Positions 1-64,000 of a stretch of 64,000 nt of DNA are shown in pieces. Source of the stretch: Candidatus Woesebacteria bacterium. GTDB taxonomy: Bacteria > Patescibacteriota > Microgenomatia > UBA1400 > MFAQ01. Both the position numbers and the translations under genes were made by a program. Location of the stretch: assembly GCA_035389185.1 (NCBI GenBank), contig DAOORK010000001.1, positions 257,006 to 321,005 of the forward strand, in the 5' to 3' direction. The notes under the pieces are model-generated. The model saw only the letters and a program-made list of their open reading frames with translations, ran no database searches and was not told the origin of the DNA. Within the stretch, counting starts at the first letter, position 1. The number at the start of each line of letters is the position of its first letter.

Positions 1-217
1 CAGAACCAAGACCCTTCGTCCCTTTCTCGCCAATTTGTAATTTTATATCTGCGTTCGAGTTTATAAGTGCTTGCATGTCAGTATTGACAGCAATAAACTC
101 AACACCTTTTATTTTCCCTGAGGAAATCATGGAGTTTACGGCGTTGTTACCGCCGCCGCCTACACCCAAAACTTTTATCTTGGCAAATGTGTTTGTGTCT
201 GGTTTAACTAGGCCCAC
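1..217 (-). CDS. ftsZ: Cell division GTPase FtsZ, N-terminal part only; gene continues beyond window start. Start codon uncertain (GTG at 217 or further upstream).
   Basis: Reverse-complement translation of 1-217 reads ...[59 protein letters not shown], matching the canonical FtsZ N-terminal GGGGNNAVN nucleotide-binding motif. Position immediately downstream of ftsA is as in dcw clusters. Confidence 0.85.
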
Positions 218-218
218 T

Positions 219-1490
219 TTATGGTAAGAATGATTTGATAAACTCGATCGCTCGGCTAACAAGCTGTTTGCCGGGAATCCCCTTTATCATACCAGACAGT
301 TTAAAACTTGGAGCAGATGATTGTTCTTTATGGTGATAACCGTAAAGAGCCAGCCCTACGGCTGAAGCATAGACAGGTGAGTTTATCTCGTCGGTAAGGC
401 CATGAAGACTAGAGGGAGTTCCGATTTTGGCAGGTAACTGCATAACACGGCGACAGCTTTCGGTGCAGTTAACGGTAAGTGATCCACCACCAGTGAGGAC
501 AACTCCGGCAGGAGTGAGTCCATCAAAACCAGACTGTTTTACAACACTATTTACCAAAGAAAAGATTTCATTTAGCCTGGGGCGAATAATACCTTCAACA
601 ATAGTTTTTCGAGAGACTTTCTTCACATCTTCGGTTACTCCAAGCTTGGCAAGATCAATCTCATCAGTTGACTTTGTGTCTCCTTCTGGATCGCGACGAG
701 GTTTACCAACGTAGTGTTTAATTTTTTCGGCACTATCTACACTGATTTGCAGACCTATGGCAATATCATCGCTGATTTTCTTTGCTCCGATGGGAATAAC
801 AGATGAATAAACACAAGAACCTTCGACATAAATACAAACACTAGTTGTACCTCCTCCAATATCAACCAAAATCACTCCCAACTCTTTGTCGGTGTCAGTT
901 AGAACTGATTCGGCTGAAGCAAGTCCGGTAAAAACCAATCCGGAGACGTTTACTCCCAGTTCGTTAACGCAACGGGTAACATTTTTGATTGCCGGAGTAA
1001 GACCGGTGATTAAATGCGCTTCGGTTTCAAGGCGGACTCCGGACATACCTGTGGGATCTTTAATACCGTGCTGGCCGTCAACAATGAACTCACGTGGAAG
1101 AACATGAATAATCTCTCGAGAAGTAGGTAGGGAGACAGCTCTAGCGGCTTCAATTACTCGGAAGACATCGTCTTGACTGATTTCACCTTCCGTCTCCGTA
1201 ATGGCAACTAGTCCTTGAGAGTTTTGAGATTGAATATTTTCTCCTGAAATCGAAACGTAGGCGCTGTCCACACCAAAACCAGCCATCCTTTCGGCAGACT
1301 CAACACAATCGGTAATGGAGCTAACACATTCTTCGATATTGACAATCTGTCCGCGACGAATACCTCTACTGGTGACCGTAGCTGCTCCGACCAAGTTAAT
1401 TTTTGTGCCATCTTGATTGGGAACAGTGATAAGACAGGTGATTTTGCTAGATCCGATGTCTATTGCGTTTATTCCTTGTGGTTTTGCCAT
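219..1490 (-). CDS. ftsA: Cell division protein FtsA (actin-like ATPase)
   Basis: 423 aa; actin/Hsp70 fold signatures (DIGSSKI.., [14 protein letters not shown]); sits between ftsQ and ftsZ. Confidence 0.85.
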
Positions 1491-1494
1491 ATGT

Positions 1495-2334
1495 TTATCT
1501 AAGGATCGGATTTTTAAAACTTAAATCGATCACTTTAGTGTCTTTTTTTATTGTAACGAGGTAGTTAAGCGATTGTAAAGCCGTCGTTACGCTTCCCTCG
1601 TCAAAGGGTACAGTTACAATGATATCAGGTTGGTCGACCGGGCTCAAGAAACAACGATTATTAATAATATAGACTTGAGATAGGTTTAAGTATTTAGAGG
1701 CAAGTTTTATCAAATCAAATATAGAGGCAATCTCTTCTGAGTCAGGCTTTTGGGTAAAAATGTAGCTAATATTGGCCCCGACTGAGGCAACAGGAGTCAT
1801 TGTGCCGTTATCCCAAAGGTTGAAACCAAGACCTTCTTTTGAGTCAAGATACTTTTGCAGTTCAACACTTGGACGAGTCCACCAACTAGCAGAGTCAGTG
1901 GTACTGGGAGCTTCATCCATTGAAAGTTTGGGTAGTTCTTGAACAAGATAGATATTGGCCTGAATAAAAGGACGAGTTCCCTGAAGTTTGACAAGTAATG
2001 TGTTGGGAAGAGTGAAACCTATACTTACTTTATCAATCGGATATGCATTTTTTACCTGGTTTATCAATCCCTTTTGGTTTATGAATAAGGAGTTCTTCCC
2101 GAGTGAACGATTCATGATGGTAATGATTTCAACGGGACAGACTTGATCATTAAGTGAACAGTTTATTTTTTTGACTACTAACAATGAATTAAGGCCCATG
2201 ACAATCACTACAATCAAAGCAACAGGCGCAATTTTCTTAAGATAGCTTAGTAGCTGGATCTTAGTTATTTTTGCCCGTCTTTCAAAACGTTTAGATGTAA
2301 TCGTGGATAATCTGAACAATCTTCTCGGTTGCAT
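1495..2334 (-). CDS. ftsQ: Cell division protein FtsQ/DivIB-like (single N-terminal TM, POTRA-type extracytoplasmic domain)
   Basis: 279 aa, one N-terminal TM helix (IAPVALIVVIVMGLNSLLVV) followed by a soluble domain; position between murG and ftsA. Overlaps the murG 3' end by 44 nt. Confidence 0.55.
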   Translation of the reverse strand: MQPRRLFRLSTITSKRFERRAKITKIQLLSYLKKIAPVALIVVIVMGLNSLLVVKKINCSLNDQVCPVEIITIMNRSLGKNSLFINQKGLINQVKNAYPIDKVSIGFTLPNTLLVKLQGTRPFIQANIYLVQELPKLSMDEAPSTTDSASWWTRPSVELQKYLDSKEGLGFNLWDNGTMTPVASVGANISYIFTQKPDSEEIASIFDLIKLASKYLNLSQVYIINNRCFLSPVDQPDIIVTVPFDEGSVTTALQSLNYLVTIKKDTKVIDLSFKNPILR

Positions 2335-3361
2335 TGGTAACTAATTTGTTAGTTGGCTTAATAGCCGCTTTTTTTGCTAAATCGATAATCGCCTTTTTTA
2401 AGACATCCGGGGTGAGATTTTTTTCTTCAAGAACTATACTGCCAATCTCTTTTTCTGCCTGTTTGGCGTTGAGATATTGCTCGTTGTGAGATACCCAAGG
2501 AATGGGAACGAGAACTGCTTTTTTACCCAGAACCATTAATTCATATACAGAGTGAGCACCGGCACGGCCAACAACAACCGAAGCAGAACGTATGTAGGTA
2601 GCTACGTCCTCAGAAAAAAAGTAAGGGGAATAAATGTAACGATCTTTATACTCTCCCAATTTTTCTTTGATACGACGGGCTCGATCTGAGTCTTTGGTAA
2701 GAGTACTGGCACCAGTTTGATGAACGACAGTAAAATGTTTGGTGAGATCAGGAATAATGGGGAAAAGTGCTTTATTGATGATGTGGGAGCCTTGTTTACC
2801 GCAGGATATATATATTAGTTTGGGATCATATTTTTTGGTGTATTTGTTACTGAGTAGCTCTTTCCGAACCGGGAGACCAACAACAATAGATTTTTCTTTG
2901 GGGAAATTAGGTAAAGATGATTTAAAAGAAAGCAGTATTTTTTTGACGAATGGAGAAATAGCCTTATTGGCCCAACCGGAAATGACGGTTTGTTCGTGAG
3001 TAATTGCAGGAATGCCTAAAACCCAGCCGGAGATGACTACAGGTACTGACAGATAACCACCTGAAGCATAAATTAGTTTTGGTCTGTATTTTAGAAGGTA
3101 AATAAAGGCCTGAAAAAACCCAAAAACAATTTTTATCCATTCCAAGGGATCAAACTTTTTATAAAATCTTCCGGCTTTGAGTTCTAAGAAACGAAATCCT
3201 GCCCGAGTTACTTCCTGATACTCGGCTGAAAGGGATTTGTCTCCTCGAAAATTGAATTTATGACCGATCCAGATAATAGGATAGCCTTCTTTGTGTAAGG
3301 CTTTGGCTACTTCAAGAGCACTGTTATGGTGTCCACCAGTGAAGACAATTAATGATTTCAT
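2291..3361 (-). CDS. murG: MurG, UDP-GlcNAc:lipid I N-acetylglucosaminyltransferase (GT28)
   Basis: 356 aa; N-terminal FTGGHHNSALEVAKAL (G-rich loop like MurG GGTGGH), C-terminal GT-B domain (GRAGAHSVYELMVLGKKAVLVP); position after ftsW. Confidence 0.75.
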   Translation of the reverse strand: MKSLIVFTGGHHNSALEVAKALHKEGYPIIWIGHKFNFRGDKSLSAEYQEVTRAGFRFLELKAGRFYKKFDPLEWIKIVFGFFQAFIYLLKYRPKLIYASGGYLSVPVVISGWVLGIPAITHEQTVISGWANKAISPFVKKILLSFKSSLPNFPKEKSIVVGLPVRKELLSNKYTKKYDPKLIYISCGKQGSHIINKALFPIIPDLTKHFTVVHQTGASTLTKDSDRARRIKEKLGEYKDRYIYSPYFFSEDVATYIRSASVVVGRAGAHSVYELMVLGKKAVLVPIPWVSHNEQYLNAKQAEKEIGSIVLEEKNLTPDVLKKAIIDLAKKAAIKPTNKLVTNATEKIVQIIHDYI

Positions 3362-4437
3362 GTTCGTTTTGCAATATTAATAAGCAGTCCTAAGGCAATA
3401 AAGTTGGTCACTAATGACGATCCCCCATAAGAAATGAACGGAAGCGGGACACCTGTAAGGGGAACTAAGGCAACCATAGAACTTAAATTGACAAAGATCT
3501 GGATAAGAAACATCAAAGAGATACTGCTTGCTAGTAGCTTATCAAATTTATCATTAACATTCACGGCAACTTTAAATGAGGCCATCAACAAACCAAACAT
3601 AATAGCAATAAAGATTGCACTTCCCAAGAAGCCAAACTCTTCAGCAATAATGGCAAAAATTGAGTCTGTGGTTGCCTCGGGAAGATAGGCATATTTTTGT
3701 CGGGATTTGCCAAGGCCAACTCCATTTAGACCCCCCGAACCGAGGCTGTAAAGGATTTGATTAATATGATAAGAAGAACCAAGAGGGTCGGTTGTCGGGT
3801 CCATAAAAGTTTTTAGACGGTTGAGACGGTATGGAGAAACGAGAATTAAAGTACTGATGCCCAAAAGCAAAATAAAACAAAAGGTAATAATATCTTTGCT
3901 TCGAGCTCCGGATAGGTAAAAGACCATAAAAGACACGCCGGCAATAATTAGAGCAGTGCCCAGATCGGGCTGAAGCATAATTAAACCAAGATTGAGTGAT
4001 AGTAGAATCAAAAATTGTTTGAGGCTGTGTTCTGTTTCCATCCATTTGGCTAAATAAATGGCAAGAGTGATTTTTAACAGTTCTGAAGGCTGAATCACAG
4101 TAATTCCTATATCGATCCAGCGTCGAGCACCGAGATATTTTGAACCAATACCGGGGATAAGGACAAGAAACATAAAAAGTAAAGTGATCCCATAAAAAAT
4201 GTGAGCATTTTTTTTGAATATCTGCATAGGAATATTGGCTGTAATCACGGCAACGACAACACCAATACAAATCCATAGTGCCTGCTGTTTGACGTAATGA
4301 TACTTATCGCCAAAAGTCCTGAAGGCGTCGATTACTGAGGCGTCATAAATGGCGATCAAACCAAAACAGGCAACAAGCACGCCAATCAAGAGGATAGTAA
4401 AAGGGAGGCGATTATGATGGCCTTGGGGGCGATGCAT
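3358..4437 (-). CDS. ftsW: SEDS-family peptidoglycan glycosyltransferase FtsW/RodA
   Basis: 359 aa polytopic membrane protein with typical SEDS motifs (PDLGTALI, LPEATTDSIFA, GGSS); position between mraY and murG. Confidence 0.8.
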   Translation of the reverse strand: MHRPQGHHNRLPFTILLIGVLVACFGLIAIYDASVIDAFRTFGDKYHYVKQQALWICIGVVVAVITANIPMQIFKKNAHIFYGITLLFMFLVLIPGIGSKYLGARRWIDIGITVIQPSELLKITLAIYLAKWMETEHSLKQFLILLSLNLGLIMLQPDLGTALIIAGVSFMVFYLSGARSKDIITFCFILLLGISTLILVSPYRLNRLKTFMDPTTDPLGSSYHINQILYSLGSGGLNGVGLGKSRQKYAYLPEATTDSIFAIIAEEFGFLGSAIFIAIMFGLLMASFKVAVNVNDKFDKLLASSISLMFLIQIFVNLSSMVALVPLTGVPLPFISYGGSSLVTNFIALGLLINIAKRT

Positions 4438-4440
4438 AAT

Positions 4441-5466
4441 TTATATGATAGCTAACCAGATTCCGAAAATGACAAGCATAATAGCAACAAGCCAAGTTCT
4501 TTGAACAATTTTTGGTTCGGTCCAACCAATCTTTAGAAGGTAATAATGAAGAGGTGCGATAGGAAGAAGACGACGATGGAGTATTTTTACCCCCAAAATC
4601 TGAACCAAACTACTAAAACCGTTAATCAAAAATGGTAGTCCTATTATCAATAGTGCTATCACCTTGCCGGTTAACAGACCAACTGTAGCAAAAGTGGCAC
4701 CGAAGGCAAGAGCACCAACATCCCCCATAAAAAGACGAGCCGGATAGACATTGAAATAGAGGAAAGCAATTAGGCCGCCAAGCCAAAGAGCAATAAAGAT
4801 AGAAAGAGGTGTATCGAGGATAGATGTTGACAGAAGAAGAAAACCAAAGAGACTTATCATCAACAACCCTGGAGCAAGACCATCCATACCATCGGTAATG
4901 TTGACACAATTGGCAAAAGCAACAATAAGAAAAGCAGCAATTGGTACAAACCAAAAACCAAAGTGAATCACCCCCAAGAAGGGAATGTGAATGATATCGA
5001 TACCCAAGTTAAGGTACATCAGAGCACCGATAATTAATCCGAGAATGGCTTGCAGAATAAACTTGTATCGCGTTTTTAGGCCAGTGTACCCCTGTTCTCT
5101 ATCTAGTTCAAAAAACTTGACGACATCATCGTAAAGTCCGAGCAAACCAAAAGAAATAAAGGTGAAAAATATCACGTTTATTTCATCATTGATGGGATAA
5201 ACATGAGTGATTTCAAAACCCAGTTTTCGAAGACCAGGCATCATGAAGGCAAAAATCAATGATGTTATGGTGAGAATCAACAAACCACCGCCTTCGGGTG
5301 TGCGAGCTTTGGAACGAATATGAGTTGAGGCTTCGTCTACTTTTTCTTTGGAAATTGCGGTTTTGTTTTTGAAAAATTTAAATCGATAGAGAAGATTAAT
5401 AAAAGGCACTAAAACAAGTGAGTGAACGATAAAAGAGAAGATCAAGATACCAAGAAGTAAATCCAT
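4441..5466 (-). CDS. mraY: Phospho-N-acetylmuramoyl-pentapeptide transferase MraY
   Basis: 341 aa; MraY motifs GLYDDVVKF and NCVNITDGMDGLA (cf. NAVNLTDGLDGLA); 10 TM. Confidence 0.85.
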   Translation of the reverse strand: MDLLLGILIFSFIVHSLVLVPFINLLYRFKFFKNKTAISKEKVDEASTHIRSKARTPEGGGLLILTITSLIFAFMMPGLRKLGFEITHVYPINDEINVIFFTFISFGLLGLYDDVVKFFELDREQGYTGLKTRYKFILQAILGLIIGALMYLNLGIDIIHIPFLGVIHFGFWFVPIAAFLIVAFANCVNITDGMDGLAPGLLMISLFGFLLLSTSILDTPLSIFIALWLGGLIAFLYFNVYPARLFMGDVGALAFGATFATVGLLTGKVIALLIIGLPFLINGFSSLVQILGVKILHRRLLPIAPLHYYLLKIGWTEPKIVQRTWLVAIMLVIFGIWLAII

Positions 5467-5467
5467 T

Positions 5468-5836
5468 TTAAAAAGAACTTAATATTTTTGGCAAGAAAAT
5501 AATAAGGCCAATAATAATCGAAAGCCCTGCCGATATTAAAACCATGGCTGCAGCAACATCTTTGGCGGTTTTGGCATCGACTCTTTTTTCTAAAGTAATA
5601 AGGTCGACCATGGCCTCAATGGCCGTGTTGACTAACTCTGCGACCAGTACCATGTTGATGGTAAAGACTAAGATGAGCCATTCAACAAAACTGATGGAAA
5701 AATACACCCCCAAAAGGATAACAGCAATTGTTGCTAACAAATGAAATCTAAAATTAGGCTGAGTACGAATAGCGTATAGAAAACCGTCAAAGGCATGTCT
5801 GAAACTTACTTTATGTCTCCGTAGAGGATTGTACAT
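5468..5836 (-). CDS. dgkA: DgkA-family lipid kinase (diacylglycerol/undecaprenol kinase)
   Basis: 122 aa, 3 TM; conserved ELVNTAIEAMVD and KD.AAAMVLI motifs of prokaryotic DgkA/UdpK family. Length identical to E. coli DgkA. Confidence 0.7.
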   Translation of the reverse strand: MYNPLRRHKVSFRHAFDGFLYAIRTQPNFRFHLLATIAVILLGVYFSISFVEWLILVFTINMVLVAELVNTAIEAMVDLITLEKRVDAKTAKDVAAAMVLISAGLSIIIGLIIFLPKILSSF

Positions 5837-5863
5837 ATTTAGTCTATTTTACCAGTGTTAGAG

Positions 5864-7540
5864 CTAAAGCATAAGTTGTTTGGCAATAGAGAACCAAAGT
5901 GGGGCGGCAGTTTCCGAACCCCAAGGAGAAGTTTGCGGCTCTCTTAGGGTAACCAGCATGGTGTATTGAGGGTCGTTGGCTGGAAAAAAACCAACGAAAC
6001 TGGCAATAGTTTTTTCCGGATCGTAATGACCTTCGATGGGGATTTGGGCAGTACCTGTTTTTCCGGCAATAGAAATGCCTTGGGGTTTGGCCCATTTTGA
6101 CTCTCCTCGGTCAACAGCCTGAACCATGATCTGAGTCATGTCCGAAACAGACTCGGGAGTGAGAACTCGCCTTAACTTTCCTGTTTCACCCTCAATCACA
6201 GTTGGTTTAATGTAGTTACCTCCGTTGGCAATAGTATTGACTGCAGCTATCATTTGTATTGGAGTAACGGCAATTCCCTGACCAAATGAGTTGGTTGCCA
6301 AATCAATATCACCATATTCTTTTGCATCACGAAGACTTCCTGACACCTCCTCCTGTTGCTGAATACCAGTCTTTTCACCCAAACCATAGTTTTTCAGATA
6401 CTCGACAAATTTTTCTTTGCCTAGCTTTCTGGCAACAAAAACCATACCCGTGTTATCTGAGTTAATGATGACGTCGGTCATGGAAGAATTGGGGTGATAA
6501 ACCTCATTCCAAGTCTTAATTGCATATTTGCCAATTACTAAAGGTCCGGAGCAAATATCGCACTGTGTGTCCGGAGTAACCAACTTTTCATTTAGACCAG
6601 CGGCCATAATTAAAACTTTAAAAATTGAGCCTGGTTCAAATAGATCGGCAACGTTGGGATTTTTGTAGTATGTATTGGGATATTCTGAAAATTTGCCTGG
6701 GTCATAGTTTGGGAACGAGGCCATGGCTCTAATTTTGCCCGTTTTTGTCTCTAGAACAATAACGTTACCTGCTTGAGCCTGATATTTTGCCAAACCCTCT
6801 TTAAGCATATTTTCGGTGAGATACTGAATTTTTTTGCTGATCGTGGTGGTAATGGGTTTTCCTTCAATGGTGTGAAGAAACTGATAATTTCCAATGAGAA
6901 TTGGATTACCTTTGGCATCTTGCTCTGTTCGAATTTTGCCGCCCCTCCCTTTTAAGAGACGATCTCCATACCCTTCAAGACCAAAGTAGCCCTGTTCTTC
7001 ACCGCTAATATCCTGGCCAACAAAACCGAGAATGTGAGCCGACATACTGGACTCTGGATAATATCGAACAAATTCATCCTCGAATCCCAAACCAACGATG
7101 TTGAGCTTTTCAATTCTGTCTTTTGCATCCGGACTGACATAGTGTTGTAACGAGACCCAGTTCGAGTCTAGTGAAAGTCTATCTTTAAGATAACTACGAA
7201 TATCGGAGTCGGTAGTTGCTTCAGGATCTTTGTCGAGATTTTCTATTAGTTTTTCGACCAAATCGTTATCACTTATTTCTAACTGAGGTTTGTAAACATA
7301 AAGGTGATATAGATTCTTTGTTCCGGCAAGAATGTTACCTTCGAAATCGAGGATATTACCTCTTTTAGCCTCGAGATAGGTGGTTGTTTCGTGTTGTTTA
7401 CTCGCTTTTGTTTGAAGTTCCGGACCACGAATAATCTGCCAGTAAAATAAGCGAAGCAAAATAATTAAACCAATAAAAGGAACAAGAACAATGACTATTC
7501 TTAGTCTTTTTTGGATAACGTTACCCGAGTTTGTGAACAT
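5864..7540 (-). CDS. ftsI: Penicillin-binding protein, class B transpeptidase (FtsI/PBP2-like)
   Basis: 558 aa; N-terminal TM, dimerisation domain, transpeptidase motifs SIFK (SxxK), SDN (INSDN), KTGTA. Confidence 0.8.
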   Translation of the reverse strand: MFTNSGNVIQKRLRIVIVLVPFIGLIILLRLFYWQIIRGPELQTKASKQHETTTYLEAKRGNILDFEGNILAGTKNLYHLYVYKPQLEISDNDLVEKLIENLDKDPEATTDSDIRSYLKDRLSLDSNWVSLQHYVSPDAKDRIEKLNIVGLGFEDEFVRYYPESSMSAHILGFVGQDISGEEQGYFGLEGYGDRLLKGRGGKIRTEQDAKGNPILIGNYQFLHTIEGKPITTTISKKIQYLTENMLKEGLAKYQAQAGNVIVLETKTGKIRAMASFPNYDPGKFSEYPNTYYKNPNVADLFEPGSIFKVLIMAAGLNEKLVTPDTQCDICSGPLVIGKYAIKTWNEVYHPNSSMTDVIINSDNTGMVFVARKLGKEKFVEYLKNYGLGEKTGIQQQEEVSGSLRDAKEYGDIDLATNSFGQGIAVTPIQMIAAVNTIANGGNYIKPTVIEGETGKLRRVLTPESVSDMTQIMVQAVDRGESKWAKPQGISIAGKTGTAQIPIEGHYDPEKTIASFVGFFPANDPQYTMLVTLREPQTSPWGSETAAPLWFSIAKQLML

Positions 7541-7543
7541 TGA

Positions 7544-7852
7544 TTATCTTTGGGCGAAGGTTGGCGGAGTGGGAACAAAGACGATGTTTTTGGATCGGAC
7601 AAAACCACGATTCTCAGCTAGAGCTTCAATATTTTTAAGTTGGGTGGCCTCTTCGATCTTAACAGATAAAATTTGATTTTCCTTTTCTAGCTTGATCGTT
7701 TTTGTATCGATTTCGCCTACAGTTACACCTTCTGTGGCTAAAGCATTCGTGCCGATTAAGTTGATGGCTACAACTCCGGCAAAAATTACTGCCGTAAAAG
7801 CAAAGGCAGTTTGAGTATTAATTAATTTTTTTAGCGATCCTAAGTTTGGCAC
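7544..7852 (-). CDS. ftsL: FtsL/DivIC-like septum formation initiator (small bitopic coiled-coil protein)
   Basis: 102 aa, one TM (FAFTAVIFAGVVAINLIG) followed by a coiled-coil-like segment (KTIKLEKENQILSVKIEEATQLKNIEALAE); position between rsmH and ftsI. Overlaps the rsmH 3' end by 35 nt. Confidence 0.5.
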   Translation of the reverse strand: MPNLGSLKKLINTQTAFAFTAVIFAGVVAINLIGTNALATEGVTVGEIDTKTIKLEKENQILSVKIEEATQLKNIEALAENRGFVRSKNIVFVPTPPTFAQR

Positions 7853-8744
7853 TTCTAGTTCTTGGACTGATTGATAATTCAGATAACGACGGAACGATCG
7901 GTTTTTCGGTAATAGCGCTTAGCACTCCCTTGTCCTCTTCTGCCTTAATAAAATCCTTAATTAATTTGTCTTCTCCGGAATGGAAACTAATAATGCCTAT
8001 CTGGCCACTCTTTTTAAGAAGCAAGGGTAGCTGGGGTAAGAGCAGGTGGATATTTTCCCTTTCAAGATTGACAACCATTCTAAGAGCCATAAAGACCTGA
8101 GTCGCGGGATGAATTCTTCCTGAACGACTTCTTTTGACTCTCTGGACAATATCGGCTAACTGTTTGGTGGTTTTTATTGGGTTAATACTTCTTTGTTTGA
8201 CGATGATGCGGGCAAGAGGTTTGGCGAATGGTTCATCACCAAGAGCAAAGAGATCAGCTAGTTCTCCTTCATTTAGAACAGCCAATAGATCTGCGGCAGT
8301 AACACCCAGATCTTTCGTTAGTCGCATGTCTAATGGTTCATCCATACTGAAGCTGAATCCTCGGTCGGGAGAAAGAATTTGATATTGGGAAGGTCCCAGA
8401 TCAACCATGACACCGTCAAACGACGGTAGTGCAAGTTTTTGAACGATCTCCGAAACTTTGGTGAAATTACCTCGAACAACTATCCAATTGAAATCTTTGG
8501 GAGCAGGAAGGGTAATATTCTCCGATTCAAAAATAAGAGGTGAGAATTTTTCGGGTACAAAACCAACAGCTCTTTTGATTGCCTCAATGTCAATATCAAA
8601 CGAAACAACACGACAACCGGCTTCTAGAGCTTCTTGTGTGTGTCCTCCGTCACCGAGAGTGAGATCTAAGAAAAGATATCCTTTCTTAAAACCGTAGAGT
8701 TTGGATAGTTCACCCTTGTAGGCGGAAAAATGTCTTTCTATCAT
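7818..8744 (-). CDS. rsmH: 16S rRNA (cytosine1402-N4)-methyltransferase RsmH (MraW)
   Basis: 308 aa; FLDLTLGDGGHT SAM-binding motif typical of MraW, C-terminal SGRIHPATQVFMALR motif; follows mraZ. Confidence 0.8.
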   Translation of the reverse strand: MIERHFSAYKGELSKLYGFKKGYLFLDLTLGDGGHTQEALEAGCRVVSFDIDIEAIKRAVGFVPEKFSPLIFESENITLPAPKDFNWIVVRGNFTKVSEIVQKLALPSFDGVMVDLGPSQYQILSPDRGFSFSMDEPLDMRLTKDLGVTAADLLAVLNEGELADLFALGDEPFAKPLARIIVKQRSINPIKTTKQLADIVQRVKRSRSGRIHPATQVFMALRMVVNLERENIHLLLPQLPLLLKKSGQIGIISFHSGEDKLIKDFIKAEEDKGVLSAITEKPIVPSLSELSISPRTRSAKLRIAKKIN

Positions 8745-9172
8745 ATATTGAGTTCGGCTAAGCCTTGATCGGCCTGGCTGATGGTTTGCGCTATTAAGTC
8801 AAGGTGCTGATGATAGGCGTCACGATCCCAAATCTCGATGCGATTAAGGGTTCCGGCGACTACCACCTGTTTTTTGATATTGGCTTGATCTCTGAGATAC
8901 TCCGGAATCAAGGTTCTCCCTTGGCTGTCGAGATTCAAGTCGACTGCTGACTGTACCAAGAGACGAGTTAAATTCCTGGCCGCCGGATTGGTCAGGGAAA
9001 GCGAGGCCAGCTTTTCGGAGAGCTTCTGCCAGTATGATTTGGGGAAAAGAAACAGACACCCATCGAGACCCCAGGTGATGACGCCACCTGATGTCAGTTC
9101 TTCCCGAAAAGACTGGGGAATAGCTAGTCTCCCCTTGGTCTCTAGATTGTGGTAGTAGCGTCCAGTAAACAT
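8741..9172 (-). CDS. mraZ: Transcriptional regulator MraZ
   Basis: 143 aa; N-terminal MFTGRYYHNLETKGRLAIPQSFR and second repeat of the KGR..P DXXXR-type module; first gene of the dcw cluster. Confidence 0.8.
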   Translation of the reverse strand: MFTGRYYHNLETKGRLAIPQSFREELTSGGVITWGLDGCLFLFPKSYWQKLSEKLASLSLTNPAARNLTRLLVQSAVDLNLDSQGRTLIPEYLRDQANIKKQVVVAGTLNRIEIWDRDAYHQHLDLIAQTISQADQGLAELNI

Positions 9173-9192
9173 AATTCATATTGGCAGGCTTC

Positions 9193-9232
9193 AAAGTGGT
9201 ATTTATAGGATACTTCACCACTCATCACCACT
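9193..9232 (-). promoter_or_regulatory. MraZ-box-like repeats: two direct AGTGGTGA octamers with 10-bp periodicity (minus strand, plus-strand coords 9225-9232 and 9215-9222) plus an inverted AAAGTGGT copy on the plus strand (9193-9200), between the putative -10 and the mraZ start.
   Basis: Sequence aaaAGTGGTGAtgAGTGGTGAag read on the minus strand. MraZ proteins are known to bind series of GTG(G/T)-containing direct repeats spaced about 10 bp just downstream of the mra promoter (E. coli, Mollicutes). Confidence 0.35.
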
Positions 9233-9236
9233 TTTC

Positions 9237-9265
9237 AGTATGATACACAATATATACGATGTCAA
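9237..9265 (-). promoter_or_regulatory. Putative sigma70-type promoter of the mraZ-dcw operon: -35 TTGACA at 9265..9260 (minus strand), 17-nt spacer, -10 CATACT at 9242..9237; alternative -10 TATCAT with 14-nt spacer.
   Basis: Perfect TTGACA hexamer in the 164-bp intergenic region 95 nt upstream of the mraZ ATG. The -10 is weak, so confidence is modest. Confidence 0.3.
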
Positions 9266-9281
9266 GGGGTGTGTAAAGGGG

Positions 9282-9318
9282 TGTGAAAAAGCAAAAGCCC
9301 TCCTTTCGAAGGGCTTGA
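9282..9318 (-). terminator. Rho-independent terminator of the lipoprotein gene: stem AAGCCC/GGGCTT (9295-9300 / 9311-9316) with a 10-nt loop containing the palindrome CCTTCGAAGG, followed on the minus strand by TTGCTTTTT.
   Basis: GC stem plus U-tract 20 nt downstream of the stop codon of the 9337..10179 gene, read on the minus strand. Confidence 0.5.
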
Positions 9319-9336
9319 AAATAATTTACAAATTAC

Positions 9337-10179
9337 TTACTTGTAGAGAACGATGGGGCCTAGAAGATAAAGATTTAGAGACTCGGTAGTCCCCTTTTCA
9401 TCGTCACGAGTAATATTGGCGGCCATGGACCAGGGCTTGTTATTGAGTGAGAAAGTAAGGACACCGTCTTTTTCGGTATATTTTAGATCTTGATATGATT
9501 GACCGTCATAAATGGCGGCTCCGGTAACGCCCGTTTGACTAACCGTAAGAGTACCAACAATATTTTTGCTGTTGGTGGCAGAAATTACGATTGGATAGAG
9601 AGTGATTTCTTTGTCGGTAGCCTTGGGAAGCCCTGATGAATTGAGAAGAATGAGATTCTCTTTGGCTGTTGCTTTGGAGGCAGTGAAGGTGACTTTCCCA
9701 TCAGGCAGATTGTTCTGACCAGTTACAAAGGTAAAATCTTCTTTTAGAACATGGGTCACTTTTTGACCATCAAAGGTCAGTTTTAGTTTCATTGTTCCGG
9801 ATTTTAAGTCTTTATCAAAAGAACATTTCCCTCCTGTCGAACAACTACCAAGAATAATGGCTTTAATATAAGGATTGGCGATTGGTGTTTCCAAAGTCGC
9901 CCGAGCACCCTTAAGAAGGTCTCCCGAGGTGTATTCAATGTCGAGGACTCCGGACTTGGCTTTGTCACCATTAAGAGCCACAAAGGTAAAAAGACGGTTA
10001 GTAGAGTGAGGCACAAGAAGAAGGAAAGGACGTTCTGTGATAGCTAGTTCATTTACTAAGAGTTTGGTACCTGTAGCAGTGTCGGTGGAAGAAGTTGTCT
10101 TTTTGGCTCCGCAAGCAGAAAGTAAAACAGCAAAAATAAAAATTGGAATAAAGTGTCTAATTTTCATAAGTGATTCCAT
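9337..10179 (-). CDS. Predicted lipoprotein of unknown function
   Basis: 280 aa; signal peptide plus lipobox (FIFAVLLSAC|G), then a Ser/Thr/Lys-rich mostly beta-type sequence; no recognisable catalytic motif. Confidence 0.5.
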   Translation of the reverse strand: MESLMKIRHFIPIFIFAVLLSACGAKKTTSSTDTATGTKLLVNELAITERPFLLLVPHSTNRLFTFVALNGDKAKSGVLDIEYTSGDLLKGARATLETPIANPYIKAIILGSCSTGGKCSFDKDLKSGTMKLKLTFDGQKVTHVLKEDFTFVTGQNNLPDGKVTFTASKATAKENLILLNSSGLPKATDKEITLYPIVISATNSKNIVGTLTVSQTGVTGAAIYDGQSYQDLKYTEKDGVLTFSLNNKPWSMAANITRDDEKGTTESLNLYLLGPIVLYK

Positions 10180-10200
10180 TATAACGCAACACTTTTGGGG

Positions 10201-10743
10201 CTATTTTATCTGCGGACTAATCAGTTTCTTATTCATAATTGACTCAAAATAGACCGAGAGATCGGATGAAGTGGCTGATTGTTTGGGAGCAGGATAACCC
10301 AGATGCCGAAGAAGAAATAAGCCGAATTGGTGACCAAGACGATTAATTTCTTTTTCGCTATCGGCAACCTCAACGGCATCAAGAAATATTTTGTAGGATA
10401 AATATATTTCCCGGTCTTCAACTTCTTTAGGCAAAGTGCCAAGAAGTATTTCAGAAATAGTTAAACAAAGTCTGGTTTTACTAATCGAGTTCTTTATGGC
10501 TGGATAAAAATTGGACGACTCTGCTTGTTCTAAAAATTGAAGATCCTGTCCCCTGCCGACTAAAAACCTAATGAGGTTGAACGGATCAAGGTGGGGTGCT
10601 TTTTTGGAGGATAAACGACGAGCTCCACGAGCTACAAAATCAGCCAACCCGTGTCTTTCCGTGAGAATGGTAACATATTTGTCTGCTTCTCCAGAATCAA
10701 TAGATCTGATAACAATGCCATTGTCCGAGTATGACGACCTCAT
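10201..10743 (-). CDS. recO: DNA repair protein RecO (short form, about 180 aa)
   Basis: N-terminal OB-fold region with ARGARRLSSKK (cf. AKGARS/RKS) and downstream FGLFLLRHLGY (cf. FELxLLxxLGY) typical of RecO. Shorter than the canonical 240-aa RecO; the C-terminal zinc-finger part seems absent. Confidence 0.6.
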   Translation of the reverse strand: MRSSYSDNGIVIRSIDSGEADKYVTILTERHGLADFVARGARRLSSKKAPHLDPFNLIRFLVGRGQDLQFLEQAESSNFYPAIKNSISKTRLCLTISEILLGTLPKEVEDREIYLSYKIFLDAVEVADSEKEINRLGHQFGLFLLRHLGYPAPKQSATSSDLSVYFESIMNKKLISPQIK

Positions 10744-10746
10744 TGT

Positions 10747-12651
10747 CTAGTTCAAAATGAGTTCTTTGTCTTGATCAAGATTAACGACCGTCTCGGTGCC
10801 GTTGTAGATAATCGTGTGCTTGATAGACGTTGTACCTGGCTGTTTTTGGATGAGTAGTTTGTATGTTGAAAGATCCAAGTTGGCAGGAAGACTGTATTTA
10901 AAGACAATTTTACTTTGACTTTCGGGACGCATGGTGAAAAATGCTTCGATAACAGTTTTATCGAGATCTTCAGACACGATCTCTTTTACCTCAGAACCGG
11001 TAACGGAGATCAGAGTGCTCCCTTTAGGAATAAAAAGACGGATGTAATCACGATAGGTACCATTTAAACAGAGCTGACCAGCTTCAAGATTACAATTACT
11101 GCCCTTATAAGGATTATTGTAGTTAACGGTAACTGTTTTGGTTACAGTACCGGCAACGTTTTCAATTTCCTGTTCGACCTCCTTGGTGAGGAACATATCG
11201 GTTTTGGCTCCGCCAAGATTGGCATCATTTACGTGAAGATAGTCATACGCATAACCGGTATTGATTCTCCCTGCGGCGTTAAAGTCTTCGGCCACTATTT
11301 GTGTGTCATCTTCAAAGAAGTAGAACAAAAGATGTTTTTGCTTAATTGAGTCTAGGATAGTGTTTAGAAGTTGTGGCCATAAACGTTTGGGACTACCCAT
11401 GGCGTTGGCCATCATCGAATTCATGAGGGGGCCGAGAACCGCTTTTCTACCGGTCACTATTTTGTTTGTGGGACGATCGGCAATTAACTCAAGAGCGTAA
11501 ACAACCTGTGGACAATCACAACGTGCGTCTGTCTCGGCACTGAAGTTTCCCCAACCACTGACCCCTATTGGACCGATGATCTTGAGAATACTGACTGGAA
11601 GCTGTGTGTCGATCGCGATAATGCCGTCTGGACGTATCATTCCAGGAATTTCGTTGTAGTACTTAGAGAACGTATCCATGGAGACCTTGAAGTCAGGAGA
11701 CATGTTGGAGTTTCTAAGATTAAGATAGGTTTCATTTAGATATTTTTTGATAGCGTCCGGAGCAGGAACTTTTTTATTAAAACGGGCATCAAGATCGTAA
11801 ATATCGTATGAGGAAAGTAGATCGATTTTGCCCTTGGTAACCTTAATGAAGGCATAAGCAGTCATAAAACCACCCGTCGGACGAATCTCAGCATCATTTT
11901 GAAAAATAATCATATATGTTTTGGAGTCAGGATTACCAAGAAGTTCCGGAAGAAGTTTGATGAGAGGTTTTGCCTGAGTAAGAAGCTGAGCTGTTTCAGA
12001 AACCGTGGACTTGATGGTAACAATCTTGCTGCGGATTTCTTTTCCGGCAATCTTAACCGGGTAACGAGATTCTTTGATTTCGGCAAGCTCTTTTTGAGCG
12101 TTCTCCATACTGAGACCGATTTTGTCCAGATCGGGACTTATGGCATCGAGAGTCTGAGCCATAAAAACGATTCTGTCTTCGATTGTTTGAGGTTTATCGG
12201 CTGTCGTACCAGACGGAGTTGCTTCTCCATTGCTAAACCCAAGGAGATCAGCGTAAGGAGAGATAGAAGCGATCAAAATATCACCTGCCTCGACAAGAGC
12301 TTTACCTGCATTAATGGCGTGCTGTCCATCTTTGGTGTAGTTTCCCAAAAGAGGAATTACCGACGTCCAACTGACGGATCGATATTTTGAGTTTAGAGTA
12401 TCAAGCCCTTGAGACAGATTTTGCATTTCGGACTTGGCAGTGACCAAGTCTTGACCTTGAATAGAAGAATACAACTTGTTTCCTGATGTTTGGAGACTAT
12501 TTATAGTCGGCATAAATGACCTTATGGCAAAAAACCCGTAGGCACCAATAATGAGGAATAGCCCAAAGATTATTCCCAAGGGAATTAAGACATAACGAAT
12601 CTTTAAATTCTTAAGTTTCATAAAAATGTTTTTAAATTTATTGATTACCAC
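10747..12651 (-). CDS. DUF4012-like bitopic membrane protein with a large extracytoplasmic domain, associated with polysaccharide loci
   Basis: 634 aa; one N-terminal TM (IPLGIIFGLFLIIGAYGFFAI) followed by about 580 aa soluble domain. Architecture and position next to the PglC-like initiating transferase resemble DUF4012 proteins of cell-wall glycopolymer loci. Family assignment from memory, not a computed search. Confidence 0.4.
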   Translation of the reverse strand: MVINKFKNIFMKLKNLKIRYVLIPLGIIFGLFLIIGAYGFFAIRSFMPTINSLQTSGNKLYSSIQGQDLVTAKSEMQNLSQGLDTLNSKYRSVSWTSVIPLLGNYTKDGQHAINAGKALVEAGDILIASISPYADLLGFSNGEATPSGTTADKPQTIEDRIVFMAQTLDAISPDLDKIGLSMENAQKELAEIKESRYPVKIAGKEIRSKIVTIKSTVSETAQLLTQAKPLIKLLPELLGNPDSKTYMIIFQNDAEIRPTGGFMTAYAFIKVTKGKIDLLSSYDIYDLDARFNKKVPAPDAIKKYLNETYLNLRNSNMSPDFKVSMDTFSKYYNEIPGMIRPDGIIAIDTQLPVSILKIIGPIGVSGWGNFSAETDARCDCPQVVYALELIADRPTNKIVTGRKAVLGPLMNSMMANAMGSPKRLWPQLLNTILDSIKQKHLLFYFFEDDTQIVAEDFNAAGRINTGYAYDYLHVNDANLGGAKTDMFLTKEVEQEIENVAGTVTKTVTVNYNNPYKGSNCNLEAGQLCLNGTYRDYIRLFIPKGSTLISVTGSEVKEIVSEDLDKTVIEAFFTMRPESQSKIVFKYSLPANLDLSTYKLLIQKQPGTTSIKHTIIYNGTETVVNLDQDKELILN

Positions 12652-13295
12652 TTACTAATCATAGCAAATGGAGTCTTCAGAATGATAAAGATATCGTAAA
12701 TTATTGACCGACGTTGGGCATAATCTGCATCGATGGCCACTCTCTGATTCCAAGGAATTTCGTTTCTACCTGAAACTTGCCATGGACCAGATAGACCGGG
12801 TTTGGTGGAAAGACTTTGCTTAATGAGATTTTCGACATTCTTGCCATAACGTTTTTTGGCGTCTTCCAATTCAGGTTCAACATAGGCTCTAGGGCCTACC
12901 AGACTCATCTCACCTGAAAGAACGTTAAAAACCTGAGGCATTTCATCAATACTTGTTTGACGAAGGATCTTTCCTAGTTTGGTGATTCGAGGATCTTCAT
13001 CAAGCTCAAGTTTCCACCCGTTTCTCTTGTATTTTTCATAAAGATCGGGATGAGCTTGCCAGAATTCTACTGCGTGAACGGCCTTGCCATCTATCTCAAA
13101 CATTTTCATTGAACGAAATTTGAGCATTTTAAATATCTTGCCATTTTTGCCAACCCTTTCCGGTCGATAAAAAATAGGCCCTTGGGAATCAAGTTTGATC
13201 AAAATAGGGACAATAATCCAGATGGGAACAAAGAGGATAGCTAAAGTAATCGCACCGATAATGTCAAAAATTCTTTTCGTAAAGTCGTAGAGCAT
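12645..13295 (-). CDS. Small monotopic initiating phosphoglycosyltransferase (PglC/WbaP C-terminal-domain-like sugar transferase)
   Basis: 216 aa; hallmark motifs of the bacterial sugar transferase family: re-entrant N-terminal helix, PERVGKNGKIFKMLKFRSM, DEMPQVFNVL, VGPRA, KPGLSGPWQVSGR. Confidence 0.8.
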   Translation of the reverse strand: MLYDFTKRIFDIIGAITLAILFVPIWIIVPILIKLDSQGPIFYRPERVGKNGKIFKMLKFRSMKMFEIDGKAVHAVEFWQAHPDLYEKYKRNGWKLELDEDPRITKLGKILRQTSIDEMPQVFNVLSGEMSLVGPRAYVEPELEDAKKRYGKNVENLIKQSLSTKPGLSGPWQVSGRNEIPWNQRVAIDADYAQRRSIIYDIFIILKTPFAMISKW

Positions 13296-13360
13296 AGCTT
13301 AATTGTAGTTTAGATTATTTTGATTAATTAATGTGTTATTGCTGGTATATTATTAAGTCT

Positions 13361-14392
13361 ATGATACCAGTAATCATTTGCGGAGGTGTGGGAACAAAAA
13401 TGTGGCCATTGAGTAGCCCCGAACACCCCAAGCATTTTTTACCGTTAATAAACGGAAAGTCACTTTTTGAACTTAACTGGGAGACCTTAAGGAAGCGCTT
13501 TGAGGCAAACGAGATTTACTTACAGACAAATGCCCAACAGGCTGAAATTGCAAAGAGAATAGTTCCCGAGATTGTCGAGGAAAATGTTTTTATTGAACCT
13601 GATTCCAGAAACCAGGGTCCGGCAACAGGTTTGGCCGCTGCTTTATTGGTAAAGAAAGGGATGGGTGACGAACCATTTTTCTTAGTTCAGGTCGATAACT
13701 TGAGAGTTCCTGGAGAAAACTTATTCAAAATGATGGACCTGGCCGAGTCGCTGGGCAAGGAATCGCATAAATACATCACAGGGGGTTTCCTGCCGGATCG
13801 TTTTGTAAAAGGTGTCGATTTTCTAATGAAGGGAGATCTTATCCGTGAAGAGAATGGGGTGAAAATATATAAAGTTGATCGTTATGTTGATAGAAACGAA
13901 GAAGATTTCATCAACGAAAATCTAAAATCTGGAAAATTATTGATTCACGCAAATCACACCTGCATGACGCCAAATGATTTGATGAAGATGTACCAAGATT
14001 ACCGCCCAGACTGGTATGAACCTCTTAAAAAGATTTCTGAGGGTGGAGATATCTCAGAAGAATATGCCAAGATGCCAAAAGGAGCGATTGAGGAGATTAC
14101 CAAACAGGTGCACGCAAAGGGAGACTCGCTCGTTATTGAGTTACCTTTTGAGTGGACTGATTTTGGAACTTGGGATAGTTTGGAAAAATACTATCGTTTA
14201 AACAAGATTTCTGCTCAAAATGGCGGTTTGACGGAAATTGATGCAAAAAATAATTTCTGTATTACTGACAATCAGAAGCCTGTGGCCATCATTGGTTGTG
14301 ATGACATCATTGTCATTGAAGGAGATGACGGAGTACTAGTTTGTCGTCGAGACATGACCGGTAGGGTCGGTGAGGTGACTCAGCCAAAGTGA
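13361..14392 (+). CDS. manC: Mannose-1-phosphate guanylyltransferase (GDP-mannose pyrophosphorylase, short form without PMI domain). The ORF track starts at 13331; the ATG at 13361 (MIPVIICGG) is more likely.
   Basis: N-terminal IPVIICGGVGTKMWPLS (cf. ICGGSGTRLWPLS), nucleotidyltransferase fold; about 344 aa. Confidence 0.7.
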   Translation: MIPVIICGGVGTKMWPLSSPEHPKHFLPLINGKSLFELNWETLRKRFEANEIYLQTNAQQAEIAKRIVPEIVEENVFIEPDSRNQGPATGLAAALLVKKGMGDEPFFLVQVDNLRVPGENLFKMMDLAESLGKESHKYITGGFLPDRFVKGVDFLMKGDLIREENGVKIYKVDRYVDRNEEDFINENLKSGKLLIHANHTCMTPNDLMKMYQDYRPDWYEPLKKISEGGDISEEYAKMPKGAIEEITKQVHAKGDSLVIELPFEWTDFGTWDSLEKYYRLNKISAQNGGLTEIDAKNNFCITDNQKPVAIIGCDDIIVIEGDDGVLVCRRDMTGRVGEVTQPK

Positions 14393-15454
14393 GGATATCT
14401 CCTTCTCGAATGAATTTGAGAATTTTTCGTTGGTGAACTGGAGAGCATTTGCAAGACACTCTTGAGGGTCAAATTCCAGTTTTTCAAATTTTTCAATTGC
14501 ACTAATTAACGAGCCTGTACTTTGCTCATCAAAAAAAATACCGGTTTTCTTGGCAACAATTGTTTCCAACGCACCTCCTTGCCCAAAAGCAATCACCGGT
14601 GTACCACAGGCCTGAGACTCAATTGGTACCAAACCGTAGTCTTCTTCTTGGGGAAAGATTACCGCTTTGGCATGTCGATAGAGATCAATTAATTCTTCGT
14701 CCCCAACAGCCCCCATAAAAGAGATGGTTGGTCCGGCGATCTTGATGAGTTTAGAAAGTTCCGATCCCCTACCTACAACTGTAAGAGGTAACTTCATTTT
14801 GTTAAAAACTTTTATGGCAAGATCGACTTTTTTGTAAGGAACTAGCCGACTAACAATCAAATAGCCGTCACGTTCTGAAGCTTTGATAAGTTTTTTTGTA
14901 TAAAATTTGTTATCAATACAGGGATATATTACAGAAGAATCGCGTTGATAATATTTTTTTATTCTATTTTTTACCTCTTTAGATATGGCGATATATCGAT
15001 CTGGTCGCTTTGATGTGAGTAAATCTACTGTTCGAAAATAATTAAAGAATCTTTTGGCCATTCTAACCTTTTTATCTTTGGCATATTCTTCTGCACCACT
15101 CCAAAAATATCTTGTGGGAGTTAAGCAGTAGCAAACATGTAACTGATTTGGCTTGGTAATTACCGATTTAGCATCGCCACTGGTAATGCTGATAACGACG
15201 TCATATTCTTTAAGATCAAGAGTTTCAAAAGCCATCGTGGCAAAAGGAGCAAGCCATTCATGTTTGTTTCGTAAAAAGCCGATCTTGTTGATAAAGGTAG
15301 GAATTACTTTAAAAACTTTTGCCCAAGGAGCAGACTCTGGATCGTATACCAAAGTGTACAAAGGTGCGTCAGGAAATATCTGGTGAAGATTTAGTAGAAC
15401 ACGTTCAGCTCCCCCAAACTTATTCACACGGTCATAAACAAGAGCAACTTTCAT
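14336..15454 (-). CDS. Glycosyltransferase family 4 (GT-B, retaining)
   Basis: 372 aa; N-terminal GGAERV motif, C-terminal EDYGLVPIESQACGTPVIA (E-x7-E GT4 motif). 3' end overlaps convergent manC by 57 nt. Confidence 0.7.
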   Translation of the reverse strand: MKVALVYDRVNKFGGAERVLLNLHQIFPDAPLYTLVYDPESAPWAKVFKVIPTFINKIGFLRNKHEWLAPFATMAFETLDLKEYDVVISITSGDAKSVITKPNQLHVCYCLTPTRYFWSGAEEYAKDKKVRMAKRFFNYFRTVDLLTSKRPDRYIAISKEVKNRIKKYYQRDSSVIYPCIDNKFYTKKLIKASERDGYLIVSRLVPYKKVDLAIKVFNKMKLPLTVVGRGSELSKLIKIAGPTISFMGAVGDEELIDLYRHAKAVIFPQEEDYGLVPIESQACGTPVIAFGQGGALETIVAKKTGIFFDEQSTGSLISAIEKFEKLEFDPQECLANALQFTNEKFSNSFEKEISSLWLSHLTDPTGHVSTTN

Positions 15455-16590
15455 CAGTCAAAGAGTGTTTTATAAACCAAAAAAGTCTCTTTTGCCATTC
15501 TGTCCCAGGAGTATTTACGAGATTGGATATAACCTTTGGTTGAAAGATCATCACGCAGGGCTTGATCTTTAATTAGGGCTTCCAAACAAGAAACCAGATC
15601 GTCAACTTCATTGGGATTAAAGTAAAGGGCGGCGTCTCCGTAGACTTCCGGTAAACAACTTGCGTTTGAAGAAATAACAGGCAAGCCAACACTCATGGCC
15701 TCAATGCCGGTGAGACCAAAACCTTCCATCTTACTGGGATGAACTAGGGCTAGAGCAAGACTGTAAATCTTCGAAACATCGTCGTCGTTGACGTAGCCTA
15801 ACAGTTTGATCCAGCTCTGAAGGTTTTTCTCGATGATTTTATTATTTAATCTTTCCCAAAACACCGAACGAGAACATATGAGGGCAAGTTGCAGATCTAC
15901 CTCTTTGTATTGATTGTGTTTTTCAATGGCCTGGATTAGAACATCGACGTTTTTGTGTGGATATACACTCCCAGTGTAAACAATGAACGGTTGAGACAGA
16001 TGATATTCCTGAAGTACTTGAAGTTTTTCCTCGGGAGAAAGAAGAACGTCTTTGATTGTCCCCGAAGAGGCTTCATAAGTGACCGTGATTTTTTCTAACG
16101 GGACTTGAAGTCTTTTGGCGAGATCTTCTTTGACAAAATTTGAGGGCACCAAAATATGAGAGGCTTTCTTGACAATTAACCTCATTAATGTGAGATAGCC
16201 GGAGCGCTTTATAAGATAAAGTCCTTGATGGCGAGTGGTTGTACTCGGACCCTTAGAGTCGTGTTTTATCAGGTCGTGGATAGTGAGTAATAGCTTCCCC
16301 GGATACAAAAGTGGAGCGTTGAAATGAGGTACATGTAGAAGGTCGAGTTTTTCTTTGGAAAAAACAAAGGGGAGAAGAGTCTGTTCCGAAAGACTATAAA
16401 TCGGGATATCAGTGACAACTACTTTTACTCGTTTCTTTCCACGAAATTCATCTGCGTGTTGTGATTTTAAAAAGAGGACATACTCATTTTTCTTGTCATG
16501 TTTTAGTAGACCACTGACCAATTTCATGACATATCGACCAAGCCCAGCATGTTCTAAACCATAGAGACGAGCATCAATTCCGATGCGCAT
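15454..16590 (-). CDS. Glycosyltransferase family 4
   Basis: 378 aa; GT4 C-terminal motif EGFGLTGIEAMSVGLPVI; N-terminal MRIGIDAR...GLGRY. Confidence 0.7.
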   Translation of the reverse strand: MRIGIDARLYGLEHAGLGRYVMKLVSGLLKHDKKNEYVLFLKSQHADEFRGKKRVKVVVTDIPIYSLSEQTLLPFVFSKEKLDLLHVPHFNAPLLYPGKLLLTIHDLIKHDSKGPSTTTRHQGLYLIKRSGYLTLMRLIVKKASHILVPSNFVKEDLAKRLQVPLEKITVTYEASSGTIKDVLLSPEEKLQVLQEYHLSQPFIVYTGSVYPHKNVDVLIQAIEKHNQYKEVDLQLALICSRSVFWERLNNKIIEKNLQSWIKLLGYVNDDDVSKIYSLALALVHPSKMEGFGLTGIEAMSVGLPVISSNASCLPEVYGDAALYFNPNEVDDLVSCLEALIKDQALRDDLSTKGYIQSRKYSWDRMAKETFLVYKTLFD

Positions 16591-17508
16591 TTATATGCCT
16601 AATTGATATTTCAAGACTCGAAGTTTCCCTTTTACGGTAATTCCTGCCATGACGAGTGCGGTAACGATCTTTGGATAGCGTTTGCTATAAAACTTTTGGT
16701 AGAAAATTTTCCATGCTGCGGCTGACGATTTGGCAATTTTAATTTTATTGGCTTTGTCAGAAACGGCAGATTTGGCATTTTCCTTTCTGAGACCGGAGCT
16801 AGCACCTCTCAGATGAAGTGTACTAACTTTGGGGTAGTAAATAATTTTATATCCGGCGGCGTTGACACGGTAACAGAGATCAATATCTTCACCATAAAAG
16901 AAATATGTTTCATCCCACATACCGATTTTGATGAATAGATCGGTGGGCATCATCATATAAGAACCGGCGGCTACAGGAATCTGGTGAATTTTATCGAGTT
17001 TTTGAAAACCTAAATGATAGCTATTGAAAAAAGTAGACTTGGGAAAAAGCTTGGCAAATCCAAGGAATTTGGATATTGATGTCCATGGGGTCGGGTATCC
17101 ACGATGGTTGTCATAATCCAAAGAGCCATCTTTTAGGAAAAGCTTGATGGTAATGGCACCAACCTTGGGGTGAGTCTTGAGGTATTTGAGAGGTTTGACC
17201 AGACTATATTTGTTGACAACAGTGTCCGAGTTGAGAAAAAGCACATACTTGGCGTCGGCGGCATTAACACCAACATTGTTAGCTTTCGCAAAACCAAGAT
17301 TCTCAGAGTTTCTTATTGAGATAACACCGGGGTATTTTTTGGCGACCATGTCCATCGAGTCATCAACCGAGGCGTTGTCCACGACAACTACCTGTAGTCC
17401 CCCCTTGGGTGAGTCGGCTCGATACACAGAGGCTAGACAATCATCAAGAAGTTGACGTGTGTTGTAGTTAACAATAATAACCGCGAGTTCGTTTTTATAT
17501 TTTTTCAT
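16591..17508 (-). CDS. Glycosyltransferase family 2 (GT-A)
   Basis: 305 aa; [13 protein letters not shown]...[12 protein letters not shown]...FLNSDT (DXD) motifs. Confidence 0.7.
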
Positions 17509-18710
17509 TTTTGACCGATTTTTTGGTAAATAGAATCAAGGCTTACTGCAATTTTACGCCAATCAAAATTTTCTTCCACATGTTTTCTGGTTGTGGTGGC
17601 TAGTCTTTCGGCGAGTTTGGGATTTTTTATCACCCTGACAATAAGTTCAGCAATCTTTTCCGGAGTATTACCGATAAGCACATGAACGTTATCTTTTACC
17701 TTGAGTCCTTCAATACCCACCTTGGTAGACACAATTGGTAGCTGACTGGCCATGGCAGCTAGGTTTTTCAAACGTGTTCCACCCGGACCCCTAATGGTTG
17801 AGGCGAATACTGAGGAGTCATGATATGCCTTAACAAGGCTATCAACGTCATCTACCGCAATCTCCGTAACGGTTACTCCCGACTTGCCTTGAGCCGACAG
17901 TTTAATGTCTTCAGTAATGTACTGTCCAATAATAAGCAGTTTGGCTTTGGGTAGGGATTTTTTAACAATTGGATAAACACTTTCAATGAGGACGTGTGCC
18001 GCTTCAATATTTTGCAACCATTTGAAGTTACTAACAAACAAAACGACAGGCTCTTTGGAAGTCCAGTTTGTTTTCTTTTTGAAAAGATCCAGATTAACTC
18101 CGTTTGGGACGATGTCCACAGAAAGTTCCGGATCAAGCTTATTCATTTCATTTTTATCAGCTCTTGATACGGCCACAACCTGGTCGGCTTTTCGCCAGTA
18201 ATAACGTTCGGAGTGTTTAAGTTTTTCGACGTCGATTTGAAGGAGCGGACGTAAAAACCAAGGAGCGGTTTGATCTACATAGTGTTGATAAACTAAGTAC
18301 TCAATAGTCTGATCGACCAAGATTGTGGGGATGTTGGTCTTAGGAAGACTGGGCATAACATAGAAGGTCTCGGCGTGTATTAGATCATAGTCCCCCGATT
18401 GAAGCTCTTTGGCGATAGCCTCTTTTGCACCTTCAGCTGAGTTTCTAACAATCAAAAATGGATCAAGAGAAAAACCTGTTTTAAGAATATTTTTTAGCGT
18501 CCAAGGTGTGGCACTTCTTGTAAAGGTGAGGACTTTTTTACAGTATTTTAGTAAATACTTGATATTTTCATTTTCTTTTTTATCTTTGATCAACGAAACA
18601 AGAGTGATGTCATTGTTTTTGCAAAGATACTTCAAAAGATTGAGAGTTCTAATTTGCCCACCTGAAGAGTCAGGATAGGGAAGATAAGGGGTGAGCATTA
18701 ATATTTTCAT
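17505..18710 (-). CDS. Glycosyltransferase family 4
   Basis: 401 aa; N-terminal [25 protein letters not shown] and GT-B C-terminal domain; ATGA-type 4-nt overlap with neighbours. Confidence 0.7.
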
Positions 18711-20146
18711 TTAGTGATTTTGGGTACTAGTTTGATAATGATATATTTTTCTGTTTTTTCAACGGTTTGATACTTGGCTTCAAGTTCGTGCATCTCGTCA
18801 TCGTAATTGACACTGACATAGTAAGCAGCACCCTGAGCTATATGTTTATCAATATCGTAACCTAATGGCCATCCAGAACGATGTGTTTGGTAAAGAAAAG
18901 CGGTGTCTCCATTATAGGGGGCGATTACCTTGGCGTCTTTGGGAGTTAGGGCATCGACTCTTTTACCCGCTTCAATAATGACCGGATTGTTGATTTGGTA
19001 ATACCCTCGAATGTCGTACCAAGAAAGAGATAACATCATGCCGATTACCGACAGCGCCATTATGAGGGTAAGAAGTCGTGAGTAGACAGTCTTGGATAGA
19101 CTAATCAACAAGGTTGTCCCCTTGGCGAGAAAAATACAGATAAAGGGGGCAGTAATTGCTTGATAATAATCATGCTGAACATTACCTCCTGCGACAATGG
19201 AAAAATACAGAAGGATGCCAATAAGCCAGAGCCAGTATGTAATCCCCTCTTTGGTGGGTTTGGCAATTACTCCGAGGATAAAAAGACAGGTACCCCACGA
19301 ACCAAGAATCAATTTTCCCAAACGTTCACCGAACAGCCAACGAAACCAAGCCGGGCGAAAACGAATACCATTGTTGTTTAAGAGCCAGTTACTGGCAGGT
19401 ACTCCTTCGGGAAAAGAGGCGATATGCTTTCTCCAAAGGCCAAAGGGTACAAGCGAAATGGCGGCGTAGGAAAGTATGTCCAAAAAGTTTAGTTCTTTAT
19501 TGGCAAGAGAACGAAAAAGGATGGCTAGGTGAGGCAGAGCAAAAAAGAGAGCGAATGGTTTAACTAAAACGGAGATAGAAAGAAACAAAGAGCTGAGTAG
19601 TAAAAAGATGCGTTTTTGGTAACCTTTTGTTTCGACAGTTTGTAAGAGAAACCAAAACGAAACAAGAAGAGAGGTGATCATTAACGGTTCGGGCAAAATG
19701 GCTCTCGAGTAGAAAATATTAAAAGGTAGAACAGCCATGAAGAATGAGGCGAGAGAGGCAATAAAGAACCCAGAAAGTTTGTTAACGATAAGATAGAGAA
19801 AAATGATGGAAATTAAAGAAAGAATCACTGAAGTTAGCCTACCTGCCATATCTAACCCCATCGATGGTGCGAGGCTGTAGACACCAACATGAAGCAGGTT
19901 GTAGAGCGGGAACTCTACCATACGATAACCGTGGGGATTGTCTTTTCCTGACTGAATATTACTTAAGTCGTGGTAGGTAGGAATAAGAAGATTGATTCCC
20001 CTTTCAACAAAATTGCGGCTAACTGAGGCTGTATCTGCTTGCCGAAAAGAGTGCCAATCAGCAACAGGATTGTCTATTTTGTATAACCTGACTACTAAGG
20101 CAATAGCCAAAATGATAGTGATAGTAATGGTTCTAAATATTTTCAT
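18707..20146 (-). CDS. GT-C superfamily membrane glycosyltransferase (PMT_2/ArnT-like, GT39/GT83-type)
   Basis: 479 aa; about 11 TM N-terminal region beginning RLYKIDNPVADWHSFRQADTA (the typical first-loop acidic motif region of ArnT/PMT_2 enzymes) plus a C-terminal soluble domain. Confidence 0.55.
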   Translation of the reverse strand: MKIFRTITITIILAIALVVRLYKIDNPVADWHSFRQADTASVSRNFVERGINLLIPTYHDLSNIQSGKDNPHGYRMVEFPLYNLLHVGVYSLAPSMGLDMAGRLTSVILSLISIIFLYLIVNKLSGFFIASLASFFMAVLPFNIFYSRAILPEPLMITSLLVSFWFLLQTVETKGYQKRIFLLLSSLFLSISVLVKPFALFFALPHLAILFRSLANKELNFLDILSYAAISLVPFGLWRKHIASFPEGVPASNWLLNNNGIRFRPAWFRWLFGERLGKLILGSWGTCLFILGVIAKPTKEGITYWLWLIGILLYFSIVAGGNVQHDYYQAITAPFICIFLAKGTTLLISLSKTVYSRLLTLIMALSVIGMMLSLSWYDIRGYYQINNPVIIEAGKRVDALTPKDAKVIAPYNGDTAFLYQTHRSGWPLGYDIDKHIAQGAAYYVSVNYDDEMHELEAKYQTVEKTEKYIIIKLVPKITK

Positions 20147-21474
20147 GATTTGGTGCTGAGTGCTAATCCCATGTATGCCCAGAACAATATGGCAATTTTA
20201 CTAGATTCAAAAACATCAAGAAAGATTGCGGTAACTAAAAAGGAGACAAAAATTCCCAACGCGGAGGTAACAAGAATTTTATTAAGACCTTCCTGACCGA
20301 CAAGAGCAAACTTAAGCTGGCGGAATAAGACAATGAGAACAGAGATAAAAGCGAGAATACCCAACAAACCAGTTTCTCCGAGGGCTCTGAGGTAGTCGTT
20401 GTCTGTTGCGAGACCAAGCGAAGAGTACCCGGTTCCTAATAGTGGATTTTTGTAAAAAGAGCGGAGAGACATCGGCCACTCAACATCAAACCTGATACTC
20501 GTGGAAGTGTCTTGCTGAATAGCCCGAAGCGGTTCGGGAGTAGGTGTGGGAGTAATACTGGGTGTGTTTTGGGTGGCGGCATAGGCCGGTTTGGCGAAAC
20601 TGATTTGAGAAGTAAATACTTTGAACAGAGTTTGGAAACGACCAATAAATGATGGAGAGGTAATCACAAAAGCAGACATAACTACAAGCAGAATAAAGCC
20701 TAAAAGATATCGTTTGTAAAGATAACAAATGAGGGTAACAGAAAGAAATAATCCGAGTAACCCAATTCGAGAACCAGCCTGCATAAAAAGCCAAAGGACA
20801 GCTGTAAAAAGAATAAAAAGTGGCAGTCGTTTAAGCCATCCCTTCAAGGAACAGATCAGACTGGTGAGGAAAGAAATGATCATTACTAAATAGATTGCCA
20901 GATCGTAGTGGCCAGCAAAAGTACTAGATAGGGGCACTCCTGGCCGAAGAGTTAAGGAAATCCCCTTACTGGCTTCAGAGTCCATGGTGGAGATGACAGG
21001 AGCTCGAAAATATATCTGAGCGATACCATAGGCAAAAACTAGAGCCGCAGCAATGAGGGTAATAGTTAGATAATACTTCCGGTTTTCGGGAGAGTTCTTG
21101 GCTGCCCAAAAGACTAGGAAAAAGATTGAAAGATACTCAACGCGACGGAAAAGATGTAAGAAACCGATTGAAGGATGTATATTTTGGGTAATAAAGATGG
21201 CCGAAAGAAGTGACAGAAGGCCGACGACAAAATAAACACCGATTTGAAAAGAAACGGGAGGGAATTTTACCTTTTTGAAAAGAATTGTTTTAAGAATAAA
21301 CAAACCCCATATCGCAGCAATGAGAAAGTCCTCAACCCTTATTTGAACGTAGGTAAAAGGAACTGTAAATAAAGGAAATTTTGGGTATAACGGAATAAAA
21401 ATAAGAACGGCAGCAATGGCGTACTTATAAAATGATTCTAAGAGCTTGTGCATAGGCACGACGAGCTTTTTCAT
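20143..21474 (-). CDS. Wzy/WaaL-like (O-antigen polymerase/ligase family) polytopic membrane protein
   Basis: 443 aa, about 11 TM with a large late extracytoplasmic loop containing a PT-rich stretch (TPSITPTPTPEP); architecture of the Wzy_C family. Family call from topology only. Confidence 0.35.
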   Translation of the reverse strand: MKKLVVPMHKLLESFYKYAIAAVLIFIPLYPKFPLFTVPFTYVQIRVEDFLIAAIWGLFILKTILFKKVKFPPVSFQIGVYFVVGLLSLLSAIFITQNIHPSIGFLHLFRRVEYLSIFFLVFWAAKNSPENRKYYLTITLIAAALVFAYGIAQIYFRAPVISTMDSEASKGISLTLRPGVPLSSTFAGHYDLAIYLVMIISFLTSLICSLKGWLKRLPLFILFTAVLWLFMQAGSRIGLLGLFLSVTLICYLYKRYLLGFILLVVMSAFVITSPSFIGRFQTLFKVFTSQISFAKPAYAATQNTPSITPTPTPEPLRAIQQDTSTSIRFDVEWPMSLRSFYKNPLLGTGYSSLGLATDNDYLRALGETGLLGILAFISVLIVLFRQLKFALVGQEGLNKILVTSALGIFVSFLVTAIFLDVFESSKIAILFWAYMGLALSTKS

Positions 21475-22333
21475 CTCCTTTAATTATCCCAAATATTAAT
21501 AGACGTAGCAATGAACCAAACAGAAAAAAGATCTTCACTAGAGGACGCTGCCAGCCGGGTTTATGTTTCTTCCAAAAATAGATCATGTTTTTTATTTCAC
21601 TCGTGAGAGCAAAAACTGATCCGCCCGAAGCTCCCCCAAGGTGGATGATAGCCGGAGTAACGGAGTAGAAAGTCTGGTATCCAAGTTTTTTTAAGCGATA
21701 ACAAAGCTCCATCTCTTCGGTATACATAAAAATATTTTCATCAAACCCTCCAACCTCGTTAAAAGTTTTTTTGGAGATTATCATGAACGCACCAGTGATC
21801 CAGTCCATCTGACGATCCCGATCATAAGAGGTAAGTTGAGGGTGAAAAGAAGGGATTAGTTTGCCAATGAGGGGCAAGTCATCAATAAAGAACTGCCAAG
21901 CAAAGACATTGCCTATTGTCGGAAAGTGACCTCCCGAGGCTTGAATACTACGATCGGCATTTAGAAGTTTACAGGAGAATATTCCATACTGAGAATTATC
22001 TCTTGCCTTATCGAGGGACTCTTTGATGGCATTGTCAAACACCAGTGTGTCAGAGTTTAAGAACAAAAGATATTTCCCTTTTGCTGCCCGAACTCCAAGA
22101 TTGTTTCCTCTGCCAAAACCGATATTATCCTTGGCGTCAACAAGTCTTACTCTCGAGTATTTTTTTGATAACTCTTTAATTCTCTCAAGAGAACCATCTT
22201 TTGAGCCATTATCAACAATAATAATTTCGTAGTTTAAATCTTTGGTGTATTTAACGATGGACTTAACACAATCGGTGAGAATCTCCCGAGTGTTGTAAGA
22301 AATGATGATGATGGAAAGATCAATTTGAGTCAT
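21425..22333 (-). CDS. Glycosyltransferase family 2
   Basis: 302 aa; LSIIIISYNTREIL...IIIVDNGSKDGS...FLNSDT; paralogous in architecture to 16591..17508. Confidence 0.7.
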   Translation of the reverse strand: MTQIDLSIIIISYNTREILTDCVKSIVKYTKDLNYEIIIVDNGSKDGSLERIKELSKKYSRVRLVDAKDNIGFGRGNNLGVRAAKGKYLLFLNSDTLVFDNAIKESLDKARDNSQYGIFSCKLLNADRSIQASGGHFPTIGNVFAWQFFIDDLPLIGKLIPSFHPQLTSYDRDRQMDWITGAFMIISKKTFNEVGGFDENIFMYTEEMELCYRLKKLGYQTFYSVTPAIIHLGGASGGSVFALTSEIKNMIYFWKKHKPGWQRPLVKIFFLFGSLLRLLIFGIIKGDEKARRAYAQALRIIL

Positions 22334-22877
22334 TTTTAAGAGATTTTTTTATTGAAAGGTAGATTAGATAAGATGCCGGGAAAGCAAGAGTCCAGACCAG
22401 AATCCGAAGTAACGGATTGGAGTATGTCGGTTTGAGGGTGACCTTACTTAAAAATGGCTGTCCTTGAAAATAAAGATCCGTTTTGGCATTTGGATTGTTG
22501 GCATACTTTGGGGAGTTGGTCGGTTCCCAACCGTTAACAAAAATTGACTCTCTAAAAGGGTAAATTATTTCTTCGAGATAATAACTATTCAATTGATCTC
22601 TGACTAAAGTCGCTGCCTCTTCCGGACGATAGTTTAGCCGATATGAAGGAAGATTAATGCCAAAAATTTTTATGGTGAACTTGGACTGAATTTGTTCTAA
22701 AACTTCTGCTCTGGTGAGATTGGTGTAATAACCCTTTTGGTCTGGATGCTGCCAGGTGTCTCCAGGCTCGTCTGATCGTTTTGCATCTGTTAGATCTGGA
22801 TATACCGGTGAGGGCAAAGTTAGATAAATTAAACCAATAATATAAATAAAACCAGCAATAATTATTCCTCTTTTCAT
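22320..22877 (-). CDS. Hypothetical membrane protein (N- and C-terminal TM helices)
   Basis: 185 aa; ORF in operon context. No recognised motif. Confidence 0.3.
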   Translation of the reverse strand: MKRGIIIAGFIYIIGLIYLTLPSPVYPDLTDAKRSDEPGDTWQHPDQKGYYTNLTRAEVLEQIQSKFTIKIFGINLPSYRLNYRPEEAATLVRDQLNSYYLEEIIYPFRESIFVNGWEPTNSPKYANNPNAKTDLYFQGQPFLSKVTLKPTYSNPLLRILVWTLAFPASYLIYLSIKKSLKNDSN

Positions 22878-23509
22878 TGAAAAAGTCTGGCTCTGCCCAG
22901 TTTGTAATTATGATCTTTAATGGGTCTGTCTCCGATTACCTTTGCCGGAACTCCCCCAACGATGGTGTTTTCAAGAACGTCTTTGGTAACAACGGCTCCA
23001 CCGGCAATTACAGCACCGTTCCCAACATGGACTCCAGGCATAATAATGACTCGAGGACCAATAAAAACATAATCACCGACAGTGACCGGCTCTTCGATAG
23101 CTGTGAATTGGGAATCTTTTAGACTGTGTTCGGAGTTATAAATCATTACCGCTGACGCAATATCTACATGTTTGCCAATGATAATTGGAGCACGACCATC
23201 GAGGAAGGCATGATCTCCAATAATTGTTCCTTCGCCGATTTTGATGTTCCACGGTTTGAAAAACCTAGCACCCATATGAAAGGTTGTCCGACGACCCATC
23301 TTAATCCCGGAAAGAAGGTAAAAGATTTTCCTCACCGTGTGGCTGGGGATAAAACCTACCAACCAAAGAAAATATAGTAAAAGATCTAAAAAGAAACTGC
23401 CTATTCTGCCGAAGATCTTTTGTAATGCTATTGCAGTTTGGAGCTTATGACCATTTTTGTCGACGAAGTAAATGCCTTCGGAAGATATTTTTAGATTAGT
23501 GATCTTCAT
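22874..23509 (-). CDS. Membrane-anchored hexapeptide-repeat (LbH) acyl/acetyltransferase, likely glycan O-acetyltransferase. Start revised to ATG at 23509 (MKITNLKI), giving an ATGA overlap with the upstream GT4; the ORF track extends to 23554.
   Basis: Left-handed beta-helix hexapeptide repeats (IGDHAFLDG..IIIGKHVDIASAVMIYN..VFIGPRVIIMPGVHVGNGAVIAGGAVV) preceded by a TM helix (LLLYFLWLVGFIP); resembles WcaF/WbbJ-type sugar O-acetyltransferases. Confidence 0.65.
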   Translation of the reverse strand: MKITNLKISSEGIYFVDKNGHKLQTAIALQKIFGRIGSFFLDLLLYFLWLVGFIPSHTVRKIFYLLSGIKMGRRTTFHMGARFFKPWNIKIGEGTIIGDHAFLDGRAPIIIGKHVDIASAVMIYNSEHSLKDSQFTAIEEPVTVGDYVFIGPRVIIMPGVHVGNGAVIAGGAVVTKDVLENTIVGGVPAKVIGDRPIKDHNYKLGRARLFQ

Positions 23510-24621
23510 ACATTTTTTAGAATGTTTAAAATTTTCTGGGCAGACAAATCCCAATCAAAACGTTTGGTATTCTCCTTACCCATCTTAACCAGTTTAATCC
23601 TTTCTGCAAGAGAAAGATTGATGACTCTATCTAAGGCTTCTTTGATACTCTCAGTAGATAATGGATCTTCGATAAATATCCCTGATTCACCGGCAATTTC
23701 CGGCAGGCTACTGACCTTAGAGACAACTACTGGTGTTCCAACTGCTTGAGCCTCAACAACCGGCATACCAAACCCCTCATATAAACTGGGAAGAACAAAG
23801 GCACGGCTGCCTTTAATTAGGGCAGTAAGATCTTCGTTGGGAGCAAATCCGGTGAAGACTACTCGATTACTTATTCCTAGATTTTTTGACTGTTCAAGAA
23901 TCTCATCGTAAAGCCAACCCTTTTTGCCGCAGATAACAAGCTTTAGTTGAGGTTTGTCTAGCTTGGAAAATGCCTCGATAAGACGATTAATGTTTTTCCT
24001 TGGCTGAAGAGTGCCCCAGTAAAGCAAGTAACTTCCGGTGATGCCGTATTTTTTCTTGACCGAAACAACTTTTGTTTTGGGAATCTTGCCGTGATATATT
24101 TCCCGGTCGATGGCAGGATATACAACTTCAACTTTGTTAGGATCTGTGCCGTAAAGCTTGACGATTTCGTCCTTGGAAAATTCTGAGATAGTTAATATTT
24201 TTTTGGCCTTTTTGACAGACAAAGGAGTCCACTTTTTGAGTTGATTGATATCGTAATTAGTGAAATATTCAGTACCAAAACGCTCAAAACTCATGTCCAT
24301 GAGATAGATCACAGTATTTACAGGGGTAAAAAGCGGGGTGTAATGACTTGGTGAAAAGAGAACATCTATTTTGGGTTTACCCCACCATAGTCTTTTCGTA
24401 AGACTGGTTAGTACCCAGGCTTTTTTGGAACCAAATATTTCATAGACGAGATTTGGTCCACCGACAGGCATATCCGGGAGCGGACGTTCTTTTCCTAAGG
24501 CATAAATAACATCATTTCCCTGGACCTGTTTGACTAGATGGAGAAAGGTGTTGTAGGCAACTTGATTTACTCCAACCCTTTGGGGGATATTAGCTTCATT
24601 AATATCAAAACCGATATTCAT
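23506..24621 (-). CDS. Glycosyltransferase family 4
   Basis: 371 aa; EGFGMPVVEAQAVGTPVV GT4 motif. Confidence 0.7.
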   Translation of the reverse strand: MNIGFDINEANIPQRVGVNQVAYNTFLHLVKQVQGNDVIYALGKERPLPDMPVGGPNLVYEIFGSKKAWVLTSLTKRLWWGKPKIDVLFSPSHYTPLFTPVNTVIYLMDMSFERFGTEYFTNYDINQLKKWTPLSVKKAKKILTISEFSKDEIVKLYGTDPNKVEVVYPAIDREIYHGKIPKTKVVSVKKKYGITGSYLLYWGTLQPRKNINRLIEAFSKLDKPQLKLVICGKKGWLYDEILEQSKNLGISNRVVFTGFAPNEDLTALIKGSRAFVLPSLYEGFGMPVVEAQAVGTPVVVSKVSSLPEIAGESGIFIEDPLSTESIKEALDRVINLSLAERIKLVKMGKENTKRFDWDLSAQKILNILKNV

Positions 24622-25721
24622 TGTATTTTTTTTGAGGCGAGAACTTGTTTGTAGACGGCGTAAGTTTCTTCAGCGGCCTTTTCCCAAGTAAACTTTGAGG
24701 CCTGAACAAGACTTTTCTTTTTGAGTTCCTTTCTGTTCTCGATAGCCTCAATTATACCAGCAGCAATACTCTCGACACTTGCAGGATCAAACAGAACACC
24801 AGCGTCTCCAACTACTTCAGGCAAACTACTGATGTTACTGACGGCAACTGGAGCACCACAAGCCATCGCCTGAAGAGGAGAAAGACCAAACCCCTCATAA
24901 ACGCTAGGCAACACAAAGGCGAGACATCCTGAGTACAAACCTGGAAGGTCGGCATCGGGAATATAACCGGGCATAGTAACTCCATCGACAGCTGCCGGAA
25001 TTTCTCCCCAGCCGGTACGACCACCGATAATTAATTGAAGATCGGGATATTTTTCGCGAACAATCTTAAAAGCTTTGATCAGGGCTGCTTGATTTTTGCG
25101 AGGTTCAAGCGTGGACAGAGTGAAGAGATAATCTCCAGTAATTTTGTAGTGCTTTTTAACCATTTCTTGAACATCGAGGGACTGGGGGCAGTATCTTTCC
25201 TCTACACCTTCCGGAATAACAACGATTTTATCTTCAGGAATCTTGAGAACAGAAATGAGATCTTCCTTGGTGGACTGACTGACAGCAATGATTCTGTCTG
25301 ATTCACGCATTACCCAAGCCAAACGCTTTTTGTGAGTGTTTCTGATTGATTCAGTGGTAGTTTGGGGAAATTTGAAAGGAATAAGATCGTGTACTGTAGT
25401 TACCTTGGGAAGTTTGGATGGGGGTTCGGTCCAGTCTGAAGTGTGAACTATATCCACTAGTCCAACTAATTTTTCTACAGGGAGGACATGAAGTGAGTTC
25501 CAGATAAAATCCATAAATCTTGGAGGAAAAGAATATATCTTTGATTGGCCATGGAGCTTCCTGGCAAGAGATATAAGTTCCTGACGACGGCGAAAGGAGC
25601 CACCAAATAGAACAAACTCATCTTCAGGATATTGTTTGATAAGAGTAGCCACTAAATTTTTGGTGTAGACTGAAACACCGGTGCCGTATATGGCTTGAGA
25701 AATATCGATGGCGATTTTCAT
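24618..25721 (-). CDS. Glycosyltransferase family 4
   Basis: 367 aa; EGFGLSPLQAMACGAPVAVS GT4 motif. Confidence 0.75.
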   Translation of the reverse strand: MKIAIDISQAIYGTGVSVYTKNLVATLIKQYPEDEFVLFGGSFRRRQELISLARKLHGQSKIYSFPPRFMDFIWNSLHVLPVEKLVGLVDIVHTSDWTEPPSKLPKVTTVHDLIPFKFPQTTTESIRNTHKKRLAWVMRESDRIIAVSQSTKEDLISVLKIPEDKIVVIPEGVEERYCPQSLDVQEMVKKHYKITGDYLFTLSTLEPRKNQAALIKAFKIVREKYPDLQLIIGGRTGWGEIPAAVDGVTMPGYIPDADLPGLYSGCLAFVLPSVYEGFGLSPLQAMACGAPVAVSNISSLPEVVGDAGVLFDPASVESIAAGIIEAIENRKELKKKSLVQASKFTWEKAAEETYAVYKQVLASKKIQ

Positions 25722-27022
25722 AATTTGGGGATAAAGAGTTGGTAATTGCCGATCTTTTCCCCGGGATTGTAGTTCATTTTAATATATTCAAAGACTTTTT
25801 GACTTTCAACAATTATATTTTTACCATCTACCTCTGCTTGAGCATTAATAATTACCGGCACTTTGTCTTTGGCTAAGGAATAAATAATTTTGTCTTGAAA
25901 ATCTTGCTGATGAAGATACCAAGGGAGAGAAGGAACATAAGTATAGTTTGGGGGAGTTTTTCCGGAGAGCGGATAGAGAATGTCGGGAACTCCCAAAAAA
26001 TATATTTCTCGAGATGGGATTTTTTTTATCTCTATGACTGCTTCTCGAACTTCTTTGGTGAGGTAATAGTTTCCGTACGGATGGCGAATACCCGAAATAA
26101 GGTTGAGACAAAATAAACCAATGATAAATAGATAAACAAATAGTTTTGGATTATTGGCAGTTTTTGCCCAAAATAAAACCGACAAAAGGAATAGTGGTTG
26201 GAGATGTTCAAAACCAAACCTCGGATAAGCAAGAGGCAACAGCAAAAGAATAACGGCCAGAAACTGATATTTTTTATTTTTTAGAACTGAGTAGATTGTT
26301 GGAGTTAGCCAAGCAAGTAGAATGATAATTTGTCTTTTCCCCGGAAAAAGTGTTGCTTCATGCGGATAGACCTCTTTATTAAATTGAATTACCAAACGAT
26401 AAAAGTCGGACAGTATCCCCTGCTTTATAACAAAAAGTGCGGGAATACCCAAACCAAAGATTCCCCCAAAAATTAAGGACCAAGAAAGTCCGGAAAGAGA
26501 AAAGAAAAGAATCAATAAGGCCGGGACAATAGTGGGTCGAAGAAGAACTATTTGTGATAGTAAGAAACCGGAAACAAAAAGGTGGAGATTGTTTTTAGAA
26601 AAAGAAAGAAACAACCACATGGAAATAAGAAGATTGACGAATGTTTCAATCCAAAGGACGTAACCAGAAAAATAAACTGAGGAAACAATAAATAAAACGA
26701 GCCAAACAAACGGCAGTTTAATTTTAAAACGAATTAAAGAGGCATAAAGAAGAATATCTGTCAAACAAAGTGTGGTCAAAAACAAACCGAGGAGAGGCCA
26801 TGGATTGGCGGTCAAGAAAACCAGAAGCGAGAATGGCCCGAACAAAAGCGTCGGGAAGTGCTGATCAATAATATCTCGATATGGTAGGAATCCTTGGCTA
26901 ATAAGATAAGGATATAGTGTGAATTCCCCGGAAAGGAAATAACCACGAATGAATATCAGAGCTATGTGGAAAATCAAAGCAGAAGGCAAAAGGAACAAAC
27001 TAAATTTAACGAGTTTTTTCAT
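25718..27022 (-). CDS. Polytopic membrane protein, possible GT-C-type (GT87/PimE-like) glycosyltransferase
   Basis: 434 aa; about 9 TM plus C-terminal soluble domain; first loop FIRGYFLSGEFTLYPY...DIIDQHFP resembles GT-C first-loop motifs. Weak assignment. Confidence 0.3.
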   Translation of the reverse strand: MKKLVKFSLFLLPSALIFHIALIFIRGYFLSGEFTLYPYLISQGFLPYRDIIDQHFPTLLFGPFSLLVFLTANPWPLLGLFLTTLCLTDILLYASLIRFKIKLPFVWLVLFIVSSVYFSGYVLWIETFVNLLISMWLFLSFSKNNLHLFVSGFLLSQIVLLRPTIVPALLILFFSLSGLSWSLIFGGIFGLGIPALFVIKQGILSDFYRLVIQFNKEVYPHEATLFPGKRQIIILLAWLTPTIYSVLKNKKYQFLAVILLLLPLAYPRFGFEHLQPLFLLSVLFWAKTANNPKLFVYLFIIGLFCLNLISGIRHPYGNYYLTKEVREAVIEIKKIPSREIYFLGVPDILYPLSGKTPPNYTYVPSLPWYLHQQDFQDKIIYSLAKDKVPVIINAQAEVDGKNIIVESQKVFEYIKMNYNPGEKIGNYQLFIPKL

Positions 27023-27731
27023 AGGTGCGCTTCTTAACTGAGAGAGTAAGGTAGTAAACTGCCTGGAGATAACTTAAGAAAAGACCGTGATAACCGTCTA
27101 AGAATCCTAGTTTGTAAAAGTAGCGTTTTATGAAGTCACGAAGAAACCACCAGTTGGAAAAGAACTGTTTCTGTTTGACGGCGAGATTGGAATAACGATC
27201 TATTTTTTCAATAAACTCGAAAATTGTTTCGTAATTTTTGTGGATAAGGAAATTTTTTAGTTTCCCGGTCTGCATATCTGTGACGTATTCTTCATGAACA
27301 AGACTTTGCCATTTACCACTCCCCTTTTTGTAGAGCCAGATATGACAGTCATCTTTTGGTCCCCAGTCGGTGTGATAGATCGGTTTTCCCCAAATAAGAT
27401 TGAGACGGGGAATAAAATAGGCAGATACTTTTTCAGAAACAATAGCCTGACGAATTTCTTCGGCGAGCTCCTTGGTAACATATACATCAGCTTCGATAGA
27501 GAGAATCCAATCTCCTATTGCTTGCTCGTTACCAAAGTTTCGAGTCTCGGAAAAAGAAGTAAAGGGATGATGTATGGTTTTGGCTCCATAGGTCTTAGCG
27601 ATTTCGATAGTTCTGTCTGTAGAACCGGAGTCGATAACCAAAACTTCATCGGCTAGATTCTTGATCGATTCCAGTGTCTTGTACAGATCTTTTTCTTCGT
27701 TTAGAGTGGGAATGACAACAGTGAGTTTCAT
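27006..27731 (-). CDS. Glycosyltransferase family 2
   Basis: 241 aa; LTVVIPTLNEEKDL...VLVIDSGSTDRT...IEADVY. Confidence 0.7.
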   Translation of the reverse strand: MKLTVVIPTLNEEKDLYKTLESIKNLADEVLVIDSGSTDRTIEIAKTYGAKTIHHPFTSFSETRNFGNEQAIGDWILSIEADVYVTKELAEEIRQAIVSEKVSAYFIPRLNLIWGKPIYHTDWGPKDDCHIWLYKKGSGKWQSLVHEEYVTDMQTGKLKNFLIHKNYETIFEFIEKIDRYSNLAVKQKQFFSNWWFLRDFIKRYFYKLGFLDGYHGLFLSYLQAVYYLTLSVKKRTYEKTR

Positions 27732-28990
27732 TTGGTTAGTTTATAAAGCAGGTGATTTGAAGTTGGAGCGTCTAGGAAATTTATTTTGTACGGCAGATAA
27801 GTTTGTAATTCCCAGACTCTCGGCTGTTGCATATCATAGTCTTTGAGAGACAGGACATAAAGAGCATCGATATCATTATAGTTTTCGACCGGTTGTGGCT
27901 TCAAATTATGCTGATATGTCAGGATATATCTTAAAGGATTAGCTCTAGTGTCAAAATCAAGAAGTACGGCCACATTGAATTTTGTCGGTGGATTGGTCTT
28001 TGCAATAAGACTGGCTACTTTCTTGGTGTCGGCAAGGGTGACCTCCTCCGGTTTTAGACCTCCCGAAAATATCCTAGTGAAGGGAGAGACAAGATTGAAA
28101 AAGAGATAGCCTAACAAAAGAGCAACGACAACAATTTTGTTTCTCTTGAAGATCATCCATAGTAAAAGCCCAGCAACAATGGCAAACAGAGGCCAAAAAT
28201 TGAGAAATTGATAGTAAGTATAGAAGGCGGCGACCTTGTGTGATTGAGAGTCGAGAAAATATTGATAAAGAGAGTTTAGATGATAAAAATTATGCTTTAT
28301 ATCGAATAAAATCATCGGTAGATCACCAATGGCCGCACCGAGAAAATACAAAACTACTCCGAGTATTTTTTTCTTTGAGAAAAGCAGAATATAGAGAAAG
28401 ATCAAAAAAGCAGAAATGGCATAAACGTACTGTAAACCGAATCCGACCCCGGAAAGAATCCCCAGAAAGAGTATGGGGAGTAAGGCCTTTCTTTTTTTAA
28501 ATAATATCCACATTTGCCACAATGAAAGCAAGCCTATTAATGGCAAATAGTTGAGCGTCCAGACAAACAAAGAGTGATGAATCATCTTGGCATTAAACAA
28601 AAACAGGAAGGTTGAAAACCAACCCACTACAGGATTAGTAATCTTTTTAACGAAGAAATATATTAGAAACCCGGTGAAAAAATTGAGAAAAGTAAAAAAT
28701 ATGGTGATGGGAAGTGGGTCAAATCTAAAGATCAGTTCGAGAGGAATCAAACTATAGTTAAAGAGAGCGCTGTGAAACAAAAACAGACCACTCGACGTTG
28801 TTCTCTGAATGTAGGCTTCACCAAGAAGAGAAGGTTTCTCTTTGATCATCTGACCTGTGGTAATCAGAGACATTGCCTGCTCCGGTCCAAAAATTAGTCT
28901 GTTCTGATAGTTATAAAAACGAACAGTTAGAGCGATGGCAGAAAGAAGTATGAGAAAAATCAATTCTCTTCTCTTTATTCCTTTGAACAT
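27728..28990 (-). CDS. GT-C superfamily membrane glycosyltransferase (PMT_2/ArnT-like)
   Basis: 420 aa; about 11 TM; N-terminal VRFYNYQNRLIFGPEQAM first-loop region analogous to the other PMT_2-like paralogues in this locus. Confidence 0.45.
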   Translation of the reverse strand: MFKGIKRRELIFLILLSAIALTVRFYNYQNRLIFGPEQAMSLITTGQMIKEKPSLLGEAYIQRTTSSGLFLFHSALFNYSLIPLELIFRFDPLPITIFFTFLNFFTGFLIYFFVKKITNPVVGWFSTFLFLFNAKMIHHSLFVWTLNYLPLIGLLSLWQMWILFKKRKALLPILFLGILSGVGFGLQYVYAISAFLIFLYILLFSKKKILGVVLYFLGAAIGDLPMILFDIKHNFYHLNSLYQYFLDSQSHKVAAFYTYYQFLNFWPLFAIVAGLLLWMIFKRNKIVVVALLLGYLFFNLVSPFTRIFSGGLKPEEVTLADTKKVASLIAKTNPPTKFNVAVLLDFDTRANPLRYILTYQHNLKPQPVENYNDIDALYVLSLKDYDMQQPRVWELQTYLPYKINFLDAPTSNHLLYKLTK

Positions 28991-29020
28991 AGACCAATTA
29001 TACGTGTAGTAACATAAACT

Positions 29021-30004
29021 ATGTCTAAATATTTAGTTGTCGGTGGTGCCGGCTATATCGGGGGTGTATGTGTAGAAAAGATGATCGACCGAGGAGACGA
29101 GGTCGTGATCTTGGATAATCTTAAAACCGGACACAAAGAGAACGTTCATCCTAAGGCGACTTTTTACCTTGGAGATAAAGGTGACGGAATGTTGCTCGAC
29201 AAAATATTTTCCGAACACCAGATTGATACTGTCTTGGACTTTGCCGGACTTATCCAGGTAGGTGAGTCGGTGAAAGAGCCTGGTAAATATTTCCAAAATA
29301 ATCTTGGACAGGGAATTGATCTACTCGATGGAATGATGAGGAATAATGTCAAAAGGATTATTTTTTCTTCGACTGCGGCTGTTTTTGGCAATCCTAAGGA
29401 AATTCCTATTAATGAAAACGCTGATAAAGATCCAATTAACCCTTATGGTGAGTCGAAGTATTTCTTTGAAAAAGTAATCAAGCGATACGCCGAAGCGTAT
29501 GGCTTGAAGTACACTATTTTCCGTTATTTCAATGCTTGCGGGGCAACTGAGCAAAGTAAAGAACAACATGCCCAAGAGTCACACCTAATTCCTCTGATTT
29601 TTCAGGCGGCGAAAGGTGAGAGACCAAATATTGCCATTTTTGGAACTGACTATGACACCCCAGATGGTACTTGCATCCGTGACTATGTTCATGTTTCCGA
29701 TCTAATCGATGCCCATCTTTTGGCCATTCAAAAAATGGAGACTTCTCCTGCAAATGAATACAATCTAGGCAACGGAAACGGCTACTCAGTAAAAGAAGTA
29801 ATTTCTGCAGTAGAAAAGATTTCCGGAAAGTCAGTACCCGTCGTATTGGGTGACCGAAGAGAAGGAGATCCCGCCAGATTGGTGGCCTCTTCCGAAAAAG
29901 CAAAATCTGAGTTGGGTTGGGAACCGAAGTATCCTGAGATTGAACAGATCATCAAGTCCGCCTGGGAAGCTGAGGTCAACCCCCCTGCAGTTAAAGCATC
30001 TTGA
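29021..30004 (+). CDS. galE: UDP-glucose/UDP-hexose 4-epimerase (GalE family SDR)
   Basis: 327 aa; VVGGAGYIGG Rossmann motif, catalytic YGESK, FRYFNACGA. Confidence 0.8.
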   Translation: MSKYLVVGGAGYIGGVCVEKMIDRGDEVVILDNLKTGHKENVHPKATFYLGDKGDGMLLDKIFSEHQIDTVLDFAGLIQVGESVKEPGKYFQNNLGQGIDLLDGMMRNNVKRIIFSSTAAVFGNPKEIPINENADKDPINPYGESKYFFEKVIKRYAEAYGLKYTIFRYFNACGATEQSKEQHAQESHLIPLIFQAAKGERPNIAIFGTDYDTPDGTCIRDYVHVSDLIDAHLLAIQKMETSPANEYNLGNGNGYSVKEVISAVEKISGKSVPVVLGDRREGDPARLVASSEKAKSELGWEPKYPEIEQIIKSAWEAEVNPPAVKAS

Positions 30005-31076
30005 GAACTTTTTCGTAAGCGCAGGCAATTTTGTTCCAAGAATATTTGTCTGCCTGTTTGAGGTATTTATCTGAGGACTTTTGCTTGAGGGCTTCTTTTA
30101 TTTTGGCGCTATATTCTTTGGTGTCTTCTGGATTCTTCACAAATATTCCGGCTTGCTCTAGAATCTCACGACGGCTTTTGTCATCGGTAACGACACAAGG
30201 AAGCCCGGTTGCAAGTGCCTCAAGATATACAATCCCAAATGCCTCACTGCTATCAGAACAGAGAGTAAATACATCGGATGAACGGAATATACCAGGCATG
30301 TCGGTGTGAGAGACTTTGAGTCTTTGGTAACGGCTACCAAGAAGGCTTTTCCCCAGGGAATCTTCTTCTTGCTCAAGAGGGCCAGTACCGGCAACCAAGA
30401 GTGAAGTATTTTTTAGACTGGCAACCGCCTTGATCGTGCTGATGATCCGTTTGCTTTTGATGGCGGCACCAACAGCAAGAACAATGGGGTGGGAAAGATT
30501 GGTTAGTCTCCTTTCTCCCTTGGGAGAGAACTTTTCGAGATCAACACCGTTGGGGATGACAACAATTTTTTGGTTATTCCAAGGAGTGACTTTTTTGGCC
30601 CAGTCAGCTTGAGATTGAGTGAGAGCTATAAAACAATCCGGATGGATGTATAGGTTTACCTTATCATTCCAGCCAGGCCCAGACTGACCGGCAACAACAG
30701 TTTTGGCGTTGATAATTGTTGAAAACATTCTCAAAAGGAGTACCTCCCAACCTGAGTTTTGAGGGAAAATGACATCGGGTTTTAGTTTCCAGAGTTTGGG
30801 GAGAAGTTTTATAGTAAATTGAAGTTCTTTGCGGTGAGAGTAATCTAAAAATAGTCGTTTGAGAGGATGGGTAACCGGAAGACTGGAGTGGGGATGAAGG
30901 GGATCGTATTTAACCTTGATTGATTGAACCGAATATTTTTTCTTTCCGTTTTTCGGACCGGCTTGAAAAACAGTAACTTCGTGTTTTGAAGAAAGGTTTG
31001 TGGCCAAACTATCAACATAGGTCTCCCCTCCTCTGTCGGCTAAGCCGGAATAAAAATTTACAAACGCTAGTTTCAT
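29991..31076 (-). CDS. Glycosyltransferase family 4
   Basis: 361 aa; SEAFGIVYLEALATGLPCV GT4 motif; convergent 14-nt overlap with galE. Confidence 0.7.
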   Translation of the reverse strand: MKLAFVNFYSGLADRGGETYVDSLATNLSSKHEVTVFQAGPKNGKKKYSVQSIKVKYDPLHPHSSLPVTHPLKRLFLDYSHRKELQFTIKLLPKLWKLKPDVIFPQNSGWEVLLLRMFSTIINAKTVVAGQSGPGWNDKVNLYIHPDCFIALTQSQADWAKKVTPWNNQKIVVIPNGVDLEKFSPKGERRLTNLSHPIVLAVGAAIKSKRIISTIKAVASLKNTSLLVAGTGPLEQEEDSLGKSLLGSRYQRLKVSHTDMPGIFRSSDVFTLCSDSSEAFGIVYLEALATGLPCVVTDDKSRREILEQAGIFVKNPEDTKEYSAKIKEALKQKSSDKYLKQADKYSWNKIACAYEKVLKML

Positions 31077-31101
31077 AAACCTATTGTAAACTAGAGCCAG
31101 A

Positions 31102-31794
31102 GTGAAGAAGCTATCAATTATTATGCCGGTCTATAACGAGAAAGCCTTTATTGGAAAGGCAATTACGGCTGTGCTGAAAGCAAATATTGGAAAAATCGCT
31201 AAAGAAATAATTGTGGTGGATGATGGATCGAAAGACGGCACAGTGCAGCTATTAAAGAAAGTAAAGAATCGACAAGTGAAAGTGTTTTTTCAGAAGAAAA
31301 ACCAAGGAAAGGGTGCAGCTATCAGAAGAGGCATGAAGGAGGTCACAGGGGACATTGTGGTCATTCAGGACGCTGATTTGGAGTACAACCCAAAAGAATT
31401 GTTTTTGTTATTACAGCCAATCTTGGATAAAAAGGCAGACGTTGTTTTTGGGTCACGATTTATGGGAGACAGACCACATAGAGTGCTTAATTACTGGCAC
31501 ATGGTTGGTAATAATTTTTTGACTTGGATTTCCAATACTCTAACCAACATTAATCTGACCGATATGGAGACAGGCTATAAAATGTTTACGGCAAAAGTGG
31601 CCAGGCAAATATCTATTGAAGAGGATCGGTTTGGATTCGAACCAGAGATAACCGCAAAAGTGGCTCGGTTGGGATGCCGTATATACGAGGTGGGAATTAG
31701 TTATTCCGGCAGAAACTATGATCAGGGGAAGAAAATAAACTGGAAAGACGGCTTGTGGGCCTTATGGTGTATTTTGAAATACAACCTAAGATAG
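31102..31794 (+). CDS. GT2 polyprenol-phosphate sugar synthase (DPM1/GtrB/ArnC-like)
   Basis: 230 aa soluble GT2; LSIIMPVYNE...VVDDGSKDGT...GKGAAIRRG...VIQDADLEYNP; size and motifs of the Dpm1-like clade that loads a sugar onto polyprenol phosphate. Confidence 0.6.
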   Translation: MKKLSIIMPVYNEKAFIGKAITAVLKANIGKIAKEIIVVDDGSKDGTVQLLKKVKNRQVKVFFQKKNQGKGAAIRRGMKEVTGDIVVIQDADLEYNPKELFLLLQPILDKKADVVFGSRFMGDRPHRVLNYWHMVGNNFLTWISNTLTNINLTDMETGYKMFTAKVARQISIEEDRFGFEPEITAKVARLGCRIYEVGISYSGRNYDQGKKINWKDGLWALWCILKYNLR

Positions 31795-32550
31795 TTTCTC
31801 GGCAACAAAAAGCAGACCATTGGCTAGCCCTGGAAGGAGTTTATCGCCCGTATCTTGCAGCATGCGTGGCATGGGAATCTTAAATATCGAGTTCCAGTAA
31901 TCAAAGAGAAAACTACTTATACCTCTTTTTTGTTTAATAACGAACTTACCTTTCAAAAGATTATTAATATCTTTAACGGAATAAAAACGAATGTGTTCTT
32001 TATTTTTTGAGTAGTTAACCATTGGAGATGAACCGGTGAAAAAAATAGCTGTTCTCGTCTGAAGAGAAGAAAAATTGGGTACAGTAATAATTAATAACCC
32101 GTGAGGCTTGAGTACACGATGCATTTCTTTGATAATTTTTTCTGGGAAAAAGAGGTGTTCGAGTACCTCAGAACAGAGTATCAAATCAGCCGTTTTGTCT
32201 GGGAGGGGAATATTTTCGGAGTCAAAATCGACTTTATGGGTTTCTTGAAAAAATACAGACGCTTTTTTTAATTGCTGACCACTAAAATCAAGACCGATTG
32301 ATTTCATTCGGGAAGTTGTACTCTTGGGCAGTAGTTTTTCATAAACGCCGTCACCACAACCAACATCAACAAAAATGGTAGTTTTTTTGTGTTTTCCAAC
32401 AATGGAAGAAATAATTGAGGTTACTGTTTGGAACCTGTTTTCATAGGCAAAAAGAGAACGTGGAAACTTTGGCTTGAGCAAATTGACACGCTCGGATAGA
32501 CGGTATTGGTTCTCAGAACTTAACTGATCGTATAGTTTATCGACTTTCAT
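31786..32550 (-). CDS. Class I SAM-dependent methyltransferase
   Basis: 254 aa; VDVGCGDGVY motif I and ILCSEVLEHL motif; convergent 9-nt overlap with the 31102..31794 gene. Confidence 0.65.
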   Translation of the reverse strand: MKVDKLYDQLSSENQYRLSERVNLLKPKFPRSLFAYENRFQTVTSIISSIVGKHKKTTIFVDVGCGDGVYEKLLPKSTTSRMKSIGLDFSGQQLKKASVFFQETHKVDFDSENIPLPDKTADLILCSEVLEHLFFPEKIIKEMHRVLKPHGLLIITVPNFSSLQTRTAIFFTGSSPMVNYSKNKEHIRFYSVKDINNLLKGKFVIKQKRGISSFLFDYWNSIFKIPMPRMLQDTGDKLLPGLANGLLFVAEKLS

Positions 32551-33359
32551 TTATTAAAGAGAATATTTTTAATATTTCTAAGAATTGTTTCTATAAAGGA
32601 TCTTACTAATTGCCAAATGTTCATGTGGTTTATCACAGTTGGAACAATGGGCGGTTTGGGTGAAAAGAAGACATCCGGTATTTTGTCTAATGAGTTTTCT
32701 TCGCCCAAGAAATATTTTAATTTTCCAGGCCGATCAAAAACCTCTTTGTTTTTTGATGAACGAATCAAATGGGTAGCATGAAAATATTCTGTGTCCACAA
32801 AAACGATGTCTTGTCTCTCTTGTATGGGTAAATTGTGATTGTCGAAATAACCTTCTCGACCATAGGGGCAAGATGCGTGCAGACCAGGAATTTTTAAGTT
32901 TATAAATCTGACAGCGAAGTTTCCCTTCATATTTAGAAACTGATAATCTCCAAATTTTTCCGGAAGACGGTGATAGATATCTCCCACCAGATTAAATGTT
33001 CGAGTAATGACAGCTTCAACCGTTGGATGAGATGAAAGATGATTAATCACTTTTTTGATTGAATCAGCAGACCATATCTCATCTGCATCGAGAACTAGAA
33101 GCCAATCGTATCCTTTTGGAGTTTTCTCTATCATCTCTTGACGAAGAAGACCAATCGCTTCTCTGGTAGTTGCTTCATGCTCCTCAAACTCTATTTTGGG
33201 AGATTTTATAGATTTGATTATTTCAACTGTTTTATCAGTCGAGCCGTTGTCCCAAATCATCACCTTATCAGCAAAAGGAAGTACGGAGTTGATGGCATAC
33301 CAAATGAATCTTTCCTCGTTTTTTACCAAACAATGAACAACAATTTTAGGTTTTGCCAT
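32547..33359 (-). CDS. Glycosyltransferase family 2
   Basis: 270 aa; KIVVHCLVKNEERFI...MIWDNGSTDKT...LVLDADE. Confidence 0.65.
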   Translation of the reverse strand: MAKPKIVVHCLVKNEERFIWYAINSVLPFADKVMIWDNGSTDKTVEIIKSIKSPKIEFEEHEATTREAIGLLRQEMIEKTPKGYDWLLVLDADEIWSADSIKKVINHLSSHPTVEAVITRTFNLVGDIYHRLPEKFGDYQFLNMKGNFAVRFINLKIPGLHASCPYGREGYFDNHNLPIQERQDIVFVDTEYFHATHLIRSSKNKEVFDRPGKLKYFLGEENSLDKIPDVFFSPKPPIVPTVINHMNIWQLVRSFIETILRNIKNILFNK

Positions 33360-34599
33360 TGTTTTTGAACAAAGAATTTAGTTTAAAAATGGACACGACA
33401 AGAACAATGATATTGCCAAGCCCCAAAGCAAGAGCGGGTGCAAAAGCGCCTAGGGAAGGGATAAATATTATGTCGATAACTACAATTGAAATTACCTGTA
33501 CCGCCGTTAATCTGGCAATGAAGCGCGGTAAACCAAAAGAATATGTGAGGGCTGGTGTAGTGATTAGTGTAAACATAAAAGGTATCATGGCGAGTGTCAG
33601 TGCTTGGAATACCGGTATAGCAGAAAGATATTTATCGCCAAAAACGATATTAATAATTGGTTTGGCAAGAAGGGCAGATAACACCATAACAACTGATATC
33701 GCACCGATTAGTAATACTAATTTCCTCATGTATGAAATAATTTTTTCCGGAGTATCAAAACCTGAAAAGCGAGGGTTGACGACTGATCCAAGACTGGAAA
33801 TTAATAGGGAAAAGAAAAGAGTGATTCGGCTGGCAGCTGAAAATATACCTGCCTGGAAACTACCAACAATGAGATTAAGTAAAATGACATCGATTCTGGT
33901 AGTAAAAACCGAGAACACCTTGGAAACAGCAATCCACTTTGCAAAATGAAACATTTTAGAGAAAATCGGTCGATCGAAGCTCCATTGGATCTTGATTAAT
34001 TCCCTACAGAAAGTAATCAGGAGGGCGATTATGGTAGAGACGATGTTGGCAATAAATGCCGTGGAAATAGAGAGTCGACTGACGGAAAGTAACACAAAAA
34101 CCAGAATTATTTTTATTCCTGCATCAATGATCTGACTTAGTGAGTAGGTAAAAAACTTGTGTTCGGCGGTAAAAACTGCTTGGGCAAAATTAATTAAAAG
34201 GTAGTTAAAGGCTATGAAACCGGCAAGAAGAACCTGTTCGGACAAAGAACCGGGAATAATAATGGTGTGAAGAAGAGCAAATAGACCAAAAAGAAGTAAA
34301 ACTACCAAACCAATTGCGAATTCAAACCAAAAACCAGTATTTATTAAGTTTTGCCTTTTTTCTTTTAATTTGGGAATAAAGTTGATGATGGCAGAAGAAA
34401 TGCCAAGATCACCAAGGCTATAAACAATAGCTACGAGAGCGGTAATGGCGGAAAAAACGCCAAAGTTTTCCGGACCAAGAGTGCGTGCTAGAACTACGGT
34501 ATAGAAGAAGCCAACGGCAGCTGTAAAGCCAAGGCCAATAAAACTAATTAAGGTGTCCTTTATCGTCTGCGACTGGAGAATCTTTCTTATCTTTTCCAC
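33346..34599 (-). CDS. Wzx-like polysaccharide flippase (MOP/PST family)
   Basis: 417 aa, about 12 TM; N-terminal KDTLISFIGLGFTAAVGFFYTVVLARTLGPENFGVF typical of PST-family Wzx proteins. Confidence 0.65.
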   Translation of the reverse strand: MEKIRKILQSQTIKDTLISFIGLGFTAAVGFFYTVVLARTLGPENFGVFSAITALVAIVYSLGDLGISSAIINFIPKLKEKRQNLINTGFWFEFAIGLVVLLLFGLFALLHTIIIPGSLSEQVLLAGFIAFNYLLINFAQAVFTAEHKFFTYSLSQIIDAGIKIILVFVLLSVSRLSISTAFIANIVSTIIALLITFCRELIKIQWSFDRPIFSKMFHFAKWIAVSKVFSVFTTRIDVILLNLIVGSFQAGIFSAASRITLFFSLLISSLGSVVNPRFSGFDTPEKIISYMRKLVLLIGAISVVMVLSALLAKPIINIVFGDKYLSAIPVFQALTLAMIPFMFTLITTPALTYSFGLPRFIARLTAVQVISIVVIDIIFIPSLGAFAPALALGLGNIIVLVVSIFKLNSLFKNNGKT

Positions 34600-34608
34600 T
34601 TCTCTATC

Positions 34609-35547
34609 TTACCTTTTTTCTCTGTACCAGTCTAAAAGATCTTGAAGCGTTTTTTCTAAAGGAATCTCGGGCTTCCAGCCAGTTAGTTTGTTAAGCTTAC
34701 TGGAATCTCCATATTGATCCGGGATATCCGAAGGTCTCATTTTTGCAGGGTCAATTTTGCGAGTAATTTTCGCACTGGACTTGGACAATAAAATATCAAC
34801 AATCCGGGACACAAGTCCACTTTTCCCTGAGGAAATTAGATACCTTTCTCCTGTGATACCTTTTTCCAAAATTAATCTATATGCTCTGACAACATCACGA
34901 ACATCGAGCATGTCTCTTTTGGTTGAGAGGTCTCCAGTTAAAATCACTGGTTCGCTATTACCTTTTTCAATTTTAGCCACTTGGGAAGCAATATCTGGAG
35001 CCAAGAAGCCAGGGAGTTGACCCGGGCCGGTGTGGTTGAAGGGGGTAGCGTAGACGATATCCATTTTGTAGGACACGACAAATTGCTTGCAAATATACCA
35101 AGCAGAGACTTTGCTTACACCATAAGGACTGTTAGGGTTAAGAGGAGTATTTTCAGTTATCGGAAGCATTTCCGAAGGAACGGCCCCAAACTCTGCCGAC
35201 GATCCGATAGCGACGATTCTTGGGTGATAGTCTTCGATTTTTCTAACGGATTCCAGAAGATTAATGGTGCCAATGGAGTTTACAGCAAAAGTTTTTTGAG
35301 GGTTGGTAAAAGAAGATCCTGGGTTTGACCAACCAGCGAGATGAAAAATGGCATCAGGATTAATTTTTGATATTAAAGAGGATATCTGCTCGAGATTTTC
35401 GATATCGCAAACCGAAACATTCTTGGGTAGTTCAGTTTCCGGAGCTTGAAAAGTGGTGCCATACACTTCATAACCATTAGACTCCAGCTCTTTCCAGAGA
35501 TGTCCACCAACGAAGCCTTCGCTTCCCGTAATTAATACTTTTTTCAT
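34609..35547 (-). CDS. GDP-4-dehydro-6-deoxy-D-mannose reductase-like SDR (Rmd-like; a GDP-fucose synthase Fcl-type function cannot be excluded)
   Basis: 312 aa NAD-dependent epimerase/dehydratase family; VLITGSEGFVGGHL N-terminus resembles Rmd (ITGxxGFVGxHL); immediately downstream of gmd. Confidence 0.5.
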   Translation of the reverse strand: MKKVLITGSEGFVGGHLWKELESNGYEVYGTTFQAPETELPKNVSVCDIENLEQISSLISKINPDAIFHLAGWSNPGSSFTNPQKTFAVNSIGTINLLESVRKIEDYHPRIVAIGSSAEFGAVPSEMLPITENTPLNPNSPYGVSKVSAWYICKQFVVSYKMDIVYATPFNHTGPGQLPGFLAPDIASQVAKIEKGNSEPVILTGDLSTKRDMLDVRDVVRAYRLILEKGITGERYLISSGKSGLVSRIVDILLSKSSAKITRKIDPAKMRPSDIPDQYGDSSKLNKLTGWKPEIPLEKTLQDLLDWYREKR

Positions 35548-36569
35548 TCGTTTTCTTTTTTTAGAAGAGCGATGTCGCTATCTACCATGATTTCCATAAG
35601 TTCTTTCATCATTGTTTTGGGCTCCCAGCCAAGCTCTTTTTTGATGAGGGAGTAGTCCCCTTTCATAGCGGTAATCTCGGTGGGTCTTAATAGCTTGGAA
35701 TCGGAGATTACATGGTCTTCCCAATTTAGACCAACATGATCAAAGGCTGCCTTACAAGCATCTTTGATGGAGTAACTAGTGTCTGTACCAATGACGTAGT
35801 CTTTTGGTGTAGGTTGCTGGAGCATGAGCCAGATAGCTTCGACATATTCTTTGGCAAAACCCCAATCACGAGTGGCTGAAAGGTCTCCTAGATGGAGCTT
35901 GCCTTCGGCATCGATTAGAGGTTCACCGATCTCGTTTACCGGAGGATTTTTAATGCCTAACTTGATACAAGCAACACCCATACTTATCTTACGAGTAACA
36001 AAGTGGAGAGAGCGTCGAGGAGACTCGTGATTGAAAAGAATTCCTCCACAGACAAACATGCCGTACGACTTTCTGTAACAATCAATCATCATATGTGCGT
36101 ATGCCTTGGCGATTCCATAAGGATTATTAGCAAAAATAGGGGTCTTTTCGTTGGCGTGTTCGACTCCTTCAACTCCCCCAAGAATCTCGCGGGATGTGGC
36201 TTGGTAAACACGTGCATTGGGACAGAATCTTCTTACTGATTCAAAGACACGCAGAGGCCCGAGGGCGGTCACTTCACCTGTGTAGAAGGGATGTGTCCAA
36301 CTATCTGCCGGAACACTTTGGGCCGCGAAGTTATATACCTCATCAGGCTGATACTTAATCATTAAGTGATCAAGGGATGATTGATCTACAAGATCGGCGG
36401 CTTCAAGAATGATTTTACCCTTGAGATGCTCAATATTAGGCTGATGTGTGGAAGTGGAACGACGAATAGTACCAACAACTTGATAGCCTTTTTCAAGAAG
36501 AAAATCGGATAAATATGAACCATCTTGAGAGGTAACACCGATAATGAGGGCAACTTTGGGTTTTGTCAT
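35544..36569 (-). CDS. gmd: GDP-mannose 4,6-dehydratase
   Basis: 341 aa; KVALIIGVTSQDGSYLSDFLLEKGYQVVG matches the Gmd N-terminus ([25 protein letters not shown]). Confidence 0.85.
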   Translation of the reverse strand: MTKPKVALIIGVTSQDGSYLSDFLLEKGYQVVGTIRRSTSTHQPNIEHLKGKIILEAADLVDQSSLDHLMIKYQPDEVYNFAAQSVPADSWTHPFYTGEVTALGPLRVFESVRRFCPNARVYQATSREILGGVEGVEHANEKTPIFANNPYGIAKAYAHMMIDCYRKSYGMFVCGGILFNHESPRRSLHFVTRKISMGVACIKLGIKNPPVNEIGEPLIDAEGKLHLGDLSATRDWGFAKEYVEAIWLMLQQPTPKDYVIGTDTSYSIKDACKAAFDHVGLNWEDHVISDSKLLRPTEITAMKGDYSLIKKELGWEPKTMMKELMEIMVDSDIALLKKENE

Positions 36570-36593
36570 ATTAGTTATTCTACAATAGCAATG

Positions 36594-38288
36594 CTAATTA
36601 TTAACTTTGTAGATAGTAATAGCTGTTGTTTGATCCGGATAAAGAATTATATCGACAATCTTTCCGTTTTTTACAAATTCTGAATATTTATCAGAATATT
36701 TTAGCGGTAAAGCAATATATTTAGGATTATATTTACTTATAATCAAATTTAAATCTTTTTCTGTTTGGGGAAGAGAGAACAATAAGTTTTCAAGTGGCAA
36801 ATCGACTCTTGTGCTATTCACCAATTCTGAGGTATTTATCTTCTTTGGGTCACAAACTTCACTCGGTAAAGTTTGCCAGAAACAAAAATACCAAACTGGA
36901 TATTTGTCTTCCCAAATAATAAGCATTTCCCCGGGATTAGTAACCTGAAAATCGGAAATCTCTTTGAAACCATATTCCCAGTGCGAAGCAGAAAGGGCAG
37001 GATAAACATGAAAATAACTAAAAAGGAATTGGTAAATAGAAAAAAGACTAATTAGAGCTACAAACAATCCAAGGATTACTTTCATATATTTGTTTTTAAT
37101 CAAGTCAAGTGAAGATACTATCCCCTGGCCGCAAAAATAGGTGAGGAAAGGCATGAGAGTAATGATTCGAAGAAGATAGGTGGCACCATCCTTGGTAATG
37201 GCTCCGGGAATTGGAGAGATCAGAATCCATACAATAAAAATTGACTTTAATTTGAAGTCGGCTTTTTTGAAAAAGACAAACGCTCCTATAAGCATAAACG
37301 GAAGTAAAAAGGGAAAGAACTCCCCTACCATTCCGGTTGAATGACGAAGAATGTTGTCTCCTTTGAGAAATAAGAAATCTGGGGAAAAAAAGGATAAATA
37401 ATTTTTTGTAAATACCCGAATAATGGACAGAGGATAGTTGTAAAGTATTTTATTTGACACCACCTCAGAATTTGTATTTAAGGAAAAGATCGTTGGTTCT
37501 GACAGCCTTGATAATCCGCGATAGTAATTTGAGTCAGCAGTGACATTGACATCTTTCCAGATAGCCAGATCTAGCCCGCGAGATTTGGGGTTAAATAGTT
37601 GATATCTAGTAATACCTACGAAACCAAGAATAACTATGACGACGGTTAAAAATAACCACCATATTTTTCTTTGTGAACGATTTAACCCGTTTGTTATTAA
37701 AACAAAAACCAGTAAAGAGGCCATTGGAGCAATGACAACAAATGATGGGTAAAAAATCACCCCAACGACGAGTGGAATAAGAGAATAGAGATATTGAGTT
37801 GTTCTTTGTGCTTTAAGGAGAATCGTTAGATGTAAGCAACAAAGAAGAACGATTATGGGAATATGAGTATGACCTACACGGCTGATCATGAAACTCCAGG
37901 GCAAGACTGCGGAAAAGATACTACAAATAAAAGCTACCAGTAGATTTTTGCTTGGATTGATTTTTTGGGCAATTGCGTAAGTAAAGAAGAAAATGACTAG
38001 CGGAATAAATGAACCAAAGAGGGCCGAACCGAATCTTGTGCCAATCGGGGTGAGCCCAAAGAGCCAAGAGAAGTGAGTCATCCCGTAAAGTAATTTCGTG
38101 ATCAGACCCGGAATGTTCTGAACAGAAGTTGAAAAAATGATCTTAGAAATAAAACCGCCATATACCTCATCAGCATAAAGATTGGGAACATATTTATCTA
38201 AGCGATATAACCGTATAAAGAGAGAGGCTACAAATATCGCGGTTAACGATAAAGCAATTAATATTTTTCTGTTTTTTATCTGAGGCAC
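36594..38288 (-). CDS. GT-C superfamily membrane glycosyltransferase (PMT_2/ArnT-like)
   Basis: 564 aa; first loop FIRLYRLDKYVPNLYADEVYGG (ArnT/PMT_2-type DE motif), about 12 TM, C-terminal soluble domain. Confidence 0.5.
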   Translation of the reverse strand: MPQIKNRKILIALSLTAIFVASLFIRLYRLDKYVPNLYADEVYGGFISKIIFSTSVQNIPGLITKLLYGMTHFSWLFGLTPIGTRFGSALFGSFIPLVIFFFTYAIAQKINPSKNLLVAFICSIFSAVLPWSFMISRVGHTHIPIIVLLCCLHLTILLKAQRTTQYLYSLIPLVVGVIFYPSFVVIAPMASLLVFVLITNGLNRSQRKIWWLFLTVVIVILGFVGITRYQLFNPKSRGLDLAIWKDVNVTADSNYYRGLSRLSEPTIFSLNTNSEVVSNKILYNYPLSIIRVFTKNYLSFFSPDFLFLKGDNILRHSTGMVGEFFPFLLPFMLIGAFVFFKKADFKLKSIFIVWILISPIPGAITKDGATYLLRIITLMPFLTYFCGQGIVSSLDLIKNKYMKVILGLFVALISLFSIYQFLFSYFHVYPALSASHWEYGFKEISDFQVTNPGEMLIIWEDKYPVWYFCFWQTLPSEVCDPKKINTSELVNSTRVDLPLENLLFSLPQTEKDLNLIISKYNPKYIALPLKYSDKYSEFVKNGKIVDIILYPDQTTAITIYKVNN

Positions 38289-38294
38289 TGTATA

Positions 38295-39701
38295 TTATTG
38301 TACTTGGAAAAATTGTTTTGTACTTATCTCAATATTTTCTTTATCGTTGGGTCTTTCTCCTAAGTAGTCTTGGAAATAGACATTAAGGTTATTGTCTTTG
38401 TATAAAACCCTAAATAATTCAGAACCTGAGGTGATGTTGGAAATTTGTTTACTCGATCCCCATTCTTTTCCATAATCATCAGTGTCGTTTATAAATTCAA
38501 AATAACTTCCTTGTGGATATTGGGGATAATAGGAAGAAAAATAATTCACTATTTGCCGTGCCGTTTTTGAACGATTTACAGAATAATGCCTAGTATAAGT
38601 AAGATAGTTCATGGAGAGATTGAGAGCTATATAAAAGAGAACAAAGAGGGCTGAGAACAAAGATGTCTTCTTTGGAAAAACGCTGGCTATCCCAAGCGAA
38701 AAACCGACCAAGGGTAAGCCTAGCTCCAAAGCAAACTTGTGCTGGGGTAGAAAAATGACAGGTAAAAGAGGAATAACAAATAATAAGATTGAAACAACTT
38801 GGAGACGGTTTATATGTTTTATCTTTTTTACCAGAAGACCAATAAACGAAAAAACTGTGCCTCCAAGGAGAATAAAGATCGTTTGCCACCAATATGGGTA
38901 ATCCGTGAATAATCTGGGAATTGGCCTAAAACCACTACCAATGTAATCAACCAATAGTTCTGGTGCACCAAAGCTCCATAACACATACCAGGATAGGGTG
39001 TTTAAGGTTTTGGATGGAGAAAAATTCCAAACGTAACTATCCCCTTCGACGATTCCAAATACACTAAAGCGAAGATACAAATAGATGAGAGATATCATTA
39101 CAAAAGGTAAAAACTGCTTGATTTTTTTGAGTATTCCTTGATAGTTGAGGATAAGTATTAATACCGGCAAAACAATGGCTGTTTCTTTTGAAAGTAAAGC
39201 CAAAATAAAAAATATCAAGGACTTAACTTTTGACTTTTCAAAATTAAGTAAACAAAGGATAGAAAATATTACTAGAGAAATCTCTTGAAAAGCTGAGAGA
39301 AAATATAGTCTGGTAAAGTTTGAGACTGAGATTCCATAGATGAACGTAGCAATAATTGATTTTTTATCTTCTTTGAGAACAGATTTGGCAAAACGATAAA
39401 CAAGATAGAGAGAGAATCCAAAACAGAGTAAGACAAAGAGATAATATGGCCAGGCAGTTAGTCCGAAAAGCTTTTGAAAAGAAAAAAAGAATACTTGAGT
39501 GGGAAGAGGCCGATAAAAAGCGGCAGATTGGGCAGTGTGACTGAAAGAAAAGAAATTGAGAAATTGAGATAGAGAATCCACGTTTGAAATACGCAAGTGA
39601 AACCAGTCATCGCCCGAGAAATAATTTCCTAGTTGGAAAATATAAATAAATATCGGGAATAATATAAGAGAGATCGATTTAATAAGGTTAATTTTCATCA
39701 A
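38295..39701 (-). CDS. Polytopic membrane protein of unknown function (possible GT-C/polymerase-like)
   Basis: 468 aa; about 11 TM, low-GC, N/K/F/Y-rich; first loop NYFSGDDWFHLRISN. Confidence 0.3.
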   Translation of the reverse strand: MMKINLIKSISLILFPIFIYIFQLGNYFSGDDWFHLRISNVDSLSQFLNFFSFSHTAQSAAFYRPLPTQVFFFSFQKLFGLTAWPYYLFVLLCFGFSLYLVYRFAKSVLKEDKKSIIATFIYGISVSNFTRLYFLSAFQEISLVIFSILCLLNFEKSKVKSLIFFILALLSKETAIVLPVLILILNYQGILKKIKQFLPFVMISLIYLYLRFSVFGIVEGDSYVWNFSPSKTLNTLSWYVLWSFGAPELLVDYIGSGFRPIPRLFTDYPYWWQTIFILLGGTVFSFIGLLVKKIKHINRLQVVSILLFVIPLLPVIFLPQHKFALELGLPLVGFSLGIASVFPKKTSLFSALFVLFYIALNLSMNYLTYTRHYSVNRSKTARQIVNYFSSYYPQYPQGSYFEFINDTDDYGKEWGSSKQISNITSGSELFRVLYKDNNLNVYFQDYLGERPNDKENIEISTKQFFQVQ

Positions 39702-39717
39702 CAGTTAAATTGTATAC

Positions 39718-41550
39718 TCAAATGGATATTTTTCTATTTGGTAATAACTTTTCTGGATGATAGATTGAGGAACACACTATACCGGCGACAATAAGGAAAT
39801 AAAAGACATACAGTTCAATAAACGATAATGTCGAAACAACTGTACCCTGTTGAGCAGGATTAGTATACGGATCACCAATAATTTGGATTATTGTTGACAT
39901 CCATAAAAAATATCCACAAACGGCAGACAGAAGGAGTAACTTTGGTTTGATTATTTCAACGACATAGATAAGTAAAATCGGAATTGAAAAATGATAAAGA
40001 AGGAAATAGGCCCCTCCATAATCAAAAAGTTGATTATATCGATTGAGGTAAAGTAACCAAAAAATTATTAGCGGGGAAATACCAAGTATGAGCCATTTTG
40101 TGTGTCGTTTGTTTGTTTTTTTTATCAAAAAGACAATACTGAGAAAAATAATTGGGGATAAATTCGATATCAGTGAAAATCTTATGAATTGATATTTTAA
40201 TTCATATGGTGTCAAGGTATTTTGGGGATCCACGCTTTTCTTCAATGGGTTTGGATATACCAGCTGTAATAGGTTTATAGATTTTGCTGAAAAAAACGAC
40301 TGGGTTTCTTTTGGATATTCTTGAAAATATACACTTTCTCGCTGATTTTGATTTGATGTAGGAGGTGCGGCTGTTGAAAACAATAGCCACACGATAAACG
40401 AAACCAATAACGGTGTAAACCATAGGAGAGACCTAAAAAATGACCCGAATGAAGACCATTTTCTTAATGAATACACTATCAACAGAGAGGCAGACAGGAT
40501 AACAGTATAAGGATGAATTAGAAATGACACAACCATCAAAAAAGATGCCAATATCGAGTTATTTCTTTTGACTTTATCGAACAATAGTGGAATGGCAATA
40601 ATTATTGGGTAAGCTGCAAAATATTTATAAAAAATTTCAGTGTTAAAAGATAGTTGTGACAATTGGACATTACCAAGTATCATGACAATTAAAAGGCACG
40701 CTTTTACTCTAGAAGATACCTGTGTAGTGACTAAATAAAAGAGACCCAAATAATAAAGTAAGGCAAGAACTTCAAGAAAACGCGCATAAACAAAATGTGA
40801 TTCGCCAAATATACTAATTATTGAGGAAGTAATAATCGGTAGTAGTGGGGTTCTTTCTCCAATTAACAAGTCATCTAAACGATCAAAATAATTCGTCTGA
40901 TCTCCATATTTTTGATTGTAGTAATAACGAGCAATTCTCCAGGGGTTAATACTGTCGGCAAAATACCCTGTATAGCCCGTCACCGGCACCGGAGTTGATG
41001 AATCAAGAAGATATCCTGTCGATGGCACACCGTAGTACTGGTCTCTTCTGTAAATCGAAATATTAATTATTGAAAGTGTTAGCAAACCGATAACAAAATA
41101 TTTTAAGAATAGTTTTGAATCTAAAAATAGACGGCGATATATAAAATAAATTAGTCCCAGAAAAGAAGTGACAAGTGATAGCTGAAGGAACAGCTCGTTT
41201 TTTGACCATAAATACAAAAGACCTTGAGCAAACAATAGTGTTATCGATGCAATCGGAGCCAAAATTATCTTACTCTCCTTAGAAATGTCGATTTTATTAA
41301 TTTTTATTAAATAATCTACAAGGGAATATCCTGGAAAAAATAGAAGGAAAAGATAGAAAAAATAATATAACCAGTACATCAGAAAGGAGTGTCCACGAAA
41401 ATGTACTATCTCCAGTTGAACAAGAAACGTATTAAAGAGAGTGGATCCGGAAAACAAACTTAAAACAAGAAATGAGAAAGTGATTAATAGGACGACAACA
41501 CCGATCGTTATCAGAATCTTTTTAAACGCTGGGTGCCCTTTCTTTTTCAT
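39718..41550 (-). CDS. Polytopic membrane protein of unknown function (possible GT-C-like)
   Basis: 610 aa; about 14 TM; loop with DRLDDLLIGERTPLLP acidic motif. Confidence 0.3.
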   Translation of the reverse strand: MKKKGHPAFKKILITIGVVVLLITFSFLVLSLFSGSTLFNTFLVQLEIVHFRGHSFLMYWLYYFFYLFLLFFPGYSLVDYLIKINKIDISKESKIILAPIASITLLFAQGLLYLWSKNELFLQLSLVTSFLGLIYFIYRRLFLDSKLFLKYFVIGLLTLSIINISIYRRDQYYGVPSTGYLLDSSTPVPVTGYTGYFADSINPWRIARYYYNQKYGDQTNYFDRLDDLLIGERTPLLPIITSSIISIFGESHFVYARFLEVLALLYYLGLFYLVTTQVSSRVKACLLIVMILGNVQLSQLSFNTEIFYKYFAAYPIIIAIPLLFDKVKRNNSILASFLMVVSFLIHPYTVILSASLLIVYSLRKWSSFGSFFRSLLWFTPLLVSFIVWLLFSTAAPPTSNQNQRESVYFQEYPKETQSFFSAKSINLLQLVYPNPLKKSVDPQNTLTPYELKYQFIRFSLISNLSPIIFLSIVFLIKKTNKRHTKWLILGISPLIIFWLLYLNRYNQLFDYGGAYFLLYHFSIPILLIYVVEIIKPKLLLLSAVCGYFLWMSTIIQIIGDPYTNPAQQGTVVSTLSFIELYVFYFLIVAGIVCSSIYHPEKLLPNRKISI

Positions 41551-41636
41551 ATCAATTTATGATGATTATTAAGTATAATGGAAAACTGTATGAATATACG
41601 CACTGAGGATGTTTTTATAATAAACAAATATCTAGC

Positions 41637-42368
41637 ATGCAAATAGTAGAGAAAAAATTAGGCATTTCACCAGATTACCAATATCGTGCCATGACTCAGT
41701 CATCGTGGATAAAGAGAAACTGGCACCAAAATAAGTTTGATATTGTAAGACAAATTCATAAATTCAATAAGAATGAAGAGATATTGGATCTAGGAACCGG
41801 TTCTGGAAATTTCGAACTGATATTTGCCCGTTCCGTAAAACACATATACGGAGTTGACTATAACGATGACGCCTTATCATTTTTAGATAAATTGCTAACA
41901 AAAAAGAGAATTAAAAATGTAACCTTAGAGTGTTCCGACATGAGGAAATTATCATCAAAACTAAATCGGAAAAAGTACAATTTGATTGTTTCTATCGACA
42001 CAATTGAACATGTTTCAAAAAAAGATGGAGCCAAAATTGTTGAATGGTCAAAAAATCGATTAAAAAAGAATGGACGATTAATTATTATCACTCCAAATTA
42101 TGAAAGTGTGTGGGTATTTTTAGAGAAAATCCTCGATTTTCTATCATTCACACCCAAAATGGGACGCCACCAACACATGTCAAAATATTCAGTTAGTAGC
42201 ATGAGAAAAATGCTTTTGGAACATGGGTTTAGCGTTAACAAGGAAATAACTTTTAATTTGTTTTCGTTCATTCTTCCAAATAAAATTAACCAAAACCTGT
42301 TAAGAATTGAGGGGAAGTTGCACCATAATCGAGGGTGTTTAATGGCAGTTGAGGCTATAAACAAATAA
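41637..42368 (+). CDS. Class I SAM-dependent methyltransferase
   Basis: 243 aa; ILDLGTGSGNF motif I, IVSIDTIEHV. The only plus-strand gene within the low-GC block. Confidence 0.65.
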   Translation: MQIVEKKLGISPDYQYRAMTQSSWIKRNWHQNKFDIVRQIHKFNKNEEILDLGTGSGNFELIFARSVKHIYGVDYNDDALSFLDKLLTKKRIKNVTLECSDMRKLSSKLNRKKYNLIVSIDTIEHVSKKDGAKIVEWSKNRLKKNGRLIIITPNYESVWVFLEKILDFLSFTPKMGRHQHMSKYSVSSMRKMLLEHGFSVNKEITFNLFSFILPNKINQNLLRIEGKLHHNRGCLMAVEAINK

Positions 42369-42407
42369 CAATATTTTCTTGAACTTGGATGTAGACGGCT
42401 GTAATGT

Positions 42408-43421
42408 TTATTTACGTCTGCTACTTAAGTCCGAAATCAGCATTTCGACTGTCACTTTTTTATTTTTCCGGGAATTACTACTTAAAAAGTGTACTATCGT
42501 GGAAATAACAAATAATACGAATGACCAAATGGCGGCCTTTTCAGCATAGTTTTGCAGATTTAGCAGACTTAATAGTGATGTGATTGTCAATAACATAATT
42601 GAAAAAACTAATACTACCTTTCCATCAATCTTAAATTTCAATATTGTAAGAAACCACAAAAGAATAACCGGTAACGAATCTTTCATTAGGTAGTCTTTAA
42701 AGACAATTATTTCAAGAATACTTGTAAAAAAACATATACCCAGGAAAATAAGATAATTATTTCGTCCAAAATATACAAATATCGAATATAGCAAAAATGG
42801 TAAGAACGAGCTTAGAAATAGGGCAACTAAATAAGTGTCAGCAACAATATTCCATACTTTATGTATTAAAAACCAGGTAAGGTTATTGATGTTTTTATAG
42901 ATATATTCTTTTGTGAAAACATATTTAGTGGAGATTACCGGCTTTTCGCTATCAATTACAATTCCAGTTATTTCTTCTCCGTTTTGAGACTCAATTTCAA
43001 ATTGGTATGTTTTCCCTTGAGAGTCATTGATTACCGGAAACCCGAAAGGAAATAATTCGTGAGGCTGAAATTGATCAGTATTATATTTTGCACTGTAAAT
43101 CCAATTTTCTGCCCCTGATTCTCTTATTCTAAAAATAACAACGTCGATACTGTCTCTTCCCTTATTGTCGAATCTAACAAAAACTGTTCCGAGATTATTA
43201 TATTGAGAAACAAACTCTCCTTTAGCAATATTCCCTCTCAGCATCATCTTCCCCACTCTATCTATTTTTGACTGATTATTGTTTGTACTCAATAAATAAA
43301 AAATACCTCGGCCCCCTGTTTGGATAGAGTTTGTGAAACTGAAGACCCCATAAAGCACCAAAATGACAGGAAAAATAAAATACAAAACTAAATTACTCAT
43401 TTGGATTAGAATCTTATTCAT
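42408..43421 (-). CDS. Membrane protein of unknown function (N-terminal TM, about 150 aa extracytoplasmic beta-rich domain, 4 C-terminal TM)
   Basis: 337 aa ORF, 8-nt overlap with the upstream gene. Confidence 0.3.
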   Translation of the reverse strand: MNKILIQMSNLVLYFIFPVILVLYGVFSFTNSIQTGGRGIFYLLSTNNNQSKIDRVGKMMLRGNIAKGEFVSQYNNLGTVFVRFDNKGRDSIDVVIFRIRESGAENWIYSAKYNTDQFQPHELFPFGFPVINDSQGKTYQFEIESQNGEEITGIVIDSEKPVISTKYVFTKEYIYKNINNLTWFLIHKVWNIVADTYLVALFLSSFLPFLLYSIFVYFGRNNYLIFLGICFFTSILEIIVFKDYLMKDSLPVILLWFLTILKFKIDGKVVLVFSIMLLTITSLLSLLNLQNYAEKAAIWSFVLFVISTIVHFLSSNSRKNKKVTVEMLISDLSSRRK

Positions 43422-45684
43422 TTTTCCTTTTTAAATAATCAACAAATAAATATATCAAACTCCCAGTCATTACTAGGACGCTTATTATTAACCCAACAAA
43501 ATAATAACTTTGAGGTTGAAACTCAATTTCTATGTATAAGTTTTCCGACAAATAATCTGGATTATTCTCTTTTAATTGACGTAACAAATCGTCGGAATTA
43601 ATTATCCAGCCGTTTGCATATCCGTTAACGAGTATGTGTTCATTTTCGGGTAAATAATCTTTTCTAAACCAATTGCTTGGTTGAACCTGAGAAGAACGGG
43701 AATCGGACTTTGAATGAATATATAGTTTCCACCCTTTATCGTAATTTTCTGAGTTAATTAGTAAATACTTTCCACTGGCTTTATTTATATTGACTCTATA
43801 TAAAGTTGGATTGACTTTAACAAAACTGATATTATCTTCCTTTATCAAATCACTTAATAATGAATTGTCAAAAACATTATCTCGAAGCTGAATAAAGCTA
43901 TCGTAGTTATTTTTTTTCGATAAATCTTTTACAATAATATCCAAGCTATCTTCAGACAAATATGGGTTACTGGAAAGATATATTATTGGTTTTGCAGTTT
44001 TATTTTGATAGAGTGAAAGTTCGTTTGAATATCTCTTTTCCAATGTAAGAGTCGCTGACATAGAGGCAAGGCTGGCGTGAATCAACTCGTTTGTCCACTT
44101 ATCCATTGATTTTCCAATAAACATAGGAAGTCTCGATTTGAAATCATCTCTCATGACGATATTTTCTATCCCAAGAAAATTCATTAGGACCCTACTTTCT
44201 TCATAATTATCCGGTTCATATATTTTTTCAAAGAGAGCTTTTTCTACCTGATTTGACGGATTGTTGCCAATGTAGTATTTGGGGTTGCCGAACATTAAGG
44301 GATCATTCCCAGCAAATTTACTGTCTTGATAGGACATGGGTTGGCTTGCAGGAAGCCAAAAGATTTTCCCTGTTGATTCGTTATTAGTTAAATCGTTAAG
44401 TAAATATTGGTAACCGGTGTTTAGCACGTATGTTTGCACTCCATAGTTGTAATTTCCTGAGATAAAGGGGTACATGCCATACAAAACCAAAACGGTCGTT
44501 CCAATATAGATGATCTTGCTTTTAAACGATTGTAAAAACGAAGATAACAAAATCGAAAAAGAAAGACTTGTTAAAACAGTTATGTACTGAATATTTCTAA
44601 AGGCAGCGATATAAAACGTAAACTTTTGATAAATAAACTCATTCAAAAAACCAAATGGAGGATTAACACCCTTGAACAATAATAGAGAGATAACAATTGT
44701 TAGACATAAAGTCTTGATTATTATTGGATTTTTTTTACCAAAAATTCCCATGCCGATTAAGGCGATAAGGGCGTATTTCGCAGAGATAAAAACCGATACA
44801 AACGGTAAGGGAATTGAGGCTAGATAATATTTGTATCCAGCGCCATCAAGCAAATAGGCAAGATACATCTTTGGACTAATGTAAGTATTCCAATTGATGG
44901 CATTTTCGGTAATTGTCTTTGCAGTTTGACCAATCTGACTTAATAGGAGCAAAACAAACTGAGCAGACAAAAGCAAGGTAATAATATAAACAAAAAATAT
45001 TTTGGCTATTCGCCGAAATGATTGACTGATATTTCTTGATGAGACAAGGTCTACAAAAAGAAAAATAAACACAAAGGTGGAGACAATGTGTAAATAATTA
45101 TCTTGACTTAGGATCAATCGAAACAAGAACGAACATATTATGGTGTTTCTAACTATTCGATTGTCTGAATTGCACAATTCAAATAGCTGTCTAATCAATA
45201 AGGGAAGTAAGGCGAAACTTAACAAAAATACCAGGTATCCAGACACGACAGCGTTGAAAACGATTGGTACCGACATATAAAATAATCCGGACATTAATGA
45301 GGGAAAGAGGTCGTATTTTAGGTATTTGCTCAATAGATACATCGAATAACCGGCGAGTGAAATCGTCGATATAATCATTAATTTTGAGAGATCACCGCCA
45401 TCAAAACCAAATGATTTTGAAAAAAAGCCAAATATTATCCCCGGTATTTCTCCTAAGTTGCGATATAGAACGACTCCATTTAACCAAGAGGTGAGAAATC
45501 GTGTACCAATTATTTGATTTTGAACTGGATAGTATGAAATTGACCAGTCATCACGCAAGCCAAGGGCTCCAGGCGTATTTAACATGCTCCTGTTCGCAAA
45601 TATACTTATTAATAAGAAAATAACAGGAGGAAGAATAATTTTTATCACTTTTCTTAGAGATTTTGAGGAGTGATAGTTTTTCAT
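43414..45684 (-). CDS. Large YfhO-like/GT-C-type polytopic membrane protein (putative glycopolymer glycosyltransferase)
   Basis: 756 aa; about 13 TM N-terminal region, about 300 aa extracytoplasmic domain and a final C-terminal TM. C-terminal GWKLYIHSK...ILVNGYANGWII resembles the GW..VDG / VNG..G pattern recalled for YfhO-family proteins. Tentative. Confidence 0.35.
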   Translation of the reverse strand: MKNYHSSKSLRKVIKIILPPVIFLLISIFANRSMLNTPGALGLRDDWSISYYPVQNQIIGTRFLTSWLNGVVLYRNLGEIPGIIFGFFSKSFGFDGGDLSKLMIISTISLAGYSMYLLSKYLKYDLFPSLMSGLFYMSVPIVFNAVVSGYLVFLLSFALLPLLIRQLFELCNSDNRIVRNTIICSFLFRLILSQDNYLHIVSTFVFIFLFVDLVSSRNISQSFRRIAKIFFVYIITLLLSAQFVLLLLSQIGQTAKTITENAINWNTYISPKMYLAYLLDGAGYKYYLASIPLPFVSVFISAKYALIALIGMGIFGKKNPIIIKTLCLTIVISLLLFKGVNPPFGFLNEFIYQKFTFYIAAFRNIQYITVLTSLSFSILLSSFLQSFKSKIIYIGTTVLVLYGMYPFISGNYNYGVQTYVLNTGYQYLLNDLTNNESTGKIFWLPASQPMSYQDSKFAGNDPLMFGNPKYYIGNNPSNQVEKALFEKIYEPDNYEESRVLMNFLGIENIVMRDDFKSRLPMFIGKSMDKWTNELIHASLASMSATLTLEKRYSNELSLYQNKTAKPIIYLSSNPYLSEDSLDIIVKDLSKKNNYDSFIQLRDNVFDNSLLSDLIKEDNISFVKVNPTLYRVNINKASGKYLLINSENYDKGWKLYIHSKSDSRSSQVQPSNWFRKDYLPENEHILVNGYANGWIINSDDLLRQLKENNPDYLSENLYIEIEFQPQSYYFVGLIISVLVMTGSLIYLFVDYLKRKNE

Positions 45685-45701
45685 GAATGGCCTTCGGTTA
45701 A

Positions 45702-46685
45702 TCAGTTAACGATACAGGAAATGATATTTTTGATAATTTTTGTGTAGGACATAGAATCCTTTACTATTAATTCATTTAATTTATTATTCGGATTGATACA
45801 TTTTAATGTATAGCAGGATAGTAGCGTCCCTGATGAACTAGAGTCGTCAGGATATAAAACAATCTTATTACATCTTGATGACGATATTAAATCGCACAAA
45901 CCACTTCTTATTGAAACAAAGTGACCAGCTAAGTCCAAAAATGGAACAGTGCTTGTTAGTGGGATGCTAAGGTTAATCGCTCCTTCATGTTTAAAATTGA
46001 TTCCGTTAATCACTACAGAGTAACCTAAGGAAATAAGGGCGTCAACAAGTTTATGCCATATTTTGTTGTTGATTATTTTGATTGAGTTCGCTTCTGGAGC
46101 AATCAAGACTGTCTTATGGTGTTTTAATTTGTGTTGATAAAATAGTTTTTCTGATGTTTTTATAGCGATATTTGGGATAAACGGCTCAATTATTGGCACG
46201 TCATTTGATAAAGACAGCATATTTTTATATACATCATAAATATTAGAATTTATACCCATACTTTGGAGATCATTATTGTTTATAAAATATGGGTGCGCGA
46301 TAGCAACCTTGTTAATTGCTAAGGTTGAATAGTTTTTTGAAAATTTTTTAAGCAAAAAAAGGAATGCGTTACCTGGCATGTCGGCAACAATAATTTTCTT
46401 TTTTATATTTGGAAATAATTTTGGGATCTCTTTATGAGTTGGCTTAACGACAATTACAACTGACTTAATATTATTTTCATCCAAAAAATACTTAAGATGC
46501 GCACATAGATTATAAGTATCTCCAATTCCATAAGCGCAGATAAGACCGATTTGATTATTTTTTAATTTAATTTTATTTAATATTTTTTTCCACCTGAAAT
46601 AGCCGAATAATAATGACCTCGTTTGATTAATTAGTTTAGGAATTGACATATTTCTTGGCTTGTATGTTTTACTTTCGGATTTCAA
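45702..46685 (-). CDS. GT9-like (heptosyltransferase-fold) glycosyltransferase
   Basis: 327 aa; N-terminal ICAYGIGDTYNLCAHLKYF (cf. GT9 RLSALGDVLhtlPal) and C-terminal DLAGHFVSIRSGLCDL (cf. NDSGpmHLAAAL); very low GC. Confidence 0.35.
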   Translation of the reverse strand: MKSESKTYKPRNMSIPKLINQTRSLLFGYFRWKKILNKIKLKNNQIGLICAYGIGDTYNLCAHLKYFLDENNIKSVVIVVKPTHKEIPKLFPNIKKKIIVADMPGNAFLFLLKKFSKNYSTLAINKVAIAHPYFINNNDLQSMGINSNIYDVYKNMLSLSNDVPIIEPFIPNIAIKTSEKLFYQHKLKHHKTVLIAPEANSIKIINNKIWHKLVDALISLGYSVVINGINFKHEGAINLSIPLTSTVPFLDLAGHFVSIRSGLCDLISSSRCNKIVLYPDDSSSSGTLLSCYTLKCINPNNKLNELIVKDSMSYTKIIKNIISCIVN

Positions 46686-47409
46686 TTACCAAATCTCTAT
46701 AGAAAAAATTTCCAATTCTTGGAATACCACCAAGCCGTGAAAACAATATGACAAAAATATTACTACTAAGGTTTTTCAATATTACATTGTACTTCCTAAC
46801 TCCTACTCTTTTTAGTAAATTGCTCATATACTCTTTTGACCACTTATAGTAATGCTCGTCATGGAATATTCGACCAGATCCAATTAATCTAAAAATAATG
46901 TCTCCAAACCACTCAGAATTATCTGTAACTATTTCAATTTTCCCTTTGGAAATTTTCACAATATTCTGAATGAATTCTGCAGGGTTAATCATGTGTTCAA
47001 TACTGTAATTACTTAATACAATATCAATACTTTCTTTTCTAAATGGTAGGAATGCTGCGTTTGCAAGAATAAAATTTTCCGGTATTCTCTTGGGTATATA
47101 GCAGTCAAGATTGATATTCCCCCTTGGGTTTTCACCACATCCAACATCAAGAATCAATTTTCGTTTTTCTTTGTATCTTACAAACGGTTTCCCCGACATC
47201 TTTATTAAAATTTTGCCCTTTAGTCCACGAAATCCTCTTTTCCAATTTTCTTCAATCAAAAAATTTGGGACGTTATGACCTTTAATATTTATGATCGGGT
47301 ATTTACGCCCGCAAGTATTACACACAAAGATATCTGGCTTGTCGAATTTTAAACAATCATCTTGACATAAAGGACAGGCAAGCACTTTATAGTAATCCAT
47401 ATTTTTCAA
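46669..47409 (-). CDS. SAM-dependent methyltransferase with N-terminal Trm112-like zinc ribbon
   Basis: 246 aa; LACPLCQDDC...CNTCGRKYPIINIK zinc-ribbon followed by LDVGCGENP motif I. Confidence 0.6.
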   Translation of the reverse strand: MKNMDYYKVLACPLCQDDCLKFDKPDIFVCNTCGRKYPIINIKGHNVPNFLIEENWKRGFRGLKGKILIKMSGKPFVRYKEKRKLILDVGCGENPRGNINLDCYIPKRIPENFILANAAFLPFRKESIDIVLSNYSIEHMINPAEFIQNIVKISKGKIEIVTDNSEWFGDIIFRLIGSGRIFHDEHYYKWSKEYMSNLLKRVGVRKYNVILKNLSSNIFVILFSRLGGIPRIGNFFYRDLVIEIRK

Positions 47410-48538
47410 TTAAATTTAATTCTGTTTTTGCAATATCTTCCCAGGAATATTTCTTTATAAAATTTGCTCCTTGTCTCCCGATTCTAACTCGATCCCTTTT
47501 CGAATTTAAATATTCAATTACTGTAGCGGAAAATTTCTTTGTATTACCTAAGGGTATCGAAATGTTTTTACCTTCAAATACTTCCTTGTATACCGGTAAA
47601 TCCCACGATATTACTGGTAGTCCACAAGCCATTGCTTCGGCAATAACAATCCCAAACCCTTCTTCGTGCGATGGAAATACAAATATTTTTGCTGATTTTA
47701 ATGTTGGATATATATCTTCATTACGTAAATATCCAAAAAACTTAATGTTCTTTTTAATGTTGTATTTTTCTATTGTATCTTTAAGTTTGTTGATATTATT
47801 GATGTCTCCTCCGCCGATAATTGCAAGTTTTGCATTGGGAATCGTATCAATAACAGTTTTCCAAATCTCCGGAAGGTCGAATACACCTTTTGAAGGATTA
47901 ATTCTTCCCAAATATATCGCGTCCCATACCTGATTTTTTATCTTCTTGACTTCTTGAATCCTTTCGTAATCAATGCCGACAGGATTAATAAATATTTTTT
48001 GTGAATCAATACCGGAATCACATAATGCGACTCCAGTTGCCTTATTAATATTTATTACGATGTTGGCCTTTCTAATTAGCATTAGACTTATTCTCTGCGA
48101 CAATTGTGCCATCAAATTTATGATTTTATTACCTGGCCTAACACGCCAATCTTGATAAATATGAAAAACGCACTGAACCCATTTTATCTTCGGGCGTAAT
48201 AGTTTTAGTACAAAGGCAGGAATAACGTCCGGAAAGAAATCTGAGTTTGAATAAACAACATCGATATTTTTATTTGGGAGATGAAACAAAACGTATGCTG
48301 TACGCAGTAAATAACTAATACCCGCACCAAATCTATCGAAAATTGTTGGGGTAATTATATATTTAAACTTAATTTTGTATGTTTCATCGAGGTTCCTTCC
48401 ATCTTTATTTGTGATAATTACTCCATCAAAATTATTTTGAATTCTGCTAAATATCTCGACGAATCTTGTTTCTCCACCACTGGTTTTTGTGTTTTTTCCC
48501 CAGAAACTATTTTGAAAGATTATTACACTTTTTTTCAT
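47387..48538 (-). CDS. Glycosyltransferase family 4
   Basis: 383 aa; EGFGIVIAEAMACGLPVIS GT4 motif. Confidence 0.65.
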   Translation of the reverse strand: MKKSVIIFQNSFWGKNTKTSGGETRFVEIFSRIQNNFDGVIITNKDGRNLDETYKIKFKYIITPTIFDRFGAGISYLLRTAYVLFHLPNKNIDVVYSNSDFFPDVIPAFVLKLLRPKIKWVQCVFHIYQDWRVRPGNKIINLMAQLSQRISLMLIRKANIVININKATGVALCDSGIDSQKIFINPVGIDYERIQEVKKIKNQVWDAIYLGRINPSKGVFDLPEIWKTVIDTIPNAKLAIIGGGDINNINKLKDTIEKYNIKKNIKFFGYLRNEDIYPTLKSAKIFVFPSHEEGFGIVIAEAMACGLPVISWDLPVYKEVFEGKNISIPLGNTKKFSATVIEYLNSKRDRVRIGRQGANFIKKYSWEDIAKTELNLIEKYGLL

Positions 48539-48544
48539 TTTTTC

Positions 48545-50167
48545 TTAAGAAATTAGAATCGAAACTTTTAATAAGAATCTGTTTAGCAATTCTGGTTTTA
48601 GTATTATCACAACACCATGATGTCTATTCCTTACCATTTTTTTTATGATCTCATAGGTGCACTTATTATTTGTGTTTACAATGACTGATAACCTTTGTCT
48701 TTCATAAACCGGATAATCGTTGATATCGTTTCCAAAATGAATCGTTTCGGAATCTGATATTTTTTTATTGTTATCTTTTAAGACCTTTTTGACACCTAAA
48801 TATTTATTTGTTTTAGATGAAACGATATTCAAGTATCCTTCATTAATTTCGCAAAATAGCCCAATTTCTAAAAATTGTTTTCTGTAGTTTTTTAGGTTTT
48901 GCCGATTATGTTTTAACACCAATTTATTTATTCCTCCTAATTGAATTATTTTTAAATACGACTCCAACTTATCGCAGAAATATGACTGTGGATATTTGTC
49001 TTTAAAATGTCTTATCTGATTCCTGTCATTGGAATAGAAAACATAATTGAGGATATTTATTCTTGTCTTATTGTCAATTTTTATTTCACTTGAAGGGTAA
49101 TGTGCTATTACAATTACTTTATCCCCAATATTTCTTAGCAAACTTATAATTTGAACAAATGACTTTTTCTCAACAGGAATGTTGTGAATGATATTTTCGA
49201 CTTTAAGATTACTAATATTAGTATTTTTATCCAAGATTATTGCACCTTCGTTTAATACTGAAGGAAGAGTGAATAGGTCAGATACTTTATTCACCTCTTT
49301 GTCACATCTTTTTTTAATTTTTTGTATAAAACTACTAGGTCCTGCCCCGGTGACTACGATTGTGTCTGAATTTGTTTTTCTGATTGATCTGATACCTTTT
49401 AGTGGAAATTTATTATTGTTAATTATCGTTCCATCGAGATCAAAACTTAAAAGCTTAATATTTTGGAATAGATTTTTCTTTTGATTCAGAGTTCTAGTAA
49501 TTCCTTCAATTGAATCAACAAACAAGGTTTCCAATCCGCAATAATTTCCCTGTTTCTCGAGACAAGATGCCCCAATAGCACCGCCCGGATGATTTCTTAA
49601 AAAGTCTTTAAGCCTTATAGGAAATAGCTCAATGATTGACATAGCAAGTGATTGTAAATACATTAAAAAGGCTATCGTTGAATTGTTCGGGACAAGATTC
49701 CACGGATCTCCCTCATTTGGAATATTTAACACTACTTTCTGATCGACAAGATTTGCAGATCCCGATTCTGATGAACAGGTTAATAACCAAATTTCACAGT
49801 TACGTTTTTTTAGCTGATTGAGGAGCAAAATTGTTTCAGATGTATTTCCGCTTTTCGAGATGACTATGACCAGATCACCATCATGAACTGCTCCTAAATC
49901 ACCATGAATTGCACTGTTTGTATGCAAAAAATTTGCCCTTAATCCGAATGATGTTAACGAGCCAACAAATTTTTCACAAACAGGTACGTTTTTCCCTAAG
50001 CCAGATACAATTACCGATTTGTTGCTCTTTAGAGCATTAATACATTGTTTCAGTAATATATTTGAGTCTTTTTTCTTAAGCTGATTTTGACAATAGGACA
50101 AAGAATTAATTTGTTGAGAAAAATGCCAGTCAATTATTCCGCTTAATTTATTCTTAAGAGGTTTCAT
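48545..50167 (-). CDS. Bifunctional fusion: KdsD/KpsF-like arabinose-5-phosphate-isomerase SIS domain (no CBS pair) fused to a Cof-type (HAD-IIB) sugar-phosphate phosphatase
   Basis: 540 aa. Residues about 50-215 align with the KdsD SIS domain (SGLGKN, HGDLG, VISKSGNTSE, HPGGAIG). Residues about 230-540 carry HAD motifs I (LLSFDLDGTII) and IV (HFGNDINDYPV) with an intervening cap, like Cof/YidA. Confidence 0.65.
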   Translation of the reverse strand: MKPLKNKLSGIIDWHFSQQINSLSYCQNQLKKKDSNILLKQCINALKSNKSVIVSGLGKNVPVCEKFVGSLTSFGLRANFLHTNSAIHGDLGAVHDGDLVIVISKSGNTSETILLLNQLKKRNCEIWLLTCSSESGSANLVDQKVVLNIPNEGDPWNLVPNNSTIAFLMYLQSLAMSIIELFPIRLKDFLRNHPGGAIGASCLEKQGNYCGLETLFVDSIEGITRTLNQKKNLFQNIKLLSFDLDGTIINNNKFPLKGIRSIRKTNSDTIVVTGAGPSSFIQKIKKRCDKEVNKVSDLFTLPSVLNEGAIILDKNTNISNLKVENIIHNIPVEKKSFVQIISLLRNIGDKVIVIAHYPSSEIKIDNKTRINILNYVFYSNDRNQIRHFKDKYPQSYFCDKLESYLKIIQLGGINKLVLKHNRQNLKNYRKQFLEIGLFCEINEGYLNIVSSKTNKYLGVKKVLKDNNKKISDSETIHFGNDINDYPVYERQRLSVIVNTNNKCTYEIIKKMVRNRHHGVVIILKPELLNRFLLKVSILIS

Positions 50168-51684
50168 AAATCATCTTCTAAAATATCATTAATCAGATAT
50201 ACCCCTTTATAAAAGGCGCCGCATATTGAATCATAATTATCCCACGTGTATGAAGTAAGTGATAACCAAATTATTGCGTGTATTATTTTGATTTTTCTTA
50301 TATCTCTGTTAATTAGTTTAAAAAATTGTTTTTCTAGTTTATGCCAACCACTTGATGATATTTTTATAGAAATATTATTATCATCAATTGTTAACCTAAA
50401 ATTTTTTCTGTTGAACTGGTCGTAGTCTCCGATAATTGAATAATATAGTTTTGCCCAATCATAGTCTTCATCTCCAAATAATATTTCTTTCCCGAAGTAA
50501 CCTCTTGGATCAATAAAAACAATTCTTGAATCTGATGAAAAGATTATATTTGAGAACGTTATATCTCCATGAATAACCTTGTAATCGTTCGAATAGTAAG
50601 GTTTTATTAGATCTTCGACAATTTTGAAGTTTTTGTACACATTGATGCATTTTTTCCCGTTTATCATAATATAGTCCTGATCAATCAAAGGAATTAAACT
50701 GGCGATCTTTGTCATCCTTTCCTTAGTCTTTGAAAGAAATGCTATGTCATTATTTTGGTGATAATCTTGCTTTTTGGTTGGTTTAATTACATGTATTGTC
50801 CTTATTTGTTCAATAATTTTTTTCAAAATATTATTTTTTTCTCTTAAACTCATTCGCATCTCATAGAGAGGTTTCCCATTAATAAATTTCATTGTTAATG
50901 GGTCGTAGGATAGAATCCGAGGAAGAAAATCAATTTTGTATGATTCCAGCGATTGATACCATTTTTTTTCAAGTAATGCCAAATCCATCCCTTGTTTATT
51001 TACTGGAATTTTTTTAAGTATGCCCTTTTCTACTTCAATACGATTGAAAGCTCGGGAAACTAAACTAGCGTTACAAAATTTTGAGTATTTATGTAGCGTT
51101 CCGATTTCTTTTATACCTTCTGGATAAAACTGAACCATTGCAACTCTGTCATTTCTGAGAAATTTGCAAAACTCCGTTTCGTTAGGAATATTTGATAACG
51201 CTTTTTTGTCTTTAAAAACGAACAATCCGATTATTCCTCTTCTTTTACTCGGTTGCTCAACAGGTAAACCTCTTTGGAAACTCCATCGACATTTAAACTG
51301 ATTGGAAAGCCCAATGTAGTTCGTAGACGAAGATAGTTTATTTATAAAATTGGCATTTTCCAAATACAGATCACACCAAATTAGCAAAAAGGGGGTTTTT
51401 GATGGTATTTTCCTCAGACACTGTTTTATTCCACCGCCATCAAATTTGTAATGAGTTTTTACTATTTCATAATTATCTGTTGGAGAATAGATTGAAAGAT
51501 ATTTTTTAAGTAAGTCACTCTTATAATCGGAAATTATCAGAATTTTTGCTTTAGGAAATAATTTTATTGTCCTAATAATTAAGGGTTCGTTATTGATGGA
51601 AATAAGTGCTTTGGGTTTATTTGCTGTCAAATAGCCCATTCTATTACCCCTTCCCCCCGCTTGAATTATGACGTATTTAACCAT
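50164..51684 (-). CDS. Bifunctional fusion: N-terminal sugar/phospho-alcohol nucleotidyltransferase (LicC/RmlA-like) plus C-terminal APH/choline-kinase-fold kinase (LicA/AmgK-like)
   Basis: 506 aa. N-terminal VIIQAGGRGNRMGYLTANKPKALISINNEPLI (G-G-x-G-x-R plus KPKAL, very similar to the LicC N-terminus). C-terminal VIHGDITFSNIIF...VFIDPRGYFG...DEDYDWAKL (catalytic HGD..N loop and IDxE/DW motif of APH/ChoK-like kinases). Confidence 0.65.
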   Translation of the reverse strand: MVKYVIIQAGGRGNRMGYLTANKPKALISINNEPLIIRTIKLFPKAKILIISDYKSDLLKKYLSIYSPTDNYEIVKTHYKFDGGGIKQCLRKIPSKTPFLLIWCDLYLENANFINKLSSSTNYIGLSNQFKCRWSFQRGLPVEQPSKRRGIIGLFVFKDKKALSNIPNETEFCKFLRNDRVAMVQFYPEGIKEIGTLHKYSKFCNASLVSRAFNRIEVEKGILKKIPVNKQGMDLALLEKKWYQSLESYKIDFLPRILSYDPLTMKFINGKPLYEMRMSLREKNNILKKIIEQIRTIHVIKPTKKQDYHQNNDIAFLSKTKERMTKIASLIPLIDQDYIMINGKKCINVYKNFKIVEDLIKPYYSNDYKVIHGDITFSNIIFSSDSRIVFIDPRGYFGKEILFGDEDYDWAKLYYSIIGDYDQFNRKNFRLTIDDNNISIKISSSGWHKLEKQFFKLINRDIRKIKIIHAIIWLSLTSYTWDNYDSICGAFYKGVYLINDILEDDL

Positions 51685-52369
51685 TCTTTAATTTTAGAAA
51701 TAAGGTTGACCAACCTTTATTTTTGTTAAAGTCTTTGTCGTTTTTGCTCATAAAATATCCTTCTAGCATCGGTTTTGATCTAAATACCCATTTAGAAATA
51801 TATAAATTTAACATACTAAATTGTTCCCACCAGCTACCTCTTGTTATTATCTTTTTAATTATAAAATTTGTTTCGTTTACAATCTTTTTAAGCTTCTTTG
51901 AAGAATAATGGCGGTGGCCTACTAACCACCAGGCTGGGTCGAGAACACAAGACCAAAATGACTGATTTGGTGTTGAAATATATAAAACTCCTCCTTTTTT
52001 TAGGACTCTTGAAGCTTCTTTGAAAAAAATGTTTTCTGTCCCCTTTGGTATGTGCTCGAGTACTTCCCAACACACTACAGTATCGAATGATTTCATTGTA
52101 AAGGGAATTTTGATGGCGCTTCCAATTTTAAAACCGATTTCTCTGCATTTTATCGTTTTTGCTGTTTTTAAATCGTTTTTGCTAATCTCCATACCAATAA
52201 TTTTTTTTACACCTTGATTTTTTGCCCACAATTCGAACCATCCGAAGCCGCATCCAACATTAAGTACTTTTTTATTTTTGATATCTTTCTTTTCAACAAA
52301 CTTATTCACGGTAAATAACGTTCGACCAGACAACTTCATGTATGGTGTTTGATTAAGCAAGTTTTTCAT
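51677..52369 (-). CDS. Class I SAM-dependent methyltransferase
   Basis: 230 aa; VLNVGCGFGWF motif I, VVCWEVLEHI, GGVLYISTPN. Confidence 0.6.
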   Translation of the reverse strand: MKNLLNQTPYMKLSGRTLFTVNKFVEKKDIKNKKVLNVGCGFGWFELWAKNQGVKKIIGMEISKNDLKTAKTIKCREIGFKIGSAIKIPFTMKSFDTVVCWEVLEHIPKGTENIFFKEASRVLKKGGVLYISTPNQSFWSCVLDPAWWLVGHRHYSSKKLKKIVNETNFIIKKIITRGSWWEQFSMLNLYISKWVFRSKPMLEGYFMSKNDKDFNKNKGWSTLFLKLKNG

Positions 52370-53217
52370 TTATTTTGAAAAATATAGGAAAGCCAGGTAA
52401 TAAATCTAATGCTATACATACTTATTGCTAGTATCGGATGAGCAACAAGTTTTTTCCATTTATCGTTCTCGACGTATACGACTACTGACCTATACCAAAG
52501 ACCTAACTGTTTCGTGACATCCTTATCATCCTTTCCCCATTTGTTCACATAGCTATCAAAGGTTTTAACATATTTTTTCTTTTTTCTTAAAAAGGTTTTT
52601 AAATCGAGTAACTCTTCGTGGTGATATATGCCTTTTTGGGTGATTGAAATTTTATTTGTTTGTTTTTTAATTGTTTTTGTTAAATCCCAGTCGTCAGCAC
52701 CAAACATAATATTTTTTTCGTCATAACCACCAATTTTTTTAAACAAAGTTCGGTTTACTACTCTTATGGCATCAACAGGGGTTTTATTATAAAAGCTTCG
52801 TTCAAAGTTTCTAACTTTTCCAAAATATCCGTTTCCCTTGATGGTTTCAGGAATATAAAGGGCGTCAAACCTGTTCATTTTTTGGGATATTTCCTGAAAG
52901 AGTCCTTTATCGAAAGTCATGTCGGCATCGGGAAAGAAAATTATTTCTCCTGTGGATTTTTTTAAACCCTGATTTACTTGGGCGCCACGAAAATTTTTCG
53001 TTTTATTGCCGATTACAACATCGAACACATTTTTTGTATATTTGAGAGCAATCTTTTTTGTGTCGTCATTGGAATGATTATCTACGACAATAATTTCTAT
53101 ATTTTTTCGAGGAAATTTTTGCTCTTTAATTGACTGTAGGCAATTCCCAATATGATTTTCTTCGTTTTTTGTAGCTACAATTGCGGTAATCTTCATAAGA
53201 GTTATCTTGAATGCCAA
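52366..53217 (-). CDS. Glycosyltransferase family 2
   Basis: 283 aa; ITAIVATKNEENHI...IIVVDNHSNDDT...FFPDADM. Confidence 0.65.
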   Translation of the reverse strand: MAFKITLMKITAIVATKNEENHIGNCLQSIKEQKFPRKNIEIIVVDNHSNDDTKKIALKYTKNVFDVVIGNKTKNFRGAQVNQGLKKSTGEIIFFPDADMTFDKGLFQEISQKMNRFDALYIPETIKGNGYFGKVRNFERSFYNKTPVDAIRVVNRTLFKKIGGYDEKNIMFGADDWDLTKTIKKQTNKISITQKGIYHHEELLDLKTFLRKKKKYVKTFDSYVNKWGKDDKDVTKQLGLWYRSVVVYVENDKWKKLVAHPILAISMYSIRFITWLSYIFQNK

Positions 53218-54179
53218 TTCCAGGCGTCCTTGATGATATCATCGATATTATATTTACTTTTCCATTTTAAAATTTTGTTAGCCTTCGATGGATCGGCCAC
53301 CAGTATTGGTGGATCACCGACCCTTTGCTTCTCTTTGATTACAGCGAATTTTGATTGATATTTTTTTACTTTATCAACGATCTCCTTAACTGATGTTCCG
53401 ATTCCAGTCCCAATATTAAAGAAATTTGTGCCTGTTTTTTTGTTCATGTACTGAAGAGCTTTCAGATGAGCATCCGCTAAATCGAGGACGTGAACATAAT
53501 CACGAATACAAGTACCGTCGGGAGTAGAATAATTATTTCCAAAGATACTAATTGATTTTCTTTTCTTTTGGGCAGCACTTATTACCAATGGAATAAGATG
53601 AGTTTCAGGATTGTGTGATTCTCCAATTTCAAAACCTGCCCCAGCTGCATTAAAATATCTCAGTCTAACGGAATTCACTTTGTATATTTGCCAATACCAT
53701 TCGAGGATTTTCTCGAACATCAGTTTACTTTCCCCATACGGATTGATGGGAGAATTTGGCTGATCTTCTGTTATAGGAGTAGTCTTTGGTGTGCCATATA
53801 CAGCGCAACTTGAAGAAAATACAATTTTTTTACATCCGTTTGCTACCATTGCTTCGAGTAGATTAACACCTCCTTGAATATTATTTTCAAAATACTTTCC
53901 AGGATTTTCCATTGATTCGCCGACAAAAGCATATGCTGCGAAATGAATTACCGAATCAATCTTGTGTTCCTTGAATATTTTAGCGACTGTTTTTTTGTTT
54001 AACAAATCTCCTTTTACAAAAACTACTCCTTTGGGTAAATATGACTTATGTCCATAAATCAAATTATCAACTACAACAATATTTTTTGGGTCAATTCCCT
54101 GATTAACAAAGTAATGAACTGTGTGAGAACCTATGTAGCCAGCTCCTCCTGTTATTAATATTTTTTTATCGTTATTCAT
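53202..54179 (-). CDS. UDP-hexose 4-epimerase (GalE-family SDR), second copy
   Basis: 325 aa; ILITGGAGYIGSH, YGESK, LRYFNAAGA; paralogue of 29021..30004 but in the low-GC block. Confidence 0.75.
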   Translation of the reverse strand: MNNDKKILITGGAGYIGSHTVHYFVNQGIDPKNIVVVDNLIYGHKSYLPKGVVFVKGDLLNKKTVAKIFKEHKIDSVIHFAAYAFVGESMENPGKYFENNIQGGVNLLEAMVANGCKKIVFSSSCAVYGTPKTTPITEDQPNSPINPYGESKLMFEKILEWYWQIYKVNSVRLRYFNAAGAGFEIGESHNPETHLIPLVISAAQKKRKSISIFGNNYSTPDGTCIRDYVHVLDLADAHLKALQYMNKKTGTNFFNIGTGIGTSVKEIVDKVKKYQSKFAVIKEKQRVGDPPILVADPSKANKILKWKSKYNIDDIIKDAWNWHSR

Positions 54180-54192
54180 TGTTTATCTTTTA

Positions 54193-55650
54193 TTAGGAAA
54201 AATCTGTAAGATGCCCGATAACCTTACCGGCGGCTCGGAAAAGGAATTTGACATCATCGATATTTCTAATTGAGGTGATCTTTTTGATAATGAATTTTGG
54301 AGTAATAAATGAACGATAGAGGTCTTGGGTAAGTTCTTTTACTTGGGTACTGGTGAGAGGACATTTCATCACTTGTTCTCTTTGATCAAAACGGTCGTAA
54401 TCAGTAAAGTTTAAAAGATCATTTTCCAAGCAGAATTTATAAAGAGGAGTACCGGGATAAGGAATAAGAATGGTGGCTTGAAGAGTGTCCACAAACCCAT
54501 TTTTAAATAACTTTTTGGACAGATTGACTGTTCTCTGGGCATCTTTGTAGGTTTCCCAAGGATAACCGATCATTGTCGTGATATGGGGCTCAAGACCAGC
54601 CTCTTTGCACATCTTTAGACCAGGAGCAATCTCTTTTACTTTTAGATTTTTATTGATCTTGTCGAGAGTCTTCTGGTTTGCTGATTCCAATCCAAAGAGA
54701 ATAAATCTGAATCCGGCCTTTTTCATTAGCTGCCAAGTTTCCGGTTTACGAATACCGGTGATGCGCATATTACAGCTCATGACAATTTTTTTGTTGTACC
54801 CGCGATCGATCATTCCCTGACAAAAATCAATTAGCCACTTGCCTATTGGGAGACTGCCCGAGTCTTCCATAATCTCTTTGACGCCGAGATCGATTAACTG
54901 GCCAACTTCATCTAAGGCTAGTTTGGCCGATCGAGTACGGAATTTGTTTCCGGGAAAAAGTGTTGTCCAAGAACAAAAAGCACATTTACCCCACCAACAG
55001 TCCCGACCAGACATCATATAAGCACCTGGAGTGTGTTTGAAGTTGCCATTTTTGTAAGCGTAGTTTTGCCATTTTGTGAGTCGACGATCGATCATTGGAA
55101 GTTCATCTAGGGCGTGAGAGTGCGGGTCGTAGACTCCGGTATTTTTTATTGTTTTTCCGTCTTTGTACCAGACACCGCCAGAAAAGTCTCCTTTGCGATT
55201 TAGCTTGGCCACGATTGAAGCAAGAATAAAATCGTAATCTCCCCCAGCAATGACATAATCAACCTTTGAATTCTCAAATGTCTCTTGGGGAAGAGCGGTT
55301 ACGTGATCCCCCATTAATACAATTTTTGATTTGGGAAGTTTCTTCTTTAGCTCGTTAACAATCAGCCAATGGCGTTTTACTACCGGAGTTTTTGTTTCAA
55401 AAACGATCAGATCAGGATGTCTTTTGACAGTTCTCTTGAACCACTGGACATAGGTCAGTTCTTCGGCAATGCCATCGTCCCAGTAGACTTTGTAGCCTTG
55501 CGACTTGAGTAAAGTAGCTGCATATGCGGGAATAACCGGATAGATGAAGGTTGGGCTGGTAAACCATTGGAACTGTCTGTTTTGGGATAGAAGAGGTGTT
55601 CCCTTTTCAGACTCAAGTGGTGGGTAACTAATAGAAATTGTTTTTATCAT
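54193..55650 (-). CDS. B12-binding-domain radical SAM protein (class B-like) with an unusual CX4CX2C cluster motif
   Basis: 485 aa. N-terminal Rossmann-like cobalamin-binding-type region (KIVLMGDHVTALP, DYVIAGGDYDF), then GRDCWWGKCAFCSW Cys triad, then TIM-barrel-like region (RFILFGLESANQKTLDKINK). The canonical motif would be CX3CX2C. Confidence 0.55.
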   Translation of the reverse strand: MIKTISISYPPLESEKGTPLLSQNRQFQWFTSPTFIYPVIPAYAATLLKSQGYKVYWDDGIAEELTYVQWFKRTVKRHPDLIVFETKTPVVKRHWLIVNELKKKLPKSKIVLMGDHVTALPQETFENSKVDYVIAGGDYDFILASIVAKLNRKGDFSGGVWYKDGKTIKNTGVYDPHSHALDELPMIDRRLTKWQNYAYKNGNFKHTPGAYMMSGRDCWWGKCAFCSWTTLFPGNKFRTRSAKLALDEVGQLIDLGVKEIMEDSGSLPIGKWLIDFCQGMIDRGYNKKIVMSCNMRITGIRKPETWQLMKKAGFRFILFGLESANQKTLDKINKNLKVKEIAPGLKMCKEAGLEPHITTMIGYPWETYKDAQRTVNLSKKLFKNGFVDTLQATILIPYPGTPLYKFCLENDLLNFTDYDRFDQREQVMKCPLTSTQVKELTQDLYRSFITPKFIIKKITSIRNIDDVKFLFRAAGKVIGHLTDFS

Positions 55651-56651
55651 CTCTTTAGTTTAGCAGTAAAGAAAAATCCTTCCATAAATTTCAGACCATA
55701 CCAAGAGTGAGTGAGAAAAATAGCAGGAATTGAGACTAGACCTTGAAAAATACTCTGAGAGCGCTTGGATATCCAAACAGAGTTGACAACAAGAGACAAT
55801 ATATAAAGACAAAGAAAAAATAGACCTGTTTGGCGAATCAAACTAAAAAGTGACGAGTTGACGAAAAAGGATAATAGAAGAAGGACCAAACCAATATCCA
55901 TCAACGAGGGTAGCATATATAACGGACGAAGCGATGTTTGGGGAAGCACTTTAGCAAAGAAACCTCGGTGTAGTCCAAAATTGCCGTTTTGCCTTAGGTG
56001 ACCCCGCCACAATAGCCGACGGTGATGATAGACAATCGTTTTGGGATCATAGATTATTCTCTTGCCGGTTTTGTTGACTAGGTCAAGACAGAGTTTGGTA
56101 TCTTCACCAGGCCAGTAATTTGAGTCGAAACCACCTACGGATAAAAAATCTGTTCGACGGATCGACAAATTCATGGAGGGAAAATCGTCCACGTATTTTT
56201 TTGCACCGGCTAAGAATCGGTAGTAGTAGAACCCTGATCCAAAAGGAGACGCTGAGGCCCACCCTGAGGCCTCTTCTTGCCAAGAAACACCTGGAGGTGT
56301 GACTCCTGGTCCTCCGACCGCGACAATGTCTTTTTTGGAGAAATGGCGAACAATACTTGCTAGCCAGTTTGGGTTTGGATAGGCATCATCGTCAATGAAG
56401 GCGATGATGTCACCTTTGGCGACCTCGGCTCCATGATCACGTTTGTTAGCAGGCGGAATATACTTCCCCTGGTAATCAATAATTTTTAGGTGGGGATATT
56501 TGATTTTTTTGGGGTGATCGGTTTCTAGAATTATTTCAAAATGTTTGTAGGTTTGTTTTTGAAGGGCATCCAAACACTCGATCAGATATGGATTGTTTTT
56601 CTTGTAATCAATTACAACAACAGACACAAGGAGATCCTTTTGCTTATTCAT
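55647..56651 (-). CDS. Glycosyltransferase family 2 with C-terminal transmembrane segments
   Basis: 334 aa; VSVVVIDYKKNNPYL..., DDDAYPNPNW (DXD), about 3 C-terminal TM helices. Confidence 0.6.
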   Translation of the reverse strand: MNKQKDLLVSVVVIDYKKNNPYLIECLDALQKQTYKHFEIILETDHPKKIKYPHLKIIDYQGKYIPPANKRDHGAEVAKGDIIAFIDDDAYPNPNWLASIVRHFSKKDIVAVGGPGVTPPGVSWQEEASGWASASPFGSGFYYYRFLAGAKKYVDDFPSMNLSIRRTDFLSVGGFDSNYWPGEDTKLCLDLVNKTGKRIIYDPKTIVYHHRRLLWRGHLRQNGNFGLHRGFFAKVLPQTSLRPLYMLPSLMDIGLVLLLLSFFVNSSLFSLIRQTGLFFLCLYILSLVVNSVWISKRSQSIFQGLVSIPAIFLTHSWYGLKFMEGFFFTAKLKR

Positions 56652-57441
56652 AGCGAAGTTTTAGATTGGGGTCGCCCTGCCAAAGGTCGTGATGATTATC
56701 GTCGTAGTAACGAAGAATATAGGTGCGGTAAATAATGGCTAAGTAGTCGATGGCAAAGTTTTGTACCGATTGAAGACCGATATTGCTTTGGAAGTTATAG
56801 TTTATCTCGACCGGAGACTCGTAGATTTTTTTGAAACCTAGACGATTGGCCACGGCAAGCATTTCCAGATCAAAAGCCCAACGCTTAACAAGTAATCGAG
56901 GAAGTACTTTGACCAAAACCTCTCTTCTGAAAACTTTGAGGCCCGTTTGGGTATCAGAGACATTGAGACCAAAAAAGAAGCGGGTGGCTTTTTGGACAAG
57001 AAAACTTAAGATTTTTCTTTTGAAAGGATAAACAACTTTGCTTGCATGGTGTCGTTTGGAACCGATAATAATATCGGCATCGTACCACTTCATGTGTTCA
57101 AGAGCCAAACCAATTCCTTTTGCATTGAGATCAGAACCGGCATCGATAAAAGCGATTATTCCTCCTTTGGCTCTGGCCATACCAAAACGAATGGCATAAC
57201 CCTTGCCTTTGTTTTCCGGATAAAAAAAGGTGTGCGTGTTTTTGTTTTTTATTTTTTTGGCTAATTCAAAAGTGTGATCTGATTTGTTTTTTCGGCCATC
57301 GACAACACAGATAATTTCATAAGGTCGGTTTAGTTCAGAGAGATATTGATTTAAGGTGGATAAATCACGAAAAATTGTTTTGCAGTTGTAAGCTGGAACA
57401 ATGACAGAGAGTAGATTGGGGTTGGCGGACAACTTGGTCAT
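56644..57441 (-). CDS. GT2 polyprenol-phosphate sugar synthase-like (DPM1/GtrB-like), second copy
   Basis: 265 aa; LSVIVPAYNCKT...ICVVDGRKNKSD...GKGYAIRFG...FIDAGSDL; no TM; resembles 31102..31794. Confidence 0.55.
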   Translation of the reverse strand: MTKLSANPNLLSVIVPAYNCKTIFRDLSTLNQYLSELNRPYEIICVVDGRKNKSDHTFELAKKIKNKNTHTFFYPENKGKGYAIRFGMARAKGGIIAFIDAGSDLNAKGIGLALEHMKWYDADIIIGSKRHHASKVVYPFKRKILSFLVQKATRFFFGLNVSDTQTGLKVFRREVLVKVLPRLLVKRWAFDLEMLAVANRLGFKKIYESPVEINYNFQSNIGLQSVQNFAIDYLAIIYRTYILRYYDDNHHDLWQGDPNLKLRYE

Positions 57442-57453
57442 AATCTTTCCGAA

Positions 57454-58731
57454 TTATATACGTTTGGGAGTAAATAATCTCTTCGAAAATAAATAAATCA
57501 TGAGTGAAACAAAAAGAGTCAGTTGTACAAAAAAGTTTGCCTGAACTGCGGCTGAAAAAGAAGTCCTAAAAACAACGATCAATAATGGTTGAATAATAGT
57601 TGAAATTAAAAGAAATATATTGGCCTGGGGACGACCAATGGCCATGAGATAACTGATAATAAATTGACTAAAGGCCAAAAAGGCCATAGAAAAAGCGAAG
57701 TATGAAAGTAGGGGTGCGGCTTCGAGGTAGGCTGTACCGGAAAGTATACGGATAATTAATGTGGGGAAAAGACTAAACACACCGGCACCAATAACTCCGA
57801 ACAACAAAATGACCGCTCCGAGTTTGAGAAAAATTGAACTGGTATCGGTTTTTTGGGCGTGTCGATGGGCGGCTAGCGGAAGAACCAAGGCACCAAGGGG
57901 TGTAAGCCCGTAGAGAATCATTCTGCCCAGAATGGAGAGTGAAGAATATAAACCGGAGGTATGTGAGTCAAAAAATGCTCTAACTAAAAGAACGTCTGTC
58001 GAGATTAACGAGGCCGTGCCCAAGGCATAGATAAAGCTATACCCCGTAAAACCGGCGAGATTAAATTTTATTTTCCTTTTGACTGTGATCTGGGGTAGAA
58101 CACTGCGTCGAATAGAGAAAAAGAGAATTACTGTCGTAACCGCTCCCCCAAGGAGCTGACCAAGAACGGCTCCGGTGGCCCCAAAACCCATCTTAATAAA
58201 GATAATGGCAATAAGAATGGTGATAAGGACTCCGGAAAATCCAACTATGGTTTGATAAACAAATTTTTGGAAAGCAATGATGTATGAATTAACAATTGTT
58301 TGGAAAAGGGTAATAAACATACTAATCCCCAGGATAAGGAAAGCCATGGAGTTTGCCTTAAATATTTCCGCTAATGGACCAGAAAAGACCACCAACAAAA
58401 GACCAAGAACTAAGGTAATCGGACTGATGATTTTCAAAAGATAGTAGAAAAACTGGTTGATGGCGATACTATCCCCTTTTCCTTTAAACTCAGAGATAAA
58501 TTTGGTGACAACATTGGCGATTGTGCCGGTAGGAATACCCAAAATATAGATCAGACTTAAGTAGGAGAGAAACTCACCATATTCTGCCGGAGCCAACAGT
58601 CGAAGAAGAATTAAATGAAAGAGGTAACGAGAAAAACTAAGTATGAAGTTGCCAAAATAATAGAAGGCACTGGAACGTGCTGTGGGGGTGGAAAGAGCAT
58701 GAAGAATTCGCTTCATGAGTAAGTTTAGCAT
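57454..58731 (-). CDS. Wzx-like polysaccharide flippase (MOP/PST family), second copy. Start placed at ATG 58731 (MLNLLMKRIL) to avoid the overlap implied by the longer ORF-track call 57454..58944.
   Basis: About 425 aa, 12-14 TM; PST-like N-terminus YYFGNFILSFSRYLFHLILLRLLAPAEYGEF. Confidence 0.6.
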   Translation of the reverse strand: MLNLLMKRILHALSTPTARSSAFYYFGNFILSFSRYLFHLILLRLLAPAEYGEFLSYLSLIYILGIPTGTIANVVTKFISEFKGKGDSIAINQFFYYLLKIISPITLVLGLLLVVFSGPLAEIFKANSMAFLILGISMFITLFQTIVNSYIIAFQKFVYQTIVGFSGVLITILIAIIFIKMGFGATGAVLGQLLGGAVTTVILFFSIRRSVLPQITVKRKIKFNLAGFTGYSFIYALGTASLISTDVLLVRAFFDSHTSGLYSSLSILGRMILYGLTPLGALVLPLAAHRHAQKTDTSSIFLKLGAVILLFGVIGAGVFSLFPTLIIRILSGTAYLEAAPLLSYFAFSMAFLAFSQFIISYLMAIGRPQANIFLLISTIIQPLLIVVFRTSFSAAVQANFFVQLTLFVSLMIYLFSKRLFTPKRI

Positions 58732-58736
58732 GGAGG

Positions 58737-59855
58737 CTAAGCGACAAAATAGCCCCGAGTGAATAAGGAGATAGCGAAGATAGAAAAAATAATCGTCACC
58801 AAAAAATAGAGATAGCGAAGATATGGATGAGTTTTGTCTAGAGTAGAGGCTAGAAAACCAAACATGGGGAATAATACGAGAGCAATTTTTGGCAGACCAG
58901 CAAAGGTTCCTGTTAGAGTAGGTAACAAAAATGATAATAAACAATATAACCAGTAAGACCGTCTGATCTTTTTAAAGGAAAAAATAAGGAAATATATGAG
59001 TAACAAGCCAGAAAATAGTTCGAGCAAAACAGTAAAGAATAGTGGATCTGTATGATCCATGTGTAGGACCATAGTAAAATAGCGATAGAGAATTTGATGA
59101 AGAAGAATGAGCTTTTTCTCTACCAAAGACGGCAGTAAGGTAACAGCATTTCCGCTATGTAAGGAAAGAAATCTGATATAGGCTAGTAATCCAATAGGAG
59201 GAAGAGAAAGCCAAACAAGAGAAGGTTTCAAAATTTGTTTTATTTTGGTTCCGTTTGTCTGAAAATACTCAATAATGAGCGCCGGCCAAAGAAAAATGCC
59301 GACAAGACAGGTGGCAGAAGCGATCATGGCAAAGATGCCAGACAGAAAAAAATTATTTTTACGAACGAAGAAAAAAGTGAGGAGACTTAGTAATAAGAGT
59401 ATCGAGTGAGGATATATTGAACCAAAAATAAACGAGGTAGGAAAAAGAAAAATTAACAGTAAGGCGAATCGAGATATCTTTTCTTTGTAATCAAGAAGAA
59501 AGAGCTTGTAGAGAAGAAGGAGAGATAGAAAAAAAGCTAGATTACTGATAATGAGCCCGGTAATAAGAGGGTTGTGAACAAAGTCATTTAGGTTTCTAAC
59601 CAACCAAGGATATACCGGAAAATAGGCAGTTGTTAAACTCGTTTCTCCCACCGGAAAGTAATTTGTGGTTGCTTGATCGAGATAATGAAAACCATCGAAA
59701 TTCGCCCACATCTGCAAGAGGTTGTTACCAAGATGGTCGCTAAGCTTAGTAAAGCCCGGTCGAATTGAAAGAAAAAACATTGCAGGAATAGCAATAACCG
59801 ACACAAGTAGTCTCCAGGTAAAAAACCTTATGACAAAATCCTTAATTTTGAGCAT
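58737..59855 (-). CDS. Polytopic membrane protein, GT-C-like (mannosyltransferase-type first loop). Start revised to ATG 59855 (MLKIKDF).
   Basis: About 373 aa, about 10 TM; first extracytoplasmic loop WANFDGFHYLDQATTNYFP resembles D..HY motifs of GT-C mannosyltransferases (PIG-M/PimE-like). Confidence 0.35.
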   Translation of the reverse strand: MLKIKDFVIRFFTWRLLVSVIAIPAMFFLSIRPGFTKLSDHLGNNLLQMWANFDGFHYLDQATTNYFPVGETSLTTAYFPVYPWLVRNLNDFVHNPLITGLIISNLAFFLSLLLLYKLFLLDYKEKISRFALLLIFLFPTSFIFGSIYPHSILLLLSLLTFFFVRKNNFFLSGIFAMIASATCLVGIFLWPALIIEYFQTNGTKIKQILKPSLVWLSLPPIGLLAYIRFLSLHSGNAVTLLPSLVEKKLILLHQILYRYFTMVLHMDHTDPLFFTVLLELFSGLLLIYFLIFSFKKIRRSYWLYCLLSFLLPTLTGTFAGLPKIALVLFPMFGFLASTLDKTHPYLRYLYFLVTIIFSIFAISLFTRGYFVA

Positions 59856-60870
59856 CTTCTTTGACCTTTTGGTAGACAATTGAAGTGGCCTTGGCCGTTT
59901 TTGTCCAAGAAAAAGAGGTCGATTTTTCTTTGGCTTGAGTAATTTGCTCACTCTTGGCTTTTGGTGATAATGACAAAGCTTTTTTAATTGCTTTTTCGAT
60001 GGAAGACAGTTTCCGAGGATTAAAAACTATGGCTCCCTCGTGATAGATCTCAGGCAGACTGCTGACTTTGGAACTGGCAATCAAACAACCGGCAGTCATG
60101 GCCTCTAGCAAGGGCAAACCAAAACCTTCATAAAGTGATGGTTGAACGTATAAACTGGCTAAACGATATAAAGCATTGAGATCTTCTGTCGGTACAAATC
60201 CGGGAAGAATAAGGTGTTTGTATACTTTGAGACGTACCATGTCAATTAATTCGGGGTGAACAGGCTCTTTGACTTCTTGGAGCATTCCTTTGCCGACAAT
60301 AACCAAGGGGATACCCAGACGATCGGTGACTTCTGCGAGAGAAGGAAGATTTTTGTTGGGATTAGGACCTCCGGCCACGGTAAGAATAAATTTTTTGGGT
60401 AAGTGGTATTTATTTCTTACTTCTTCCAGTTTTTCAGGAGAAATATTTTTTTGGAATTCGGAATCGATAGCTAACGGGATGACGGTGATTTTTTCGGGAG
60501 GAAGCCGAAAAAGTTTGATTAAATCATTTTTGGAATTTTCCGAGTCGGTGATGATAGCTGACACCGACTGAAGAGCTAACCACTGAAGGGTTAAGTTAAA
60601 TATTCCTTTGGCACCTTTTGGATAACGGCTGGAAAGCACGAGAGGGGTAAGGTCGTGGACAGTGACAATGGTTGGGTTTTTCTTTTTGATAGGAAGCGTA
60701 TGGTAAAAAAGATCAAAAAAAGGATAGTGAATGATATCTGGATTCTTATCGGTGAGGATAATACTGGGAGATTTTTCCAGAGCTTTTGCCAGATTATCGG
60801 CATAAAAACCAACTCCCCTACCTTGGGAATGGGTACCGCTATCTAAAAAAACTTTGATTTTATTGGCCAT
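59842..60870 (-). CDS. Glycosyltransferase family 4
   Basis: 342 aa; EGFGLPLLEAMTAGCLIASS GT4 motif. Confidence 0.7.
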   Translation of the reverse strand: MANKIKVFLDSGTHSQGRGVGFYADNLAKALEKSPSIILTDKNPDIIHYPFFDLFYHTLPIKKKNPTIVTVHDLTPLVLSSRYPKGAKGIFNLTLQWLALQSVSAIITDSENSKNDLIKLFRLPPEKITVIPLAIDSEFQKNISPEKLEEVRNKYHLPKKFILTVAGGPNPNKNLPSLAEVTDRLGIPLVIVGKGMLQEVKEPVHPELIDMVRLKVYKHLILPGFVPTEDLNALYRLASLYVQPSLYEGFGLPLLEAMTAGCLIASSKVSSLPEIYHEGAIVFNPRKLSSIEKAIKKALSLSPKAKSEQITQAKEKSTSFSWTKTAKATSIVYQKVKEDAQN

Positions 60871-61738
60871 AAGAATCTTTTTTGTATATCTCCCAAAGTT
60901 TCATATAGGAAAAGGCATGATGAAGCCCTGAGTAAAGCGAAAAGACGAAACCGGGGAAACCGTCCAGAAAACCACGTCGACGAAGATAGAGATTTAAAAA
61001 TGTTCCTGCAGGCTTAAAAAAGAGATACTTTAGCGTATTAAAGAGAGTTATTTTAATACCTTCCTGTTTATAAAACCCAGCTTGTAAACTAGAGTAACGA
61101 TTCTCGCGAAGCAAATAACGACTAAAGTCCGGAGTGGCGTAGTGATCAAGATCTGTTTTTAACCAACCGACAACGCCGTCGACCTTCATTTGTTCATGAA
61201 CATCTTTGGCCGGAAGAGTGGCTTTGCCTCTTTGGAAAAGACGAATAACAGGGTCTGGGTACTGACCACCATTCGTGAGATATCTAGTGAGGAAGAAGTT
61301 TTTTCGGGGAAGCCAGTAAGCTGAAGCAGGCTTGGAAAGCTCTTTTGGCTCCGGAAAAATTTTGATTATTTTATTGACGCTTCGGCGAAGAGGTGAGAGC
61401 CAGGAATCGAAACCGAAGTACTCCCCTTCCAAAATACCAATGATTTCCTTCTTCATGGCCGGGGTAACTCTTTCATCGGCATCGAGCTGGAGAATCCAAG
61501 TGGAACTGGCTTTGTTAATGGCTTTATTTTTTGTGACATGGAAAATCGGTTCGTGTGGCTCAACATAAACCTTGGCTCCTAATTTTTCGGCAATCTCTTT
61601 GGTTTTGTCAGTGCTCTGCTCATCAACGATAATCATCTCGTCAACCCATTCTTTGACAGACAAAAGGCATTCTTTTATATTTACTTCTTCATTGAGAGTG
61701 GAAAGTACAACCGAGATGGTTTGACGTTTATTTTTCAT
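60860..61738 (-). CDS. Glycosyltransferase family 2
   Basis: 292 aa; ISVVLSTLNEEVNI...MIIVDEQSTDKT...LQLDADE. Confidence 0.65.
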   Translation of the reverse strand: MKNKRQTISVVLSTLNEEVNIKECLLSVKEWVDEMIIVDEQSTDKTKEIAEKLGAKVYVEPHEPIFHVTKNKAINKASSTWILQLDADERVTPAMKKEIIGILEGEYFGFDSWLSPLRRSVNKIIKIFPEPKELSKPASAYWLPRKNFFLTRYLTNGGQYPDPVIRLFQRGKATLPAKDVHEQMKVDGVVGWLKTDLDHYATPDFSRYLLRENRYSSLQAGFYKQEGIKITLFNTLKYLFFKPAGTFLNLYLRRRGFLDGFPGFVFSLYSGLHHAFSYMKLWEIYKKDSYGQ

Positions 61739-63378
61739 TTGGTGGAGAGAAACTTGTACATTGGTTTTCCAACTGGATCATAGATAGTAAAGATGACTGC
61801 TTTGTCGTTAACTGGTTCATCAGCGGCAATTATAAGGGTATTGGGCATTTTTTTATCAACATTATCGTAGTTTATCTTGTGGAACTCATATTTGCCCATA
61901 TTTCTCACAGTTGAAAAACCAAAGTTGTCTCTGGGGGTCATCACCATTTCTTTTTGTAAAGTTTCCGGTGAATACTGAAGGAAGAAGGCCATCAGAATAT
62001 ATGGCTGATCGTAACGATCGGAAATCACAATATGATCATATTCGTCATAATGTGCCTTGGTATATGCGGCGATCTGATCAAAACCGTACTGCCAGGCAAA
62101 GGGTAACTCCTTAGGATAGTGGACATAGTACATGTGGAGATATCGGCCCAAGGAACACAAACCAAAAATAGAAATTAATACAACAAAGATCGGTTTAATA
62201 AGTTTTGGCCGAAGTTTTCCGAGGAAATCGAGAGCGAGAGATAGTCCTGCTGCAGTGATAATACTAAGGGGAATAACCATATTTTGAGCTCGAAGAGCAT
62301 GAGGAGACTGAAAGGTCATGGAGGCGGCAAGGGGTGCGACTAAAAACCAGAACAAGACAAATCTTTTCTCGGGAGAGTCCATCTTGAGAAACCAAAAAAT
62401 CCCCAGAAAAAATAGTGGAGCGAGGAAAAGAAAGGATTGCCCCATCTCCGGAACTTTGCTTCTGGCAATTTCATCTCCAGCCACAAACAAGAATCTAGGA
62501 GAAAAATGAGACAAATAGTTTTTGACAAAGCGCAGACTGTAAGAAAGGTATTGATTGTGAATTACCCTGACATACATACCAGACTCTTGAGGATGACCAC
62601 GACGAAGCTCAAGTGCACGCCAGTAAGGACCCGTGTCTGACAGTAGTGAAACACCAGAAAAACGAGCTTGACCTTCTTTGGAGAGAAGCTGGATGGCAAT
62701 TGGTGTCGTTATGATAATACCCACAAGAAGCGCCAAAAGAATAGTGACTCGCTTTTTTCCGGTAAAGCCGGAAAATAGTGGCCTTCGATAGAAGACAACA
62801 AGATACAAGGCCAAAAGAGGAGATACAATCCTGGCGGAGTGATAAGTGTAAAGACTGAGAGCGAGAGATATGACAAACAAAAAGTAATATTTGGGTTTTT
62901 CTAATCCTTTGAAGAATCCCCAGATACCGAGAAGAATAAAGAAGGTGGCCACGTTGACTTCCCATCCACCTCGAGAAAACTGTAAATGCCAGGGAGAAGC
63001 GGACAAAATCAAGGCAGAAAGATAAGGCAAGTATTTATTGTTGGTGAAGAGTTTTCTTACCAAAAGAAACACCAATAGAACCGAACCGAGACCGAGGATT
63101 GCTGAAGGCAAACGTACCGACCAGATATTTAAACCGAAGAGCTTTACAAAAGGAAGGACCAGATAGAAGTATACCGGCAGTTTGTAATCATCAAAAGATC
63201 TAAAAACGACCGGCCAAGAGACTCCATGTTCATCCTTACCTGTTTGGACCAAAGACCAGGCGTTGTAGCCAATGGCGGCTTCGTCTGCATTGAGACCGGC
63301 GGGATATTTATCCAAAGCAACAACTCTCAAAACGGCGGCAAGTAGAAGAATGATAGCCAGAGGCAAGTATTTTTTCAT
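61735..63378 (-). CDS. GT-C superfamily membrane glycosyltransferase (PMT_2/ArnT-like, GT39/GT83-type)
   Basis: 547 aa; first loop ALDKYPAGLNADEAAIGYNAWSL (classic ArnT/PMT_2 DE motif), about 12 TM, C-terminal soluble domain. Confidence 0.55.
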   Translation of the reverse strand: MKKYLPLAIILLLAAVLRVVALDKYPAGLNADEAAIGYNAWSLVQTGKDEHGVSWPVVFRSFDDYKLPVYFYLVLPFVKLFGLNIWSVRLPSAILGLGSVLLVFLLVRKLFTNNKYLPYLSALILSASPWHLQFSRGGWEVNVATFFILLGIWGFFKGLEKPKYYFLFVISLALSLYTYHSARIVSPLLALYLVVFYRRPLFSGFTGKKRVTILLALLVGIIITTPIAIQLLSKEGQARFSGVSLLSDTGPYWRALELRRGHPQESGMYVRVIHNQYLSYSLRFVKNYLSHFSPRFLFVAGDEIARSKVPEMGQSFLFLAPLFFLGIFWFLKMDSPEKRFVLFWFLVAPLAASMTFQSPHALRAQNMVIPLSIITAAGLSLALDFLGKLRPKLIKPIFVVLISIFGLCSLGRYLHMYYVHYPKELPFAWQYGFDQIAAYTKAHYDEYDHIVISDRYDQPYILMAFFLQYSPETLQKEMVMTPRDNFGFSTVRNMGKYEFHKINYDNVDKKMPNTLIIAADEPVNDKAVIFTIYDPVGKPMYKFLSTK

Positions 63379-64000
63379 TTACGGTTTGGTTTTTACAATC
63401 CGAAAGATAATTTTATCGTCTGGGGTGTTGATCTGCTTGAAGAGGGCGACATTTTCTCCGGTAATATCAAATGACCGATCAATATTGCCTTCCGAACCAA
63501 CCAAGAGAGTGTCTTTGAGATGAGTAAGTTCATCATTTCCAAATTGATGAAACTCTACGTTACCAACATGTCCAACTCTACCAACATCCAAGCCACCATC
63601 GATGAAATCAATGTTTTTTTGGTATGTTGAGGGGTCATAGCCGGTATAGAAAACATAGTATATGTACGGCTGACCAAGAACATCGGTGAAAATGACTCTT
63701 TGGGTGGGATTTTCCTTGATTATCTCAACCGCTTGTTTGTAACCGTAGTTAAATTCCTTGGCGAATACTGCTTGTGAGTGAAGGAAATAGATATCAAAAA
63801 CATAAACAGAAACAATAAAATAGAGAAGAAAAACTGGGGCAATAAACCACTTAATCTTTTGGATACCATAGTACATACCGATTCCAGAAATAATAGATAA
63901 GGGAATAACCATAAAAAGGGCTCTGTAGGTTGAGAACTCGGCTAACGTTAGGGAGGCAGGAATTGGGGCAATCAGCAACAGACCGAGGATAACTATTGTT
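63379..64000 (-). CDS. C-terminal part of another PMT_2/ArnT-like GT-C glycosyltransferase; gene continues beyond the window end
   Basis: The open frame continues through 64000 with TM-like sequence (TIVILGLLLIAPIP...). C-terminal domain GQPYIYYVFYTGYDPSTYQKNI is paralogous to DQPYILMAFFLQYSPETLQKEM of the adjacent 61735..63378 protein. Confidence 0.45.
   Translation of the reverse strand, partial: TIVILGLLLIAPIPASLTLAEFSTYRALFMVIPLSIISGIGMYYGIQKIKWFIAPVFLLYFIVSVYVFDIYFLHSQAVFAKEFNYGYKQAVEIIKENPTQRVIFTDVLGQPYIYYVFYTGYDPSTYQKNIDFIDGGLDVGRVGHVGNVEFHQFGNDELTHLKDTLLVGSEGNIDRSFDITGENVALFKQINTPDDKIIFRIVKTKP

Follow-up and report, generated by a model that had tools for sequence, protein, structure and literature searches.

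An AT-rich, probably replaceable cassette within a cell-surface glycan locus of a Collierbacteria-like Patescibacterium

The 64-kb stretch of DNA analysed here (the window) contains a glycan locus of more than 50 kb, running from ~12.6 to past 64 kb, which includes Wzx, a Wzy_C-type protein and an initiating Bac_transf gene. Within it lies a 14-gene, AT-rich island of 17.6 kb, delineated by gmd on the left and by the gene for a B12-binding radical-SAM protein on the right; the features are as follows.

35544..36569, minus strand: gmd, GDP-mannose 4,6-dehydratase (Pfam GDP_Man_Dehyd, E 1e-95); left anchor, outside the island
36594..38288, minus strand: 564-aa polytopic membrane protein of GT-C type, PMT_2 paralogue (GC 0.358)
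38295..39701, minus strand: 468-aa polytopic membrane protein (~9 TM segments; DD pair at residue 31 after TM1)
39718..41550, minus strand: 610-aa membrane protein, near-orphan (~15 TM segments)
41637..42368, plus strand: SAM-dependent methyltransferase (Pfam Methyltransf_23/31/25/11, E down to 4e-19)
42408..43421, minus strand: 337-aa membrane protein (one N-terminal TM segment, a soluble domain and four C-terminal TM segments)
43414..45684, minus strand: 756-aa predicted GT-C-fold glycosyltransferase (AF2 model, pLDDT 91.9, pTM 0.92)
45702..46685, minus strand: 327-aa soluble protein (no TM segment)
46669..47409, minus strand: 246-aa protein with an N-terminal Cys4 ribbon and a partial SAM-methyltransferase domain (Methyltransf_23, E 5e-8; Methyltransf_11, E 2e-6)
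47387..48538, minus strand: GT4 glycosyltransferase, PimA/PimB-like GT-B (Glycos_transf_1, E 2e-34)
48545..50167, minus strand: SIS-HAD fusion of a KpsF/GutQ-type sugar-phosphate isomerase and a Cof-type HAD-IIB phosphatase
50164..51684, minus strand: AfhE-like fusion of an N-terminal sugar-1-phosphate nucleotidyltransferase (NTP_transf_3, E 5e-10) and a C-terminal APH-type kinase (weak APH match)
51677..52369, minus strand: SAM-dependent methyltransferase (Methyltransf_11, E 2e-18)
52366..53217, minus strand: GT2 glycosyltransferase (Glycos_transf_2, E 3e-25)
53202..54179, minus strand: GalE, UDP-glucose 4-epimerase, cassette-specific paralogue (TIGR01179, 408.6 bits, cut-off 262)
54193..55650, minus strand: B12-binding radical-SAM protein (Radical_SAM and B12-binding domains); right anchor, outside the island

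The AT-rich block is real. A two-changepoint maximum-likelihood fit, given no preset coordinates, returns a low-GC segment at 36,561-54,443 (GC 0.328 inside, 0.406 outside), with a log-likelihood ratio of 168 against a maximum of 44 over 100 shuffles of 500-bp blocks. The preliminary description had placed the block between ~36.6 and 54.2 kb; its left edge proves exact and its right edge lies within ~250 bp of the fit, an offset due to the final 250 bp of the radical-SAM gene, which are somewhat AT-rich too. The step is sharp in 1-kb windows as well, which give a GC of 0.29-0.37 across 37-54 kb and 0.36-0.44 in the rest of the window, and per gene the values are 0.30-0.36 for all 14 island genes and 0.36-0.50 for the 46 others. 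All codon positions contribute: GC1 is 0.373 in the island versus 0.481 outside, GC2 0.302 versus 0.350, and GC3s 0.281 versus 0.365 (Mann-Whitney p = 3e-8). Amino-acid usage accounts for ~56% of the GC deficit and synonymous codon choice for ~44%, the island proteins being enriched in N, C, I, Y, S, F and K, and depleted in A, E, T, P and G. Additionally, the dinucleotide distance (delta* x1000) from the island to its own flanks is 55-61, versus 18-37 for flank segments among themselves, and 23-38 to the variable regions of three relatives (L097, L006 and L095; L-numbers denote loci of Collierbacteria-like relatives or, for L174, of a much more distant genome). Both junctions are gene-tight, with gaps of 24 nt on the gmd side and 13 nt on the radical-SAM side, and no tRNA, Rfam match, integrase, transposase or meaningful flanking repeat was found at the island.

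Five of the 14 island genes encode polytopic membrane proteins. The 564-aa protein resembles the PMT_2 protein encoded at 61735-63378 (phmmer E 9e-28), has ~9 TM segments with a DE pair at residue 40 after TM1, and has homologues adjoining gmd in L007 (63%), L095 (52%) and L174 (41%). Its neighbour of 468 aa, which gives no Pfam or NCBIfam match, is probably a GT-C-like transferase and has homologues in L007 (70%), L095 (62%), L174 (52%) and L008 (47%). For the 610-aa protein the AF2 model is unusable (pLDDT 51), and a search of 5.8 billion proteins gave just three homologues (38-47%), of which two belong to cassettes with this gene order. The 756-aa protein had been described as YfhO-like; no YfhO Pfam match is found, and the model predicts a GT-C fold instead. 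Foldseek comparison with the PDB ranks AftD best (6w98, E 1.8e-10, TMq 0.55), followed by STT3/PglB, DPY19, AftA and ArnT; the protein thus shares its predicted fold with mycobacterial AftD, PglB/STT3, ArnT and PMT, and, as in GT-C enzymes, there is a conserved Asp in the first external loop. However, it is only ~10% identical to AftD in sequence and has 756 residues as against ~1,400, and the structural match reflects the fold common to all GT-C enzymes rather than arabinose specificity. The 64-kb window shows no genes of a decaprenyl-phospho-arabinose pathway. The family, which has no Pfam model, comprises 1645 representatives at E<=1e-3, with D46 and W47 nearly invariant. Only the L174 version aligns over the full length (32% over 759 aa), and not those of the much closer L095 and L097; this protein type is incongruent with the flank phylogeny. 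The 337-aa gene overlaps the 756-aa gene by 8 nt, and the homologous pair is adjacent in L088, L089, L095 and L174, with both types also present, ~2.2 kb apart, in L097. The 337-aa protein, which has no family match in the Pfam and NCBIfam searches, is a recurrent partner of the 756-aa GT-C protein.

The soluble enzymes include three methyltransferase-type genes, one more than originally counted. The first of these is the sole plus-strand gene of the island, and a 49% homologue occupies the same inverted position in L174; the translation of the second, the 246-aa protein, shows a CPLC...CNTC motif. The 327-aa protein, with a 34% homologue at the same position in L174, had been labelled GT9-like, but it matches nothing in Pfam, NCBIfam or PDB sequence searches even at E<=10. 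Apart from these two points and the YfhO label, the gene inventory first drawn up was mostly right. The best PDB matches of the GT4 enzyme are PimB' (3oka), 6kih and PimA (2gej), and the GT2 matches of the island GT2 in the PDB include DPMS (5mlz, E 3e-5). Compared with the conserved flank epimerase of its own genome (29021-30004) and of relatives, the island GalE reaches no more than 46-48% identity; its GC3 is 0.282, versus 0.399 for the flank paralogue in the window.

The main interest of the block lies in the two fusion enzymes, which probably constitute a D-arabinose-activating pathway, described until now in phages only; the sugar product is predicted from homology. The SIS-HAD fusion matches TIGR00393 kpsF (E 1e-32) and the Cof subfamily (E 1e-7), lacks CBS domains, retains an intact DLDGT motif, and finds 5uqi, 3fxa, 2xhz and 3etn in the PDB; gp55 of phage RB69 matches its SIS domain with E 2e-20. 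The nucleotidyltransferase-kinase fusion, with intact GGxGxR and HGD..N motifs and NCBIfam matches of MurU and GlmU type, is matched in 355 phage records, 326 of which cover at least 80% of the protein, and RB69 gp52 matches its residues 217-500 (E 7e-25). The order nucleotidyltransferase-kinase then SIS is kept in L090, L091, L174 and a JGI contig. Between them, the two fusions would convert ribulose-5-P to arabinose-5-P and arabinofuranose-1,5-P2, and this via arabinofuranose-1-P to NDP-D-arabinofuranose, a route put forward for phages RB69, DLP3 and HY126 and demonstrated there in part (PMC13326640, PMC6024577). The phage UDP-D-arabinofuranose pathway of the Afh/RB69 type (RB69 gp55, gp53:52 and gp51; DLP3 gp81-83; HY126 AfhE and AfhF) has in common with the island a KpsF-type arabinose-5-phosphate isomerase without CBS domains, a HAD phosphatase, and a bifunctional protein with an N-terminal nucleotidyltransferase and a C-terminal APH-type kinase (PMC13326640, PMC6024577); the proteins also share the PDB neighbours 5uqi, 3etn, 2xhz and 1jyk. 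The two differ in that isomerase and phosphatase are fused in the island, and in setting: a cellular glycan locus here, a DNA-modification module in phages. Moreover, the phosphatase is a Cof-type HAD-IIB protein in the island, whereas that of the phages is a small GmhB-like HAD, and no phmmer match was obtained between a phage phosphatase and the HAD domain of the fusion.

The surroundings of the island are conserved, and its position is variable, as had been proposed. Synteny of the flanks, gmd-fcl-wzx to the left and GT2-GT2-radical-SAM to the right, extends to ~15 related genomes (each relative's locus comprises one anchor, gmd or radical-SAM, with flanks of 10 kb). The order gmd-fcl-wzx-GT2-(MT)-GT2-GT4-epimerase is kept in L005, L006, L008, L013, L095, L096 and L098, with 45-96% amino-acid identity for the flank proteins on this side and 78-97% for gmd itself in Collierbacteria-like relatives; on the other side, PMT_2 (n copies)-GT2-GT4-unknown-GT2-GT2-rSAM is kept in L086 and L089. 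Among the matches listed, the radical-SAM protein is 66-85% identical across 120 clusters, and all those with a source name are from Patescibacteria. Homology breaks off at both island edges: nucleotide matches to L005, L006, L096, L008, L097, L109 and L094 stop at 36,569-36,609, no more than 40 bp from where gmd starts, and those to L085-L088 stop at 54,188, 5 bp past the radical-SAM stop codon. The first gene past gmd is of 564 type in the window, L007 and L095, of 468 type in L008, of 337 type in L097, and a methyltransferase in L005 and L109; in L094, the nearest relative (gmd 97% identical), an extra 485-aa membrane protein is inserted at this junction. Past the radical-SAM gene, L085, L088 and L089 carry unrelated genes. 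Relatives thus bear other genes at this position, some of a different kind: DAO, GFO and transketolase in L085, AsnB in L089, and an aminotransferase and an acetyltransferase in L091. The 564-aa and 468-aa genes (36.6-39.7 kb) are common to some close relatives, with identities that track the flanks; the part without a syntenic counterpart there is therefore ~39.7-54.2 kb, and in this sub-lineage the leftmost 3 kb may be part of the stable locus. All seven contigs with identical flank proteins bear the same cassette, with no strain-level replacement among these same-species contigs, so variation is shown at the level of species, while the earlier term 'serotype-variable' implies differences between strains.

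The variable side has the lower bulk GC in 11 of 13 anchored loci, the exceptions, with little or no drop, being L009 (0.372 versus 0.376) and L010 (0.411 versus 0.441); gene by gene, GC1, GC2 and GC3 are all lower in 10 of 10 loci, GC3 significantly so in nine. Since most of the relatives examined have low GC in the interval, irrespective of the genes there, low GC is no mark of this cassette's origin. The cassette order recurs in L174 and the JGI contig, which represent much more distant genomes: apart from two inserted genes, all 11 gene types from the GT4 and nucleotidyltransferase-kinase genes to the 564-like gene follow one another as in the window, and the cassette type is thus probably old. 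Identities to these genomes are 31-53% for the cassette and 44-60% for the flanks, so the shared type could be vertical, with replacements only in other lineages. In L174 the block again adjoins gmd-wzx, and its GC, as measured on the L174 DNA, is 0.26-0.33 versus 0.35-0.41 in the flank. Outside the species, the best homologues reach 63-70% for the 564-aa and 468-aa proteins, 50% for the nucleotidyltransferase-kinase fusion, 47% for the 610-aa protein and 35-37% for the 756-aa protein; with none above 70%, no donor or recent transfer is visible. The evidence for the horizontal exchange originally envisaged is indirect: the patchy distribution, the incongruent 756-aa gene and the distinct dinucleotide signature.

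We consider, with a probability of roughly 0.6, that the block is a replaceable central cassette of a cell-surface glycan locus in an uncultured Collierbacteria-like Patescibacterium (candidate phyla radiation). That it is an artefact, hydrophobic N/K/I-rich membrane proteins or an assembly or binning chimera mimicking an island, deserves next to no credence, despite the five polytopic membrane proteins and the MAG origin of the sequence. The GC ranges of soluble enzymes are disjoint (0.306-0.352 for eight in the island, 0.362-0.440 for 21 in the flanks), and membrane-protein genes are lower too (0.337 versus 0.395); soluble enzymes being shifted as much as membrane proteins, and four-fold degenerate GC3 falling from 0.42 outside to 0.31 in the island, the composition of membrane proteins, raised at the outset as an alternative, is not the cause. 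Independent assemblies (an NCBI MAG, a JGI metagenome and Logan) reproduce both junctions, with contigs of 66-905 kb among them, so the block is no chimera either, and the artefact reading is refuted.

A recent import of the entire 17.6-kb block from a donor of low GC, its composition being the unameliorated donor signature, would account for the sharp GC and GC3 steps at both edges, the dinucleotide signature and the absence of the block from most close relatives. It seems improbable, however, given the lack of close homologues anywhere (best 35-70%), of mobility genes and of att-like repeats, and the low GC of the interval in most relatives; moreover, a donor signature should have decayed in L174, where the cassette is low-GC at 31-53% identity, and the GC1 shift (-0.11) exceeds that of GC3 (-0.08), unlike a simple whole-genome GC difference. 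Alternatively, there may have been no exchange at all: a vertical, fast-evolving interval under relaxed constraint, with AT-biased mutation or less GC-biased gene conversion for lack of recombination partners, whose genes diverged beyond recognition and became AT-rich in place. Consistent with this, GC climbs with conservation in flank genes (Spearman 0.59, p = 0.005), over half of the deficit is amino-acid driven, the position is low-GC across most of the clade, and cassette and flank are similarly diverged from L174; indeed, Pelagibacterales O-chain clusters show the same two features, a GC below that of the genome and shared types that mostly co-diverge with it (PMC11898729). Yet flank GC3 shows no trend with conservation, and the island genes sit 4-6 GC points under the flank trend, as recent acquisition would also have it. 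Gene content that differs in kind among relatives makes divergence alone insufficient; together with the extra gene at the junction in the nearest relative and the incongruent 756-aa type, this leaves an exchange-free history rather unlikely.

The island, then, appears from its sequence to be a replacement-type variable glycan cassette. Like O-antigen loci, capsule loci and 'replacement flexible genomic islands', such cassettes would be swapped whole or in modules when their conserved flanks undergo homologous recombination, and the AT-richness would be a long-standing property of the cassette pool or of the chromosomal interval rather than a trace of recent import. The GT4 and GT2 enzymes and the 327-aa protein would use arabinofuranose and GalE-derived donors at the cytoplasmic face, the three methyltransferases would decorate the sugars, and the GT-C-type enzymes (the 564-aa protein, the 756-aa protein with its 337-aa partner, and probably the 468-aa and 610-aa proteins), supplied by lipid-linked donors, would add residues outside the membrane. 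Together, the cassette enzymes would give the lineage its own surface glycan variant. Patescibacteria are not known to have an LPS outer membrane, so the product of the island would be no O-chain.

Enterobacterial O-antigen and capsule clusters lie between galF and gnd, and pneumococcal cps between dexB and aliA; they are low-GC cassettes of nucleotide-sugar genes, glycosyltransferases and the processing genes wzx and wzy, set among conserved housekeeping or sugar genes and swapped by flanking recombination. The present locus shares with them Wzx, a Wzy_C-type protein and an initiating Bac_transf gene, but here these three are in the conserved part, and only a decorating or extension module is variable. 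Likeness is also found in the replacement flexible genomic islands that encode surface glycans, among them the Pelagibacterales and Alteromonas O-chain clusters, for which flank homologous recombination is the proposed swapping mechanism (PMC11898729, PMC4033161, PMC4898812); the work on these is by Rodriguez-Valera, Lopez-Perez and co-workers. In both cases the chromosomal position is fixed, with conserved genes on either side, and is filled by alternative gene sets with the same kind of function; GC is several points under that of the genome, integrase and tRNA are lacking, and shared cluster types are often as diverged as their genomes. Replacement islands are, however, defined by differences among strains of one species, whereas the differences here are between species, and the host, a Patescibacterium, is unlike theirs. 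Also unlike replacement islands, the locus encodes an unusual abundance of membrane transferases of GT-C type.

The AT-rich block noted in the preliminary description at ~36.6–54.2 kb proved to be real, and GC steps sharply at both of its edges. Across 37–54 kb, the 1-kb windows have a GC of 0.29–0.37, versus 0.36–0.44 in the rest of the window. A two-changepoint maximum-likelihood fit, in which the earlier coordinates were not used, places the edges at 36,561 and 54,443 (GC 0.328 within versus 0.406 without; log-likelihood ratio 168, against a maximum of 44 in 100 block shuffles). All 14 genes of the island lie in the GC range 0.30–0.36, and every codon position is affected: GC1 is 0.373 versus 0.481 in the flanks, GC2 is 0.302 versus 0.350, and GC3s is 0.281 versus 0.365 (p = 3e-8). 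Amino-acid usage accounts for ~56% of the GC deficit and synonymous codons for ~44%. Moreover, the GC-normalised dinucleotide distance (delta* x1000) between the island and its own flanks is 55–61, compared with 18–37 among flank segments. Both junctions, with lengths of 24 and 13 nt, were recovered in separate assemblies, namely a 538-kb contig of the NCBI MAG GCA_029561095.1 and one contig each from JGI and Logan; therefore, the block is not a chimera.

The island sits within a single long glycan locus, encoded almost entirely on the minus strand, that runs from ~12.6 kb to past 64 kb. In addition to gmd, an fcl-like gene and the B12-binding radical-SAM gene, this locus encodes an initiating Bac_transf protein, ManC, many GT4 and GT2 enzymes, a Wzy_C-type protein, Wzx and several PMT_2-type GT-C proteins. 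The features referred to here are as follows (window numbering).

219–9,172: dcw cluster (FtsA, MurG, FtsW, MraY, diacylglycerol kinase, PBP, RsmH, MraZ).
8741–9172, minus strand: mraZ, a high-GC outlier (GC 0.498; GC3 0.556 versus a flank mean GC3 of ~0.38).
10747–12651, minus strand: a DUF4012 protein (634 aa; to our knowledge, such proteins are uncharacterised) and a RecO-like gene, between the dcw cluster and the glycan locus.
25718–28990 and 31786–33359: mildly AT-rich flank glycan genes (GT2, 0.362; methyltransferase, 0.370; 434-aa unknown, 0.366; 420-aa, 0.378), the least conserved of the flank genes.
35544–36569: gmd, the left anchor.
48545–50167: 540-aa SIS-HAD fusion.
50164–51684, minus strand: 506-aa nucleotidyltransferase-kinase fusion.
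54193–55650, minus strand: B12-binding radical-SAM gene, the right anchor.
57454–58944 and 58737–59951, minus strand: longest open reading frames of two membrane proteins without a family, overlapping by 208 nt; the second has a marginal PMT_2 match (E 0.1), and the genes called in the MAG itself encode shorter products (425 and 355 aa), which leaves the start codons in doubt.

Two other explanations of the low GC were considered. The preliminary description had allowed that it might merely reflect the amino-acid composition of membrane proteins, but this fails because the soluble enzymes of the island (GC 0.306–0.352) and those of the flanks (0.362–0.440) occupy disjoint ranges. Alternatively, the island could be the tail of a general trend for less conserved genes to be AT-richer; indeed, among the flank genes, GC correlates with conservation (rho 0.59). 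The island genes, however, lie 4–6 points below this trend, and there is no such correlation for GC3, so it was rejected as a full explanation.

Comparison of gmd loci across GTDB contigs, with one genome per species, revealed conserved flanks and a variable middle. The titles of the closest loci (80–96% identity in gmd) name Candidatus Collierbacteria or the Microgenomates group. On the left, the order gmd-fcl-wzx-GT2-(methyltransferase)-GT2-GT4-epimerase is retained at 45–96% identity in L005, L006, L008, L013, L095, L096 and L098 (fetched loci of other genomes, as are all L numbers below), and nucleotide homology ends at 36,569–36,609 relative to L005, L006, L008, L094, L096, L097 and L109. 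On the right, the order PMT_2 (several copies)-GT2-GT4-unknown-GT2-GT2-radical-SAM recurs in L086 and L089, and nucleotide homology to L085–L088 ends at 54,188, five bases beyond the stop codon of the radical-SAM gene. The interval thereby delimited occupies a fixed position between conserved syntenic genes, and in L005, L006/L096, L008, L085, L088, L089, L094, L097 and L109 it is filled by differing gene sets of similar function: other glycosyltransferase, methyltransferase, sugar-modifying and GT-C genes. For example, the genes of L085 include GT2, DAO, TylF, an epimerase, a GFO-type oxidoreductase and a split transketolase, those of L089 include AsnB, GT4 and a GT-C protein resembling AftD, and a methyltransferase adjoins gmd in both L005 and L109. 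In the nearest relative, L094 (gmd 97% identical in amino acids and 85% in nucleotides), an extra 485-aa polytopic membrane protein (L094 369–1826) lies between the 564-like gene and gmd, which shows that a single gene was gained or lost at the junction.

Low GC accompanies the interval in most relatives. Of 13 anchored loci, 11 show a reduced bulk GC on the variable side (for instance, 0.314 versus 0.393 in the flank for L006, 0.321 versus 0.420 for L097 and 0.345 versus 0.430 for L089), the exceptions being L009 and L010 with little or no drop, and gene-level GC1, GC2 and GC3 are reduced in 10/10 relatives tested. Fixed position, functionally similar alternative contents and a GC below that of the surrounding genome, in the window as in most of the relatives, make the block a replacement-type glycan island, a kind already known, here in a candidate-phyla-radiation bacterium. 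Throughout the clade, low GC belongs to the interval itself and does not mark a recent import.

An integrative genomic island, integrative conjugative element or prophage was rejected: there are no integrase or transposase Pfam domains in the 14 island genes, a tRNA scan found none that might serve as a target, an Rfam scan gave no match, and the only flanking repeats are short AT-rich ones expected by chance. A scan of 36–55 kb for promoters and terminators was uninformative, since promoter-like sites are at chance level (80 versus 82.9 expected) and neither island junction has a terminator.

The sequences reveal no recent transfer: outside the species, identity to the best homologues is 50% for the 506-aa nucleotidyltransferase-kinase fusion, 47% for the protein of 610 aa and 35–37% for that of 756 aa. 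The 610-aa protein has just three homologues among 5.8 billion proteins, two of which sit in contigs with an island-like order, namely L174 (GCA_000398045.1), a distant genome, and a JGI contig. Both share 11 gene types with the island and keep their relative order, two further genes being inserted: GT4, nucleotidyltransferase-kinase, SIS/HAD, 327-like, 756-like, 337-like, inverted methyltransferase, 610-like, 468-like and 564-like (numbers denoting the lengths of the island proteins), after which gmd-wzx-GT2 follows in L174. Identity to L174 is 31–53% in the cassette and 44–60% in the flank genes, and its cassette is again AT-rich (GC 0.26–0.33 versus 0.35–0.41). A shared order with so diverged and AT-rich a copy indicates that the cassette type is old and its low GC persistent; AT-rich islands, therefore, need not be recent imports, which bears on the reading of compositional detectors of horizontal transfer.

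The spread of the cassette is patchy, as relatives much closer than L174 lack it or have only parts. The 756-aa protein of the window aligns over its full length with the L174 copy only, and not with those of L095 and L097, whereas the 564 and 468 genes track the flank phylogeny (L007 closer than L095, and L095 closer than L174). We envisage a pool of alternative cassettes or modules that would be exchanged through recombination in the conserved flanks, and either this pool or the interval itself would be lastingly AT-rich. The O-chain clusters of Pelagibacterales have been described in the same terms: their GC is 23.8%, whereas that of the genome is 29.4%, and the majority of shared types have diverged as much as their host genomes (PMC11898729). 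Our literature search, limited in coverage, found no paper specifically on hypervariable glycan islands in Patescibacteria.

Overall, the preliminary observation of an AT-rich island in a glycan locus is confirmed, and its interpretation as a horizontally exchanged, serotype-variable cassette is borne out in part: the cassette is variable, the support for exchange is indirect, and low GC loses its value as a mark of recent import. Strain-level variability had also been suggested. The cassette does vary within a conserved locus, but variation is shown between species only (gmd at most 97% identical); no variation was seen among seven contigs with identical gmd and radical-SAM proteins, a small sample, all of which share the same neighbours. 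Very little is known of the cell envelopes of candidate-phyla-radiation bacteria, episymbionts that rely on surface contact with their hosts and on escape from phages. A Collierbacteria lineage thus shares the design of the O-antigen and capsule loci of free-living bacteria, and a conserved glycan locus with a swappable AT-rich middle indicates that the surface glycan is under diversifying selection. The types of cassette present in metagenomes can be catalogued with gmd and the very conserved radical-SAM gene as practical anchors. The protein encoded by the latter is 66–85% identical across the 120 clusters listed, and the source-named matches are all Patescibacteria.

Several of the membrane proteins appear to be GT-C enzymes. 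Among solved structures, Foldseek matches the model of the 756-aa protein (pLDDT 91.9) best to AftD, a mycobacterial arabinofuranosyltransferase, ahead of STT3/PglB, DPY19, AftA and ArnT, and Asp46 is nearly invariant in the family; a GT-C fold is thus accompanied by a conserved acidic residue in the first extracytoplasmic loop. For the 564-aa protein, the same assignment comes from its paralogy to a PMT_2 GT-C protein of the flank (E 9e-28) and its acidic pair, DE40. The 468-aa protein also has an acidic pair after TM1 (DD31) that is typical of GT-C enzymes, albeit as a motif only. The label YfhO-like had to be dropped, as the 756-aa protein has no Pfam match, PF09586 included, even at E<=10, and neither have 10 of its homologues; in the scan of these 10 homologues, no Pfam model covered the family. 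In the window, L088, L089, L095 and L174, the 337-aa membrane protein adjoins a 756-type partner; L097 has both, separated. The model of the 610-aa protein, from a four-sequence alignment, reached a pLDDT of only 51.5 and was, therefore, not used in the fold search. Pfam (E<=10), NCBIfam and PDB phmmer searches gave nothing usable for the 327-, 337-, 468- and 610-aa proteins; for the soluble 327-aa protein, previously called GT9-like, this includes the lack of any Pfam, NCBIfam or PDB sequence match to Glyco_transf_9/GT9. The cassette-specific GalE scores 408.6 bits against the equivalog model TIGR01179 (trusted cut-off 262.3), and shares only ~47% identity with the conserved epimerase of the flank. 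Three methyltransferases, a GT4 and a GT2 are also encoded.

The most novel element of the island is a possible pathway for arabinose activation. The 540-aa protein is a KpsF/GutQ-type isomerase without CBS domains fused to a Cof-type HAD phosphatase. The isomerase matches TIGR00393 with E 1e-32, a score under the full-length cut-off owing to the missing CBS domains, as in 5uqi and 3etn, and RB69 gp55 with E 2e-20; it is a putative arabinose-5-phosphate isomerase of the KpsF/GutQ type. The HAD domain retains DLDGT and is of Cof-type IIB, with no phmmer match to RB69 gp51. The 506-aa protein consists of an N-terminal MurU/LicC-like nucleotidyltransferase and a C-terminal APH-type kinase, both with intact catalytic motifs. 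It has matches in 355 phage records, and in 326 of these the match spans 80% or more of the protein; RB69 gp52 matches the kinase half (E 7e-25), and gp53 weakly matches the N-terminal domain. Hence its predicted role is that of a bifunctional enzyme homologous to AfhE/gp53:52. The phage genes have been assigned to the route Ru5P -> Araf5P -> Araf1,5P2 -> Araf1P -> UDP-Araf (PMC13326640, PMC6024577), and kinase/pyrophosphorylase and phosphatase activities have been reported for AfhE and AfhF of HY126 (PMC13326640).

Given this homology, the cassette would make an NDP-D-arabinofuranose-type donor, and the methyltransferases, GT4, GT2, GalE and GT-C enzymes would decorate the surface glycan in a lineage-specific manner; we infer which sugar and which nucleotide are involved, as well as the connection with the GT-C enzymes. 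Two other roles were weighed. One was Kdo synthesis for the SIS gene, but KdsA and KdsB genes are absent; the other was phosphocholine activation (LicA/LicC) by the 506-aa fusion. That this fusion is regularly paired with a KpsF-type isomerase probably accords better with the arabinose route. A SIS gene comes directly after the fusion in other candidate-phyla genomes too, and the phage pathway may have a wide cellular counterpart. Taken as a whole, the reading is that Collierbacteria-like bacteria, and many others to judge from the spread of the fusion, make NDP-D-arabinofuranose from ribulose-5-phosphate by the phage-type route and use it with AftD-like GT-C enzymes for surface D-arabinofuranose, the module residing, in this clade, in an ancient and persistently AT-rich pool of exchangeable cassettes; we give this a probability of roughly one in three. 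The phage-type route has so far been described only for phage DNA hypermodification, and our literature search for a cellular UDP-D-Araf pathway, again limited in coverage, found the phage paper only. The probable module would tie that recently described pathway to cellular glycan synthesis. If the reading is true, it would provide a second bacterial route to D-Araf glycans, nucleotide-sugar based and independent of the decaprenyl-phospho-arabinose pathway, as well as a likely cellular source of the phage arabinose genes.

Some further observations concern individual loci and families. Two of the closest gmd loci are TPA assemblies labelled Pseudomonadales, yet the gene order is the same; the TPA_asm MAG titles among L005, L008, L012 and L045 read 'uncultured Pseudomonadales', 'Gammaproteobacteria' or 'Klebsiella', and at least those of L005 and L008 look wrong, since gene order and sequence are of the Collierbacteria type. 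L007 and L013 are two contigs of the same MAG (LaPlata_bin-1578), each with gmd (91%): one ends within fcl and the other begins 183 bp ahead of gmd, a pattern of assembly breaks that strain-level cassette heterogeneity would produce. In L174, a HicA toxin gene lies between the cassette and gmd, and at 1209–4228 the nucleotidyltransferase-kinase is called as open reading frames of 355+153 aa and the SIS/HAD protein as 119+335 aa, these being either genuine split genes or frameshift errors in GCA_000398045.1. The L174 cassette also contains a homologue (60% identity) of the flank 420-aa gene (27728–28990), which has, therefore, changed its position within the locus. The radical-SAM gene comes after a GT2 pair in Collierbacteria-like loci; the unusual conservation of its product is notable within a glycan locus, and the named clusters include Moranbacteria, Falkowbacteria and Parcubacteria-group bacteria. 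Members of the nucleotidyltransferase-kinase fusion family, noted here and in L090, L091 and L092, are followed by a stand-alone SIS gene in two candidate-phyla loci. The family is large and comprises proteins of ~500 aa (2,790 of 8,000 scored candidates at E<=1e-5, with 40–50% identity), and its source-named members include Paceibacterota, Akkermansiaceae and Pelagibacterales.

Follow-up and report, generated by a model that had tools for sequence, protein, structure and literature searches.

The genes under study lie on the minus strand of the window, a 64,000-nucleotide stretch of a Candidatus Woesebacteria contig, and are surrounded by a glycan locus of more than 50 kb. The two central open reading frames, 48545-50167 and 50164-51684, were recovered with the same coordinates as in the original prediction. 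The features of the locus are as follows.

45702-46685, minus strand: GT9-like glycosyltransferase of GT-B fold, 327 aa, candidate transferase for the NDP-sugar
48545-50167, minus strand: SIS-HAD-IIB fusion, 540 aa, predicted arabinose-5-phosphate isomerase and sugar-bisphosphate 5-phosphatase
49538-50167, minus strand: KpsF/KdsD-like SIS domain lacking the CBS pair, approximately residues 1-210
48548-49462, minus strand: Cof-type HAD-IIB phosphatase domain, approximately residues 236-540, with DLDGT, TGAG, K and GNDIND
50164-51684, minus strand: nucleotidyltransferase/APH-fold kinase, 506 aa, cellular homologue of the phage AfhE-type arabinose-5-phosphate 1-kinase/NDP-arabinose pyrophosphorylase
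51085-51684, minus strand: nucleotidyltransferase domain, approximately residues 1-200, with GGRGNR and PK motifs
50167-51072, minus strand: APH-fold kinase domain, approximately residues 205-506, with HGDxxxxN and IDPRG motifs
51677-52369, minus strand: class I methyltransferase (Methyltransf_11, 67 bits)
52366-53217, minus strand: GT2 glycosyltransferase (Glycos_transf_2, 89 bits)
53202-54179: GalE, from family profile searches

Start and stop codons overlap by 4-8 nt, which suggests an operon that also takes in the methyltransferase and the GT2 gene.

The Pfam and NCBIfam searches agree with the four domains originally predicted (SIS, HAD-IIB, nucleotidyltransferase and APH-fold kinase), and the motifs quoted for both proteins are all present, HGDLG, SKSGNTSE, HPGGAIG, DLDGT and GNDIND in the 540-aa protein and GGRGNRMG, KPKAL, HGD..N, IDPRG and DWAKL in the 506-aa protein. 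Pfam SIS was matched by residues 46-175 (60.8 bits, E 1.6e-16) and Hydrolase_3 by residues 241-515 (49.7 bits; cutoff 20.9) of the former, and NTP_transf_3 by residues 5-120 of the latter (40.4 bits). The APH match of the 506-aa protein itself is, however, sub-threshold (17.8 bits); as 9 of its 11 aligned homologues match APH (best E 3.8e-08), the assignment of the kinase half can be regarded as secure at the family level.

The top NCBIfam match of the SIS domain is KpsF/GutQ (TIGR00393, 113 bits), followed by GutQ and KdsD; the HxlB profile scores 35 bits on the protein. GmhA and MurQ, the assignments that the original prediction had named as contrary to its reading, gave no NCBIfam match. 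phrog_5670, annotated as arabinose 5-phosphate isomerase, matches the domain with 111 bits. The alignment of residues 46-179 to E. coli KdsD (2xhz) is in register and has no gaps, and the KdsD catalytic residues are conserved as K59, H88, E111, E152 and H193. The best PDB match is 5uqi (78 bits), which we take to be the single-domain arabinose-5-phosphate isomerase c3406 of E. coli CFT073. The CBS pair, absent from the fusion protein in domain searches, is also lacking in the single-domain isomerases c3406 and that of Bacteroides fragilis (3etn). The window domain differs from KdsD, GutQ and KpsF in being fused to a phosphatase, and its predicted product would not serve Kdo synthesis, as the families KdsA and KdsB, along with LicD, have no match among the 59 window ORFs that were scanned; the earlier exclusion of the Kdo pathway thus holds.

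Full-length homology connects the 506-aa protein with phage proteins. It is matched over residues 3-503 by phrog_4098 (210 bits, E 8e-62), and BLASTP aligned it at full length with gp76 of Acinetobacter phage Meroveus (E 2e-31) and gp52 of RB69 (E 2e-23). A tblastn search retrieved 355 phage records, and in 326 of these the match spans 80% or more of the query. The homologues include RB69 gp52:53 and Acinetobacter phage gp76, and in RB69-like and Acinetobacter phages they adjoin an arabinose-5-phosphate isomerase and a small phosphatase. In the nucleotidyltransferase domain G11, R15, P24, K25, W103 and D105 are invariant in cellular and phage members, and alignment A1, phage protein included, shows no variation at H372, G373, D374, N379 and I391-G395 of the kinase domain; the motifs GGxGxR, PK, HGDxxxxN and IDPRG are invariant across both groups.

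According to PMC13326640, which cites He et al. (2026) and Mahler et al., the phage family member AfhE is reported to make UDP-D-arabinofuranose. The kinase reportedly converts arabinose-5-phosphate to the 1,5-bisphosphate, the 5-phosphate is then removed by a HAD phosphatase, the nucleotide in phage HY126 is UTP, and D-Araf has been shown on RB69 and DLP3 DNA. The four-step route was published for phages in 2025-2026 and has so far been described only in DNA-arabinosylating phages, and the pathway can no longer be called undescribed, as it originally was. It serves to make arabinosyl-5-hydroxycytosine DNA, and its members are AfhE/AfhF and an arabinose-5-phosphate isomerase in HY126, gp51, gp52:53 and gp55 in RB69, and gp81-83 in DLP3. 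The window proteins share with them the N-terminal nucleotidyltransferase and C-terminal APH-fold kinase, a KpsF-like SIS isomerase without CBS domains, the need for a HAD-superfamily phosphatase, and the predicted chemistry from ribulose-5-phosphate to NDP-D-Araf. The window genes, however, lie in a cellular surface-glycan locus and not in a DNA-modification cluster, with neither a thymidylate-synthase-like hydroxylase nor a DNA glycosyltransferase; the partner transferase is GT9-like as compared to GT4-like in phages, and where the phages have a free-standing HAD protein of about 125 aa without a cap, the window has a capped HAD-IIB phosphatase domain of 300 aa on the isomerase polypeptide.

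Related genes occur in the genomes of at least 586 bacterial species, among them Akkermansia, Lachnospiraceae and CPR bacteria. Among 80 genome loci, an adjacent SIS gene is found in 49, a small phosphatase in 66 and the GT9-like transferase in 62. A relative of the GT2 occurs in only nine and a relative of the methyltransferase in none; therefore, neither is part of the conserved module. The methyltransferase, which the original prediction had admitted to the pathway, is a locus neighbour outside the module, and the GT2 is a neighbour without a specific link to it. In Schwartzia, one protein unites the nucleotidyltransferase, kinase and SIS domains, and a 124-aa HAD protein follows it; in other loci the nucleotidyltransferase-kinase, SIS and 123-aa phosphatase are separate genes. 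Two independent metagenomic relatives share the order nucleotidyltransferase-kinase, SIS-HAD-IIB, GT9-like; the SIS-HAD-IIB architecture itself is rare, with only two further examples found (P0002 and a frameshifted gene in L100).

Of the 29 informative loci of LPS-bearing lineages (Akkermansia, Alphaproteobacteria, Enterobacteriaceae and Elusimicrobium, classed by reading record titles), 28 have no dedicated SIS gene; the loci of Bacillota and CPR bacteria do carry one. KdsD already supplies arabinose-5-phosphate in LPS-bearing lineages. The absence of the SIS gene where KdsD makes this compound points to arabinose-5-phosphate as the kinase substrate.

Judged from these homologies, the two fusion proteins are, on balance, probably a cellular glycan-locus version of the phage UDP-D-arabinofuranose pathway, with the four steps in the phage order. 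The SIS domain, by its homology and conserved catalytic residues, would convert ribulose-5-phosphate to D-arabinose-5-phosphate, and the APH-fold kinase, by its full-length homology to phage AfhE-type proteins, would add a C1 phosphate to give arabinofuranose-1,5-bisphosphate. Fold and gene displacement suggest that the isomerase-fused HAD-IIB domain takes off the 5-phosphate, standing in for the minimal HAD phosphatase of about 123 aa that nearly all other module copies carry and that was not found in the window. The N-terminal nucleotidyltransferase would finally combine arabinofuranose-1-phosphate with an NTP to give NDP-D-arabinofuranose. The original route from ribulose-5-phosphate through arabinose-5-phosphate to an NDP-D-arabinose donor is supported by the homology to the AfhE family; its order, however, most likely follows the ADP-heptose logic of isomerase, kinase, phosphatase and nucleotidyltransferase, and yields a furanose.

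The structure model of the HAD-IIB domain is confident as a Cof-type sugar phosphatase. Against the proposal, its motif IV reads GNDxND, non-canonical as compared to GDxxND, and this form is conserved in 11 of 13 aligned family members. The domain and AfhF are also of different HAD subfamilies, so that phosphatase substrate and step order are not transferable by homology, and the isomerase-phosphatase fusion can equally be read as consecutive steps, in the order originally predicted. Nor is any glycan with D-arabinose known from Woesebacteria.

It is unlikely that the four-step logic holds for another sugar, the SIS domain acting on a different ketose phosphate to supply an NDP-hexose, an NDP-heptose or another NDP-pentose. 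The cellular clade is 40-50% identical within itself and only 24-31% to the phage proteins, and at such identity substrate specificity could differ and the phage nucleotide may not be that of the window. KpsF-like SIS proteins are not all arabinose-5-phosphate isomerases, at least one SIS-only member (Listeria, 3fxa) being a glucose-6-phosphate isomerase. The ADP-/GDP-glycero-manno-heptose pathway (GmhA, HldE or HddA, GmhB and HddC, with GT9 heptosyltransferases) has the identical logic of ketose-phosphate isomerase, anomeric kinase, distal HAD phosphatase and nucleotidyltransferase; its kinase and nucleotidyltransferase are fused in HldE, its transferases share the GT9 fold of the window partner, and its HddC (5xhw) is the best PDB match of the window nucleotidyltransferase domain. 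However, the window SIS domain is KdsD-type and not GmhA-type, with the catalytic residues in register, the kinase is of APH and not PfkB or GHMP fold, and the phosphatase is HAD-IIB and not GmhB-type, so the resemblance is best regarded as analogy and not family membership. The dispensability of the SIS gene exactly in KdsD-bearing lineages and the Synechococcus phage S-SRM01 copy, of intermediate identity (31%) and within the same gene trio, also argue against another sugar.

The order originally predicted is also unlikely: the HAD-IIB domain would release free D-arabinose from arabinose-5-phosphate, and C1 phosphorylation would then lead to an NDP-D-arabinose, probably a pyranose, as in trypanosomatids. 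An isomerase and a phosphatase on one polypeptide often catalyse consecutive steps, sugar monophosphates are typical substrates of Cof-type HAD-IIB enzymes, and no subfamily-level homology to AfhF ties the window phosphatase to a bisphosphate. Fusions of this pathway type, however, unite non-consecutive steps, as in HldE and in the nucleotidyltransferase-kinase here; most loci encode the phosphatase separately, downstream of the nucleotidyltransferase-kinase, some loci have no SIS gene at all, and hydrolysing a phosphate only to spend ATP on restoring one would be wasteful. The trypanosomatid kinase is of GHMP fold, uses free D-arabinose and forms a pyranose, and the system has no homology to the window proteins. 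Its likeness lies in a bifunctional arabino/fuco-kinase-pyrophosphorylase that salvages D-arabinose to GDP-alpha-D-arabinopyranose (PMC11301363). The homologous phage kinase, as reported in PMC13326640, uses arabinose-5-phosphate and not free arabinose, acts before the phosphatase and leads to a furanose by ADP-heptose logic, which speaks against both the second place of the phosphatase and the trypanosomatid comparison.

Eukaryotic phosphomannomutase is also a HAD-IIB protein, but it is very improbable that the HAD-IIB domain converts arabinose-5-phosphate to arabinose-1-phosphate as a phosphomutase, the kinase merely supplying a bisphosphate cofactor. Least credible is LicC/LicA-like activation of phosphocholine or phosphoethanolamine with the methyltransferase as N-methylase, or an AmgK/MurU-like amino-sugar salvage, both offered originally as alternatives: the domain order resembles LicC-LicA fusions, a methyltransferase is adjacent, and LicC (1jyk, E 0.0025) and MurU (31 bits) match weakly, but the MurU cutoff is 250, Choline_kinase has no match in the window protein and weak ones in 2 of 11 homologues, the window yielded neither LicD nor a choline transporter, the methyltransferase does not co-occur, and the conserved SIS and HAD partners would be left unexplained.

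D-Araf also reaches bacterial surface glycans through decaprenyl-phospho-D-arabinofuranose made from PRPP (Mycobacterium, Pseudomonas pilin glycosylation); that donor is, however, lipid-linked and formed via an epimerised ribose derivative, outside nucleotide-sugar schemes, and none of its enzymes is present in the window.

What appears to be new here is the wide occurrence of the phage-type module in the glycan loci of cellular organisms, and that in the window a rare, isomerase-fused HAD-IIB domain stands in place of its usual phosphatase. The 45702-46685 protein, which has no Pfam match, is likely an arabinosyltransferase whose companionship with the module also appears new, and it would probably add the sugar to the surface glycan of the surrounding locus.

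The original prediction that two adjoining genes encode fusion enzymes is borne out by Pfam and by family-level APH matches; one gene joins a SIS domain to a Cof-type HAD domain, and the other joins a nucleotidyltransferase to an APH-fold kinase. The features concerned, together with a GT9-like protein of putative GT-B fold that is a candidate arabinosyltransferase, are as follows.

48545-50167 (540 aa), minus strand, residues 46-175: SIS domain (Pfam SIS)
48545-50167, minus strand, residues 241-515: Hydrolase_3 (Cof-type HAD) domain (Pfam)
50164-51684, minus strand: nucleotidyltransferase-kinase of 506 aa, with residues 5-120 assigned to NTP_transf_3 and APH matched below threshold
45702-46685, minus strand: GT9-like protein of 327 aa, recurring beside the module

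The nucleotidyltransferase-kinase and SIS-HAD genes overlap by 4 nt, and the trio of nucleotidyltransferase-kinase, isomerase and HAD phosphatase is also found in phages and in the 80 related genome loci compared. The pathway had been put forward as undescribed, a claim that does not hold, as its chemistry has already been described for phages (PMC13326640). D-Arabinofuranosyl-5-hydroxycytosine is present in the DNA of RB69 and DLP3, and NDP-Araf synthesis from ribulose-5-P has been assigned to RB69 gp55, gp52:53 and gp51 and to DLP3 gp83, gp82 and gp81 (PMC13326640, Nucleic Acids Res 2026). According to that paper, which cites He et al. (Nat Chem Biol 2026) and Mahler et al. (Cell Host Microbe 2025), AfhE of phage HY126 is a D-arabinose-5-P kinase yielding Araf-1,5-bisphosphate as well as a UDP-D-arabinose pyrophosphorylase, and HY126 AfhF is a Mg-dependent phosphatase yielding Araf-1-P. 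The published order of steps is isomerase, kinase, phosphatase and nucleotidyltransferase, and AfhE is the only protein for which arabinose-5-P 1-kinase and NDP-arabinose pyrophosphorylase activities are known (PMC13326640).

The window nucleotidyltransferase-kinase is a full-length collinear homologue of the AfhE type, in which an N-terminal nucleotidyltransferase precedes a C-terminal APH-fold kinase. Its residues 3-503 match positions 2-503 of the 559 in the phrog_4098 profile (210 bits), its residues 2-502 match gp76 of the Acinetobacter phage Meroveus (BLASTP, E 2e-31), and the kinase half encoded by RB69 gp52 is matched with an E value of 2e-23 (BLASTP). Phage records matched by tblastn numbered 355, of which 326 cover at least 80% of the query; in RB69-like and Acinetobacter phages the homologue is flanked by an arabinose-5-P isomerase and a phosphatase of ~125 aa. 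The APH assignment of the kinase half is secure at the family level, APH being matched by 9 of 11 homologues. Invariant residues in an alignment of cellular and phage proteins are G11, R15, P24, K25, W103 and D105 of the nucleotidyltransferase (motifs GGxGxR and PK), and H372-G373-D374...N379 and I391-D-P-R-G395 of the kinase (motifs HGDxxxxN and IDPRG). The public gene call (P0121, 491 aa) covers 97% of the ORF and is 15 residues shorter; if the missing residues are N-terminal (51640-51684), as we infer, the call would begin with a Met inside the ORF and lack the conserved GGRGNR loop. The 506-aa ORF starting at 51684 is favoured by the homologues.

Among solved structures, the heptose enzyme HddC comes closest to the nucleotidyltransferase domain, which is consistent with a heptose-like step logic. 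The ADP/GDP-heptose pathway (GmhA, HldE, GmhB, HddC) shares the step logic of the phage route. The likeness of the window system to NDP-heptose synthesis (GmhA/HldE/GmhB) is one of logic only, and thus analogous; GmhA, PfkB, GHMP and GmhB had no match in the window fusion proteins (Pfam, NCBIfam).

Relatives of the nucleotidyltransferase-kinase fusion are not rare. A search seeded with words gave 2,790 of them, the best sharing 40-50% identity with it, and a scan of one genome per species placed relatives in at least 586 genomes. Carriers among the matches listed are Akkermansia, Lachnospiraceae, Oscillospiraceae, Alphaproteobacteria, Gammaproteobacteria, Saccharibacteria, Paceibacterota, Treponema, Elusimicrobium, Myxococcota and Thermotogota.

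The isomerase half is KdsD/KpsF-like and devoid of the CBS pair, as had been proposed. KpsF/GutQ ranked first in NCBIfam (TIGR00393, 113 bits), followed by GutQ and KdsD, with HxlB far lower (35 bits), and the search gave no match of the 48545-50167 protein to GmhA or MurQ. The TIGR00393 score lies below the cutoff of 203.7 and covers model positions 3-157 of 268 only, and no CBS match follows the SIS domain (Pfam, NCBIfam); together these exclude only the canonical two-domain KpsF/GutQ/KdsD subfamily. Lack of the CBS pair does not abolish activity in the enzymes c3406 and B. fragilis 3etn. E. coli KdsD (2xhz) aligns gap-free and in register with the window SIS domain over residues 46-179. Residues K59, H88, E111, E152 and H193, which we take to be the KdsD catalytic residues, are present, all five being invariant between the window protein and P0002, its one full-length relative. 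The best PDB match of the domain is 5uqi, presumably c3406 of E. coli CFT073, a single-domain isomerase, and phrog_5670 ('arabinose 5-phosphate isomerase') matches the SIS half with 111 bits. In the database it is most similar (45-54% identity) to SIS domains at the C-terminal end of nucleotidyltransferase-kinase-SIS triple fusions (~700 aa) carried by Lachnospiraceae, Acetatifactor and Schwartzia. Such fusions directly link the SIS function with that of the nucleotidyltransferase-kinase.

The phosphatase half differs from the AfhF type, a capless, stand-alone HAD of ~125 aa beside the nucleotidyltransferase-kinase; where the small phosphatase would be expected, a HAD-IIB domain of ~300 aa is fused to the isomerase. 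This domain combines a HAD core with the C2B cap fold of Cof-type HAD-IIB sugar phosphatases. Motifs I (DLDGT), II (TGAG) and III (K) are canonical, whereas motif IV is GNDIND as compared to the canonical GDxxND, a GNDxND variant being found in 11 of 13 aligned family members. The domain is rare: a set of 1.84 billion representative proteins holds 13 relatives at E <= 0.001. No small phosphatase was found in the window by tblastn with five cellular small-phosphatase queries, a set that included the one from Synechococcus phage S-SRM01; the sole match at E <0.1 was to the HAD-IIB domain's own DxDGT motif. Two other metagenomic loci, the P0002 contig and L100, share the window's architecture and its gene order of nucleotidyltransferase-kinase, SIS-HAD-IIB and ~317-aa protein, the fusion gene of L100 being frameshifted. 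We read the minimal phosphatase as displaced in the window by a different HAD subfamily acting on a presumed substrate. One HAD-IIB relative, P0252, is surrounded by unrelated genes and its context is uninformative. Another, P0254 (L099 240-2396, 718 aa), is fused to an N-terminal region with an APH-like HGDENPDN motif; this region has no detectable similarity to the window kinase, and P0254 lies outside any glycan locus.

A KpsF-like SIS gene lies beside the nucleotidyltransferase-kinase in 49 of the 80 loci, and a window-type HAD-IIB domain in none (0/80). A protein of ~123 aa with DxDGT, LT(A/S)R and NDxKP motifs accompanies it in 66 of 80 loci; this is a capless HAD whose motifs line up one by one with those of RB69 gp51 and Meroveus gp75 (18-22% identity). 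Some Lachnospiraceae loci (L041 and, similarly, L048, L052, L078 and L082) carry nucleotidyltransferase-kinase, SIS and GT9-like genes with no recognisable phosphatase. In L041 (8062-8544) the phosphatase slot is taken by an ORF of 160 aa in which no HAD motif was evident on inspection, and the step may be filled in such loci by yet another protein.

Bacillota and CPR bacteria account for most of the 49 loci in which a SIS gene is present. With lineages assigned by hand from record titles, 29 SIS-less loci were informative, and 28 of these come from LPS-bearing lineages (Akkermansia, Alphaproteobacteria/Rhizobium, Enterobacteriaceae, Elusimicrobium, Syntrophotalea, Gastranaerophilales), the one exception being unclassified. 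LPS producers already make arabinose-5-P by KdsD for Kdo. This distribution is an independent argument that the kinase needs arabinose-5-P.

The GT9-like protein matched no Pfam or NCBIfam family, and a homologue of it lies beside the nucleotidyltransferase-kinase in 62 of 80 loci. Its homologue P0247 is found on about 500 contigs, and the module is very common in gut samples. In three human gut metagenome contigs (L012-L014, 4021-8943) the order is nucleotidyltransferase-kinase, 313-aa protein, 168-aa protein, GT9-like protein, SIS and small phosphatase; the flanking Wzm/Wzt ABC transporter, pyruvyl transferase, Glf and GlfT2-like gene suggest a furanose-rich polysaccharide. In Synechococcus phage S-SRM01 (MW015081.1; L009 5411-7823), a SIS gene, a nucleotidyltransferase-kinase 31% identical to that of the window and a small phosphatase of cellular type belong to an LPS-like auxiliary gene cluster that also has fucosyltransferases and GDP-fucose genes, rather than to a DNA-modification cluster. 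This phage may link the cellular and phage versions. The adjacent methyltransferase (51677-52369), which had been included in the pathway, has relatives in 0 of 80 loci, and the GT2 in only 9; both are considered locus neighbours, not pathway members.

The route most likely to operate, and which we consider probable as a whole, is as follows. The SIS domain would convert ribulose-5-P to arabinose-5-P, the kinase domain would form Araf-1,5-bisphosphate, the HAD-IIB domain would release Araf-1-P, the nucleotidyltransferase domain would yield NDP-D-Araf, and the GT9-like enzyme would transfer its sugar. The idea of a path from ribulose-5-P through arabinose-5-P to NDP-D-arabinose, as originally predicted, is thereby retained, and its order of steps is not.

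Two rivals are serious. One, to which we give a low probability, is that a different sugar is made by the same four-step logic. The other, rather unlikely, is the order first proposed, in which the phosphatase acts before the kinase; the physical joining of phosphatase to isomerase speaks for it, as does the finding that the window phosphatase is not an AfhF homologue at the subfamily level. However, the phage kinase is reported to use arabinose-5-P (PMC13326640), and fusions in pathways of this type join non-consecutive steps. A mutase role of the HAD-IIB domain is highly improbable. The least credible are activation of a phospho-alcohol and amino-sugar salvage taken together: the LicA/LicC and AmgK/MurU readings are rejected on family scores, as is a GmhA reading, the window nucleotidyltransferase-kinase has no Choline_kinase match, and LicD found no match among the 59 window ORFs scanned. 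KdsA and KdsB were likewise without a match among these ORFs, as originally noted.

The module is embedded in a large glycan locus. The dcw cell-division cluster (MraZ to FtsA) occupies 0.2-9 kb at the window start and is directly followed, from ~10.7 kb (10700-64000), by a glycan locus of >50 kb encoding an initiating Bac_transf, ManC, >15 GT2/GT4 proteins, Wzy_C, Wzx, two PMT_2 GT-C proteins, a GDP-mannose dehydratase, four methyltransferases and a B12-radical SAM enzyme. On a 905-kb Woesebacteria contig, this represents a heavy commitment by a reduced CPR genome; a protein from a Candidatus Woesebacteria metagenome-assembled genome on a contig of that length is 100% identical to the window protein. 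From ~36.6 kb rightwards, every gene in the window is on the minus strand; a class I methyltransferase, a GT2 and GalE lie upstream of the fusion genes, and a GT4 and a second methyltransferase downstream. Neighbouring genes overlap by 4-8 nt, as would be typical of an operon. An Rfam scan of the window found nothing. GC content is 0.31-0.34 over 38000-54000 as compared to 0.37-0.44 in the flanks, and GC skew is negative over 46-54 kb with gene orientation unchanged; the arabinose-module segment may have been acquired horizontally or may belong to a variable portion of the locus. Three further genes of the window are listed here.

43414-45684, minus strand: hydrophobic, apparently membrane protein of 756 aa, downstream of the module, no Pfam match
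42408-43421, minus strand: hydrophobic, apparently membrane protein of 337 aa, downstream of the module, no Pfam match
54193-55650, minus strand: B12-binding radical SAM enzyme of 485 aa, among glycosyltransferases

The first two, of which no relative was found in the 80 loci, could be a lineage-specific polymerase or GT-C-like enzyme; the P0002 contig has a 750-aa gene at the position corresponding to the 756-aa protein. The third is possibly a tailoring enzyme, for instance a sugar C-methyltransferase.

The textbook donor of bacterial D-arabinofuranose is a lipid, decaprenyl-phospho-arabinose, as in mycobacteria and Pseudomonas pilin. To our knowledge, a nucleotide-sugar route to D-Araf has only just been shown, and only in DNA-decorating phages. 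When a cellular route to NDP-D-arabinose was sought in the open-access literature, nothing turned up beyond the phage work and plant papers on UDP-L-Araf, which is absence of evidence within that literature. The chemistry is already known in phages. To the extent of the searches made, what is apparently new is that the module lies in cellular glycan loci and does so broadly, that it has a GT9-like partner, and that in this window a SIS-HAD-IIB fusion replaces the minimal phosphatase.

Taken jointly, and with even chances of being right or wrong, these observations would make cytoplasmic NDP-D-arabinofuranose a widespread, unrecognised cellular surface-glycan building block in hundreds of species (Akkermansia, Lachnospiraceae, Oscillospiraceae, Alphaproteobacteria, Saccharibacteria, Woesebacteria), made by an ADP-heptose-like four-step route and used by a new GT9-like arabinofuranosyltransferase family. 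Phage DNA arabinosylation would then be a capture of the cellular module, and Woesebacteria an independent solution in which an isomerase-fused Cof-type HAD-IIB domain replaces the minimal phosphatase; the phosphatase step is thus predicted to be fillable by a different HAD subfamily. If the cellular homologues perform the same chemistry, NDP-D-Araf would be a common surface-glycan donor in gut commensals and candidate-phylum bacteria, and dedicated arabinose-5-P isomerases in bacteria making no Kdo, such as that of Clostridium tetani, would be explained. It would also provide an evolutionary source for the phage pathway, a new GT9-like transferase family and an enzyme set for the enzymatic synthesis of D-Araf donors.

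What the first reader, a model, noticed from the sequence alone, without database searches (positions are those of the whole stretch)
54193..55650. B12-binding radical SAM enzyme with non-canonical CX4CX2C motif inside a glycan locus
Seen in sequence: the Cys triad is DCWWGKCAFCSW, so four residues separate the first two cysteines instead of the canonical three (CX3CX2C). Upstream lies a Rossmann-like region resembling cobalamin-binding domains. Class B radical SAM enzymes in sugar pathways perform C-methylation or epimerisation at unactivated carbons, so this may modify a sugar of the glycan. Nothing in the sequence alone identifies the substrate.
Basis: partly seen in the sequence, partly recalled or inferred. 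Interest (0 to 1): 0.6.

Follow-up and report, generated by a model that had tools for sequence, protein, structure and literature searches.

The report
Glycan-locus B12-type radical SAM enzyme
This gene encodes a real cobalamin-type radical SAM enzyme whose unusual CX4CX2C iron-sulfur motif is a known variant; it belongs to a very conserved, uncharacterised family found in bacteria and archaea that is almost always paired with a membrane glycosyltransferase, and so probably performs radical chemistry on one sugar of a cell-surface glycan.

Summary
ORF 54193-55650 (-) encodes a 485-aa protein with RDCWWGKCAFCSW (C218/C223/C226, CX4CX2C). It has a Radical_SAM domain, an N-terminal Rossmann domain, and a predicted fold that best matches class B (cobalamin-dependent) radical SAM enzymes, with OxsB first.

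The motif is not novel. OxsB (solved structure), GenD1, queuine lyase and Elp3 have the same spacing, and all 120 similarity-selected homologues carry it.

The context was the more useful result. The family occurs in at least 560 species genomes: CPR/Patescibacteria, cultivated Desulfovibrionaceae, Methanocaldococcus indicus, ANME-2, DPANN and others. It keeps 53-85% identity and is annotated only generically. In 71 of 74 loci a membrane GT2 lies directly upstream on the same strand, with an ATGA overlap in this window. A flippase-like protein, a polyprenyl-phosphate GT2 and epimerases often accompany the pair. Distant relatives are fused as GT2+B12+rSAM.

The nearest named family is HpnJ, the putative sugar ring-contracting enzyme of hopanoid biosynthesis, but the score is 157 bits against a 578-bit cut-off, so it is not HpnJ.

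Best reading: a two-enzyme unit that installs one radically modified sugar into a lipid-linked surface glycan. The chemistry is unresolved between HpnJ-like rearrangement and C-methylation. It is a new variant of a known kind, of moderate interest.

The parts
54193..55650 (-). Class B (B12-type) radical SAM protein of 485 aa; the finding itself
   Evidence: ORF. Pfam Radical_SAM plus sub-threshold B12-binding. AF2 model with pLDDT 82.6. Foldseek top hits are OxsB, QCMT/MgmA, AprD4, TsrM, CysS and TokK.
55201..55650 (-). N-terminal Rossmann-like, cobalamin-binding-type domain (aa 1-150)
   Evidence: PF02310 match over aa 42-136 at 26.2 bits, below the cut-off. The model alternates beta strands and helices in this region. 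The profile alignment to the OxsB Cbl domain begins at aa 63.
55561..55584 (-). Family signature loop QNRQFQWF (aa 23-30), following beta1
   Evidence: Invariant in A1. Present in 119 of 120 homologues. Its function is unknown, and the model has low confidence at residues 20-26.
55384..55398 (-). ETKTP loop after beta3 (aa 85-89); K87 is the predicted residue beneath the corrin
   Evidence: E[ST]KTP is present in 120 of 120 homologues. OxsB N186, its lower-axial residue, aligns to K87 in the profile alignment. HpnJ-proximal relatives have ETSTP instead. The assignment is an inference from a sequence alignment.
54967..55005 (-). Cluster-binding motif RDCWWGKCAFCSW (aa 216-228); C218, C223 and C226 give CX4CX2C
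   Evidence: Invariant in the family. Aligned with OxsB C-DYSR-C-TF-C.
54520..55005 (-). Radical SAM core (aa 216-377), including the EDSGS (GGE-like), GLES and MIGYPWE motifs
   Evidence: PF04055 match. These motifs are conserved across relatives.
55647..56651 (-). Obligate partner: a membrane GT2 ('GT2m', 334 aa) with a catalytic domain and C-terminal transmembrane helices; its stop overlaps the rSAM start (ATGA)
   Evidence: Pfam GT2 and Glyco_trans_2_3. NCBIfam best matches are MftF and AglG. A homologue lies upstream on the same strand in 71 of 74 loci. The model has pLDDT 88 and its best PDB match is PcManGT, then hyaluronan and cellulose synthases. Junction sequence.
56644..57441 (-). 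GT2 of 265 aa resembling polyprenyl-phosphate sugar synthases (PpgS/ArnC/AglJ-like); overlaps GT2m by 8 nt
   Evidence: Homologues lie upstream in 21 loci. In another 21 loci a GtrB-type GT2 with two C-terminal TM helices lies upstream in the same region.
57454..58944 (-). Polytopic membrane protein, flippase-like (Wzx/Polysacc_synt type); the true start is probably downstream of the listed TTG
   Evidence: No Pfam hit itself. It is 23-29% identical to proteins upstream of the pair in about 45 loci, and those proteins carry Polysacc_synt domains.
53202..54179 (-). UDP-glucose 4-epimerase GalE, 13 nt downstream of the rSAM
   Evidence: TIGR01179 at 408.6 bits, above the 262.3-bit cut-off. Members of the epimerase family occur in 37 of 84 loci.
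52366..53217 (-). GT2 of 283 aa, frequently found downstream of the rSAM
   Evidence: Pfam. Homologues are present in 31 loci.
59842..63378 (-). GT4 (342 aa), GT2 (292 aa) and a GT-C/PMT_2 transferase (547 aa) upstream in the same operon-like array
   Evidence: Pfam. The same PMT_2, GT2, GT4, GT2_265, GT2m, rSAM order occurs in the two Shapirobacteria loci L058 and L061 and in L086, whose record is labelled Gammaproteobacteria.

Best explanation
The gene encodes a class B (cobalamin-type) radical SAM enzyme. It works as a fixed two-enzyme unit with the membrane-embedded GT2 encoded directly upstream. Together they put one radically modified sugar into a polyprenyl-phosphate-linked (lipid-linked) cell-surface glycan, which is then flipped and transferred outside the cell.

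Proposed mechanism:
- C218, C223 and C226 hold a [4Fe-4S] cluster on a loop one residue longer than usual.
- The reduced cluster cleaves SAM to the 5'-deoxyadenosyl radical.
- That radical abstracts a hydrogen from an unactivated carbon of a hexose that GT2m has attached to, or is about to attach to, the lipid carrier.
- The N-terminal Rossmann domain holds a base-off cobalamin that controls the fate of the substrate radical.

For the outcome I commit, with modest confidence, to an HpnJ/OxsB-type rearrangement without methyl transfer, such as contraction of the pyranose ring to a carbocyclic or otherwise rearranged sugar. C-methylation is a close second.

Shown: the domains, the fold, the invariance of the motif, the conserved gene pairing, and the kind of locus. 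Inferred: cluster and cobalamin binding, the lipid-linked substrate, and the reaction type. My probabilities are about 0.8 for 'class B rSAM acting with GT2m on a glycan sugar' and about 0.35-0.4 for the non-methylating rearrangement.
For: - Architecture and fold: (top PDB match OxsB at E=1.5e-18, then QCMT, AprD4, TsrM, CysS, TokK).
- Motif: invariant in 120 of 120 homologues, and aligned with OxsB's structurally validated CX4CX2C.
- Functional coupling to GT2m: it lies upstream on the same strand in 71 of 74 loci spanning bacteria and archaea, usually within 60 bp or overlapping. An unbiased clustering of neighbours ranks it first, at 67 of 84 loci. The window has an ATGA overlap. Natural fusions GT2+B12+rSAM (P0265) and GT2+B12+rSAM+GT4 (P0245) exist among distant relatives.
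- Lipid-linked glycan setting: GT2m has a minimal cellulose-synthase-like membrane GT2 fold, with PcManGT as best match. Recurrent partners are a Wzx-like flippase, a GtrB/PpgS-like polyprenyl-phosphate GT2, a GT-C/PMT_2 transferase, GalE and UDP-glucose dehydrogenase.
- Rearrangement over methylation: the nearest named families are the non-methylases HpnJ (156.6 bits, full length) and BchE (102 bits), against 55-79 bits for methylase families. A continuum of relatives leads towards HpnJ, with P0181 at 470 bits. HpnJ likewise follows a GT2 (HpnI) and acts on a lipid-linked hexosamine. The residue predicted beneath the cobalt is an invariant Lys, which is polar like those of the two enzymes that do not perform radical methylation (TsrM R69, OxsB N186), whereas TokK and Mmp10 have hydrophobic residues there.
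Against: - No biochemical data exist for any member; all named members carry only generic names.
- HpnJ's own activity is inferred from genetics only, and identity to the HpnJ-like branch is only about 25-30%, a range where radical SAM function is poorly predicted.
- Most characterised class B enzymes are methyltransferases. MoeK5, a methylase in moenomycin biosynthesis, clusters near HpnJ in sequence networks.
- An invariant Trp two residues after Cys3 (W228) may correspond to the stacking Trp of the methylase TokK; that correspondence rests on my recollection of TokK numbering and was not tested.
- The K87 assignment rests on a weak profile alignment (E=6.9e-5).
- The Pfam B12 hit is below threshold, and AprD4 shows that this fold can work without cobalamin.
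- The gene pairing does not say whether the rSAM acts before GT2m, on a nucleotide sugar, or after it, on the lipid-linked sugar. The very high cross-domain conservation (53-60% between bacteria and archaea) would actually fit a universal soluble substrate.
- No HpnK-like deacetylase is part of the conserved module.
Confidence: 0.4

Rival explanations
1. [quoted passage not shown] The 5'-deoxyadenosyl radical abstracts a hydrogen from a sugar carbon, methylcobalamin donates a methyl radical, and a second SAM re-methylates Co(I). The result is a C-methyl branched sugar in the glycan.
For: Most characterised class B enzymes are methylases. GenK, GenD1 and MoeK5 C-methylate sugars, and GenD1 itself has CX4CX2C. 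The Arg two residues before Cys1 and the Trp two after Cys3 resemble Cys-loop residues that contact cobalamin in TokK (the positional equivalence is my inference). One distant relative, P0216, is fused to a SAM-methyltransferase domain.
Against: Methylase families score much lower than HpnJ and BchE: HpnR 55, PhpK 76 and QCMT 61 bits, against HpnJ 157 bits. The residue predicted beneath the cobalt is a polar Lys, not the hydrophobic residue seen in radical methylases. The locus already encodes several ordinary SAM methyltransferases, although those would perform O- or N-methylation and so do not argue either way.
Confidence: 0.3
2. It acts on a soluble nucleotide sugar, such as a UDP-hexose supplied by GalE, before glycosyl transfer. 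GT2m would then be the dedicated transferase for the unusual product. This differs from the main explanation in the substrate, and it is compatible with either chemistry.
For: Conservation across domains is extreme: 108 residues are at least 97% conserved over 75 diverse members, and bacterial and archaeal proteins share 53-60% identity although their lipid carriers differ. This fits a universal soluble substrate. GalE and UDP-glucose dehydrogenase are recurrent neighbours. The rSAM has no predicted membrane segment.
Against: The closest functional analogues, HpnJ, Cds and MoeK5, all act on a sugar already attached to a lipid. GT2m precedes the rSAM in gene order and in the fusion proteins. 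No class B enzyme known to me acts on a simple NDP-sugar; this last point rests on my own knowledge.
Confidence: 0.3
3. It is a cobalamin-independent radical SAM enzyme whose Rossmann domain is vestigial or binds substrate, as in AprD4. It would catalyse dehydration, epimerisation or oxidation of a sugar.
For: The Pfam B12 hit is below threshold. The canonical DxHxxG motif is absent and SxL is replaced by TKT (sequence). AprD4, a sugar 1,2-diol dehydratase, is among the top sequence and fold matches. From general knowledge, CPR bacteria usually cannot make cobalamin.
Against: The N-terminal domain is among the most conserved parts of the protein, which argues against a vestigial role. All solved class B enzymes bind cobalamin base-off and lack DxHxxG. 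Many homologues do pass the PF02310 threshold.
Confidence: 0.12
4. Its role lies outside glycan synthesis, for example modification of a lipid tail or a tetrapyrrole as with BchE or the ladderane enzymes, and the GT2 neighbourhood is incidental.
For: BchE and the ladderane-lipid rSAM are among the better NCBIfam matches.
Against: The GT2m pairing holds in 71 of 74 loci across very distant lineages. GT2-rSAM fusions exist. No lipid-tail or tetrapyrrole genes appear in the conserved neighbourhood.
Confidence: 0.04

Closest known systems
[quoted passage not shown]
   Same: It is the best-scoring named family, with a full-length alignment (aa 35-472 against model positions 31-458 of 472). It has the same two-domain architecture, follows a GT2 (HpnI) in its pathway, and acts on a lipid-anchored sugar. 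Intermediate relatives link the two groups.
   Different: The score is 156.6 bits against a 577.6-bit cut-off. HpnJ-proximal relatives have the canonical CX3CX2C and ETSTP, not CX4CX2C and ETKTP. The window contains no hopanoid genes, and most hosts (CPR, archaea) are not hopanoid producers. The partner GT2 gave no HpnI match, and no HpnK-type deacetylase is in the module.
OxsB (PDB 5UL2-5UL4), the cobalamin-dependent radical SAM enzyme of oxetanocin A biosynthesis (oxidative ring contraction)
   Same: It is the top structural match (E=1.5e-18, TM 0.69 on the query). It has the same CX4CX2C spacing, aligned residue for residue. It is a non-methylase with a polar environment beneath the cobalt.
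   Different: Identity is only 16%. OxsB is 744 aa long, with an extra N-terminal domain and a helix bundle. Its substrate is a deoxyadenosine phosphate, and it is not encoded beside a glycosyltransferase.
Sugar-modifying class B methylases GenK, GenD1 and MoeK5, and the hopanoid methylases HpnP and HpnR
   Same: They share the superfamily and architecture. GenD1 has CX4CX2C. MoeK5 is a Csp3 methylase of moenomycin biosynthesis that lies near HpnJ in sequence networks; that its substrate is a lipid-linked sugar is my own knowledge.
   Different: Sequence scores are much weaker (HpnR 55 bits against a 650-bit cut-off, KedN5 34 bits). Those enzymes belong to antibiotic or hopanoid pathways, not to a module conserved across domains of life.
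Calditol synthase Cds (Saci_1489), the radical SAM enzyme that converts the hexose head group of archaeal GDGT lipids into a cyclopentane polyol
   Same: The concept matches: radical SAM chemistry on a sugar already attached to a membrane lipid, after a glycosyltransferase step.
   Different: Cds homologues are reported mainly from acidophiles, whereas this family is widespread in anaerobes.
AprD4 (PDB 6FD2), the radical SAM 1,2-diol dehydratase of apramycin biosynthesis
   Same: It is among the best sequence and fold matches and acts on a sugar (paromamine).
   Different: The review sets it apart from the B12-dependent enzymes as 'unrelated', and it scores 34 bits against a 500-bit NCBIfam cut-off.

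Membership tests
Radical SAM superfamily | Three-Cys motif, canonically CX3CX2C, that ligates the SAM-binding [4Fe-4S] cluster | tested here: met
   C218, C223 and C226 form CX4CX2C. This is a documented variant, invariant in 120 of 120 homologues, and aligned to OxsB's cluster motif. Actual cluster binding was not tested.
Radical SAM superfamily | Significant match to PF04055 and a partial TIM-barrel fold | tested here: met
   55.8 bits against a 29.5-bit cut-off. Foldseek matches to many radical SAM structures.
   Model coordinates are not exposed, and the Cys loop has pLDDT below 50.
Class B (cobalamin-dependent) radical SAM enzymes | N-terminal Rossmann-type cobalamin-binding domain preceding the radical SAM core | tested here: met
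   The PF02310 match is below the cut-off for this sequence (26.2 against 32.1 bits) but is recorded for most homologues. The whole-protein fold matches OxsB, TsrM, TokK, CysS and QCMT. The profile aligns to the OxsB Cbl domain.
Class B (cobalamin-dependent) radical SAM enzymes | Binds cobalamin and requires it for activity | not testable with these tools
   This needs purified protein. AprD4 shares the fold but is set apart from the B12-dependent enzymes as 'unrelated' in the review.
HpnJ (TIGR03471 equivalog) | Score at or above the curated cut-off of 577.6 bits | tested here: not met
   156.6 bits.
HpnJ (TIGR03471 equivalog) | Located with hopanoid biosynthesis genes (shc, hpnH, hpnI, hpnK) | tested here: not met
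   None were found among the neighbours in the window or in the conserved neighbourhood of 84 loci.
BchE (TIGR02026) | Score at or above 481 bits | tested here: not met
   102.4 bits.
Class B sugar/hopanoid C-methylases (HpnR TIGR04367, KedN5 NF033712; GenK/Fom3 type) | Score at or above the family cut-off | tested here: not met
   HpnR 55.2 against 650 bits; KedN5 34 against 700 bits. No GenK or Fom3 model appeared among the hits.
Class B sugar/hopanoid C-methylases (HpnR TIGR04367, KedN5 NF033712; GenK/Fom3 type) | Hydrophobic residue beneath the cobalt, as in TokK W76 and Mmp10 L322 | tested here: inconclusive
   The profile alignment places the invariant K87 at the OxsB N186 position. The alignment is weak and there is no structural superposition.
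AprD4 family (NF033070) | Score at or above 500 bits | tested here: not met
   34.3 bits.

The most novel reading that the evidence does not exclude
The GT2m-rSAM pair makes a sugar derivative not yet recognised in prokaryotic envelopes. For example, it could make a carbocyclic (cyclitol or carbasugar) residue by HpnJ/Cds-type ring contraction on a polyprenyl-phosphate-linked hexose. The modification would be spread by horizontal transfer across CPR bacteria, DPANN and methanogenic archaea, sulfate reducers and many other anaerobes. That would take 'lipid-linked sugar ring contraction' from two niche lipid pathways (hopanoids and calditol-GDGTs) to a general feature of surface glycans, and it would give a tractable enzyme for working out HpnJ-type chemistry.
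Probability: 0.25. Interest if true: 0.75.

Novelty: new variant of a known kind. Interest (0 to 1): 0.5.

Why it matters
Class B radical SAM enzymes number more than 220,000 sequences (figure from the review read), and only a handful are characterised. This family is unusually well suited to study.
- It is very strongly conserved: 108 positions are at least 97% conserved across 75 diverse members.
- It occurs in cultivable organisms (Solidesulfovibrio, Fundidesulfovibrio, Methanocaldococcus indicus) as well as in CPR bacteria.
- A fixed partner enzyme points to its substrate.

Working out its reaction would reveal a widespread, unknown modification of prokaryotic surface glycans. It could also clarify the untested chemistry of HpnJ-like enzymes. 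For CPR bacteria, which have tiny genomes and depend on host contact, a strictly conserved and costly tailoring step, needing an Fe-S cluster and probably cobalamin, suggests the glycan matters for their lifestyle.

The CX4CX2C motif on its own is not important.

Tried and rejected
- **Auxiliary Fe-S cluster.** Four extra Cys looked invariant among close homologues. Across 75 diverse members only C277 and C293 hold, and canonical relatives share them. Rejected.
- **HpnI-type partner.** NCBIfam on GT2m returned MftF, AglG and EpsD-like matches and no HpnI. A literal HpnI/HpnJ system is rejected.
- **CPR-specific family.** Rejected. The genome scan found it in Desulfovibrionaceae, Methanocaldococcus, ANME-2, Micrarchaeia, Bathyarchaeia, Elusimicrobia, Chloroflexi and others.
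- **True HpnJ among relatives.** None of ten representatives reached the cut-off; the best was 470 bits.
- **Literature.** Searches combining CPR/Patescibacteria with radical SAM and B12 or glycosyltransferase found nothing on this family.
- **Names.** Cluster look-up gave only generic names.
- **Calditol synthase.** The comparison could not be made. The PNAS paper is not held, no sequence was available, and other papers do not state its domain type.
- **RNA features.** tRNA and Rfam scans of the window found nothing.
- **Fused GT2 domains.** The GT2 domains of P0265 and P0245 are only generically related to GT2m (22-26% identity), so that evidence is supportive but not specific.
Full report
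**Observation.** The ORF at 54193..55650 on the minus strand is intact, begins with ATG and encodes 485 residues. It contains GRDCWWGKCAFCSW, with cysteines at 218, 223 and 226. Pfam finds the Radical_SAM domain over residues 216-377 (55.8 bits, cut-off 29.5). It also finds a B12-binding match over residues 42-136, at 26.2 bits, which is below the 32.1-bit gathering score.

**Fold.** An AlphaFold2 model built on 20 homologues has mean pLDDT 82.6 and pTM 0.84. It shows an N-terminal alternating strand/helix domain followed by a partial barrel. Foldseek against the PDB ranks OxsB first (E=1.5e-18). Next come the glutamine C-methyltransferase QCMT/MgmA (9CCB), AprD4, TsrM, CysS and TokK, all matched over most of their length. 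MiaB and RimO follow, and ordinary radical SAM enzymes match only through the barrel. [quoted passage not shown] The Cys loop (219-221, 227-235) and residues 20-26 are modelled with low confidence.

**The motif is a known variant.** OxsB has a CX4CX2C motif in its crystal structure. GenD1 and Sis14 have it too, and RadicalSAM.org lists several spacing variants. A family profile aligns OxsB's C-DYSR-C-TF-C exactly onto C-WWGK-C-AF-C. Queuine lyase (CIWGKCSFC) and Elp3 (CPHGKCIFC) share the spacing, including the Gly-Lys before the second Cys. All 120 homologues retrieved by overall similarity have the CX4 spacing. In the wider clade that shares the N-terminal QNRQ signature, the Cys1-Cys2 loop is an indel hot spot: X3, X4, X7, X9 and X17 all occur. 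Relatives at about 30% identity have the canonical CPxxCxFC. The extra residue is therefore a lineage trait in a tolerant loop. It is not evidence of unusual cluster chemistry.

**The family.** More than 6,000 clusters at 90% identity match the protein, and the best 120 are 66-85% identical. A scan of one genome per species found at least 560 species with a relative. These are not only Patescibacteria. They include Fundidesulfovibrio agrisoli, Solidesulfovibrio alcoholivorans, Desulfovibrio sp. DV, Methanocaldococcus indicus (58% identity), ANME-2, Micrarchaeia, Bathyarchaeia, Elusimicrobia, Nitrospinota, Chloroflexi, Brocadiaceae and Actinomycetota. Across 75 diverse members, 108 positions are at least 97% conserved. 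At 50% clustering the family collapses to very few representatives. Every named member is called only 'B12-binding domain-containing radical SAM protein' or similar. Four literature searches found no description of the family.

**Genomic context.** In the window the gene lies in a long minus-strand array. In order of transcription it runs GT-C/PMT_2, GT2, GT4, an unknown protein, a polytopic membrane protein, GT2 (265 aa), membrane GT2 (334 aa, 'GT2m'), the rSAM, GalE, GT2 (283 aa), a SAM-methyltransferase, a nucleotidyltransferase, and a SIS+HAD protein. The GT2m stop and the rSAM start overlap (ATGA). GT2_265 and GT2m overlap by 8 nt.

I compared the window's neighbours with 86 related loci (83 after removing three duplicates). 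A GT2m homologue at 34-48% identity lies upstream on the same strand in 71 of the 74 loci that have enough upstream DNA, mostly within 60 bp or overlapping. This includes the archaeal loci. An unbiased clustering of all neighbouring ORFs gave these counts out of 84 loci:
- GT2m: 67
- Wzx/Polysacc_synt-like flippase: about 50
- Epimerase family: 37
- GT2_283: 31
- GT2_265: 21
- GtrB-type polyprenyl-phosphate GT2 with two C-terminal TM helices: 21
- UDP-glucose dehydrogenase: 11
- GT-C plus TPR protein: 10

Among distant relatives, P0265 is a GT2+B12+Radical_SAM fusion and P0245 is GT2+B12+Radical_SAM+GT4, in the same order as the gene pair. Their GT2 domains are only generically similar to GT2m.

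**The partner.** GT2m has a DxD-containing GT2 catalytic domain followed by three or four transmembrane helices. Its model (pLDDT 88) best matches PcManGT, the Pyrobaculum membrane mannosyltransferase; from my own knowledge this enzyme works in lipid-linked N-glycan assembly and has a minimal cellulose-synthase-like fold. Hyaluronan and cellulose synthases follow. Its best NCBIfam matches are MftF and the dolichyl-phosphate-glucose glucuronosyltransferase AglG. Taken with the flippase, the polyprenyl-phosphate GT2 and the GT-C enzyme, this indicates assembly of a lipid-linked glycan that is exported and transferred outside the cell.

**Relationship to named families.** The best NCBIfam match is HpnJ, at 156.6 bits over the full length but far below the 577.6-bit cut-off. 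BchE follows at 102 bits, and methylase families score 34-79 bits. Relatives with the canonical motif score progressively higher on the HpnJ model, up to 470 bits, though none passes. The family is thus a divergent branch of an HpnJ-like assemblage and is not HpnJ.

HpnJ is proposed, from genetics only, to contract the glucosamine ring of a hopanoid glycoside installed by the GT2 HpnI. Calditol synthase does comparable chemistry on a GDGT-linked hexose. OxsB, the top structural match, also catalyses a ring contraction. In the profile alignment, OxsB N186, the residue beneath the cobalt, corresponds to the invariant Lys of the ETKTP loop after strand 3, whereas HpnJ-proximal relatives have Ser there. 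The review notes polar residues at this position in the two enzymes that do not catalyse radical methylation (TsrM, OxsB) and hydrophobic ones in radical methylases. This mapping is a weak, alignment-based inference.

**Interpretation.** The well-supported claim, at about 0.8, is that this is a class B radical SAM enzyme that functions with GT2m to install one radically modified sugar in a lipid-linked surface glycan. The chemistry is unresolved. I favour an HpnJ/OxsB-type rearrangement without methyl transfer (about 0.35-0.4) over C-methylation (about 0.3), on three grounds: the nearest relatives, the parallel between GT2-then-rSAM and HpnI-then-HpnJ, and the polar residue under the corrin. 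Against this stand the strong prior that class B enzymes are methylases, the MoeK5 precedent, and an invariant Trp after Cys3 that may correspond to TokK's stacking Trp. Whether the enzyme acts before GT2m, on a nucleotide sugar, or after it, on the lipid-linked sugar, is also open. The very high cross-domain conservation fits a universal soluble substrate, while the analogues HpnJ, Cds and MoeK5 act on lipid-linked sugars. A cobalamin-independent, AprD4-like role remains possible (about 0.12). An auxiliary cluster is not indicated.

**Verdict.** The motif that attracted attention is ordinary for this enzyme class. The gene does, however, belong to a large, very conserved, cross-domain and uncharacterised subfamily with a near-obligate glycosyltransferase partner. 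That makes it a good target for finding new sugar radical chemistry. It is a new variant of a known kind, of moderate interest.

Noticed in passing
Homologues P0121, P0124, P0126, P0127, P0123, P0215, P0230 (not in the window); insertion sites correspond to window codons for C226 (54973-54975) and C218 (54997-54999): Several family members carry inteins, with LAGLIDADG homing-endonuclease domains or as a mini-intein. They sit exactly before a cluster-ligand cysteine: before Cys3 (...CWWGKCTF|C...VKN|CSWTT) in P0121, P0124, P0126 and P0127, and before Cys1 in P0123. These are two independent sites that use the Fe-S ligand as the +1 nucleophile. Pfam confirms Intein_splicing in P0230 and LAGLIDADG_3 in P0215 and P0230.
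   Followed up: partly
Relatives P0136, P0140, P0143, P0147, P0152 (37-40% identical, full length): These full-length paralogues have lost all three cluster cysteines (for example RDSDWGQSSLGS). Apart from P0143 and P0147 they keep the GDHV[TS]ALP motif of the N-terminal domain, and apart from P0152 they keep C277 and C293. They are probably non-catalytic or have been put to another use.
   Followed up: partly
Window 38000-54000 compared with the flanks: GC content falls to 0.31-0.34 across about 38-54 kb, a part of the glycan locus. Elsewhere it is 0.38-0.44 apart from 0.372 at 32-34 kb, and it returns to about 0.40 at the rSAM, GT2m and GT2_265 core. The conserved module therefore sits at the edge of what may be a variable or horizontally acquired glycan island.
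   Followed up: no
L001 19928-21337, L003 15448-16866, and also L023, L054, L056 and L061: Many related loci carry a second, distant radical SAM paralogue (24-30% identical, 469-472 aa, Pfam Radical_SAM only). In L001 and L003 it sits beside a large fused epimerase/FdtA/cupin protein. Glycan loci in these organisms can therefore contain two radical SAM tailoring enzymes. No such paralogue was found among the window ORFs scanned with Pfam.
   Followed up: no
Distant relatives P0265, P0245, P0216: Natural fusions occur: GT2+B12+rSAM (P0265), GT2+B12+rSAM+GT4 (P0245), and B12+rSAM+class I SAM-methyltransferase (P0216).
   Followed up: partly
15 related loci, for example L003 11537-12052 and L007 9528-10022; absent from the window: A membrane protein of about 164 aa lies close to the rSAM, directly downstream in several loci (for example L003, L010, L046). 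It has conserved Asp and His motifs (DxDHxxD...HGWEY) that resemble DUF457/YdjM-type membrane hydrolases. It has no Pfam hit on record.
   Followed up: no
Window 57454-58944 and 58737-59951: The listed 496-aa membrane ORF (TTG start) overlaps the preceding 404-aa ORF by about 200 nt. Its true start is probably further downstream, since homologues are about 420-440 aa long.
   Followed up: no
Window 48545-51684: Two unusually long sugar-activation proteins lie side by side. One is a 540-aa fusion of a KpsF/GutQ-like SIS isomerase domain with a HAD-IIB phosphatase. The other is a 506-aa protein with an N-terminal MobA-like nucleotidyltransferase domain and an uncharacterised C-terminal half. Together they may form a pathway to an unusual activated sugar.
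   Followed up: no
Window 55647-56651 (P0317) compared with 54193-55650: GT2m has a 100% identical database entry on a 905,580-bp JGI contig, which is probably the source genome. Its nearest named relative is a Microgenomates-group bacterium. The best database hit for the rSAM itself is only 85% identical, so its exact sequence seems to be missing from the protein collection.
   Followed up: no
Window 219-12651: The left end of the window encodes cell-division and cell-wall genes (FtsA at 219-1490, a PBP2-type transpeptidase at 5864-7540) and a DUF4012 protein (10747-12651). Much of the stretch from about 17 to 63 kb then encodes glycan assembly functions, including a second PMT-like GT-C, a Wzy_C ligase/polymerase and a Polysacc_synt flippase.
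   Followed up: no
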